Source: Octopus vulgaris
Taxonomy: Eukaryota
DNA: 64,000 bases
Direction: 5' to 3'
Assembly: GCA_951406725.2 (NCBI GenBank)
Contig: OX597841.1
Coordinates: forward strand, 496,001-560,000
Shown: positions 1-64,000 of the stretch, one piece after another
Layout: each line of letters starts with the position of its first letter
Position numbering within the stretch: the stretch's first letter is position 1
Position numbers and translations under genes: made by a program
Notes under the pieces: generated by a model
What the model saw: the letters and a program-made list of their open reading frames with translations, nothing else
Database searches by the model: none
What the model was told of the DNA's origin: nothing

Positions 1-886
1 TGGGCAACAACTTATTTCTTTATTACCCACAAGGGGCTAAACACAGGGAGGACAAACAAGAACAGACAAACGGATTAAGTCGATTATATCGATCCCAGTG
101 CGTAACTGGTACGTATTTAATCGACCCCGAAAGGATGAAAGGCTAAGTCGACCTCGGCGGAATTTGAACTCAGAACGTAGCGGCAGACGAAATACCTTAT
201 TTCTTTACTACCCACAAGGGGCTAAACACAGAGAGGACAAACAAGAACAGACAAACGGATTAAGTCGATTATATCGATCCCAGTGCGTAACTGGTACTTA
301 TTTAATCGACCCCGAAAGGATGAAAGGCTAAGTCGACCTCGGCGGAATTTGAACTCAGAACGTAACGGCTGACGAAATACGGCTACGCATTTCGCCCGGC
401 GTGCTAACGATTCTGCCAGCTCGACGCCCTACATGGGCAACAACCTGTCCTCCGTACCACACGGCTCTGGTTGGGGTCATATCGAATACATTATACTAGA
501 AATATAGAACCGGATATCACACCGGTGAAGAAGAACATAACAATTCAAACAACACAGACTGAACATGCAGATACGTCGCAGAGACTGCCATTTGCACAGA
601 GTACTGTTCAGAGACAGACAACGATGGTCTGATAGGGTAGGAAGTTACGGGCTTCATACATGGTCATTAATTAGGAACTGAGATGCAGGCTCAGCCTTTC
701 GGTTTTATATATATAAATCAATTTAGGGTAGCAAAAAATTCAATAGAAGTTATTTTGCCACCAGCGGTCTAGTGAGAAAGAGGAAATAGTCAGAGACTAT
801 GAATAAATTCAACAACAATTGAGGAACGGCTACAATAGGCCGTTCGACCCAAGAGGTCTATTGTAGCCGTTCCTCAATTGTGGTTG

Positions 887-949
<63 letters not shown>

Positions 950-1160
950 CTATGTATATATATTTATATATATATATATATATATATTTATATGTATATA
1001 TATATATATGTTTATATATATATGTATGTATGTATATATGTTTCGTATGCATGTATACACGTACGCATGTGCGCGCGCACAAACACACATTCAGACATAC
1101 ATGAGAAGTTATAACTCCGTCAATCTCTATCCATCTCCCTCTCTCTCTCTCTTTCTCTTC

Positions 1161-1236
<76 letters not shown>

Positions 1237-1923
1237 TTACATATATACACTCAATTTTCTAGTGTGTGTATTGAGTGTGGATATGACTTGAAACTTCACC
1301 TGTTGGAGGGAGACCAGATACAAAGTTTCCGGAGCTTTGATGAAATTCCAATCAACTTTCGGTGACTATTGATCCCATATCTACTGTAACTCGTAAAAGT
1401 AGCACGTGTTACGGTCCCAATTATAGGTTAATTTCCATCTTAGCAACAGGGGGGCGAAGGACACCCTAGTTCCAGTAGCAACTTCCTTCTAGGTTAATGT
1501 AAAATCATATAGAAAAAAAGAACTCTCAAGTTCTCTCTGTGTCTAGTTGTCTCCATCTCTGTTGTGCCACTGGTGTTATAGCTAAGGGTTCAATGCTGTG
1601 CCACACTTTAAACACCCAGAACAAATCAATGCACAGGGATTTCTGTCTTTTTCGGAACGTTTTCACACCATACGGAGATCAAGAAATGATCTTACTCGGT
1701 CTCCACTTGACTTCCAAAACGCATATATATAGATTATACTATAATATCTCTATCACTTTTTCCGATCCACGCAGTACAGATACATAAATAAACATGATAA
1801 CACAGAAGTAATATCAATCAACTGATCTAGCCACAGTCGCATAACTGGGATCTAAACCGTCTTCAAAGCAGAGGAGCAGCATTGAGTTTCCAACATAGCG
1901 GAATATAACGAAACAGAACTTAC

Positions 1924-2119
1924 CTTTGTTACTGATTACACTAACAACTGTGTTTGAAAAAGTTAACCACTGTCCACTGTTGTCGGTACTGTCAACTGAT
2001 GCCGCTGAACTACCAAGAAAAGTCCCCAAATGTTTGAATTGTTCAATAGAGCCTTGCCGTCTTGCTTAGAGTCAAATGCGCAAAGTTCTCCGTCGAAGTG
2101 AAACTACATTCGATTTATA
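1924..2119 (-). promoter_or_regulatory. Putative promoter and non-coding first exon of a third copy whose coding exons lie left of the window
   Basis: Paralog of 22696-22945 with the same TATAAAT and GTAAGT donor, inside the 1-7.1 kb direct duplicate of 20.9-27.9 kb. Confidence 0.45.
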
Positions 2120-3532
2120 ACAAGCCAATGTTTACAGAATGACTTCTCTGAACAGACTTGAAACACATTTCTTTTGTCCTAGGAATCTTTAGAAGGCGTA
2201 GGTGTTGTTATTTTGTTGTTGTTGTTGGTGGTGGCCTTGGTGGTGGTCGTTGGTTGTAGTAGCAGTTGCAGTAGAGTTAGTAGTAGTGATTGTTGCTTTC
2301 GGGTGGAGCTTTTAATTGGGCGTTGATAGGGATGTTGCATTGTGTTGGTGATGATGATTGTGGTGATGTTTTAAGGATATCATTACAGCAGTGTTGATAT
2401 TTATGGTGTTAAATTTGCAAAAATGGTATGGGTGGTGGTAAGTGGATACAGTGGTTTATATTAATGTGGTGGCGTGATAGTGGTGGTAGCCTGTTGGTAG
2501 TGGTGTTAGTAGTGCTATTGGTGATGCGATGTTGTAGGATGGTAGATGTAGTGCTGGTGATAGTGGTGGTGGTAGTTCTGTCAATGTTACAGTTATTGTT
2601 GTGGTTGTTTTTATGGTAGTGGCTGTGGTGGTGAAAGATATTAATGATGATATCGAAGTTGAGTTTGTATTTGTGCCATATTTTAGCTGTATAGGTGGTG
2701 GTTGGTAGTGATGGTAGCGTAGTTACTCCGTTTAGCAAAATCGAGAAGAGAAGGGCAGATCTTGTGCCTCCATCTCTTAAAACCCTAGCGGTAGCTGCTA
2801 GAAACACATACAACACTTCATGAAATTAGCCAGTGTTTGCCTTCAAGATATATGGCAGGACATCGAATATCTATCAAGGGAAGGGAACTCAGCGAGGTCA
2901 GAGTGTAGAGTGACAGAAAGCCCCTGTCCTCTAAAGTGTCGTCTATCGCCCACAGCGAGTAGAATTTTTGAGGTCAAAATTTATACCCCAAATTGTATGT
3001 CGACTTATACACCAAGACGACTTTGGAACCCAAAAAAAAAATTCTATTTGAAATGCTGTAAGATTTCGGAAGATAGAGACGATGATTAAATGCTTACACT
3101 ACATGCTTATGCCATTCACTTTGTCGGATTCTATGCTGTAAAATTCGTTACTGCTTTGCTTTTTTCTTTCTCTTTGTGTTAAATGTTGCTTCGAGTGTGT
3201 CTGCAGCGGACATCGTAGATTACGATTCTTCATATTATATCCTCCTTCACAAACACGTAATGATCTCTCCTTATGTTCCCCCCTCTTCTCCTCCATTGTC
3301 CAATCCCCTTTCACATGTTCATCTTCTCAGTACCCTCTCACCTCCAGCAGTTCACTTTACCACTCCACTTACATTCACCTTCCGATAGCCCGCGGGTGTT
3401 CCAAGCAAAATTTCAACATCTTTCCGTTCTCTGTCTGTCTTTTTGTCTCTCCCTCTTTCTCATTCTCTCATTATCTCTCTCTCTGTCAATCACACCTTCT
3501 CTCCCCCCCTCTCTCTCTCTCTGTATATATAC

Positions 3533-3593
<61 letters not shown>

Positions 3594-3789
3594 TGAGTGT
3601 ATTTTTACCTTGTTAACAATTAACACTGAAAAAATAAATAAATAGTTACCAGGGTAGCAAAAATCTCACAAGTAAAGATGTTGTAACTCCTTGTTTATAA
3701 AGGTAGAAACTTCGTGTTTACGTGGAATATTTTGAATAATATATGAATAAATAAATGGAGTTTAACGCAGGTGTAAATCAAATATTTTT

Positions 3790-3875
3790 ACTTTCAACAC
3801 GTGTTTCGAAAATTACACTGATACTATTCAAAAGAATAAATGGTATAAACAATGCAATCTTCTCTTCAGGAAAGT
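3790..3875 (-). ncRNA. Hammerhead ribozyme motif in a Penelope pLTR remnant (paralog 23992-24077)
   Basis: Minus strand: ACTTTC-CTGAAGA-GAAGATTGCATTG...CAGTGTAATTTTC-GAAA-CACGTG-TT-GAAAGT. Long stem II and palindromic stem III. The paralog has CTGAGGA and a GUC triplet. Confidence 0.65.
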
Positions 3876-6298
3876 GAAAAAAACGAAACTCGTCAATAAG
3901 ACATTTCAGCAAAAAAATGATGGGTTTGTATAGCGATTGACAGAACGCTATTAATATTGTTTAAAAAAACGTTATATGATATAACGTCATAGGTAGCTAA
4001 CAGAAAGAGTAGGGATATTAATAGTGAATGTTAAATATAAATGTTTATACCATTTATACACATATATATATATAAACGATAAGAAATGGTGCAATAGCTG
4101 TTAGCGGTACATCATGTGTGTTTTAAAATCATTTAATAACGATGAGAATCTGTTACAGCTGTTTCAATGTATCAAGCTGGGGTAAATGTACAGTTATCTC
4201 GTTGCAATTGACAGACATTATCAGAACGATTATATGGCAAAGATAAATAGAAGGCAGTAGGAAGAAGATATAAGGAAAGGAAAGGAAAACTGATATATGG
4301 AATTATGGACCTCACTGAAATTGAAGACTATTGAATCAACTAACATTTTACATCTTTTTTTCCTTGATCTACTTCTAACTGTTATTATTGTTCCCTTTGT
4401 TATCGTTTTTATATATATATATATATTAACCATGGTTTTACCTTTTAAATTACCTACTACCGTATACCTTATAACAAGGGTCATACATACTGAGGTATTA
4501 CCAGGAGCGCCTTTGGATACATCTATCCTCTCTTTTACTGGTTTCAGTCATTTGACTGCGGCCATGCTGAAGTACCGACTTTAGTCGAGCAAATCGACCC
4601 CGGGACTTATACTTTGAAAGTGACGGGGACATAAACACACCAGCATCGGTTGTCAAACAATGCTAGGGGGACAAACACAGAGGCTATAGCAAAAGACACT
4701 TGCCCAAGATGCCACGCAGTGGGACTGAACCCAGCACCATGTGGTTTGTTAGCAAGCTACTTACCACACAGCCACTCCTGCGCCTATCCTGTAGATGGTT
4801 ATATTACCTCTAACTTCTATCTTACACAACAAATTATGTGTGTGTGTGTGTGGGTGGGTGGGTGTGGATGTATACATACATTTCTCTCTATCTCTTTCTC
4901 TCTCTACTCCTGGCAGATTTTTGGTGCTTTCTTCCCCCATCGAAATGCAAAAATTCAAAAACCTTTAAAGTTAAGTTACACGATGTAAGTATTATGCTTA
5001 ATCTTTCTCTAATCAATATCGATTATAGAGTTATTAGTTTTATATTCTCCGGACAACAATCGTATTGTTTAAAAGTGAAACCTGTCTTTTCCAGTTCATT
5101 AACACAAAACATACAATGGTACAAAGAAAAGGAAAGAGGAACCCTTAAACTTGTATTGTTATAATAAAATCAATTGTTTATTTTGCAAGTTTGTTGTCTG
5201 AAGCTCTGGGATGTCGTTTGCATAATACAAACAGTTTAACTTCACAATTTGCTTCGGTTATAAAATTCATTTCTTTTTCATTTGATTTTGTCGTCATGTC
5301 TATTCTTGCTTTGTTTCTATTTATTTTACAATGTTGTATCCAACACACGTTTTTACAGTTAAAATCAAATTATTTAGCCCTAGGATGTAATATCCTAAGC
5401 GATTTATTTCATCCTTATTTCATGTTATTATACATATTTCCCTTAAAATTCATACTCTACCTGTCACCTGAAACATGGAGGCCTCTGTCCATTGTAATTT
5501 TAGCAAAGGCTATCTTTCTCCATCAGATTATCGGTGATGTCTTTAATTGACAATCATTTTTCTTGCTTTCTCACCAGTCAAGTTAATATATTAGTGTGTA
5601 GTTGAGATTATTATGAACTATCACTTATTTCCAGGGGTGCTTACTGATATTTACTACAGTAATTTATTTAATTCAACCCCGTTTAATATTAATTTACTTC
5701 ATCTATAATATCCCATCAGATTCCCATCTGTGATACTTGTTTCATAAAACATTCGTACCGTCTATTAAATATTCTGTATATGAGGGAGACCCTATATTAT
5801 TTATTTGTTGTATCACAGATCATTTTATCTTCTGACGTCATAGCTATTGCTATGAAATCTATCTCCTTTTAGGGATATCATACTCCAAGTCATAGGTACA
5901 GATCGTGGGATTTCGAGACCCTTCACTCTTACTTCATTCCAAACTTAAATATGCCCAGATATTGCATTATAACTTGTACAGTATACGTTTATATCTTATA
6001 CATTACGTGACATGTACTTATGTCAATAGCAGATCTTCTGTGTTATTCAGCTTTTGACTGTTGATGTTGTTTAGTGTCAAGTGATCCTTGGTACCGAAGA
6101 CCACTAATAAAAGACATACCAAATGTGACTACCACATTCATATTCAGGTTAATATATCTAGGGTTACAATGCTTAACGTTTCCCCATTCAACTTTTTCAA
6201 GATACCCTGTTCATGTATATACATGCACGTTTATATCATCTAGGCGCAGGAGTGTCTGTGTGGTAAGTAGCTTAGACGGAAACTGAAAGAAGCCTGTC

Positions 6299-6372
<74 letters not shown>

Positions 6373-7416
6373 GTGTGTTTGTGTGTCTGTGTTTGTCCCC
6401 CTAGCATTGCTTGACAACCGATGCTGGTGTGTTTACGTCCCCGTCACTTAGCGGTTCGACGAAAGAGACCGATAGAATAAGTACTGGGCTTACAAAGAAT
6501 AAGTCCCGGGGTCGATTTGATCAACTAAAAGGCGGTGCTCCAGCATGGCTGCAGTCAAATGACTGAAACTAGTAATAGAATAAAAGAATAAAAGAATATG
6601 TGTTTGTTTGTCTATATGAGTGTGTATGTTAGTGTGTATGCTTTTGTGTGTGTGTGTGTGTGTTTGCGCGTGCTTGCCCGTACGGGCGTGTGTGTGTGTG
6701 TGTATGTTACCGTGTATATATGTATATGTAAAAAAACCTGCATATGTTTTGTTGACTATAATTCTTCGTATGATTTATTTCTCCTCGTCATTCAACAGCA
6801 GCCCTACCAATAACTACTGCTGCTGCTGCTACTACTGCTACTACTACTACTACTAATCTACCATCACTACCAACCACCACCTATACAGCTAAAATATGGC
6901 ACAAATACAAACTCAACTTCGATATCATCATTAATATCTTTCACCATGACCACAACCACAACAATAACTGTAACATTGACAGAACTACCACTAACACTAT
7001 GACCAGCACTACATCTACCATCCTACAACATCGCATCACCAATAACACTACTAACACCACTACCAACAGGCTACCACCACTATCATGACACCACATTAAT
7101 TAATTTTTTCCCTCAAAGAGATCCCGATGTATCTACGTTACGAAATGAAGGGGTTGGGGTTAGTGTACGTTTTTAGGGTTAAGGTTAGCGCAAGTTTTGG
7201 GGGTTAGTTAGAGTAAGAGAGTCATTACCTTTTAAAATGTTTTGTACGTAACACCTATATTTAAGTAGTACCTATTTCTTTACTACCCACAAGGGGCTAA
7301 ACATGGAGGAGACAAACAAGGACAGACAAACGGACTGAGTCCATAATATCGACCCCAGTGCGTAACTGGTACTTATTTAATCCACCCCGAAAGGATGAAA
7401 GCAAGGTAGACCTCGG

Positions 7417-8104
7417 GGTTAATATAGGGCGTTACGATTATCAGAAAATCAAAAAGAAAAATGTGTGTAATAGGTGTAAAACAACTTCCTATGAACGAAT
7501 ATGAAAAAAAAATTCGCGCACGCGAAAGGGGGGTGGGGGAGAGGCCAAGGAGTTACAACATGATTCATGTGTGAGTGTGTGTTCTTGATACTCGTTTAGA
7601 ACAAGTAGTTTTACACCAATTACACTATTTTTTCTTAGTTTAAAGGCCGTGGACTGAAGATGTGAAATTTCCGAAGCCTCTCCCCCCCCCCTTTCGTGAG
7701 CGCGCATTTTTTTCATGATTTTCGTTTAGAGCAAGTTGTTTTACACCTATTACGCTGTTTTTGTTTTTGTTTTTGTGCCCGGTTCAGACGCTTTCGGAAA
7801 TTCCCGATATAAATTTTCCGAGGCCTCTCCCCACCCCTCTTTCGCGAGAGCGCATTTTTTTCATGATTGTCGTTTAGAGCAAGTTGTTTTACACATATTA
7901 CACTATTTTTTTTTTGTTTTGGTGCCCGGGTCAGCCCCTCAGACGCTTTCGGAACTTCCCGATGTGAATTTTCCGAGGCCTCTCCCCCACCCCCCTTTCG
8001 CGTGCGCGAATTTTTTTTTCATATTCGTTCATAGGAAGTTCTTTTACACCTATTACACACATTTTTTTTTGATTTTCTGATAATCGTAACGCCCTATATT
8101 AACC
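7417..8104. mobile_element. Non-autonomous DNA transposon/MITE with about 130-bp TIRs (Merlin- or MULE-like)
   Basis: TIRs GGTTAATATAGGGCGTTACG.../...CGTAACGCCCTATATTAACC; 8-bp TSD GACCTCGG (7409-7416 / 8105-8112); internal subrepeats. Empty sites at about 49095 and 55650. Confidence 0.88.
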
Positions 8105-8874
8105 GACCTCGGCAGAATTTGAACTCAGAACGTCGCGGCAGACGAAATACGGATACGCATTTCGCCCGCCCTGTTAACGGTTCTGCCAGCTCGCCGCCAA
8201 CTTGTGTAAATATTGGTTTAGTGGAACAGAGTATTGGGAAACCGTGAATAAGGTGCATGTTTCGAGTATTTGTCGGTAAGTGTTTTCTTCTTGTCTTCTA
8301 ATAGTAATAAGCCAAATTTCGAGGTTCTTCTCAGAGCTATCCCACATTCAAAAATTATACGAGTATTTTAAAAATTTCCATTCAATAAATAATAAATTAC
8401 GCATTATATTAATTGAATAAACTGTCGGTTTTCCAAATAGCAAATAAAAATTTTAAATAGTAAGTGAGAGGCATTGCAAATGAGAATGGAATACTCTTCA
8501 GTCAATGCAAAGAATACTTAAATTTGTGATTAATTGGACGCAGGGAATGCAAAGAATATTTTAATTTGTGATTAACTGGACACAGTGAATGCAATGAATA
8601 TTTAAATTTGCGAGAAATGAGAGTTGAAAAATACTTCAAGAAACTTGAGAAATGGAAGTTATAGAAAATTTCTTTAAAAATATTTCCAGACAATTAGTCC
8701 TTTAATAATTGCAGTTTTTTTTTAGTACTTTAATAATCGTTACATGCCTAATTAATAAGAAGTTTTCTCCATTGCAGTATAGATAGTTAAGATAATCTTC
8801 ATTTGCTGGCAGTTTTCGCACAATACAGAGACAAGTCCTCAAATATCTACACACACGCACACATTCACACAACT

Positions 8875-8932
<58 letters not shown>

Positions 8933-9190
8933 CTGGACATTCGTAAGCTGGAAAAACAACAGCTCTGTATCTCTCTGTCGCTCTTTCTCTCTTTCTTTCT
9001 CTCTCTGTCTATAGAAAAAGAGAATGAAAATCACAACTCAAAAGACCGATGTTGGATAGAATATTTGTATGGATTCTTTATTAACAGCTAATACTTGACT
9101 TATGCGGACCACCAGTGGTGGTCAGCTGGATTAGATGAACGTTAACAACATCAATAGTATCAATGGGTATCATGTGCTGTGTTAGTTCTG

Positions 9191-9237
9191 CTACCTCAGG
9201 CGGATGAATATGGCCATGAAGTCTGCTAATGCATAAC
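9191..9237 (-). CDS. Gene copy A, terminal coding exon 5
   Basis: ttgcag|GT TAT GCA...CTG AGG TAG; encodes (G)YALADFMAIFIRLR*. AATAAA lies downstream on the minus strand at 9082-9077. Confidence 0.85.
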
Positions 9238-9503
9238 CTGCAAGTAACAATAACAACATCAATAACAAAAGGAATTCAAATATATCGTGGGAGGACTTTA
9301 TAGGTGGTCACTCGAATTACTAGAAATGGCAGCCCAATCTCTGCATCGTTTTGTGGGTCGGTCACTGTTGGAACGCCTTTGAATATAAATCAGTTGAATC
9401 AAGGCTGATTGGCCGCTAAACAATAAGTACAAAATTAACTTTTAGTACTACTACTCACAGTAAGACAAACGCACACAAACACAGAAGATACAATATCACT
9501 TAC

Positions 9504-9664
9504 CGTTGTTCCATACGACTTTCGATTTTGTATCAGAATAACGAATTAAAGGGTAGTATTCTGAATTTTCGTACTGACAGTCAAGTGGTCCCTCATTGAT
9601 GGTCAACCAGCCTCTGTCCCCGTCACAATTACCATGTATTGTTATATAGAAGCGACGATTAAAC
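9504..9664 (-). CDS. Gene copy A, coding exon 4 (not in ORF track)
   Basis: ttctaactccttag|G TTT AAT CGT...AAC AAC G|GTAAGT; 161 nt, phase 2->1. Encodes (K)FNRRFYITIHGNCDGDRGWLTINEGPLDCQYENSEYYPLIRYSDTKSKVVWNN. Confidence 0.87.
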
Positions 9665-10654
9665 CTAAGGAGTTAGAAAAAGAAAAAAAAAACTTGTTTG
9701 GGTTTCAGAATATGAAAATCTAAACTTCTAGAAAACATACCATTATGTCTGCTATATGCAGTTAAATACAATCAGAATTTAATTAAAATAGACATCTGTG
9801 TATCATACTTAATGTATAAACACACTCGCGATAGACTATTCACTGAAGTATTTTTCCTGAAATAGCATGTATTATGGATTTGCTGTCTATCGGATAGACA
9901 CCGAAATTCGTTCCAGCAGCGGCCAGTGAGAGCAAAAGATGTTATTTCAGGACACACATATTGCAGTAACTGCCCTGTCGAGAGTGTATATACGTTATGT
10001 ATGCTACATAGATGTTAGAATGTGCAGTGGCAGCCCACAGGCCCGTCTATAGATTCCATTTCAAATGAGATCTATCTTACACCAAATATGAGTTCGTAAG
10101 CACTCACATACATATAAACGACATATATACAGAAATACAGACATACGCAAACGCACACTCACAGGCAGACACATATGCACACACATACATACACACACGC
10201 GCGCGCGCAGATTTGTGCAAAAGTGAAAATGTAAGGAAAGGCAAAAGTACACACGAGGCATATAATTTAGCAAAAAATCTACAAAACGCTCGAACATATA
10301 AACGATAATATTTTCCCGTGTTGAACATCTTAGCAAAGCGCCAAGTGAAATAAATATAATAGAATGTAATAATACTTAAAAGGAACAGAGACAAGTAAAT
10401 ATAATAATAGTATTCATTTTAAGGTGAATGTATATTTTCGTGTTTCGCACTTTAAAACATGCCTTTTGACGCGAAAGCCAGGAAACGACACAATTGGTGA
10501 AGAGAAAGCACGTGTGGTGTTGAAAATACAAAAATGTATGAGTAAGAGATAAAGAGTCTCTAGCAGCGGCAGTGGGGTTGCTAAATCAGTATTTCTGTTT
10601 TTGTTTTTTTTAATATCGGCGCAGGTGTGGTTGTGTGGTAAGTAGCTTGTTTAC

Positions 10655-12910
10655 AGGTTGCTTCTGCGCATGTGCGAGTCAGTGTTGTGTTTGGCACTGA
10701 AGCGGTGAAGACGTGCTTTTGAAGCCGTCTTGAATTGAAAATTTTTGAAGCCCCATTGTAAGGTAAGATTCTGTTTTCTGGGTCCAGTGGAAATTTTTGT
10801 TGAAAATTGTTTTTTACAGGCAGGAAGTCCTACTGGATTCAGAATTCTGATTCTGCCGACATGGGGCAAATATATTTTTCTCGCTGAATTGTGAGAATTT
10901 GGGTGGGGGGCGTATTCGTCTTCGATAATTGAGTGAATATTTTTCTCACCTAATTATGAGAATTGTATTGTGCTGTGAAGAAATTTAAGAATTGTGAGAA
11001 CTGTTATATAGGGGAGTGTTTTGCCTCCGAAGTTTGAACAATTTTTACCAATTTTACACCAATTTTTGTGGAAGTTGTGTTCCAGTTGCGGCGTTCCGGG
11101 TTCAATTTAGGCCGGGAGTACCAAATGGCCAGAAGATTTTTTGCTGTGTTATTGACTTTCTTTTGAACTTTATTTGACTTTCTCCTTTTTTGTTTATTGT
11201 GACTTTCTTCTGATTTCTTTTTCTTCTCGCTTTTTAAGTTTTATTTTGAATATATTTAAAAAAAGAAGAAAAAAAAACATGGCAATGAAAAATGACAAAA
11301 TTTTGGAATGGGAGATCATACCGCCTAAAAAGTAGTAAAAAGACCGTGAAGATAGGACGGTGGTGTGGAGAACCTACTCCAAGGCACTCGACACCATCGC
11401 CCTGTTCGAAAAGACGACAATTGAAAAGGAGTTGGCAGAGTATTTGCCAACAATTAAATTCATTTCCAGGGGTGTCAAATATGCAACGGTGTGGTTGCTA
11501 TTTGACACCCCTGAAGAGGCTTGCAAATTTGCTAGTAAACCCCTGGAGGGTAAGGAAATGTTATTCCTGCCCACGTAGCAAAAAAAGAGACTGACGAAAG
11601 CTTGGATTTGCGGGCTGCCACCCGGGATAGAACCCGAGAGGATAGAGGCGACTATCCGCCGGGGTCTGGGTAGCAGCGAAACTAAGCTCCTTAATGTAAA
11701 AGTTCTTCCTGCGGCTGCTTGGTTTGGGTCAAAAGCAATTTTGACCCTTGGACCCAATCAGCCAATTTGGCTCTTCCACATTTTTTGAAAATGGGCGGGT
11801 GCAGGTACCCGGTGATGCTTGAGGGTCGCCTCCCTAAGTGTCATCGGTGCTTGGAGTCCGGCCATATGAAGAAGAACTGTCCCCGGGAACAAAATAGGAT
11901 CCCGGAACAGTTAAGTGAAACCCCTGTAGAATAGGGAATGATAACGGCCGAGGAAGCAGAGGACTCCACAAACAGAGGCCGAAGAGGAAGGTGAGCAACA
12001 ATGGGTGCTCACCAAAGGATACTAGGGATGAGGAGGGAAAGGCGAATCTTCCGGCTACGGAGGAGACGCACCCTCCCGCAGTTGAAAAGAAAAAATGAAG
12101 AAGAGGAAGAGAAACGGGACATTACCGGTTGTCGGTGACATAGTACCGGAATGTCCCGGAACTACGTCGGTTGGGGTTGTGCCACCGACAGGAGAAGAAA
12201 CACCGTTGGCGGGAACTGTGCCGCCAACGAAAGAATTGAATATCCCGCACCCGAGCAAAAACGATGTATTGATACTCTTCCATAGCGGCGGAGAGATTGA
12301 AAAGGTGATGGAAAAGCACCACAAGGGAGCACCTTTAGCCTTCACACAGGACCCCGAATGGCCTCCGCAGGTAGCTGTGGAGGCCGTGGCGTTCGACGTG
12401 ACGCTTGGGCTGAAGGAGCTCAATGAGGATTATAGCTTGGTTCCGGGCGACGCTAACTCGGAACTCGATTACATTCTGAGGGAGGCGTGGTGGATGGTGG
12501 AGGATGCGGGCACAAGTTATTTTGAGGACGAGTCATAAATTGTGATACGACTTGAGGGCCCCGACCTACAGCTGGCGCATTCCTAAGGGAAGTGTAAGCC
12601 AGGTCTGGGAGGTGGGGCTTTGTCTATTGTATTTATATCATATGTAATTATTGAACCATATTGTTGTTAGTAATGGACTGTTAAGTCCAAAAATTGAAAA
12701 GTTGTAAAAATTGTAAGAGGTTTAATACCTCGTTTTGTGTTTGTTTTTAAAAGAACAATGTTTTAGAGAAGCAGAAGTCGGCGGGCGCTTCTTGTCTTCT
12801 CACATCCCCATCATCCTTCTTTCATTATCATTCATTTCATTAATGTCCTCGTCCAGCCCGCAAAGCTAACTTACTCTATGTACTGCCTTAATGGCAAATG
12901 TTATGAAATA
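10655..12910 (+). mobile_element. ORF1-only (HAL1-like) L1/Tx1-related retroelement, degenerate
   Basis: 15-bp TSD AAGTAGCTTGTTTAC (10640-10654 / 12911-12925); ends in AATAAA. Disrupted gag-like ORF at about 11279-12538 with CCHC knuckle CHRCLESGHMKKNC; no RT or endonuclease. Empty site in copy B at about 46550. Confidence 0.75.
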
Positions 12911-13564
12911 AAGTAGCTTGTTTACCAGCCACTTGGTTCAGGGTTCAGTCCCACTGTGTGGCACTTTGGACAAGTGTCTTCTACTATAACCTCGAACCGA
13001 CCAGTTTATGTGCTTGTGTTTCTCCCCTAGCATTGCTTGACAACCGATGCTGGTGTGTTTATGTCCCCGCTACTTAGCTGTTCGGCAAAAGAGACCGATA
13101 GAATAAGTACTGGGCTTACAAAAGAATAAGTCCCGGGGTCGAGTTGCTCGATTAAAGGCGGTCCTCCAGCATGGCCGCAGTCAAGTGACTGAAACAAGTA
13201 AAAGAGTAAAGAGTAAAGAGTAAAATAGCTTTTGGCATCCACATGCCAAGTATAATTTAATCTCGACTGATACAGAAAAATAGTTCTCAACAAATCACCT
13301 GTGCTGCAGTATCCAGAAGGCTCGATAGATTTCAATGTTAGCGACGGAAGCTATATTTGCTCCCATTTGAATTCTGTATATGATAATAAATGAAGATATA
13401 ATGTTGAAAGCCTGAAAATGCGTTGTTCGTCTTCAGAACGTTTCGCGCTTCAATGTATAGCGTTGAAATATATGAGAAACAAACGAAAAGTGATTTTAAA
13501 TCTATAAGTCTCTACATAACAAGACAATCTCTACGTCACAAGAAAAGAAAATATATTAACATAC

Positions 13565-13728
13565 TTGTGTCCCTTAATTGAGAATTCAAGTTCGGTGGCT
13601 GAAGCCAGGTCGTTCCATGGTGAACTTTTCAAGTTTTTATGAGAGAACCAGCTTTCAATGGTTGTATTTCGTCCATTAAATATCATAGTTACCACATTTG
13701 TTTGGTTTTTGCTAATCACTAGTTTCAC
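13565..13728 (-). CDS. Gene copy A, coding exon 3
   Basis: ttgcag|GTG AAA...GGA CAC AA|GTATGT; 164 nt, phase 0->2. Encodes VKLVISKNQTNVVTMIFNGRNTTIESWFSHKNLKSSPWNDLASATELEFSIKGH, with N-glycosylation sequons NQT and NTT. Confidence 0.88.
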
Positions 13729-14612
13729 CTGCAAAAGAAATGAACATGTAGACACGTAAAACCGCTAAAGTGACGGGGACATAAACACACCAGCATCGGT
13801 TGTCAAGCAATGCTAGGGGGACAAACACAGACACACAAACACACACATATATATATATATACATATATACGACAGGCTTCTTTCAGTTTCCGTCTACCAA
13901 ATCCACTCACAAGGCATTGGTCGGCACTGGGCTATAGCAGAAGACACTTGCCCAAGATGCCATGCAGTGGGACTGAAACCGGAACCATGTGGCTGGTAAG
14001 TAAGCTACTTACCACACAGCCACTCCTGCGCCACACGTTAGCACTCGCATAATGAAAATAATTGGATCAAGTTAAAGAGATCGAGATACTTTAAAATATA
14101 TTTCTTTAGTTGTTAGTCTAATTTCCACTCATTTTTATTACATCCTTCCTTTGAGACCATCGAGTCTGTATAACCCGCGAAATTAACGATTTTTATTTGT
14201 CACTCACCTAATTGGTATCTTACCATCCATAAATGTATCAAATAATATATATTTAATTACCCTTCGCTTGGAAATTTCCTTTGGTAATGTTATGAAAACA
14301 CAGGATCTCATAGTGTTCCATTCCAAGCTGCATGACGCAATGTGGTAACAATAACAAAATTCTGCTACTAAAACACACCTCCTAATACACAAATAATCCA
14401 TGCGTTTTTAGCCCCATTACACGCACATTGTATGTGTTTTTGCGTCTGTGTATGTGTGTGTGTATTTCACTCACACCACTTGACAAATGGTTTCCTTGTG
14501 TTGATGTCCACCGTAATATAGCGGTTCGTCCAAAGAAATAGATAGAATATATACAAGAGTATTAGTTCTACTAAACCCATGGCCGGAGTCCAATGACTGA
14601 AGCAGGCAACAT

Positions 14613-14690
<78 letters not shown>

Positions 14691-14867
14691 AGAGTTTACG
14701 AAAAAACAAAAGACGAAGACAGGTGGCGTACAAAACAAACAGATGTATTAGTATAACGCTCAGGAATAGAAAAAAGTCATTTATGTTTCGAGCCTACGCT
14801 CTTCTACAGAAAGGGACACAGAAAAAACAAAGAGAGAAGAAAATGTGTGTAGCGGCTAACGATCTAT

Positions 14868-15002
<135 letters not shown>

Positions 15003-15986
15003 GGCTGCTAGATCAATCATTGTCTGCTAAATAGAGTTGATACAATTAATGAAAACTAATGCTTCTACCCACCAAAATGTGTAGCAATCTATCCATGAGA
15101 GAAAATATTGAAACGTTAAGTTTAGTTGTCAGATATATAGGAGAAAAACACACGATATGTCTTCTTCATTTCCTTAACTCCATGTAGAGTACAGGACACC
15201 AGTAACAGATCGCTATAGGCTGGTAAATTTGGCAATGAATTGCAGTTATCCCCAGGTCTTGCCATCAACCATTTCTTCAGTTTCTGTTGAGCTTTTCCAT
15301 GTTTTATTTAATCTGTCACGCTTCTGCCTTCCTTGCGATATTCATCGGATGGCTTGCCTTGTAAAATCAGAAAGAGGTTTCCGTTCGATGTGTCCTAGCT
15401 AACCTCATTCCTTGCTCCTGATCTGAGATCCCGTAGGTTACTGGCTCACATGTTCCCACAAGATTTTGTTTGTTACTCAATTTTGCCACCCCACAAGAAG
15501 AACAAGATTATTCAAATTTGAGATCAAGTCCCACCCAGGTCCCCCAGCTTTACTTTATGCTGGGTTCAATAAAACTTTGACCATTCATGTATCGTAAGTT
15601 GATTTCATCGATTTTGTTTCTCATTTACTGACCACTCCCCCAAAGGGGAGTCTTTTGTCTATGATAATTATTATTATTACTGCGGTTTGTCATGGATAAA
15701 AATTCTTACCACCTTCTACGTGGATCATAGTCCCCCGTCTGTTGCTCGGTGTTCCCGTCTACGCCTATAAGTTTAATTCTAAACCTAATTATAAATAGCT
15801 CTGCCTGAGTATAGTCTTCTTATATATATGGGTGTATGTATATGTACTGCTGTGTGTATATGTGTGCGCATATACCTGAATTTGTTTCTTTTTCATGTAT
15901 ACTTGACCAAAGTCTGTTAATCATTATTACTATCATTATGAAAATAATGGTACTGTATGAACTTGCTCGCACGTATGAATACATAC

Positions 15987-16165
15987 CTCATCAATTGGAA
16001 GATAGTTCCAGAAATCAAGGAGAGGGTGTCGGAAGAAGTTAGGACAAAAGTCATTTCTGCATTCGTCCATATTCCAGGATGAAGGATGTCCTATATTCAG
16101 AAATGAATTATAAACTTTTGAACCAGCTCCCTTTGACATGGTATAGGTTTTAATCCATTGGCTAT
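15987..16165 (-). CDS. Gene copy A, coding exon 2
   Basis: tttcag|AT AGC CAA TGG...GAT GAG|GTATGT; 179 nt, phase 1->0. Encodes (Y)SQWIKTYTMSKGAGSKVYNSFLNIGHPSSWNMDECRNDFCPNFFRHPLLDFWNYLPIDE, in frame with exon 1. Confidence 0.88.
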
Positions 16166-16172
16166 CTGAAAT

Positions 16173-16227
<55 letters not shown>

Positions 16228-16675
16228 TTAATAATAATAATTCTTTTATTCTTTTATTTGTTGTAGTCATTTTACTGTGGCTGTGCTGGAGCAACACATT
16301 TTGTCGAGCAAATCAACCCCAAGACGTATTCTTTGTAAGCCTAGTACTTATTCTATCGGTCTTTCTTGCGCATTGAAGTTGGGGGGACAAATACAGACAC
16401 ACAAACATTATACATATCCATCCATCCATACATACATACATACATACATACATACATACATACGTACACACACAAACACACACATACACACACACACACA
16501 CATATATATATGACTGGCTTCTGTCACTTTCCGTCTACCAAATCCACTCCCAAGGCTTTGGTCGGCTCGAGGTTATAGTAGAAAACACCTGCCCAAGTTG
16601 CCACGCTATGGGGACGGCATCAAGAACTATGTGCTTGGTAAGCAAGCTACTTACCACACATCTAATGATAATAAT

Positions 16676-16731
<56 letters not shown>

Positions 16732-16732
16732 C

Positions 16733-16764
<32 letters not shown>

Positions 16765-17233
16765 TGGACTACAGCAAAGATTCTGCTCAATACCACAGAT
16801 TTGCTTGTCAGTTGTTTGACCGTAACCAGTTGAGCATGTCCCGTAGTGGCTGACGATATGTGCATCTCTGATCACGTGTAGAAGTAGTGGGGGAGCATCA
16901 TAGCCATGTGTTGAGAGGGGTCTTTGGGGTTTGAACAATTCACCTCTGTTTCATTCAACATCCTTAAACAACCCTTAATCAGGGACCTTTTGAGTGGGAT
17001 GGGTTACCCAACCAGAAGAAAATTCTAACTGGGCCCCTCTTGCAAGGTCATGCACTGTTTATCTTGATATGAGATTCCCATGTTGCGAACAATTGGTTGT
17101 GATGCATATGCCTAGTGTACCCTCATCAGACGGTTAGTCATGATGGGTATACTGAACTTCGTATATTTGTACCCAAGTGTCACTTTGATGGCATGCACTG
17201 CTCTCTCACTCAATAGTAATAATAATAATAATA

Positions 17234-17320
<87 letters not shown>

Positions 17321-17527
17321 TAATAAGGTTTAAAACAAACTTTTTTATTATTATTTTTATTTTTTTTATTTTTTAATTTTTATGTATTAGACATCACTAG
17401 TACAACACAAAAAAAAAAAAAACCCCCCCCAAATATATGGCACAGAACATCCAACCTGTTGTCTCTTGAGGTCTCTGGGTGAGACTTGAAACCAACTTGT
17501 ACAGAGATAAAGCAAAAGTCAAACATA

Positions 17528-17600
<73 letters not shown>

Positions 17601-17601
<1 letters not shown>

Positions 17602-18155
17602 GCCCTGATGCAGTACCAGGCAGTGGCTCTCATGGCTTCTGATCTTAATTGATTCGAAGTGTCATCACGTACATTGTTTTGTCTTGGTATAAAAGATGGG
17701 CTACAGCAAATATTCTGCTCAGTACCACAGATTTGCTTGTCAGTTGTTTGACCGTAACCAGTTGAGCATGTCCCTTAGTAGCTAACGATATGTGCAACAC
17801 TGATCACGAGCTGAAGTAGTGGGGGAGCATCATAGCCATGTGTTGAGAGGGATTCTTTGGGGTTTGAATAATTCACCTCTGGACACATGGGTGGTTCTTT
17901 CAGCATCCTTAAACAACCCTTATTCAGGGACCTTTGAGCGGGATGGGCTACTCAACCTGAAGAAAATTCTAACTGGGCCCCACCTGCAAGGTCATGTGCT
18001 GTTTATTTTGATATGAGATCACCATGTCGCACACATATAGTTGTGATGCATGTGCCTGATGTACCCTTATCAGACGGGTAGTCATGATGGGTATACTGGG
18101 CTTCGTATATTTGTACCCCAGTGTCACTTTGATGGCATGCACTGCTCTCTCACTC
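17601..18155 (+). mobile_element. About 555-bp non-coding element inserted in (AAT)n; other copies at 16763-17211 (+, truncated), 37788-38343, 40946-41501 and 41602-42063 (-)
   Basis: Five similar copies TGCCCTGATGCAGTACC...GCTCTCTCACTC, each bounded on both sides by AAT repeats. Confidence 0.8.
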
Positions 18156-18156
18156 A

Positions 18157-18242
<86 letters not shown>

Positions 18243-19949
18243 TATAATAATAATAATGATAATAATGATAATAATGATTTCATGTATTTGCCACCACGTC
18301 GAAGAATAAGGGGGACAAAACACTGAAAACCTTAAATTGTTGAGGTTTACATATAATGAAAAGCTAATAAAGGAAAGAAAATCATCAACAGACTCCATAA
18401 CATTCATCTTAAGTCTTTTTCCTGGCCTGGGTATCACATGTGATACACAAGACATATTTCGTCTGTTTCCATGCATCATCTGCTATACAAGTTCTCATCT
18501 TGGGCTTTTGGGAAAGAAACATTTATATGATTCAGAGATTAACATAAAGAAGGTCTAAATTAAACTGTGCACGTTTAGGGCAAACATATAAACAGGCTTT
18601 CGACAGGCAAAGTGTTAGATACTATTTTTGGAAAATTAGGGCAGATCCGTGATTTAATGCCAATGGGATACAAGCTAGAAGTTGTTCAACCCCAGTTGGG
18701 TGAACTGGATTAGGATGTGTGATGCTGACGGCTCTACACGCATACAAACCCCAGAGACCTAAGAAAAATATCTGGTGCTTTCTCTAAGAATATATATCTT
18801 GGGATTTTCTAATTTAGACAATGCCTGAAATATGAGGGTGTGGGTTATAAGTTGTTATGGAGCCGAGAATTTCACTGATATTTTATTTTATCGATCAGGG
18901 TAAGATGACAGGTAAAGTTGACCTCAGCGTGATCTAGTCTGAGAAACATACAGGATTAATAAAGCAAATAATATTTTAACGAGTATGCCAATCCACCTTG
19001 CTCCCCACCTGCGCACGTGTGAAAACCCATCGTGTGTGTGTGTGTTGGGGAAGAGTCCCGTAAATCTATGATAAATTTCAGCTCCCAATTGAGCTCAGTT
19101 TACACTGTTTCCCTTAATATACCCATGTGTATTCCTAACTGAAATGGTCCTGCTACTCTGTTTCAACAAATTCAGTCTGAACCCTACTTTCGGAATGCAA
19201 GCAGAATTTTTGAAATCAAAATTTATACCCCAAATTGTAGGTCGACTTATACACCAAGACGACTTTGGAACCAAAAGGAAATTTCTATGTGAAATGCTTT
19301 AAGATTCCGGAAGATAGAGACGATGTTTAAATGCTTACACTACATGCTTATGACATTCACTTTGTCGGATTCTATGCTGTAAAATACGTTACTGCTTTGC
19401 TTTTTTCTTTCTCTTTGTGTTAAATGTTGCTTCGAGTGTATCTGCAACGGATATCGTAGATTACGATTCTTCAAATTATATCCTTCTTCACAAACACGTA
19501 TTTATCTCTCATTATGTCCCCCCCTCTTCTCCTCCATTGTCCAATCCCCTTTCACATGTTCATCTTTTCAGTACCCTCTCACCTCCATCAGTCCACTTTA
19601 ACATTCCACTTACATTCACCTTCCGATAGCCCGCGGGTGTTCCCAGCAAAGTTTCAACATCTTTTCGTCGTCTGTCTGTCTTTTTGTCTCTCCCTCTTTC
19701 TCATTCTTTCATTATATCTCTCTCTCTCTCTCTCTGTCAATCACTCTCTCCCCCCCCCCTCTCTCTGTATGTATGTATATATATATATATATATATAAAC
19801 GAAAGAAATGGAGTAATAACTGTTAGAAATGCATCATGTGTGTTTTAAAATCCTTTAATAACGATGAGAATATGCTTAGAGGAACTACCACCAACCGCGT
19901 AAAACGAAAAAAAACACCACGACATTAACAATAAGGAAGCTCTACTTAC

Positions 19950-20247
19950 ATCTATAGAAGGCAATCTCGTTGCTGTCACTCGTGCTGACGACTGTCATTA
20001 TATCTTTCGGTGAGTAATTCTTACAAACACGGCTGACATCGTTGTAAGTAAAGAATTCTGATTGGCTGTTTAGAGCATAGAAGGCACATTCCGGTAGACT
20101 TTCTCTCTTATAGAATTTTTCCGATGGATTCGTCTGAAGGTATCCATAAGAGTAACCAGGAGGCAAACGTTTGTAGTAAGCATCATGAAATTCCTGAGCA
20201 AAGGCAACCGCCAGAATTATTGTCAATGTTAACAGCTGCACTGACAT
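19950..20247 (-). CDS. Gene copy A, coding exon 1: signal peptide + PAN/apple-like Cys domain of a secreted protein (282 aa total)
   Basis: MSVQLLTLTIILAVAFA|QEFHDAYY...ECAFYALNSQSEFFTYNDVSRVCKNY...FYR. Hydrophobic signal-like N-terminus. Acceptor ctctttcag| opens the exon at 20330 (5'UTR part); phase-1 donor T|GTAAGT follows 19950. An in-frame upstream ATG is at 20280. The paralog at 35559-35856 keeps frame and splice sites. Confidence 0.9.
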
Positions 20248-20922
20248 TGCAGCTGGACAAGTAAAAGGGAACTGGGACATTCTTGGCCCTAATATCAATG
20301 GGAAATGTTTAAGAGTAAGGCGGAGTAATCCTGAAAGAGAAGAGGAAGATAATTTGAGAAGATGGAAAATGTTTGCGTGTAAGAGGAAACGCTAAATGAA
20401 TAAATTACAATTTAGAAGAGAAAAAATAAAATAAATTAAGGTGATTCCTAAAGGCATAGGTCCTGGGTATGATTTTAAACTGCATCCAGCAGTGATCCCT
20501 GGTTGGGGATTTCTAGTGTTTTGACGAATTTTGGAACCAGCTCTTAGCCACCGCTGTCCCAAGATCAAGTCTGACCCGGAGTAGTAGTGGTCGTCAAGGT
20601 TCTAATTATGGATTAATTAGTAATTCCTTCGACCGGATGGAACTCATCATCCAGGTGGTAGTGAGACAACCCTTCTAGAAGACGGAAAACGCTGATTCCA
20701 AACCCACGATAACTTGCAACAATATTCAATCATGGGAAAGTGTTCGGGTGAAAATACTCGGGTAAAATTGAGAATCAGAGACAAAGGGGCAGTTCGATGC
20801 TGTCTTCAACCTCACCCCTGCAAATCCTGTGTCGATGCTGTTAACAAATTGTAGGGTTCCTTTCTGTTCGTTTAGACCTGTTAATGAGATTGAGATGATG
20901 GACACACTACATGGGCAACAAC

Positions 20923-21154
20923 CTATTTCTTTATTACCCATAAGGGGCTAAACACAGGGAGGACAAACAAGAACAGACAAACGGATTAAGTCGATTATAT
21001 CGATCACAGTGCGTAACTGGTACGTATTTAATCGACCCCGAAAGGATGAAAGGCTAAGTCGACCTCGGCGGAATTTGAACTCAGAACGTAACGGCTGACG
21101 AAATACGGCTACGCATTTCGCCCGGCGTGCTAACGATTCTGCCAGCTCGACGCC
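20923..21154 (-). mobile_element. tRNA-derived SINE with Nin/Deu-like central domain (other copies 12-429, 7270-8198 split by the MITE, 34635-34868, 49005-49235, 55560-55977)
   Basis: A box TGGCAGAATCGTTAG, B box GAGTTCAAATTCC, core CCTTTCATCCTTTCGGGGTCGA. This copy has a TSD of about 16 bp (CTACATGGGCAACAAC). Confidence 0.8.
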
Positions 21155-21424
21155 CTACATGGGCAACAACCTGTCCTCCGTACCACACTGCTCTGGTTGG
21201 GGTCATATCGAATACATTATACTAGAAATATAGAACCGGATATCACACCGGTGATGAACATAACAATTCAATCAACACAGCCTGAAAATGCAGATACGTG
21301 GCAGAGACTGCCATTTGCACAGAGTACTGTTCAGAGACAGACAACGATGGTCTGATAGAGCAGGAAGTTACGGGCATCATACATGGACATTAACGAGGAA
21401 CTGAGATGCAGGCTTTGCCTTTCG

Positions 21425-21489
<65 letters not shown>

Positions 21490-21660
21490 TAATCAATTTA
21501 GGGTAGCAAAAAATTCAATAGAAATTATTTTGCCACAATCGGTCTAGTGAGAAAGAGGAAATAGTCAGAGACTATGAATAAATTCAACAACAATTGAGGA
21601 ACGGCTACGATAGGCCGTTCGACCCAAGAGGCCTGTTGTAGCCGTTCCTCAATTGTTGTT

Positions 21661-21726
<66 letters not shown>

Positions 21727-21918
21727 GTATATATATATCTATGTATATATATTTATATATATATATATATATTTATATGTATATATATATATATGTTTAT
21801 ATATATATGTATGTATGTATATATGTTTCCTATGCATGTATACACGTACGCATGTGCGCGCGCACAAACACACATTCAGACATACATGAGAATTTATAAC
21901 TCCGTCAATCTCTATCCA

Positions 21919-21958
<40 letters not shown>

Positions 21959-21961
21959 CCG

Positions 21962-22009
<48 letters not shown>

Positions 22010-22695
22010 TTACATATATACACTCAATTTTCTAGTGTGTGTATTGAGTGTGGATATGACTTGAAACTTCACCTGTTGGAGGGAGACCATATACAAAGTT
22101 TCCGGAGCTTTGATGAAATTCCAATCAACTTTCGGTGACTATTGATACCATATCTACTGTAACTCGTAATAGTAGCACATGTTACGGTCCTAATTATAGG
22201 TTAATTTCCATCTTAGCAACAGGGGAGCGAAGGACACCCTAGTTCCAGTAGCAACTTCCTTCTAGTTTAATGTAAAATCATTTAGAAAAAAGAACTCTCA
22301 AGTTCTCTCTGTGTCTAGTTGTCTCCATCTCTGTTGTGCCACTGGTGTTATAGCTAAGGGTTCAATGCTGTGCCACACTTTAAACACCCAGAACAAATCA
22401 ATGCACAGGGATTTCTGTCTTTTTCGGAACGTTTTCACACCATACGGAGATCAAGAAATGATCTTACTCGGTCTCCACTTGACTTCCAAAACGCATATAT
22501 ATAGAGTATACTATAATATCTCTATCACTTTATCCGATCCACGCAGTACAGATACATAAATGAACATGATAACACAGAAGTAATATCAATCAACTGATCT
22601 ATCCACAGTCGCATAACTGGGATCTAAACCGTCTTCAAAGCAGAGGAGCAGCATTGAGTTTCCAACATAGCGGAACATAACGAAACAGAACTTAC

Positions 22696-22945
22696 CTTTG
22701 TTACTGATTACACTAACAACTGTGTTTGAAAACGTTAACCACTGTCCACTGTTGTCGGTACTATCAACTGATGCCACTGAACTACCAAGAAAAGTCCCCA
22801 AATGTTTGAATTGTTCAATAAGGATTTCAACTATTACTTAATCTTCACAGATGTCTCCACCGTCCACTACAGTCGTTACTGCTCTCTTGCTTCGAGTCTG
22901 ATGCGCAAGACTTCTCCGTCGAAGTGAAACTACATTCGATTTATA
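22696..22945 (-). promoter_or_regulatory. Putative TATA promoter and non-coding first exon of copy A
   Basis: TATAAAT on minus at 22945-22939 and a strong donor AAAG|GTAAGT after 22696. Coding exon 1 starts with an acceptor, so an upstream exon is needed. Both motifs are conserved in three copies. Confidence 0.5.
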
Positions 22946-23813
22946 ACAAGCCAATGTTTACAGAATGACTTCTCTGAACAGACTTGAAACACATTTCTTT
23001 TGTCATCGGAATCTTTAGAAGGCGTAGGTGTTGTTATTTTGTTGTTGTTGGTGGTGGCCTTGGTGGTGGTCGTTGGTTGTAGTAGTAGTTGCAGTAGAGT
23101 TAGTAGTAGTGATTATTGCTTTCAGGTGGAGCTTTTAATGGGGCGTTGATATGGATGTTGCATTGTGTTGGTGATGATGATTGTGGTGATGTTTTAAGGA
23201 TATCATTACAGCAGTGTTGATATTTATGGTGTTAATTTTGCAAAAATGGTATGGGTGGTGGTAAGTGGATACAGTGGTTTATACTAATGTGGTGGCGTGA
23301 TAGTGGTGGTAGCCTGTTGGTAGTGGTGTTAGTAGTGTTATTGGTGATGCGATGTTGTAGGATGGTAGATGTAGTGCTGGTGATAGTGGTGGTGGTAGTT
23401 CTGTCAATGTTACAGTTATTGTTGTGGTTGTTTTTATGGTAGTGGCTCTGGTGGTGAAAGATATTAATGATGATATCGAAGTTGAGTTTGTATTTGTGCC
23501 ATATTTTAGCTGTATTTTACGATTCTTCAAATTATATCCTCCTTCACAAACACGTAATTATCTCTCATTATGTTCCCCCCTCTTCTCCTCCATTGTCCAA
23601 TCCCCTTTCACATGTTCATCTTCTCAGTACCCTCTCACCTCCACCAGTCCACTTTACCACTCCACTTACATTCACCTTCCGATAGCCTGCGGGTGTTCCA
23701 AGCAAAATTTCAACATCTTTTCGTTCTCTGTCTGTCTTTTTGTCTCTCCCTCTTTCTCATTCTCTCATTATATCTCTCTCTGTCAATCACACCTTCTCTC
23801 CCCCCTCTCTCTC

Positions 23814-23889
<76 letters not shown>

Positions 23890-26440
23890 TGAGTGTATTT
23901 TTACCTTGTTAACAATTAACACGGAAAAAATAAAGAAATAGTTACCAGGGTAGTTACCAGAGTTTAACGCAGGTGTAAATCAAATATTTTTACTTTCGAC
24001 ACATGTTTCGAAAATTCCACTGATACTATTCAAAAGAATAAATGGTATAAACAATGCAATCTTCTCCTCAGGAAAGTGAAAAAAGCGAAACTCGTCAATA
24101 AGATATTTTAGCAAAAAAATGATGGGTTTGTATAGCGATTGACAGAACGCTATTAATATTGTTTAAAAAAACGTTATATGATATAACGTCATAGGTAGCT
24201 AACAGAAAGAGTAGGGATACCAATAGTGAATGTTAAATATAAATGTTTATACCATTTATACACATATATATATATAAACGATAAGAAATGGAGCAATAGC
24301 TGTTAGCGGTACATCATGTGTGTTTTAAAATCATTTAATTACGATGAGAATCTACTTACAGCTGTTTCAATGTATCAAGCTGGGGTAAATGTACAGTTAT
24401 CTCGTTGCAATTGACAGACATCATCAGAACGATTATATGGCAAAGATAAATAGAAGGCAGTAGGAAGAAGGTATAAGGAAAGGAAAGGAAAACTGATATA
24501 TGGAATTATGGACCTCACTGAAATTGATGACTATTGAATCAACTAACATTTTACATCTTTTTTTCCTTGATCTACTTCTAACTGTTATTATTGTTCCCTT
24601 TCTTTTCGTTTATATATATATATATATAAACCACGGTTTTACCTTTTAAATTACCTACTACCGTATACCTTATAACAAGGGTCATACATACTGAGGTATT
24701 ACCAGGAGCGCCTTTGGATACATCTATCCTCTGTTTTACTCTTTTACTGGTTTCAGTCATTTGACTGCGGCCATGCTGGAGTACCGACTTTAGTCGAGCA
24801 AATCGACCCCGGGACTTATTCTTTGAAAGTGACGGGGACGTAAACACACCAGCATCGGTTGTCAAACAATGCTAGGGGGACAAACACAGAGGCTATAGCA
24901 AAAGACACTTGCCCAAGATGCCACGCAGTGGGACTGAACCCAGGACCATGTGGTTGGTTAGCAAGCTACTTACCACACAGCCACTACTGCGCCTATCCTG
25001 TAGATGGTTATATTACCTCTAACTTCTATCTTACACAACATATTATGTGTGTGTGTGGGGGGGGTGTATACATACATTTCTCTCTATCTCTTTCTCTCTC
25101 TACTCCTTGCAGATTTTTGGTGCTTTCTTCCCCCATCGAAATGCAAAAATTCAAAAACCTTTAAAGTTAAGTTACATGATGTAAGTATTATGCTTAATCT
25201 TTCTCTAATCAATATCGATTATAGAGTTATTATTTTTATATTCTCCGGACAACAATCGTATTGTTTAAAAGTGAAACCTGTCTTTTCCAGTTCATTAACA
25301 CAAAACATACAATGGTACAAAGAAAAGGAAAGAGGAACGCTTAAACTTGTATTGTTATAATAAAATCAATTGTTTATTTTGCAAGTTTGTTGTCTGAAGC
25401 TCTGGGATGTTGTTTGCATAATACAAACAGTTTAACTTCACAATTTGCTTCGGTTATAAAATTCATTTCTTTTTCATTTGATTTTGTCGTCATGTCTATT
25501 CTTGCTTTGTTTCTATTTATTTTACAATGTTGTATCCAACACACGTTTTTACAGTTAAAATCAAAATATTTAGCCCTAGGATGTAATATCCTAAGCGATT
25601 TATTTCATCCATATTTCATGTTATTATACATATTTCCCTTAAAATTCATACTCTACCTGTCACCTGAAACATGGAGGCCTCTGTCCATTGTAATTTTAGG
25701 AAAGGCTATCTTTCTCCATCAGATTATCGGAGATGTCTTTAATTGCCAATCATTTTTCTTGCTTTCGCACCAGTCAAGTTAATATATTAGTGTGTAGTTG
25801 AGATTATTATGAACTATCACTTATTTCCAGGGGGTGCTTACTGATATTTACTACAGTAATTTATTTAATTCAACCCCGTTTAATATTAATTTACTTCATC
25901 TATAATATCCCATCAGATTCCCATCTGTGATACTTGTTTCATAAAACATTCGTACCGTCTATTAAATATTCTGTATATGAGGGAGACCCTATATTATTTA
26001 TTTGTTGTATCACAGATCATTTTATCTTCTGACGTCATAGCTATTGCTATGAAATCTATCTCCTTTTAGGGATATCATACTCCAAGCCATAGGTACAGAT
26101 CGTGGGATTTCGAGACCCTTCACTCTTACTTCATTCCAAACTTAAATATGCCCAGATATTGCATTATAACTTGTACAGTATACGTTTATATCTTATACAT
26201 TACGTGACATGTACTTATGTCAATAGCAGATCTTCTGTGTTATTCAGCTTTTGACTGGTGATGTTGTTTAGTGTCAAGTGATCCTTGGTACCGAAGACCA
26301 CTAATAAAAGACATACCAAATGTGACTACCACATTCATATTCAGGTTAATATATCTAGGGTTACAACACACTTAACGTTTCCCCATTCAACTATTTCAAG
26401 ATACCCTGTTCATGTATATGCATGCACATTTATATCATGT

Positions 26441-27413
<973 letters not shown>

Positions 27414-28281
27414 ATGTGTTTGTTTGTGTATATGTGTGTGTATGTTAGTGTGTATGCTTTTGTGTGCGTGTGTGTGTGATTGCGCGTGCTTGCCCGTACG
27501 GGCGTGTGTGTGTGTATGTATGTTACCGTGCGTGTATATATGTATATGTAAATAAACCTGCATTTGTTTTGTTGACTATAATTCTTCGTATGATTTATTT
27601 CTCCTCGTCTTTCAACAGCAGCCCTACCAATAACTACTACTGCTGCTGCTACTACTACTACTACTACTACTATTACTACTACTGCTACTACTACTACTAA
27701 CCTACCATCACTACCAACCACCACCTATACAGCTAAAATATGGCACAAATACAAAATCAACCCTCGTTATCATCATTAATATCTTTCACCATGACCACAA
27801 CCACAACAATAACTGTAACATTGACAGAACTACCACTAACACTATGACCAGCACTACAGCTACCATCCTACAACATCGCATCACCAATAACACTACTAAC
27901 ACCACTACCAACAGGCTAGCACCACTATCACGCCACCACATTAGTATAAACCACTGTATCCTCTTATACCACCCATACCATTTTTGCAAAATTAACACCA
28001 CAAATATTAACACTGCTGTAATGATATCCTTAAAACATCACCATAATCATCATCACCAACACAATGCAACATCCCTATCAACGCCCCATTAAAAGCTCCA
28101 CCCGAAAGTAACAATCACTACTACTAACTCTACTGCAACTACTACTACAACCAACGACCATCACCAAGGCCACCACCAACAACAACAAAATAACAACACC
28201 TACGCCTTCTAAAGATTCCGATGACAAAAGAAATGTGTTTCAAGTCTGTTCAGAGAAGTCATTCTGTAAACATTGGCTTGT

Positions 28282-28531
28282 TATAAATCGAAAGTAGTTT
28301 CACTTCGATGGAGAAGTCTTGCGCATTAGACTTGAAGCAAGAGAGCAGTAACGACTGTAGTGGACGGTGGAGACATCTGTGAAGATTAAGTAATAGTTGA
28401 AATCCTTATTGAACAATTCAAACATTTGGGGACTTTTCTTGGTAGTTCAGCGGCATCAGTTGATAGTACCGACAACAGTGGACAGTGGTTAACGTTTTCA
28501 AACACAGTTGTTAGTGTAATCAGTAACAAAG
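28282..28531 (+). promoter_or_regulatory. Putative TATA promoter and non-coding first exon of copy B
   Basis: TATAAAT at 28282-28288; donor AAAG|GTAAGT at 28531/28532. Confidence 0.5.
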
Positions 28532-29412
28532 GTAAGTTCTGTTTCGTTATGTTCCGCTATGTTGGAACCTCAATGCTGCTCCTCTGCTTTGAAGACGGTT
28601 TAGATCCCAGTTATGCGACTGTGGCTAGATCAGTTGATTGCTATTGCTTCTGTGTTATCATGTTCATTTATGTATCTGTACTGCGTGGATCGGATAAAGT
28701 GATAGAGATATTATAGTATACTCTATATATATGCGTTTTGGAAGTCAAGTGGGGACCGAGTAAGATCATTTCTTGATCTCCGTATGGTGTGAAAATGTTC
28801 CGAAAAAGACAGAAATCCCTGTGCATTGATTTGTTCTGGGTGTTTAAAGTGTGGCACAGCATTGAACCCTTAGCTATAACACCAGTGGCACAACAGAGAT
28901 GGAGACAACTAGACACAGAGAGAAGTTGAGAGTTCTTTTTTTCAAAACGAATTTACATTAAACTAGAAGGAATTTGCTACTGGATCTAGGGAGTCCTTCG
29001 ACCCCTGTTGCTAAGATGGAAGTTAACCTATAGTTCGGAACGTAACACGTGCTACTATTCCGAGACACAGAAGATATGGGATCAATAGTCACCGAAAGTT
29101 GATTGGAAATTCATCAATGCTCCGGAAACTTTGTATTTGGTCTCCCTCCAACAGGTGAAGTTTCAAGTCATATCCACACTCAATACACACACTAGAAAAT
29201 TGAGTGTATATATGTAAGTATATATATATATATATATATATAAAATTTATAAAAATATGGTAAAGTAAAAGAATTCACTTTACCACACACCGAACTTTTC
29301 CGAAATAGCAGCCAAAAACTTGGCTATTTCTTCAACTGCAAATAAAAGTCTCCAGACAATGTATACTCAGAATATATATATATATATATCGGGATATGTA
29401 TACGAAACACAT

Positions 29413-29452
<40 letters not shown>

Positions 29453-29457
<5 letters not shown>

Positions 29458-32215
29458 AAAATAGTAAAGTGTGAAAAAACGACAGAAGGCTTAAATGTTA
29501 AAAAATATATATATTTGTGTCAAAATGTCTGGAGAATATTGGAAAAATTTTTTCCTTTCCTTAAAATGACATACTTTTAAAATTTTTAAAGAAATTACCG
29601 GTTTCGCGCGTAGCTTTTCAAATTTCTTGGGACGTTATGTTTATATTGCATGGAGTTATCGTTGTGTTTATTAACAGGAGATTTCTAAATAAGGGGAGGT
29701 AGTGAGTGATTTCTTCCGGTGTAAGGGAGATAATCGCTTAAAAATTTTTTTCCCTTTTCCTTGTTAATTTCTCTGTGTCAGTATGTTCGGATGGTTGAGT
29801 CTGGGTTTGTACTTTTCAATGAAGAATGTTTCCTTGTTCAGTCTCATTTGTGTTGATGATCCGAAAGCACATTGGTAAAATGGGAAGATTAAAAATTGTG
29901 GCAGTATTTGCTTTGCGCATTTCTCAATGTGCTCACTAAAAGGTATCATTCTATATTCTGGGAATGCAATCTGTTGTCGATGCAGTGTGCATCTACGCCT
30001 GAGTGATAGTCCCGTTGAACCCACGTAGTCTTGGTGGCAGCCCGAGCATTTAATTACATAAATTATGTTTTCAGAGGCACAAGTAAAGTTAGATTTGATC
30101 TTGAATTTCTGTCCCTCCTTAAAGAAGAATTCTGATCCTTCCAATAGGTTAGGACATGTTGCACAGTTCGATCTACCACATTTTTTTACTTTTGCATCCG
30201 TAATTTTAGAGGACAATTTTGCCTTTGTGAGAATCTTTTTAAGTGATTTAGGCTGTTTGTAGCTTTTAATGATTTGGTGTATGTTTAGAATTTCCTTTAA
30301 TTTTGGGTTTTTTTGAAGTATTGGTAAATTCTGGGTGATGATGGTGAAGGCTTCTTTGTTTCTGGGGTTGTATGTAGTTATATGTAAGGTAGTATTTTCG
30401 GGGAAGGTGTGTTGTTGTGTTGAACTTTTCTTAAAGTTTCTATGTTGATTTCTGTTGCACGTCTGATCCCATCTTCTATGAGTTGAGCTGGGTAATGTCT
30501 ATCAATTAGGGTGTTTTTGAGTTCTTGCAGTCTAAAGTTCCTGGTATTTTGTTCTGACACTATTGTGCATATCCTTCTTGCAAGGTTGAAGGGGATGTTT
30601 GTTTTAGTGTGTCTTGGGTGGCATGAATTAAAAGAAGGTATTGTTTGGCGTCTGTGGCTTTGTAAAAAATGTCTGTTTCTATTTTAAGGTTAATTTTTTT
30701 AATTAGTATATCCAAGAACGGGAGCTCCTTTTGGTTGTATTCCATTGTGAACTGTATATTTGGGTTTATGCTGTTCAATAGGTTTTTAAATTTTAGGAGT
30801 TTACCTATGTTTTCATTCCAGAGAATGAAACAATCGTCTAGGAATCGTTTCCAATTCTCTTTTATGTATTGAGAGAGGGAGTTTCCAAAGATTGATAGAG
30901 ATTCCTGGAAAATGATTATTTCCATGTATCCCATTGTTAAGTTCGCAATGACTGGTGCTGCCCTTGTACCCATAGCAATTCCGGATTTTTGACGGTAAAA
31001 TGTATTGTCAAACATGAAGTGGTTATTGTGTAGGATGAATTCAATTGATTTAGTAATGAATTCCTTACTGATCCTTTTTGGTATTTCTTCCGGAAATTGG
31101 TCTAACCAGAACTGTATTGCCTCCAGTCCATAATTATGAGGTATACTGGTATACAAGTTGACTACATCAAATGAAACCAGGATTGTTTCTTCCTTGGTTT
31201 TTTTTGGAAGGTGGTTTAACATATCTAAGTCATCTCTGATATGGCTATCGATATGTTTAAGGAAGGGTTTCAGGAGGATATCCATAAGTAGACTTAGTCT
31301 GTGTGTTTCACAGGTTGGGCCAGCTACAATGGGTCGTAGTTTTAGGTCCCCCGGATTAGGTGTGTGTATGTATGTCTTTGGTGATTTTTTAATGGTTTCA
31401 TTTATAATTTGACTTTTATGAATTTTTGGCAGACCATAGAAAAGGCTAGGTTTGCATTTAAAGTTTGTTAGGAAATCAATCTCTTTGGTTGTCAGTTCCT
31501 TTTCATGGGTTTTAATTAGTGAAGATAGAGTTTTTCACCAAAGACATACTTGTGCCTCTGAAAACATAATTTATGTTATTAAATGCTCGGGCTGCCACCA
31601 AGACTACGTGGGTTCAACGGGACTATCACTCAGGCGTAGATGCACACTGCATCGACAACAGATTGCATTCCCAGAATATAGAATGATATCTTTTAGTGAG
31701 CACATTGAGAAATGCGCAAAGCAAATACTGCCACAATTTTTAATCTTCCCATTTTACCAATGTGCTTTCGGATCATCAACACAAATGAGACTGAACAAGG
31801 AAACATTCTTCATTGAAAAGTACAAACCCAGACTCAACCATCCGAACATACTGACACAGAGAAATTAACAAGGAAAAGGGAAAAAAAAATTTTAAGCGAT
31901 TGTCTCCCTTACACCGGAAGAAATCACTCACTACCTCCCCTTATTTAGAAATCTCCTGTTAATAAACACAACGATAACTCCATGCAATATAAACATAACG
32001 TCACAAGAAATTTGAAAAGCTACACGCGAAACCGGTAATTTCTTTAAAAATTTTAAAATTATGTCATTTTAAGGAAAGGAAAAAAATTTTCCAATATTCT
32101 CCAGACATTTTGACACAAATATATATATTTTTTAACATTTAAGCCTTCTGTCGTTTTTTCACACTTTACTATTTTCTTATATATTCACCCACGTGCTTTA
32201 CCAAACAAACTTTCT
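29453..32215 (-). mobile_element. Penelope-like element (probably Neptune-type), 5'-truncated, with inverted copy of its 3' end
   Basis: RT motifs SFDVVNLYTSI, QKSGIAMGT, WKRFLDD, LPFLD (31.5->30.56 kb, frameshifted). Linker CGRSNCATC and GIY-YIG NIIYVIKC..DYVGST (30216-29764). Inverted arms 29453-30084 / 31548-32180. Inserted in (TA)n and absent from copy A. Confidence 0.9.
32005..32044 (+). ncRNA. Minimal variant hammerhead motif in Penelope pLTR (inverted copy 29589-29628, minus)
   Basis: AAGAAAT-TTGAAAA-GCtacacGC-GAAA-CCGG-TA-ATTTCTT: perfect 7-bp stem I, C3U/G8A core variant, palindromic stem III. Confidence 0.55.
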
Positions 32216-32368
32216 TATCTATATATATATATATATTTGCAGCTTTTAATAAAGTTGTTCTTCGTATTAAACAATTGTACTGAACAACTAATCCATTCTT
32301 GTTGCCTTTTTATTGTGTATATATATATATATGTATATGAATATATATGTATGTATATATATATAAAA

Positions 32369-32479
<111 letters not shown>

Positions 32480-32597
32480 TATATACATATATCGGGAGAG
32501 AAAGAGAGAGAGGGAGGGAGAGGGGAGGTGTATGTCTGATTGGGTGTTTGTGCGCGAGCACATGCGTACGTGTATACATGCATACGAAACATATCTA

Positions 32598-32928
32598 TAT
32601 GGCTCAGTGGTTAGAGCGTCGAGCTTACGATCGTGAGGTTGTGAGCTCGAATCCCGGACCGGGCTGCGTGTTGTGTTCTTGAGCAAGACACTTTATTTCA
32701 CGTTGCTCCAGTTCACTCAGCTGTAGAAATGAGTTGCGACGTCACAGGTGCCAAGCTGTATCGGCCCTTGCCTTTACCTTGGACAACATCGGTGACGTGG
32801 AGAGGGGAGGCCGGTATGCATGGGCGACTGCTGGTCTTCCATAAAACAACATTGCTCAGACTTGTGCCTCAGATGGTAACTCTCTAGGTGCAAACCCATC
32901 GTCAGTGTCTGACCGAAGGGGGTCACCA
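32598..32928 (+). mobile_element. tRNA-derived SINE
   Basis: TGGCTCAGTGGTTAGAGC A box, GAGCTCGAATCCC B box, core TTGAGCAAGACACTTTATTTCACGTTGCTCCAG. Confidence 0.75.
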
Positions 32929-32929
32929 C

Positions 32930-32963
<34 letters not shown>

Positions 32964-33087
32964 ATTTGCAGCTTTTCATAAAGTTGTTTTTCGTATGAAA
33001 CAATTGTACTGAATAACTAATCCATTCTTGTTGCTTTTTTATTGTGTATATATATATGTATATGTATATATATATATATGTATGTAT

Positions 33088-33120
<33 letters not shown>

Positions 33121-33126
33121 GTATAA

Positions 33127-33173
<47 letters not shown>

Positions 33174-33323
33174 TACATATACATATATATATCTATATAT
33201 ATATACACTTATATATTTATATATATATATACACATATATATATTTATATACATATACATATATATATATACACAAGAAAAAAGCAACACGTACATGCAT
33301 ACGTGTATACATGCATACGAAAC

Positions 33324-33416
<93 letters not shown>

Positions 33417-33479
33417 ATATATGGCGGTGCCCCAGCATGGCCACAGCTCATAAGCTGAAACTAGAATCAATCAATCAAT

Positions 33480-33514
<35 letters not shown>

Positions 33515-33595
33515 CAGCTTTTAATAAAGCTGTTCTTCGTATGAAACAATTGTACTGAACAATAAATCCATTCTTGTTGCTTTTTTGTTGGGTAT

Positions 33596-33670
<75 letters not shown>

Positions 33671-34091
33671 TATATTATATTAGAGACAAAACCACTATTA
33701 GGCAAATCAGACAATGAAAACCTTAAGCCAATACATAAGATTATTTAATTTATATTATTTATATTATTTAAATATATAACAAAATCATTAAAAAAATATA
33801 ATTTAAATCACTTGATGAATGACTGTAACTCGAAAGTTTAAAGAAATTAACAGCCATAAAACGATCGTAGTGTTATATTAATTATATTTTTTAAATAATT
33901 TTGTTATATATTTAAATAATATAAAATAAATAATCTCATGTATTGGCTTAAGTTTTTGATTGTATGATTTGCCTAATAGTGGTTTTGTCTCTAATTTAAT
34001 ATAATATAATATTTTACTATAAAATTGGATTCAATCCTAAATCTGATTTTTCCCTGTAAGTTTGTATTTATTCCATAATATTTATTATTAT

Positions 34092-34123
<32 letters not shown>

Positions 34124-34194
34124 TATATGCATATATATATGTGTATAAATATATATATATATACATATATATATATACATATATATATATATAC

Positions 34195-34235
<41 letters not shown>

Positions 34236-34292
34236 CATATATACATATATATATATATAAATATATATATATATTTATATATACACACACAA

Positions 34293-34361
<69 letters not shown>

Positions 34362-35558
34362 CGAAAGGCTGAGCCTGCATCTCAGTTCCTAATTAATGAC
34401 CATGTATGAAGCCCGTAACTTCCTGCCCTATCAGACCATCGTTGTCTGTCTCTGAACAGTACTCTGTGCAAATGGCAGTCTCTGCCACGTATCTGCATTT
34501 TCAGGCTGTGTTGTTCGAATTGTTATGTTCTTCTTCACCGGTGTGATATCCGGTTCTATATTTCTAGTATAATGTATTCGATATGACCCCAACCAGAGCC
34601 GTATGGTACGGAGGACAGGTTGTTGCCCATGTAGGGCGTCGAGCTGGCAGAATCGTTAGCACGCCGGGCGAAATGCGTAGCCGTATTTCGTCAGCCGTTA
34701 CGTTCTGAGTTCAAATTCCGCCGAGGTCAACTTAGCCTTTTATCCTTTCGGGGTCGATTAAATAAGTACCAGTTACGCACTGGGATCGATATAATCGATT
34801 TAATCCGTTTGTCTGTTCTTGTTTGTCCTCCCTGTGTTTAGCCCCTTGTGGGCAATAAAGAAATAGGTTGTTGCCCATGTAGTGTGTCCCTCATCTCAAT
34901 CTCATTAACAGGTCTAAAAGAAGGAAAGGAACCTTACAATTTGTTAACAGCATCGACACAGGATTTGCAGGGGTGAGGTTGAAGACAGCATCGAACTGCC
35001 CCTTTGTCTCTGATTCTCAATTTTACCCCAGTATTTTCACCCGAACACTTTCCCATGATTGAATATTGTTGCAAGTTATCGGGGGTTTGGAATCAGAGTT
35101 TTCCATCTTCTAGAAGGGTTGTCTCACTACCACCTGGATGATGAGCTCCATGCGATCGAAGGAATTACTAATTAATCCATAATTAGAACCTTGACGACCA
35201 CTACTACTCCGGGTCAGACTAGATCTTGGGACAGCGGTGGCTAAGAGCTGGTTCAAAAACTCGTCAAAACACTAGAAATCCCCAACCAGGGATCACTGCT
35301 GGATACAGTTTAAAATCATACCCAGGACCTATGCCTTTTGGAATCACCTTAATTTATTTTATTTTTTCTCTTCTAAATTGTAATTTATTCGTTTAGCGAT
35401 TTCTTTTACAAACATTCTTCCTCTTACACGCAAACATTTTCCATCTTCTCAAATTATCTTCCTCTTCTCTTTCAGGATTACTCCGCCTTACTCTTAAACA
35501 TTTCCCATTGATATTAGGGCCAAGAATGTCCCAGTTCCCTTTTACTTGTCCAGCTGCA

Positions 35559-35856
35559 ATGGCAGTGCAGCTGTTAACATTTACAATAATTCTGGCGGTT
35601 GCCTTTGCTCAGGAATTTTATGATGCTTACTACGAACGTTTGCCTCCTGGTTACTCTTATGGATACCTTCAGACGAATCCATCGGAAAAATTCTATAAGA
35701 GAGAAAGTCTACTGGAATGTACTGGCATCGCTCTACAGAGCCAATCAGAATTCTTTACTTACAACGAAGTCAGCCGTGTTTGTAAGAATTACTCACCGAA
35801 AGATATAATGACAGTCGTCAGCACGAGTGACAGCAACGAGATTGCCTTCTATAGAT
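35559..35856 (+). CDS. Gene copy B, coding exon 1 (signal peptide + PAN/apple-like domain; 285 aa total)
   Basis: MAVQLLTFTIILAVAFAQEFYDAYYER...ECTGIALQSQSEFFTYNEVSRVCKNY...FYR. Acceptor ttcag| opens the exon at 35476; donor T|GTAAGT at 35857. Confidence 0.9.
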
Positions 35857-36008
35857 GTAAGTAGAGCTTCCTTATTGTTAATGTCGTGGTGTTTTTTTTT
35901 TCTTTTTACGCGGTTGGTGGTAGTTCCTCTCAGCATATTCTCATCGTTATTAAATGACTTTGAAACACACTTGATGCACTTCTAACAGTTATTACTCCAT
36001 TTTTTTTC

Positions 36009-36059
<51 letters not shown>

Positions 36060-37616
36060 CAGAGAGAGAGAGAGTGGGGGGAGAGAGAGTGATTGACAGA
36101 GAGAGAGAGAGATATAATGAGAGAATGAGAAAAAGGGAGAGACAAAAAGACAGACAGACGACGAAAAGATGTTGAAACTTTGCTGGGAACACCCGCGGAC
36201 TATCGGAAGGTGAATGTAAGTGGAGTGGTAAAGTGGACTGATGGAGGTGAGAGGGAACTGAGAAGATGAACATGTGAAAGGGGATTGGACAATGTAGGAG
36301 AAGAGGGGGGGAACATAATGAGAGATAAATACGTGTTTGTGAAGAAGGATATAATTTGAAGAATCGTAATCTATGATGTCCGTTGAGATACACTCGAAGC
36401 AACATTTAACACAAAGAGAAAGAAACAAGCAAAGCAGTAACGAATTTTACAGCATAGAATCCGACACAGTGAATGGCACAAGCATGTAGTGTAAGCATTT
36501 AAACATCGTCACTATCTTCCGAAATCTTACAGCATTTCACATAGAAATTTCCTTTTGGTTCCAAAGTCGTCTTGGTGTATAAGTCGACCTACAATTTGGT
36601 GTATAATTCGACCTACAATTTGTGGTATAAATTTTGATTTCAAAAATTCTGCTTGCATTCCGAAAGTAGGGTACAGACTAAATTTGCTGAAACCGAGTAG
36701 CAGGACCCTTTCAGTTAGGAATACACATGGGTATATATGAGAAACATAAGGGAAATAGTGTAGACTGAGCTGAATTGGGAGCTGAATTTGATCATAGATT
36801 TAGGGGACTCTTCCCCAACACACACACACTCACGATGGGTTTTCACACGTGCGCAGGTGGGGAGCAAGGTGGATTGGCATACTCGTTAAAATATTATTTG
36901 CCTTATTAATCCTGTAGGTTTCTGAGACTAAATCACGCTGAGGTCAACTTTACCTGTCATCTTACCCTGATCGATAAAATAAAATATCAGTGAAATTCTT
37001 GGCTCCATAACAATTTATAACCCAAACCCTCCTATTTCAGGCATTGTCTAAATTAGAAAGTCCCAAGATATATATTCTTAGAGAAAGCACCAGATATTTT
37101 TCTTAGGTCTCTGGGGTTTGTATGCGTGTAGAGGCGGGGCCGTCAGCATCTCACATCCTAATCCAGTTCACCCAACTGGGGTTGAACAATTTCTAGCTTG
37201 TATCCCATTGGCATTGAAGTACGGATCTGCCCTAATTATCCAAAAATAGCATCTAACCCTTTGCCTGTCGAAAGCTTGTTTATATGTTTGCCCTAAACGT
37301 GCACAGTTTAATTTAGACCTTCTTTATGTTAATCTCTGAATCATATAAAGGTTTTCTTTCCCAAAAGCCCAAGATGAAGACTTGTATAGCATATGATGCA
37401 TGGAAACAGACGAAATATGTCTTGTGTATCACATGTGATACCCAGGCCAGGAAAAGACTTAAGATGAATGTTATAGAGTCTGTTGGTGATTTTCTTTCCT
37501 TTATTAGCTTTTCATTATATGTAAACCTCAACAATTTCAGGTTGTCAGTGTTTTGTCTCCTTATTCCTCGACGTGGTGGCAAATACATGAAATCATTATT
37601 ATCATTATTATTATTA

Positions 37617-37700
<84 letters not shown>

Positions 37701-37709
37701 TTATTATTA

Positions 37710-37768
<59 letters not shown>

Positions 37769-38361
37769 CATTATTATTTTTATTATTGTGTGAGAGAGCA
37801 GTGCATGCCATCAAAGTGACACTGGGGTACAAATATACGAAGCCCAGTATACCCATCATGACTACCCGTCTGATAAGGGTACACCAGGCACCTGCATCAC
37901 AACCATATGTGCGCGACATGGTGATCTCATATCAAGAAAAACAGCACATGACCTTGCAGGTGGGGCCCAGTTAGAATTTTCTTCAGGTTGAGTAGCCCAT
38001 CCCGCTCAAAAGGTCCCTGAATAAGGGTTGTTTAAGGATGTTGAAAGAACCACCCATGTTTCCCGAGGTGAATTATTCAAACCCCAAATAATCCCACTCA
38101 AAACATGGCTATGATGCTCCCCCACTACTTCTGCTCGTGATCAGAGATGCACATATCGTTAGCCACTAAGGGACATGCTCAAATGGTTAAGGTCAAACAA
38201 CTGACAAGCAAATCTGTGGTATTGAGCAGAATATTTGCTGTAGCCATGTTTTATACCAAGACAAAACAATGTACATAATAACACTTCCAATCAATTAAGA
38301 TCAGAAGCCATAAGAGCCACTGTCTGGTACTGCATCAGGGCATTTATTATTATTATTATTA

Positions 38362-38430
<69 letters not shown>

Positions 38431-38440
38431 TTATTATTAT

Positions 38441-39506
38441 TCTATGTTTGACTTTTGCTTTATGTCTGTACAAGTTGGCTCCAAGTCTCACCCAGAGACC
38501 TCAAGAGACAACAGGTTAGAAGTTCTGTGCCATATATTTGGGGTGTTTTTTCTTTTTTTTTCTGGTGTTGTACTAGTGAATGTCTAATACATAAAAAAAA
38601 ATAAATAAATAAATAAAAAAATAAATTAAAGAAATAAAAAAAAAGTTTGTTTTAAACCTTGGGATTACATAGAGAGTATTTTGCGTAGGATATGAGCAGT
38701 TCCTATGAGCACTATCTTTTGAATTTCTGCCATTTTGGGGTTTCCTGGTATCTGAGTTAGGTAGCAATCAGTCGCTTTCGCTATCATTCCCAGGGCACCT
38801 ATGACAACAGGTATTGTTTTAGTCTTCAGCTTCCACATTTTGCTGATTTCTATTTCAAGATATTTATATTTGCTCAGTTTTTGGTAGGTCTTGACAGATA
38901 CGTTTATATCGATTGGGACAGTCATATCAATGAGGAGGCATGTTCTTTTTCTGAAGCCTTTCAATATAAAGTCTGGCCTATTTGCATCTATCTTCCTGTC
39001 AGTTTGAATGGTGAAGTTCCAGAGGAGTGAGATGTGGTCATTTTCAAGCACAGGAGGTGGATTGTGTTCCCACCAGATTTTTTTCATGGGGCAAATCCAG
39101 GTTTTTGCAAATTACCCAGTGAATATATTGTGCAGCTCTATCATGCCTACTGAGGTACTCTGTAGGCGCTAGAAGATTGCATTTGGAGACAACATGGTCA
39201 ATGGTTTCATTTTGTTGTCGGCATACACGACATGTTGGGCTATTGCCGTTCTTTAATATGTTGGCCTGGTAGTTTCTTGTTGGTAGGCATTGATCTTGAG
39301 CTGCTATGATAAACCCCTCTGTTTCAGATTTTAAGCCAGAGGCCATTAGCCAGGGTATTTGCCATAGAGAGGTTTTTCTTGCCATTTATTATTCAGAATA
39401 TCTAAGGCCGCAGTTTTGGCACGGGTTTTCATGTGCCTAGCTTTTTCTGTGCTTGTTTCTTGTATATCTATCTCTAATTCCGAAATTGGTTGTATTCGGA
39501 ATTCAC
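38441..39506 (-). mobile_element. Dong/R4-clade LINE 3' fragment (CCHC + restriction-like endonuclease + 3'UTR) in (TAA)n
   Basis: CRVC..ETIDHVVSKC..RHD, IQTDRKIDANRPD, LIDMTVP, PVVIGALG, QKIVLIGTAHILRKIL; frameshifted and flanked by TAA repeats. A 3'UTR-only piece is present in copy A at about 17328-17530. Confidence 0.85.
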
Positions 39507-40945
<1,439 letters not shown>

Positions 40946-41510
40946 GAGTGAGAGAGCAGTTCATGCCATCAAAGTGACACTGGGGTAAAATATACGAAGC
41001 CCAATATACCCATCATGACTACCCGTCTGATAAAGGTACACCAGGCACATGCATCACAACCATATGTGCGCGACATGGTGATCTCATATCAAGATAAACA
41101 GCACATGACCTTGCAGGTGGGGCCCAGTTAGAATTTTCTTCAGGTTGAGTAGCCCATCCTGCTCTAACGGTCCCTGAATAAGGGTTGCTTTAGGATGTTG
41201 AACGAAACACCTATGTTTCCAGAGGTGAACCATTCAAACTCCAAAGAATCCCTCTCAACACATGGCCATGATGCTCCCCCACTACTTCTGCTCGTGATCA
41301 GAGATGCACATATCGTCAGCCACTAAGGGACATGCTCAACTGGTTAAGGTCAAACAACTGACAAGCAAATCTGTGGTATTGAGCAGAATATTTGCTGTAG
41401 CCCATCTTTTATACCAAGACAAAACAATGTACATGATAACACTTCCAATCAGTTAAGATCAGAAGCCATGAGAGCCACTGCCTGGTACTGCATCAGGGCA
41501 TTTATTATTA

Positions 41511-41573
<63 letters not shown>

Positions 41574-42084
41574 TATTATTATTATTATTACTACTACTAC
41601 TGAGTGAGAGAGCAGTGCATGCCATCAAAGTGACACTGGGGTACAAATATACGAAGCCCAGTATACCCATGATGGGTATAACCGTCTGATAACGGTACAC
41701 TAGGCACATGCATCACAACCAAATGTTCGCAACATGGGAATCTCATATCAAGATAAACAGTGCATGACCTTGCAAGAGGGGCCCAGTTAGAATTTTCTTC
41801 TGGTTGGGTAACCCATCCCACTCAAAAGGTCCCTGATTAAGGGTTATTTAAGGATGTTGAATGAAACACCCAAGTTTTCAGAGGTGAATCATTCAAACCC
41901 CAAAGAATCCCACTCAACACATGGCTATGATGCTCCCCCACTACTTCTACTCGTGATCAGAGATGCACATATCGTCAGCCACTACGGGACATGCTCAACT
42001 GGTTACGGTCAAACACCTGACAAGCAAATCTGTGGTATTGAGCAGAATATTTGCTGTAGTCCGTTATTATTATTATTATTATTT

Positions 42085-42196
<112 letters not shown>

Positions 42197-42352
42197 CATT
42201 GGATGTGTGGTAAGTGTCTTGCTTACCAAGCACATAGTTCTTGGTGCCGTCCCCATAGCGTGGCAACTTGGGCAAGTGTCTTCTTCTATAACCTCGAGCC
42301 GACCAAAGCCTTGGGATTGGATTTGGTAGACGGAAAGTGACAGAAGCCAGTC

Positions 42353-42384
<32 letters not shown>

Positions 42385-42627
42385 TTGTGTGCGTATGTAT
42401 GTATGTATGTATGTATGTATGTATGTATGTATGTATGTATGGATGGATGGATGGATATGTATAATGTTTGTGTGTCTGTATTTGTCCCCCCAACTTCAAT
42501 GCGCAAGACAGACCGATAGAATAAGTACTAGGCTTACAAAGAATACGTCTTGGGGTTGATTTGTTCGACAAAAGGTGTTGCTCCAGCACAGCCGCAGTAA
42601 TATGACTAAAACAAATAAAAGAATAAA

Positions 42628-42708
<81 letters not shown>

Positions 42709-42733
42709 TTTATCATTATTATTAATATTTCAG

Positions 42734-42912
42734 ATAGCCAATGGATTAAAACCTATACCATATCAAAGGGAGCTGGTTCAAAAGTTTATAATTCATTTCT
42801 GAATATAGGACATCCTTCATCCTGGAATATGGACGAATGCAGAAATAACTTTTGTCCTAACTTCTTCCGACACCCTCTCCTTGATTTCTGGAACTATCTT
42901 CCAATTGATGAG
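42734..42912 (+). CDS. Gene copy B, coding exon 2
   Basis: tttcag|ATAGCC...GATGAG|GTATGT; 179 nt; 2 nt differences from A (M/I, D/N). Confidence 0.88.
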
Positions 42913-43896
42913 GTATGTATTCATACGTGCGAGGAAGTTCATACAGTATCATTGTTTTCATAATGATAGTAATAATGATTAACAGACTTTGGTCAAGTAT
43001 ACATGAATAAGAAACAAATTCAGGTATATGCGCACACATATACACACAGCAGTACATATACATACAACCATATATATAAGAAGACTATACTCACGCAGAG
43101 CTATTTATAATTAGGTTTAGAATTGAACTTATAGGCGTAGACGGGAACACCGAGCAACAGACGGCGGACTATGATCCACGTAGAAGGTGGTAAGAATTTT
43201 TATCCGTGACAAACCGCAGTAATAATAATAATTATCATAGACAAAAGACTCCCCTTTGGGGAAGTGGTCAGTAAATGGGAAACAAAATCGATGAAATCAA
43301 CTTACGATACATGAATGGTCAAAGTTTTATTGAACCCAGCATAAAGTAAAGCTGGGGGACCTGGGTGGGACTTGATCTCAAATTTGAATAATCTTGTTCT
43401 TCTTGTGGGGTGGCAAAATTGAGTAACAAACAAAATCTTGTGGGAACATGTGAGCCAGTAACCTACGGGATCTCAGATCAGGAGCAAGGAATGAGGTTAG
43501 CTAGGACACATCGAGCGGAAACCTCTTTCTGATTTTACAAGGCAAGCCATCCGATGAATATCGCAAGGAAGGCAGAAGCGTGACAGATAAAATAAAACAT
43601 GGAAAAGCTCAACAGAAACTGAAGAAATGGTTGATGGCAAGACCTGGGGATAACTGCAATTCATTGCCAAATTTACCAGCCTATAGCGATCTGTTACTGG
43701 TGTCCTGTACTCTACATGGAGTTAAGGAAATGAAGAAGACATATCGTGTTTTTCTCTTATATATCTGACAACTAAACTTAACGTTTCGATATTTTCTCTC
43801 ATGGATAGATGGCTACACATTTTGGTGGTTAGAAGCATTAGTTTTCATTAATTCTATTAACTCTATTTAGCAGACAATGATTGATCTAGCAGCCAT

Positions 43897-43934
<38 letters not shown>

Positions 43935-44112
43935 AACAGATCGTTAGCCGCTACACTCATTTTCTTCTCTCTTTGTTTTTTCTGTGTCCCTTTCTGTAGA
44001 AGAGCGTAGTCTCGAAACGTAAAAGACTATTTTCTATTCCTGAGCGTTATACTAATACATCTGTTTGTTTTGTACGCCACCGGTCTTCGTCTTTTGTTTT
44101 TTCGTAAACTCT

Positions 44113-44253
<141 letters not shown>

Positions 44254-45287
44254 TATATGTTGCCTGCTTCTGTCATTGGACTACGGCCATGGGTTTAGTA
44301 GAACTAATACTCTTGTATATATTCTATCAATTTCTTTGGACGAACCGCTATGTTACGGGGGACATCAACACAAGGAAACCATTTGTCAAGTGGTAGGAGT
44401 GAAATACACACACACATACACAGACGTAAATACACATACGATGTGCGTGTAATGGGGCTAAAAACGCATGGATTATTTGTGTATTACGAGGTGTATTTTA
44501 GTAGCAGAATTTTGTTATTGTTACCACATTTCGTCATGCAGCTTGGAATGGAACACTATGAGATCCTGTGTTTTCATAACATTACCAAAGGAAATTTCCA
44601 AGCGAAGGGTAATTAAATATATATTATTTGATACATTTATGGATGGTAAGATACTTATTAGGTGAGTGACAAATAAAAATCGTTAATTTGCAGGTTATAC
44701 AGATTCGATTTGCTCAAAGGAAGGATGTAATAAAAATGAGTGGAAATTAGACTAACAACTAAAGAAATATATTTTAAAGTATCTCGATCTCTTTAACTTG
44801 ATCCAATTATTTTTCATTATGCGAGTGCTAACGTGTGGGGCAGGGGGCTGTGTGGTAAGTAGCTTGCTTACCAACCACATGGTTCCGGGTTCAGTCCCAC
44901 TGCGTGGCATCTTGGACAAGTGTCTTCTGCTATAGCCCCGGGCCGACCAATGTCTTGTGAGTGGATTTGGTAGACGGAAACTGAAAGAAGCCTGTCGTAT
45001 ATATGTATATATATATATATATGTGTGTGTGTGTTTGTGTGTCTGTGTTTGTCCCCCTAGCATTGCTGGTGTGTTCGGCAAATGAGACCGATAGAATAAG
45101 TACTGGGCTTACAAAGAAATTAGTCCCGGGTCGAGTTGCTCGACTAAAGGCGGTGCGACAGCATGGCCGCAGTCTACTGACTGAAACAAGTAAAAGAGTA
45201 AAAAAAGAGAGAGAGAGAGAGAGAGAGAGTGCGTATATGTATGCATGTGCATGTGTGTACGTGTCTACATGTTCATTTCTATTGCAG

Positions 45288-45451
45288 GTGAAACTAGTGA
45301 TTAGCAAAAACCAAACCGATGTGGTAACTATGATATTTAATGGACGAAATACAACCATTGAAAGCTGGTTCTCTCGGAAAAACTTGAAAAGTTCACCATG
45401 GAACGACCTGGCTTCAGCCACCGGACTTGAATTCTCAATTAAGGGATTCGA
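45288..45451 (+). CDS. Gene copy B, coding exon 3
   Basis: ttgcag|GTGAAA...TTC GA|GTATGT; 164 nt. Encodes VKLVISKNQTDVVTMIFNGRNTTIESWFSRKNLKSSPWNDLASATGLEFSIKGF. Confidence 0.88.
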
Positions 45452-45764
45452 GTATGTTTATATATTTTCTTTTCTTGTGACGTAGAGATTGTCTTGTTAT
45501 GTAGAGACTTATAGATTTAAAATCACTTTTCGTTTGTCTCTCATATATTTCAACGCTAAACATTTAAACGCGAAACGTTCTGAAGACGAACAACGCATTT
45601 TCAGGCTTTCAAAATTATATCTTCATTTATTATCATATACAGAATTCAAATGCGAGCAAATATAGATTCCTTCGCTAAAATTGAAATCTATCGAGCCTTC
45701 TGGATACTGCAGCACAGGTGATTTGTTGAGAACAATTTTTCTCTATCAGTCGAGATTAAATAAT

Positions 45765-46153
45765 GGATGGAAGCACTCCGTCGGTTACGACGACGAGGGT
45801 TCCGGTTGATCCGAATCAACAGAACAGCCTGCTGGTGAAATTAACGTGTAAGTGGCTGAGCACTCCACAGACGCGTGTACCCATAACGTAGTTCTCGGGG
45901 ATATTCAGCGTGACGCAGAGAGTGACAAGGCCGGCCCTTTGAAATATAGGTACAACAGAAACAGGAAGTAAGAGTGTGAGAAAGTTGTGGTGAAAGAGTA
46001 CAGCAGGGATCACCACCATCCCCTGCCGGAGCCTCGTGGAGCTTTTGGTGTTTTCGCTCAATAAACACTCACAACGCCCGGTCTGGGAATCGAAACCGCA
46101 ATCCTATGACCGCGAGTCCGCTGCCCTAACCACTGGGCAATTGCGCCTCCAAT
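45765..46153 (-). mobile_element. tRNA-derived SINE, copy-B-specific (same family as 26716-27099)
   Basis: 13-bp TSD GAGATTAAATAAT (45752-45764 / 46154-46166); A/B boxes; absent from copy A at about 13255. Confidence 0.85.
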
Positions 46154-47542
46154 GAGATTAAATAATACTTGGCATGTGGATGCCAAACGCTATTTACTCT
46201 TTACTCTTTACTCTTTTACTTGTTTCAGTCATTTGACTGCGGCCATGCTGGAGGACCGCTTTTAATCGAGCAACTCGACCCCGGGATTTAATCTTTTGTA
46301 AGCCCAGTACTTATTCTATCGGTCTCTTTTGCCGAACCGCTAAGTAACGGGGACATAAACACACCAGCATCGGTTGTCAAGCAATGCTAGGGGACAAACA
46401 CAGACACACAAACACACACACGCATATATATATATATACATATATACGACAGGCTTCTCTCAGTTTCCGTCTACCAAATCCACTTTCAAGGCTTTGGTCG
46501 GCCCGAGGCTATAGTAGAAAACACTTGCCATAGGTGCCATGTGGTTGGTACACAAGCTACTTACCACACAGCCACACCTGCGCCGATATTTTTTAAAAAG
46601 ACACAGAAATACTGATTAAGCAACCCCACTGCCGCTGCTAGAGACTCTTTATCTCTTACTAATACATTTCTGTATTTTCAACACCACACGTCTAAATGAT
46701 ATGCTTTCTCTTCACCAATTGTGTCGTTTCCTGGCTTTCGCGTCAAAAGGCATGTTTTAAAGTGCGAAACACGAAAATATACATTCACCTTAAAATGAAT
46801 ACTATTATTAAATTTATTTGTCTCTGTTCCTCTTAAGTATTATTACATTCTATTATATTTATTTCACTTGGCGCTTTGCTAAGATGTTCAACACGGGAAA
46901 ATATTATCGTTTATATGTTCGAGCGTTTTGTAGATTTTTTGCTAAATTGTATGCCTCGTGTGTACTTTTGCCTTTCCTTACATTTTCACATTTGCACAAA
47001 TCTGCGCGCGCGTGTGTGTGTATGTGTGTGTGTGCATATGTGTATGCCTGTGAGTGTGCGTTTGCGTATGTCTGTATTTCTGTATATATGTCGTTTATAT
47101 GTATGTGAGTGCTTACGAACGCATCTTTGGTGTAAGATAGATCTCACTTGAAATGGAATCTATAGACGGGCCTGTGGGCTGCCACTGCACATTCTTACAT
47201 ATATGTAGCATACATAACGTATATACACTCTCGACAGGCCAGTTACTGCAATATTTGTGTCCTGAAATAACATCTTTTGCTCTCACTGGCCGCTGCTGGA
47301 AGGAATTTCGGTGTCTATCCGATAGACAGCAAATCCATAATACATGCTATTTCAGGAAAAATACTTCAGTAATTAGTCTATCGAGAGTGTGTATATACAT
47401 TAAGTATGATACACAGATGTCTATTTTAATTAAATTCTGATTGATCTAACTGCATATAGCAGACATAATGGTATGTTTACTAGAAATTTAGATTTTCATA
47501 TTCTGAAACCCAAACAAGTTTTTTCTTTTTCTAACTCCTTAG

Positions 47543-47703
47543 TCTTAGACGTCGCTTCTATATAACAATAAATATTGTTTGTGAAGGGGACAGAGGCTGG
47601 TTGGCCATCATTGAGGCGCCAGGTAGCTGTCAGTGGGAAAACTCAGATCACTACCCTTCAATTCGTTATTCTGATACAAAATCGAAAGTCATATGGAACA
47701 ACG
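47543..47703 (+). CDS. Gene copy B, coding exon 4
   Basis: ccttag|T CTT AGA CGT...AAC G|GTAAGT; 161 nt. Encodes (D)LRRRFYITINIVCEGDRGWLAIIEAPGSCQWENSDHYPSIRYSDTKSKVIWNN. Confidence 0.87.
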
Positions 47704-47969
47704 GTAAGTGATATTGTATCTTCTGTGTTTGTGTGCGTTTGTCTTACTGTGAGTAGTAGTACTAAAAGTTAATTTTGTACTTATTGTTTAGCGGCCAATC
47801 TGTCTTGATTCAACTGATTTATATTCAAAGGCGTTCCAACAGTGACCGACTCACAAAACGATGCAGAGATTCGGCTGCCATTTCTAGTAATTCGAGTGAT
47901 CACGTATAAAGTACTCCCACGATATATTTCAATACCTTTGGTTGTTAATGTTGTTGTTGTTACTTGCAG

Positions 47970-48025
47970 GTTATGGATTAGCAGACTCCATGGCCATATT
48001 CATCCGCCTGAGGCAGCAGAACTAA
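47970..48025 (+). CDS. Gene copy B, terminal coding exon 5
   Basis: ttgcag|GT TAT GGA...AGG CAG CAG AAC TAA; encodes (G)YGLADSMAIFIRLRQQN*. AATAAA at about 48125-48130. Confidence 0.85.
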
Positions 48026-48275
48026 CCCAGCACATGATACCCATTGATACTATTGATGCTGTTAACGTTCATCTAATCCAGCTGACCACCACTGGTGAGC
48101 CGCATAAGTCAAGTAATACCTATTAATAAAGAATCCATACAAATATTCTATCCAGCATCGGTCTTTTTTAGTTGTGATTTTCATTATCTTTTTCTACAGA
48201 CAGAGAGAGAAAGAAAGTGAGAAAGAGCGACAGAGAGATACAGAGTTGTTGTTATTCCAGCTTACGAGTGGCCAG

Positions 48276-48330
<55 letters not shown>

Positions 48331-48331
<1 letters not shown>

Positions 48332-49233
48332 AGTTGTGTGTATGTGTGCGTGTGTGTAGATATTTGAGGACTTGTCTCTGTATTGTGCGAAAACTGCCAG
48401 GAAATGAAGATTATCTGAACTATCTATAATACAATGGAGAAAACTTCTTATTAATTAGGCATGTAACGATTATTAAAGTACTAAAAAAACGCAATTATTA
48501 AAGGGCTAACTGCCTGGAAATATTTTTAAAGAAATTTCCTATAACTTCCATTTCTCAAGTTTCTTGAAGTATATTTCAACTCTCATTTCTCGCAAATTTA
48601 AATATTCATTGCATTCACTGCGTCCAGTTAATCACAAATTAAAATATTCTTTGCATTCCCTGCGTCCAATTAATCACAAATTTAAGTATTCTTTGCATTG
48701 ACTGAAGAGTATTCCATTCTCATTTGCAATGCCTTTCACTTACTATTTTAAATTTTCATTTGCTATTTGGAAAACCGACAGTTTATTCTATTAATATAAT
48801 GCGTAATTTATTATTTATTGAATGGAAATTTTTAAAATACCCGTATAATTTTTGAATGTGGGATAGCTCTGAGAAGAAACTCGAAATTTGGCTTATTACT
48901 ATTAGAAGACAAGAAGAAAACACTTACCGACAAGTACTCGAAACCTGCAGCTTATTCACGGTTTCCCAATACTCCGTTCCACTAAACCAATATTTACACA
49001 AGTTGGCGGCGAGCTGGCAGAACCGTTAACAGGGCGGGCGAAATGCGTAGCCATATTTCGTCTGCCGCTACGTTCTGAGTTCAAATTCCGCCGAGGTATA
49101 TTTTGCCTTTCATCCTTTCGGGGTGGATTAAATAAGTACCAGTTACGCACTGGGGTCGATATAATGGACTCAGTCCGTTTGTCTGTCCTTGTTTGTCTCC
49201 TCTATGTTTAGCCCCTTGTGGGTAGTAAAGAAA
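48331..49233 (+). repeat. About 900-bp direct duplicate of 54888-55788 (3' flank of the gene unit)
   Basis: Collinear high identity; both match the reverse complement of the 3' flank of A (about 8105-8875 plus the adjacent SINE). Confidence 0.85.
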
Positions 49234-49324
49234 CAAATATTTACACAAGTTGCACGAGCGACTTCAACAGTGACACCTTCGCGCGCACACATAGATACAC
49301 ATACACACAATTGAAAGGCAATGA

Positions 49325-49377
<53 letters not shown>

Positions 49378-49547
49378 CTGTTCACTGACAAGACTTCGTG
49401 CTGCATCGACACAAATGAAATTTCAATGTTGAAGTGAAACTGCTACTTCTTAAATAGAGAGGCCCCTTAACGGGTAGAACTTAAATACTCGTCTGCCGTT
49501 ACGTTCTGAGTTCAAATTCCGTTGAGGTCGACTTTGCCTTTCATCCT

Positions 49548-51358
49548 ATGATATCATATTTTCTCTCAGAATTCCTACGACCATTAATAGAGCTATCTGC
49601 GGATGTATGTGACAGTACTGAGGACCTCCTTAGCAGGATCCGCGAATGCAACAACACGTGTGACCTCAAGAACCACATCGTGGGTAGCATGGATGTGGTA
49701 TCACTATACCCCTCCATCGATGTAGACTTTGCTGTCGATAAATGTATAGAAATAGTTAGTGAGAGTGGTATGATATTTAAGAATGTGGATGTATATGAAC
49801 TAGGGCTCTTCCTGGCCCTGACGTGTACCAATGCATACCTGTCGCGCAATAACCTTCTATATGTTTGTCCCACCCGTAACAAACGCGGTAGACCACCTAC
49901 CATTACCTCAGCATACAGGTAGACGCACTGTGAGCGCTGGCAGGGATGGACAAAGCCGGACTACCCACCTTTAAGTGCACACGACATTAGAACCACCATC
50001 GCACATGCTATCGGTGTCAGCCTGAGAATTACGCTAAAAACACATATTTTTAAGTTTGACAACAAACTGTATAGGCAGACGAAAGGCGGTGCTATTGGAG
50101 TGGGGATCGCCGGTGACGTTGCAAACCTCTTCATGGTATGGTGGGGCAAACATTTTAAACAGTGCCTAGCAAACCACTTGGCTATGTACTCTCGTTACGT
50201 CGACGACATTAACCTTGTTGTGAAATATAATACAGACACAGTTATGGGCCCTCTACCAAGTGAAGAACAGGTGATGACATCTATACAACACATAGCTGAC
50301 TCTATCCACAGCAGTATAAAATTTACCATAGACTACCCCTCTAAACACCCCAGTAAACGATTACCCGTCCTAGATACTGAGCTATGGATGGAAGATGCTA
50401 TGGTTAATGGAACCATTAAACCCTGTATACTCCACTCACACTATCAGAAACCGATGGCTAATCCACTAGTAATCCGTAGTGACTCAGCTATGTCGGATAC
50501 TGCCAAACTCAACATCCTAGTGGCAGACTTAATTAGAGTAATGAGGAATGTATCACCACTATGCCAACCACAAGAACGACAACAACACATCCAGCACTAC
50601 ATATTCCAAATGCAACGCTCCGGATACACACAAGACGATAGAGTCAGAGTGTACAAAAGAGCGAAAGCTAGATTCGAACGCATTCTAAGGAACGACGAAA
50701 ATGATATATGCCCCCTATACCGCAACAAGTTCTGGAATAGGTTAGAGAGGGACACCAACAAAAGGAGGAGAAACGTTACTTGGTACGATAACAGGAGATT
50801 TCACGGAGTAATGTTCATTGACGCCACACCTAAGAACGAGCTAAGTAAGGCATTCAAGAAAATCCTGCGCACTACTGGCCTAAAAATTAAAGTTGTAGAA
50901 AAGACAGGTAGGACTATCAAATCGGCATTATGCAGATCATATCCATTTGATAGAATCACCTGTCAAAGTAATTGTGCAGTATGTTCGACAAATCCACATG
51001 TAAACTACAAAAACAAAGGGCACTGTATACCAGATTAAGTGCCAGGAGGGAGAGCTTGCGCGACTAACCCAGAGTCATACATAGGTGAGACTTCTAGAAG
51101 CATCAATGATAGGTTCAAAGAACACCTGGACAACTACATTGAAAGGAAGCCAAACTCCATCTTCTACCAACATGCTGTAGACTGCCACAAAGGATCCTTA
51201 GGGAAACTTAAGTTGAACATCCTATCAACACATCCCACCGATGCAATGTTGAGACAGGTCACAGAAGCTGTTTGTATACAAGAATACAAACCTACTCTCA
51301 ACCGAAAATCCGAATGGAGTAACATCTAGATCCCATTCAGAAGGACTATTCTATAACC

Positions 51359-51360
<2 letters not shown>
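49548..51360 (+). mobile_element. Penelope-like element (Nematis-like RT, tentative), 5'-truncated, with stops and frameshifts
   Basis: RT motifs GSMDVVSLYPSI, RQTKGGAIG, YSRYVDD, LPVLD, YQKP. GIY-YIG YIGETSRS..RFKEH (51039-51329). Interrupts a SINE at 49547. Confidence 0.88.
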
Positions 51361-51402
<42 letters not shown>

Positions 51403-51916
51403 TACTTGTAGTCCTTACATACAGGTTGCAATGCGTATGTGCAGTTATATATAACCGTATGAGCGTACGTTGTTTGATACGTACAGTTGCACTTAGGCGT
51501 TGTATCCATTCACAGATAGACGGTGATGAGAGGAACAAACACACACCCACACATATATATATATGTTTGTGCGTCTATACAAACATATATGTGAATATGT
51601 ATACAACCTTCAGCAAAGTAACAGTCATGTACACAACTTGGACGGACACATGCCAGTACACGGACATACGTTCACATACACATACACATGTACACACTCT
51701 CACAGACACGTCTGCCCATTCTCCTAGACACTCACATACATACGTAGCACATGAGTACAAACAAACATACATACCTACGTATGGGCATACACACGTACAT
51801 ACGCACGAACATGTACGCACACACATACATGGGCACATGCATACGTGCGCGTATACATACATACGCACATGCGTACGTATGTACATACACACACACATAC
51901 ATACATACATACATAC

Positions 51917-52840
51917 ATAAGAATAAATGTTTTTATATATAAAGAACGTGAAATACAGGAAGGGACGAACACGGAACACAGACAAATCATTCGAAGCCTT
52001 CAATCTTCAGTCAGACACCGAATCATCATAGCAAATTTCGGCTGTTCAATTCTGATATTTGCTCCAACTCGGCCAGCCCCAAGAAAAAAACTAAGCTGTA
52101 AGCATTAGATTTCTTGGTAGAAGACAAGAATGTAAACGCACGAGACGGATGTAAATACGAGAGACGAAAACGAAATTGAAAACGGTAATGGTTAAACAAA
52201 ATATATATAACGGTGGTTGTCATACGACTTTAGACCAAATGAGACAAAAACAACAACAGCATAGCAGCTGGCGTAGAAATAATTACCTTTTCGGTAGAGG
52301 GGACACATGTTGGTCGAGATACGATCGCCAACAGAATGGTTAAGAAGCAGCAGGTTGCAGGAGAGAGAGAGAAAGAGAGACAGAGAGAGAGGGAATCAAA
52401 GAGGGTGGAAGGCAGGGGACAGAATCAGTGACCAAGAGAAAAGGAGAAAGAAGGGATTGAGGAGGATGGGAGGAAGAGGGGGGAAGAATCAGAGGGCGCC
52501 AAAATAGTTTGGTAAAGAAGCAATGGCGGGTAGGAAAGACAAAGTATATAGAAGTCGTGCAGGGTTTAAAATTGGATAAACAAACGGGGGGGGGGGGTGC
52601 ACGTAACGCCGCAATAATATAAGAATAAATGTTTTTATATATAAAGAACGTGAAATACAGGAAGGGACGAACACGGAACACAGACAAATCATTCGAAGCC
52701 TTCAATCTTCAGTCAGACACCGAATCATCATAGCAAATTTCGGCTGTTCAATTCTGATATTTGCTCCAACTCGGCCAGCCCCAAGAAAAAAAACTAAGCT
52801 GTAAGCATTAGATTTCTTGGTAGAAGACAAGAATGTAAAC
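51917..52840. repeat. About 220-bp direct repeats (51917-52138, 52619-52840), probable Penelope pLTRs
   Basis: Near-identical direct repeats between two tail-to-tail Penelope-like elements. Confidence 0.65.
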
Positions 52841-54552
52841 CGTAAAAATCAGGTGTAGTTACAAAGAAAAAGATAAGTATAGTGTGAGAAATCGCAGATA
52901 TCTACTTAAAAAAATAATGTTATACTATTAAAGACCCGATTATATTTATCTACCTATCTTGTTACGATTATTCTATACAGTTATTCACTTAAAATATTTT
53001 AGGGTCTTCAATTTAGCGTGGACACAAACTTGTCCTACTTCAATATGGTTATTTAACAAGTTTCTATTTTTTTCTATGCCTTAGAATTTCATAGGTCTCC
53101 ATTGAGCAGAGTTGGCAACCAACCCTGCTATTTTTATACGGTATTGCTCTCCTAACTATTTCCCAATTAAGATTATAATTCTTGTTATTATTTTTGAGTT
53201 CCCAGATTTTACTTGAAAGTGTGGTGGTACCAGCTTTATGACGTAATCCAAAAGATGAGATGTGATTTCTAACCCTTTTATTAAAATTTATTGTGCACCC
53301 AATGTAAAAAAATTTGTTATTCTCAGTAGATATGGTACATTTATAGATTACGTTATTTTCCCCGCAAAGACCGGGTGCCGGGCATCTCGACTTAATTCTA
53401 CACTTACACGCAGGAGGAACAACTTCAGAAGTTGGATTATTCATGGGTAGATGTCTTATGTTCTTATTATTATGATTATCATGAGTATAATTATCCTTAT
53501 TATTATTATTATTTTTATAGTTGGTGCTGTTATCTAAAGCATTGTTATTATTTATTGATCCTATTGCTCCATCTTTTAGGTCTAAAGTCCTACCATGATT
53601 ATTTACATTATTAGTAATGTTACTATTTTTGTTAGTATTATTATCAAACTGTATATTGCTGCTATAGATATCACTGATATTTTCCTTCTCCGCGTTTTCT
53701 CTATTAGCCTTACTTCTATTATTAACATTTTTACTTCTATTAGTATCGGTATTATTACTACTCTTATTACTGCTAATATTATTATTAGTCGTTTTGTGGT
53801 TACTGATTCCATCCGTGTTTTGATAGTTACTATTGTTGCGCTTATTGTTGTTAGTATTGTTATAATTGTTATTGGTATTCATGTTGTTATTATTATTTTT
53901 ATTTTCATCTTTCCTGGCTAGTTTAATGTTGTTATTATTAATCTTAGCTATTAAAGTGGACATATTTAAGAGGGTTGAATAAGAAATTCTAACTGTTTTC
54001 TTAGAAATAATTCTATGATATCTATGAGAGATTGGGAAATTTTTTTCTAGAAATACTTTGAATTTGCTCTGTATATCCGATTGAATCGCACAGTTGAAAG
54101 GAATATTCAGCCATATTATATCTTTTTTATTTTTATTCCTATTAAATTTCCTTGAATTAGAATCAGGGTTCGTAGAATTATTATTATTATTCATCTTATC
54201 AAAGTCATTGTACTTACTACTATAATTTGTGTGCAATTTTGATTTATCTAATTCCATTTTATCCAAATTACCTATGCTTTGGTTTTTACTTCTATTTGAA
54301 TTATTGGGCTTGTACGCTAGATTTGCGGTTACCATGAATCTATTTCTACTTCTATTTCGGGCCTGGTCTATATTGCTGCTTATGTGATTAATGATAACTT
54401 CTTTATTAGGAATATGTAAGTTCCCCTTATCTATGAATGTAATTTTTTGGTTGTATCCTGCCTTAGTTAACGCTGTATTATAATGCTCAGAATGGGAGTT
54501 AAATATATCCTTATTTGAAGATAATTTTGAAATTCTTAATGAAATCTTTAAC
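52840..54552 (-). mobile_element. Penelope-like element fragment (Naiad-like): RT thumb + Asn-rich linkers + GIY-YIG
   Basis: RISKLSS..YNTALTKAGY, IIWLNIPF, RISYST, CKCRIKSRCP..C..NVIYKC..YIGCT..FNKRVRNH, CQLCSME; frameshift near the C-terminus. Confidence 0.85.
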
Positions 54553-54821
54553 CAGAAATATTTCATTAAGAAATATTTTAGCTGATGAGTACGGGAAACT
54601 TTTATCTGCTGCAATTTTTGCAACTTGTAATAAAGCCTGTCTTTGTATGAAACAATTGCACTAAAAACCAATCCATTCTTGTTGCTTCTTTCTCGTTTAT
54701 AATCACCCCACATTACTGTATGGATAACAGCATATAGTTTTTCTGGTGCATCTGTTAAGTACCACATTCAAGTAAATTCATTGGAAGTTACTTGAATCTT
54801 AATTGCATTGTTAATATATAA

Positions 54822-54879
<58 letters not shown>

Positions 54880-56442
54880 GCATATAAAAGTTGTGTGTAT
54901 GTGTGCGTGTGTAGATATTTGAGGACTTGTCTCTGTATTGTGCGAAAACAGCCAGCAAATGAAGATTATCTGAACTATCTATACTACAATGGAGAAAACC
55001 TCTTATTAATTAGGCATGTGACGATAATTAAAGTACTAAAAAAACGCAATTATTAAAGGGCTAACTGTCTGGAAATATTTTTAAAGAAATTTCCCATAAC
55101 TTCCATTTCTCAAGTTTCTTGGAGTATTTTTCAACTCTCATTTCTCGCAAATTTAAATATTCATTGCATTCACTGTGTCCAGTTAATCACAAATTAAAAT
55201 ATTCTTTGCATTCCCTGCGTCCAATTAATCACAAATTTAAGTATTCTTTGCATTGACTGAAGAGTATTCTATTCTCATTTGCAATGCCTCTCACTTACTA
55301 TTTTAAATTTTTATTTGCTATTTGGAAAACCGACAGTTTATTCTATTAATATAATGCGTAATTTATTATTTATTGAATGGAAATTTTTAAAATACCCGTA
55401 TAATTTTTGAATGTGGGATAGCTCTGAGAAGACCTTCGAAATTTGGCTTATTACTATTAGAAGACGAGAAGAAAACATTTTCCGACAAATACTCGAAACC
55501 TGCACCTTATTCACGGTTTCCCAATACTCTGTTCCACTAAACCAATATTTACACAAGTTGGCGGATAGCTGGCAGAACCGTTAACAGGGCGGGCGAAATG
55601 CGTAGCCATATTTCGTCTGCCGCTACGTTCTGAGTTCAAATTCCGCCGAGGTATATTTTGGTTTTCATCCTTTCGGGGTCGATTAAATAAGTACCAGTTA
55701 CGCACTGGGGTCGATATAATGGACTCAGTCCGATTGTCTGTCCTTGTTTGTCTCCTCTATGATTAGCCCCTTGTGGGTAGTAAAGAAATGAGGTATTTCG
55801 TCTGCCGCTACGTTCTGAGTTCAAATTCCGCCGAGGTCGACTTTGCCTTTCATCCTTTCGGTGTCGATTAAATAAGTACCAGTTATGCACTGGTTCGATA
55901 TAATCGACTTAATCCGTTTGTCTGTCCTTGTTTGTCCCCTCTGTGTTTAGCCCCTTGTGGGTAGTAAAGAAATAGGTACTACTTAAATACAGGTGTTACG
56001 TACAAAACATTTTAAATGTACGCTGTGTGGACGGGTAATGACTCCCTTACTCTCACTAACTCCAAAAACTGGCGCTAACCTTAACCCTATAAACGAACCC
56101 TAACCCCACCCCTTCATTCCGTAACGTAGATACATCGGGACCTCTTTGAGGGAAGAAATTAATTAATGTGGTGGCATGATAGTGGTGGTAGCCTGTTGGT
56201 AGTGGTGGTAGTGGTGTTAGTAGTGTTATTGGTGATGCGATGTTGTAGGATGGTAGATGTAGTGCTGGTGATAGTGGTGGTGGTAGTTCTGTCAATGTTA
56301 CACTTATTGTTGTGGTTGTTGTTATGGTAGTGGTTGTGGTGGTGAAAGATATTAATGATGATATCGAAGTTGAGTTTATAGTTGTGCCATATTTTAGCAG
56401 TATAGGTGGTATCCTGTTGGTAGTGATGGTAGATTAATAGTA

Positions 56443-56488
<46 letters not shown>

Positions 56489-56989
56489 CAGCAGCAGCAG
56501 TAGTAGTTATTGGTAGGGCTGCTGTTGAAAGACGAGGAGAAATAAATCATACGAAGAATTATAGTCAACAAAACATATGCAGGTTTATTTACATATACAT
56601 ATATACACGGTAACATACATACACACACACACGCCCGTACGGGCAAGCACGCGCAATCACACACACATGCACACAAAAGCATACACACTAACATACACAC
56701 ACATATACACAAACAAACACATATTCTTTTATTCTTTTATTCTTTTACTAGTTTCAGTCATTCGACTGCGGCCATGCTGGAGCACCGCCTTTTAGTTGAG
56801 CAAATCGACCCCGGGACTTATTCTTTGTAAGCCCAGTACTTATTCTATCGGTCTCTTTCGTCGACCCGCTAAGTGACGGGGACGTAAACACACCAGCATC
56901 GGTTGTCAAGCAATGCTAGGGGGACAAACACAGACACACAAACACACACATACATAATACATACATACATATATATATATATATATCTT

Positions 56990-57312
56990 AAAGACTCCGC
57001 CGGTTACGACGACGAGGGTTCCAGCTGATACGATCAACGGAACAGCTTGCTCGTGAAATTAACGTGCAAATGGCTGAGCATTCCACAGACACGTGTACCC
57101 TTAACGTAGTTCTCGGGGATAATCAACGTGACACAGAGGGTGACAAGGCTGACCCTTTGAAATACAAGTACAACTCATTTTTGCCAGCTGAGTGGACTGG
57201 AGCAACGTGAAATAAAGTGTCTTGCTCAAGGACACAACGCGTCGCCGGGAATCGAACTCACAACCTTACGATCATGAGCCGAATGCCCTAACCACTAAGC
57301 CACGCGCCCTCA
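56990..57312 (-). mobile_element. tRNA-derived SINE (core shared with 32598, tail shared with 26716/45765)
   Basis: TGGCTTAGTGGTTAGGGC / GAGTTCGATTCCC boxes; tail CCCTCGTCGTCGTAACC. Confidence 0.75.
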
Positions 57313-57328
57313 TATATATATATATATA

Positions 57329-57699
57329 TTAATTTATTATATAGAAGGAGCTTCTACAGGACTGGAACTGTTTCATTCAAGAGAAATCATCAGGAAGCTA
57401 GTTAACAAGAATAGTTTTGGCATTTATACATTTAGGCAGGTTTAAAGGGGTGGTGGTGGGGGACTTTTTGGGGGTAGGCATAGCGCAAAAATATCATACT
57501 TAGGGGAGTGGTCAAGGAGTCAGTGGTAAATTAGATAAAAGAATAAATAAAAGAATAAAAAAATAAATAGAAGAATAGAGTTTTAGGTAAATAAGGAGAT
57601 TCTCACTTATACATATACACATATGTATATATATACACACACACACACACATATACATACACACACATACATATACATACATATACATATACATACACA

Positions 57700-57768
<69 letters not shown>

Positions 57769-58496
57769 CCACACATACATATACACACAAATATATACAT
57801 ACACACACATACACATACACACATACACACACATATATACATACACATGCACACACACACACATATCACATATATACATATATATATATATATATATACA
57901 TATGTGTACCTATACATACCTACACATACACACATATACATACACATACAAACCCATTCCCTTATTTTAATTTTATTATTATTTTCATTTATTACTTTTG
58001 TTATCTTTGACCGCGGTCACAAGCATCTTGGCTATCGTCCCCCTGGGGACGACAGCAAGTCCATTAATCTTTCTACTCGAACACAAGCACTCACTCACGC
58101 ACGCACACTCATTCGCACGCACACTCACTCATTCGTACACTCATACACATACACGCACGCACGCGTTATATTCATACATACATACATCTACATACATTCA
58201 CATATATACACATACGTACGCGTACCTACAGATTCATGTCTACACGCTTACACATACATACCTCAATACACCCACAGAAGACTAGTCCATACATATACAC
58301 CAATAAATATATATACACATATACATATACACCTACATACAAATACATACACATACACATATATATATATATACGTATATATACATACATATACATACAC
58401 CCCATACATACATACATATATACACATACACACACCCACACATATACATATACATACATATACACGCATACATACACATACATATACATATATATA

Positions 58497-58540
<44 letters not shown>

Positions 58541-58870
58541 CACACATACATATATATATATACATACACACACAAACACATATACATGCGTACACATACA
58601 CACACACACACGAGCGCATCCATATATACACATAAGTACACACATGCGTAAAATTATACATATATCTATACATATGCTTACACATACACACACACACACG
58701 CGCCTCCTTATGTTCATATACTTACATGCATACTCAAAAAATAAATAATAAAATATATATACGTGCAGTTATTCATATACATACATGCATACTCAAAAAA
58801 TAAATAATAAATATTAAGTATATATACGTGCAGTTACCTATTATACAGACGGATACATACATATAAACTT

Positions 58871-58914
<44 letters not shown>

Positions 58915-59044
58915 ATTTACACATATGTACATATACATACATACATACATAACTCTACGTACCTACATATACATAAACACACGAGCGTACACGTATATGT
59001 ACATATACACATACACATACATATACATATACATATATATACAT

Positions 59045-59083
<39 letters not shown>

Positions 59084-59180
59084 CATACACACACATACAC
59101 ATACACACATATATATATATATATATACATACATATACACACATACACACACACATATATATATACATATACACACATAC

Positions 59181-59226
<46 letters not shown>

Positions 59227-59290
59227 GTGTGTATACATACATACATACTCATACACACACACACTTACACATATATATATACACACACTT

Positions 59291-59329
<39 letters not shown>

Positions 59330-59461
59330 TATACACACACATTCACATATATATATATATATACACACATACACATACACACATACATATATACATACAT
59401 ATACACACATGCACACACACACACACACATATATATACATACATACACACACATATACATA

Positions 59462-59493
<32 letters not shown>

Positions 59494-59782
59494 CACATGT
59501 GTGTATACATACATACATACTCATACACACACACATACACATACACACATATATATACACGTATATACACATAAGTACATACATGCATAAATGTATACAT
59601 ATTTCTATACAAGTGCGTACACATACATACACTCACGCGCCACCTTATATACATAAATACATACATGCATACAAACGCATACTCAAGTAATAAATAATAA
59701 GTAATAAGTAATAAATAATAAGTATATATACATGCAGTTACCCTTTATACAGACGGAAACATTCATATAAACATACACACAC

Positions 59783-59843
<61 letters not shown>

Positions 59844-59854
59844 TATACATACAC

Positions 59855-59885
<31 letters not shown>

Positions 59886-59976
59886 TATATACATATACAT
59901 ATATACACCTATCTACACATATGCACATATACACACATACATGCACATACGTATAACTCTACATACCTACATATAC

Positions 59977-60021
<45 letters not shown>

Positions 60022-60106
60022 CATCTACACATCTGTATATACACACACATACATGCACATACACATAACTCTACATACCTACATATACATCGACATACTA
60101 GCGTAC

Positions 60107-60148
<42 letters not shown>

Positions 60149-60151
60149 CAC

Positions 60152-60195
<44 letters not shown>

Positions 60196-60217
60196 CATAT
60201 ATATATATAACACACAC

Positions 60218-60248
<31 letters not shown>

Positions 60249-60520
60249 CATATATATACACACACACACACATATATATATATAAATATATATATCACAA
60301 TTGAGGGTAAAGTTAATTAGTTATTAATCAATTTCACCAAGTATTCAGTATGTAAAAGGACCATTATTTTTGAGTAAACATTATCTGAGAGAAATTTTCT
60401 TTAAGTAGTGGAAATGGCTAAAAAACTTTTTGGCTGCTATTTCTAGAAAGTTCAGTATGTGGCAAAGTAATTTATTTTACTAAGCCCTAATTATATAATA
60501 TTTTATATATATATATACAT

Positions 60521-60564
<44 letters not shown>

Positions 60565-60602
60565 GCATACATACATATATACATATATACATATATACAC
60601 AC

Positions 60603-60633
<31 letters not shown>

Positions 60634-62325
60634 CATACATACACACACACACATAATACATGCGTATATTCCTACTATACCCATACATTTCTATACATAT
60701 ATACGATACACATATACAAGCGTACACATACAATATGTGAAAGGTCTTAGGAGAAAAGGTAATCGGGGGTGCTAGGGGAACGGTGGGATTGGGGGGGTTG
60801 TGGGGGGGTGTCGTCAATCTAGTTGCCGGGTAGGTCTATAGTTCTTGTAGTTTGCATAAATCTTATGCATGCAATTTGGGGAGTGTTCTGAGATCTTGTT
60901 AAGGAGAGGGCCTTTGGCGAACAAGATCTCTAGGCTCTCCGAAATACTACTTCTGTAGTAGTTTCCACTTGGTCTTGAAGGGGATGGAGTTCCTTTTAAG
61001 GTACCAGATGTGGGCGGCGAGGGTAGTTTGATTGGATTTATCCGGTCGCCGAAACGAGTGTGTGTGGGCGTCAGAGCGGGTCTTAAAGCTGTTTGACGTC
61101 ATTCCGATGTAGGATTTTCTTTTATCATCAGGGCCTGATCTTACCTCGCATGTATATACGAGGTCCCTCTGTAGGCAGTTGTTGTTGAGGGGCAAGTGGT
61201 TTTATCAGGGCAGTTGCAATTGCTATCGGATGTTGGATGGGCCTCGGAAAAAGTAGATATATTAAGTTTTTTCACATTGTTGTTGGCTAGGTTCCTGGCT
61301 AGATTGGGCGTGGTAGAGTAGGAGAGTCTAATGGTGTTCTTATTTAGGATAGTATAGTACTTATGTTGGGTGGGGAAGTGTTTCTGTAGGAGAGTGAAGA
61401 AGATTTTAGCTACAGGTGTAGCGACCTCACGGTTGAAGGGGGGTTGTACCAGCTAATGTGTCTTCGTCTATTTTTCCTGGGTTGGCGTGGGGCTATACTA
61501 GTATAGGTAATCTTATCTTTAAAGCCACTGCGGGCCAGGGCCTCGTTGTAATAGGGGGCTGCGGCCTTAAATATATCTTCCGTGGCGGACAGGCTAGAAA
61601 TTCTAATTGAGACACTTTTTACTAGGTTGTCTAATACATTTTTGGGGTGGTTGGAATTAATGTCTATATATCTAAGGGATTCATTTGGTTTGTGGTACGG
61701 GTAATAAAGTGAGGTTTTTAAGTCGAGGGTAACGTCAAGGAAGTTAGCTTTTGGTTAAGTTGGATTCTAAGGTAATCCTAAGGCCTAAGTTTTTAAAGAA
61801 GGTGTAAAGATTTTTCCGGAACCCATCCGTGGTCCTGGGGTTTATTTTGTGGAGGGCACAAAGGCCGTCATCGCGGTAAAGACCACCGGAGAGGCCTGTG
61901 AATAGGGTCTTCAGCCTATGGAGGATGAAAAGGCCCACTAGGTCACTTATTTCAGCCGAGTCGCTAGCACCCATGCTGACGTCGAAGGGGGTCACAGATT
62001 TTTTGTTGATCCAGTGGGATCCGTCGTGGAAAAGAAAAGTCTTACGTGCGTGGAGGATCACATCTTGCTCGGCCTCGGTGATGGTGGAGGACCTCCTAGC
62101 GAAGTTAATCGCGTCGATCAGCAAGCTCTCCGATATGGAGGCGTAGTAATCCTCGATATCCAGTTGTAGGAATATACACATATGTATATATATGTATATA
62201 TATATGTGTATATATGGACATTTGTGTGCATGTGTGTATGTATATATGTGTGTGTATGTGTGTATGTGTATGTGTGTGTATGTATATATTTGTGTGTATA
62301 TGTATGTGTGGGCGTGTGTGTATAT

Positions 62326-62400
<75 letters not shown>

Positions 62401-62750
62401 TGTATATGTATGTGTGTGTATGTATATATGTGTGTGTGTGTGTATATATATACATATGTGTATATGTATAAGTGAGAACCTCCTTATTTACCTAAAACTC
62501 TATTCTTCTATTTATTTTTTTATTCTTTTATTTATTCTTTTATCTAATTTACCACTGACTCCTTGACCACTCCCCTAAGTATGATATTTTTGCGCTATGC
62601 CTCCCCCCAAAAAGTCCCCCACCCCCACCCCTTTAAACCTGCCTAAATGTATAAATGCCAAAACTATTCTTGTTAACTAGCTTCCTGATGATTTCTCTTG
62701 AATGAAACAGTTCTAGTCCTGTAGAAGCTCCTTCTATATAATAAATTAAT
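57329..62750 (-). mobile_element. Penelope-like element (Naiad-like) with microsatellite-rich 3' region and inverted terminal repeats
   Basis: RT motifs LDIEDYYASI, FDVSMGASDSAEISDLVG, GLYRDDGL (62168->61500). GIY-YIG CNC..CP..CL..VY..YIGMT (61230->60815). Inverted arms about 57329-57915 / 62168-62750. Nested in the (TA)n of a SINE that is split into 56720-56985 and 62815-63022. Confidence 0.85.
62679..62729 (+). ncRNA. Type I hammerhead ribozyme motif in Penelope pLTR (inverted copy 57349-57399, minus)
   Basis: AGCTTC-CTGATGA-TTTCtcttGAAT-GAA-ACAGttctagtcCTGT-A-GAAGCT: intact core, paired stems I and III, GUA cleavage triplet. Confidence 0.75.
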
Positions 62751-62812
62751 TTTACTCTGCTATGTATTGAGTACCTTATTTACTGTGGTTAACCCCGAAT
62801 AAACCCGGGACC

Positions 62813-62859
<47 letters not shown>

Positions 62860-64000
62860 GACAGGCTTCTTTCAGTTTCCGTCTACCAAATCCACTCTCA
62901 AGGATTTGGTCTGCCCGAAGCAAAAGTAGAAGATACTTGCCCAAGGTGCCACGCAGTGGGACTGAACCCGGGACCATGTGGTTGGTTAGCAAGCTACTTA
63001 CCACACAGCCACTCCTGCGCCTAGATGATATAAACGTGCATGTATATACATGAAGAGGGTATCTTGAAAAAGTCGAATGGGGAAACGTTAAGCGTTGTAA
63101 CCCTAGATATATTAACCTGAATATGAATGTGGTGGTCACGTTTGGTATGTCTTTTATTAGTGGTCTTCGGTACCAAGGATCACTTGACACTAAACAACAT
63201 CAACAGTCAAAAGCTGAATAACACAGAAGATCTGCTATTGACATAAATACATGTCACGTAATGTATAAGATATAAACGTATACTGTACAAGTTATAATGC
63301 AATATCTGGGCATATTTAAGTTTGGAATGAAGTAAGAGTGAAGGGTCTCGAAATCCCACGATCTGTACCTATGGCTTGGAGTATGATATCCCTAAAAAGA
63401 GATAGATTTCATAGCAATAGCTATGACGTCAGAAGATAAAATGATCTGTGATACAACAAATAAATAATATAGGGTCTCCCTCATATACAGAATATGTAAT
63501 AGACGGTACGAATGTTTTATGAAAAAAGTATCACAGATGGGAATCTGATGGGATATTATAGATGAAGTAAATTAATATTAAACGGGGTTGAATTAAATAA
63601 ATTACTGTAGTAAATATCAGTAAGCACCCCCTGGAAATAAGTGATAGTTCATAATAATCTCAACTACACACTAATATATTAACTTGACTGGTGAGAAAGC
63701 AAGAAAAATGATTGTCAATTAAAGACATCACCGATAATCTGATGGAGAAAGATAGCCTTTGCTAAAATTACAATGGACAGAGGCCTCCATGTTTCAGGTG
63801 ACAGGTAGAGTATGAATTTTAAGGGAAATATGTATAATAACATGAAATAAGGATGAAATAAATCGCTTAGGATATTACATCCTAGGGCTAAATAATTTGA
63901 TTTTAACTGTAAAAACGTGTGTTGGATACAACATTGTAAAATAAATAGAAACAAAGCAAGAATAGACATGACGACAAAATCAAATGAAAAAGAAATGAAT

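Follow-up and report, generated by a model that had tools for sequence, protein, structure and literature searches.

The window analysed here, a 64,000-nucleotide stretch of Octopus vulgaris DNA, carries two closely similar genes, A and B, which differ from each other most in a single coding exon and more there than in the intron beside it. This observation raises two questions. First, what drives the rapid change of this exon? Second, what might the encoded proteins do? The reading that we favour, with a probability of about one half, places A and B among the young copies of a large tandem family of likely secreted proteins, built from a predicted PAN-fold domain and an uncatalogued second domain (C-domain), in which the loops at residues 214-258 are under diversifying selection and probably bind non-self.

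Structure of genes A and B

Each gene has five coding exons, on the minus strand in A and the plus strand in B, as had been proposed from the sequence; all eight introns have GT-AG borders and the reading frames are open (Table 1). The equality of exon lengths claimed at the same time holds for exons 1-4 and fails for exon 5, the stop codon of gene A lying three codons before that of B (293 vs 296 amino acids). The substitution S285F was considered as a certain mark of decay in gene A and rejected, the distant relative P0071 also having Phe. SINE repeats lie inside intron 3.

Table 1. Positions of the features of genes A and B in the window
Feature	Position	Strand	Remarks
Gene A exon 1	20280-19950	minus	predicted signal peptide and PAN/apple-fold domain; 331 nt
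Gene A exon 2	16165-15987	minus	C-terminal domain begins; most conserved exon; 179 nt
Gene A exon 3	13728-13565	minus	164 nt; final 35 nt (residues 214-225) lie in the selected zone
Gene A exon 4	9664-9504	minus	hypervariable; holds Cys238 and Cys254; 161 nt
Gene A intron 4	9238-9503	minus	266 nt
Gene A exon 5, coding part	9237-9191	minus	Phe at 285
Gene A likely conversion tract	20041-20101	minus	61 nt identical to g360; contains the exon-1 patch
Gene B exon 1	35526-35856	plus	predicted signal peptide and PAN/apple-fold domain; 331 nt
Gene B exon 2	42734-42912	plus	179 nt
Gene B exon 3	45288-45451	plus	164 nt
Gene B exon 4	47543-47703	plus	hypervariable; 161 nt
Gene B intron 4	47704-47969	plus	266 nt; spliced out in family-member contigs
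Gene B exon 5, coding part	47970-48025	plus	

The exon 3-4 and exon 4-5 joints were found spliced in contigs, presumed to be RNA, that match members of the family rather than A or B specifically. The existing O. vulgaris-labelled models over the two genes, P0007 and P0011, are chimeras.

A large tandem family in octopods

The genome search gave 66 exon-2 matches among 72 candidates and 56 exon-4 matches among 66 candidates; 53 of the latter are on G000:C28, 38 of them within its first Mb. The family has roughly 55-65 copies. A and B sit in an array at the start of this contig, where the 860 kb examined contain 46 gene or fragment units; 33 of these have all five exons, 27 with an open frame and six with stops. 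Birth and death of genes within such a tandem array is one mark of a diversified recognition family. Three A-type units were considered as an assembly duplication, which was rejected given their mutual difference of ~1.2% and the stop in one of them.

The sequence-only reading called the family hidden, expanding in cephalopods and probably uncharacterised. Relatives of the same family, length and motifs do exist in RefSeq and UniRef (O. sinensis LOC118768575-81 and others; O. bimaculoides LOC106872447), so that the family is hidden only in the sense that they are uncharacterised, automatic annotations, LOC106872447 bearing the label 'Apple domain-containing'. The two-domain architecture is pan-molluscan, bivalves and Aplysia included, and an expansion of close relatives was observed in octopods alone. 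No paper naming the uncharacterised Octopus relatives was found in the literature searched; their LOC identifiers did not occur in the main texts or the PMC9712504 supplementary files searched, and PMC12607849 gave no match to the terms searched. Six family motifs were likewise not found in the supplements of a skin-mucus proteome (PMC10138644) and a salivary-gland proteome (PMC7693380), both weak negatives as the databases searched in those studies may lack the proteins. The way in which it evolves is a familiar one; for this octopus family, no description was found in the literature searched.

Divergence and selection in exon 4

Recounting the differences between A and B gave 15/331, 2/179, 8/164, 25/161 and 3/47 in exons 1-5 and 13/266 in intron 4, with 35 amino-acid differences and two silent-only codon changes, in agreement with every count first read from the sequence. 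The remaining intron and flank samples differ by 1.7-5.4%. Exon 4 is significantly more divergent than intron 4 (Fisher p 2e-4). The whole-CDS NG86 dN/dS is 2.5 (p 0.03) and exon 4 by itself has a pN of 0.178 against a pS of 0.057 (p 0.06), so the A/B pair on its own gives modest support for dN>dS.

The larger paralog set bears out the diversifying selection claimed from this pair. Among 37 copies of exon 4, M8 places 28% of codons at an omega of ~3.2 and is preferred over both M8a (LRT 79.9) and M7 (86.8), and M2a over M1a (102.4); for the 13 youngest copies, M0 gives an omega of 1.70 (LRT 27.8). Exon 3 also has a strong signal (LRT 55.6), and the signals in exon 1 (24.6) and exon 2 (13.7) are weaker. 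In the C-domain, 20 of the 24 sites with a posterior >0.9 fall at residues 214-258 and 21 of the 24 outside strands, and the core Trp, Cys and Pro columns are unchanged across copies. Localised positive selection, a further mark of a diversified recognition family, is therefore present. The motifs RRFYI and GDRGW, described as invariant, are so only in the A/B pair; beyond it GDRGW varies, with D239, G240 and R242 selected family-wide.

Across 12 disjoint pairs of young copies, divergence is 3.0% in introns, 3.1% at silent sites and 8.8% at replacement sites (p 1e-5); between silent sites of exon 4 and introns it is not significantly different (p 0.88). The loop patch thus changes about three times as fast as neutral DNA. 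Counting each codon once gives 99 vs 9 codons (p 9e-5), and leaving aside the 4 of 12 pairs that include a pseudogene gives 59 vs 7 (p 0.011). The changes are clustered, 35 of the 99 changed codons having multiple hits, and after merging differences ≤5 nt apart the excess of exon over intron falls to 3.3% vs 2.4% (p 0.03), which indicates that short templated or multi-base events contribute.

Two predicted extracellular domains

A hydrophobic stretch at about residues 10-31 forms a predicted signal peptide, and the family products are accordingly predicted to be secreted. The domain behind it is predicted to adopt a PAN/apple fold: the model of the relative P0026 superposes on the HGF N-domain with Z 10.1 and an rmsd of 2.3 Å over 76 residues, and 19 of the top 20 matches in the exhaustive VIA fold search, made with the two-domain model, align to residues ~31-115. 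At the sequence level the Pfam PAN cut-off was not reached (PAN_3 16.5 and 14.3 bits vs 21.1), and Foldseek gave no match at E ≤ 0.001 for the two-domain model. The fold is common to the HGF N-domain, plasminogen, TgMIC4 and SML-2; in contrast to these PAN/apple domains, the octopus N-domain keeps just one Cys pair (65, 86).

The C-domain belongs to no Pfam family, and its models weakly suggest a remote likeness to fibrinogen domains. Pfam searches at E ≤ 1 with six exon peptides and 15 full relatives gave no Fibrinogen_C match; no Ig or TLD match appeared in Pfam either, and PDB sequence searches gave nothing significant. For the single C-domain Foldseek gave no match at E ≤ 0.001, fibrinogen-like structures having a TM of 0.34-0.40. 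In a second comparison, made within the top 1000 of Foldseek, the model aligns end-to-end, from its first strand to the C-terminus, with ficolin, intelectin and fibrinogen (Z 4.0-5.0, rmsd 4.2-5.3 Å, 118-149 residues aligned), and TLDc ties with them (Z 5.3-5.8, rmsd 3.7-3.9 Å, 116-120 aligned). In fibrinogen-related domains an N-terminal A subdomain precedes the GGWT strand. The structural alignments of the octopus protein start at this strand; the A subdomain is absent and its position is taken by the PAN-fold domain. In the distant relative P0099, a fibrinogen N-terminal subdomain stands directly ahead of the C-domain. Within the variable region, a disulfide between Cys238 and Cys254 is predicted.

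Relatives of the C-domain number 1,091 at E ≤ 0.001. Among the 46 scanned of the 150 matches listed, distant relatives carry the domain in fusion with C-type lectin, F5/8, SUEL, WSC, sushi, EGF, TSP1 and ZP modules, and it also occurs in an adhesion GPCR. The family defines a widespread extracellular domain without a Pfam family or a close solved structure.

What the variable loops may bind

The loops probably change so fast because they bind a partner that itself changes rapidly, for instance microbes or parasites, and a soluble recognition protein is the most likely product. Several other roles would leave similar traces. One is that the proteins assist saliva or venom, or are secreted by skin or suckers, and bind a range of prey or substrate molecules. 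This is unlikely, even though known venom families likewise combine secreted, disulfide-bonded products with tandem duplication and with exons that diverge more than introns, all of which are seen or predicted here, and even though leech salivary proteins (1i8n, 2k13) have PAN-like folds; the Pfam, PDB sequence and fold searches gave no similarity to a named toxin, and the architecture is common to bivalves and Aplysia.

Reproductive proteins, like salivary ones, evolve in the same pattern. Recognition between sperm and egg, or of a spermatophore or egg coat, with sexual selection or conflict driving the loop changes, predicts the same selection signature. It would also fit the closest O. sinensis proteins, in which identity is lowest in exon 4 (100/98/100/90% and 99/97/94/87%), and the ZP domain fused to one distant relative. 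We regard it as about equally unlikely, since the sheer number of copies, their divergence and shuffling and the frequency of pseudogenes would better suit recognition of many targets than of a single gamete partner. Less credible again is another binding role outside the cell, served by loops that diversify in the same way: in adhesion, in the matrix, as a chemosensory carrier or in managing the microbiome. In its favour, the C-domain is an all-purpose extracellular module that has adhesion and matrix domains as neighbours and also occurs in the GPCR; against it, selection so strong and focused among young copies would be unusual for structural proteins.

Sequence exchange between copies

Paralogs of the family do exchange sequence, as is typical of a diversified recognition family: significant identical runs occur in 22 of 300 paralog pairs, and every exon rejects the trees of the other three exons. 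The selected sites had been expected in exon 4 and in a patch of exon 1. They do cluster in exon 4, in a zone that opens within the final third of exon 3; the exon-1 patch most likely is one copied tract, because 10 of the 15 A/B differences in that exon lie within a 61-nt stretch that gene A shares exactly with the paralog g360, which is 18% different otherwise (61/331 differences elsewhere in the exon). Conversion simulated without selection gave an LRT of at most 18 in 10 runs, with one false positive, and thus covers the signal of exon 2 and approaches that of exon 1.

For exon 4, a single old conversion tract, a possibility raised along with the original claim, was rejected: silent divergence is not elevated and tracks the introns, and the B-specific alleles have ≤14 nt in common with any non-sister copy sampled, so that a long donor tract does not account for the changes on the B side. 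The broader proposal that short tracts from older paralogs enter exon 4 of a relaxed, decaying array with homogenised introns, selection playing no part, draws on this real conversion, the clustered differences and the stop-bearing units, yet is very improbable and for exon 4 largely refuted, as old tracts would raise silent divergence above that of introns, the simulated LRT of 18 compares with 80 observed, and the core columns are fixed.

For the family as a repertoire against non-self, we propose the following course. Copies would arise by duplication and inversion; unequal crossing-over and conversion would reshuffle exons and short tracts and hold the introns alike; selection would retain new loop variants. 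The ligand would be foreign, for example microbial or parasite surfaces, and the role soluble pattern recognition, ficolin- or snail-FREP-like in working and itself neither. More tentatively, and with doubt prevailing, the array may be the principal germline-diversified repertoire of soluble recognition proteins in the octopus, combining PAN with an uncatalogued, fibrinogen-derived lectin domain that has three reshuffled variable loops. If true, parasites and microbes would drive the selection of these loops, and the array would be a cephalopod counterpart to snail FREPs whose binding domain is new.

Comparison with known recognition systems

Cephalopods are not known to have more than a few diversified recognition molecules. 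The family is a concrete candidate with its variable loops mapped, and its near-identical paralog pairs, which differ mainly in the loops, make specificity directly testable.

With ficolins, intelectins and FGL1 (PF00147) the octopus domain shares variable loops in its distal half; unlike them, the protein has no Pfam match and no collagen or coiled-coil stalk, and the structural likeness is confined to Z 4-5. Invertebrate recognition loci typically comprise large families of paralogs that unequal crossover and conversion have diversified (PMC13712769), and molluscan FREPs are secreted families diversified via duplication and allelic variation (PMC13428168) that combine IgSF and a canonical fibrinogen domain (PMC13712769). 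The octopus family resembles gastropod and bivalve FREPs as a molluscan, probably secreted family diversified by duplication. It differs from them in having no Ig domain, the N-domain folding as PAN/apple, and in showing germline diversity only, whereas FREPs diversify somatically.

Hypervariable exons are also known from the multigene families of MHC (peptide-binding exons), sea-urchin SpTransformer and conotoxins. Although the octopus proteins are unrelated to these, they share with them the birth-and-death array, the excess of exon over intron divergence and the combination of short-tract conversion with selection.

Genes A and B

Both genes were read at the positions given by the sequence-only reading, in divergent orientation and facing away from each other. 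Each has the five coding exons claimed, with GT-AG introns and an open frame of 293 (A) or 296 (B) residues. Base differences between A and B are 15/331, 2/179, 8/164, 25/161 and 3/47 in exons 1 to 5; the earlier hand counts for exons 2 and 4 are thus reproduced, as are the 35 amino-acid differences, the 2 codons with silent changes only and the 13/266 differences in intron 4. Other intron or flank samples differ by 1.7-5.4%. The claimed faster divergence of exon 4 than of intron 4 has a p of 2e-4, and dN/dS is 2.5 for the whole gene (p 0.03) and 3.4 for exon 4 (p 0.06). By itself this pair is suggestive of selection, and the family was therefore needed for a firm test.

The array

Genome searches gave 56 matches among 66 candidates with exon 4 (53 on contig C28, 38 in its first megabase), and 66 among 72, two rows of which overlap, with exon 2 (65 on C28). 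The 860 kb of C28 that were read (1-810 kb and 850-900 kb) contain, over the two strands, 46 units that are genes or gene fragments. Five exons are present in 33, and 27, including one whose last exon is shifted, have an open frame; at four exon boundaries the choice was revised by hand. The first gene of the array is cut off and lies 413 bases from the contig start, so the array may be subtelomeric and may extend past the assembly end. Orphan exons and partial genes could act as conversion donors. The public models labelled O. vulgaris (P0007, P0008, P0009 and P0011) join adjacent genes into one and leave out exons; in some of them exon 5 is read in another frame.

Features of the window and of the array (G000, the O. 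vulgaris assembly; C28, the contig bearing the array; the window is G000:C28:496001-560000)
Feature	Position	Remark
Insertion, intron 3 of A	window 10655-12910	~2.2 kb, absent from B; probably a mobile-element remnant
Open frame in that insertion	window 12086-12538	150 aa
ATT microsatellite and LINE-like fragment, intron 1 of B	window 39507-40945 + 38665-39385	480 copies; adjoining
Duplicated 3' flank of B	window 54829-55788	no exons beside second copy
Open frames	window 29764-31534, 49485-51038, 53064-54767, 61410-62487	by eye, reverse transcriptase and GIY-YIG nuclease pieces, presumably of Penelope-like elements
Three tandem ~20 kb units, A being one	G000:C28:457000-518000 (includes window 1-22000)	97-99% identical; in the middle unit, exon 1 has a stop and exon 3 ends differently
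Cut-off gene opening the array	G000:C28:413-591	
Orphan exons/partial genes	G000:C28:570252-578663, 594379-594539, 107145-107627, 730462-732853, 80613-80776	orphan/partial copies on C28 include one B-like copy without exon 2
Counterpart of P0032 (O. sinensis protein)	G000:C28:25592-33901	front half (exons 1-2) 96-100% identical, back halves different; either a domain swap between the close species or an error in a gene model

Of the 24 listed sequencing runs, none on record as RNA, five were compared, and for four of these the comparison covered the stretch from exon 4 to exon 5. In one contig exactly the 266-nt GT..AG intron is missing, and the shorter flank of the junction has 56 letters. 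In three further runs, loose ends connect exons 4 and 5, and another junction, of an exon-3 end with exon 4, is seen in one contig. Because the spliced contigs and B are several letters apart, the proposed splicing stands for family members (exon 3-4 and 4-5 joints), not for A or B specifically.

Selection and exchange between copies

Codon site models (F3x4) were fitted with our own code. Each exon had its own IQ-TREE tree and branch lengths, with a single free scaling factor, and sites were called by empirical Bayes, not full Bayes. For exon 4, 37 of the 40 copies (53 codons) were used, two with stops and one duplicate being dropped. M0 gave an omega of 1.03, M8 puts 28% of sites at omega 3.2, and the M7/M8 comparison suggested for a larger paralog set yielded an LRT of 86.8, with 79.9 against M8a and 102.4 for M2a against M1a; the 13 youngest copies gave an M0 omega of 1.70 and an LRT of 27.8. 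Elsewhere the LRT is 55.6 in exon 3 (35 copies), 13.7 in exon 2 (34) and 24.6 in mature exon 1 (32). Of the 24 sites above 0.9 in the C-terminal domain (C-domain), 20 fall within residues 214-258 and form three runs that flank Cys238 and Cys254; 21 of the 24 are not part of a strand.

As a model-free check, 12 disjoint pairs were picked by intron likeness alone. Their introns differ at 121/4094 sites (3.0%), and their exons 4 at 13.3/427.6 silent (3.1%) and 130.7/1477.4 replacement sites (8.8%; p 1e-5). Counting each codon once gives 99 versus 9 (p 9e-5), or 59 versus 7 (p 0.011) when the four pairs with a pseudogene are left out. Several changes fall together in 35 of the 99 changed codons, and merging differences at most 5 nt apart shrinks the excess to 3.3% versus 2.4% (p 0.03); clustered events therefore matter.

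Exchange among paralogs is evident: of the 300 pairs that 25 genes form, 22 have identical runs exceeding the global permutation threshold, some of which may be conserved blocks, and in a set of 32 genes every exon rejects the three trees obtained from the other exons. The exon-1 patch, named earlier as one place where significant sites would support selection, is most likely a single copied tract, because 10 of the 15 A-B differences in exon 1 fall in a 61-nt run that A shares exactly with its distant paralog g360, from which it differs at 61/331 sites elsewhere in that exon. Such exchange and the multiply changed codons would suit an artefact of conversion in place of selection, but B-specific exon-4 alleles match any non-sister copy over at most 14 nt (40 cluster copies plus extra loci; unsampled donors are possible), and ten control simulations, in which conversion occurred and omega never exceeded 1, gave LRTs up to 18.3, significant in one, against 79.9 for exon 4 and 55.6 for exon 3, which makes the artefact very improbable. 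The signals of exons 4 and 3 are well past simulated conversion, that of exon 2 is within it and that of exon 1 near it. Diversifying selection in this octopod gene family is real and well supported.

Predicted protein and relatives

Secretion is predicted from sequence features rather than by a dedicated predictor: there is just one hydrophobic stretch, at roughly residues 10-31, which is followed by three Cys pairs, and there are three N-glycosylation sequons. The structure models are those of P0026, an O. sinensis relative, not of A or B; its residues 34-112 match PAN/apple domains (Z 10.1, 2.3 Å, 76 aligned). The C-domain, modelled at a pLDDT of 93.8, has 1,091 relatives at E<=0.001, no family match in Pfam scans and no significant Foldseek match for its model. 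Over its full length it can be aligned to the domains of ficolin, intelectin and fibrinogen (Z 4-5), a level at which TLDc (Z 5.3-5.8) ties with them. A remote relationship to fibrinogen domains is favoured, because in P0099 (887 aa, bacterial-looking) a fibrinogen N-terminal subdomain stands directly ahead of each of two C-domain copies, and because, of the Atlas clusters with a Pfam family, those nearest to it belong to fibrinogen, collagen-C or PAN (scores <0.9). Related Myxococcota and phage clusters are also listed in the Atlas. In relatives the C-domain is fused with lectin and adhesion modules. The ligand site of ficolins is in the distal C-terminal subdomain, and residues 214-258 would, by colinearity alone, fall in such a subdomain.

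Close relatives, from Octopus and Argonauta, are entered in RefSeq or GenBank as uncharacterised proteins. Aplysia, Mytilus and Potamilus have proteins of the same two-domain layout, and the C-domain is also present in Pomacea and Ptychodera. The octopod rows of a 49-row tree group in a single clade (support 100/97), a result to be read with caution given the long outgroup branches. In agreement with the supposition that the family is uncharacterised, no description was found in the accessible literature (listings and abstract starts); subscription papers and most supplements, outside this scope, could hold expression data.

Discussion

What is new is the octopod gene family, which is undescribed and carries an uncatalogued domain; the evolutionary mechanism is ordinary and known. 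We put the probability that the role is soluble non-self recognition at about 0.5. This proposal starts from the observed array, family splicing, focused selection and exchange between copies, and adds a predicted secretion and two predicted folds; the variable loops would form a binding face whose partner may be foreign. Salivary or skin secretion is an unlikely alternative role, a reproductive one slightly more so, and another extracellular role is less likely still.

The octopod family falls outside the FREPs and ficolins, having neither an Ig domain nor a Pfam fibrinogen match. The proposed non-self recognition would nonetheless work in a way similar to that of ficolins or snail FREPs (PMC13428168, PMC13712769).
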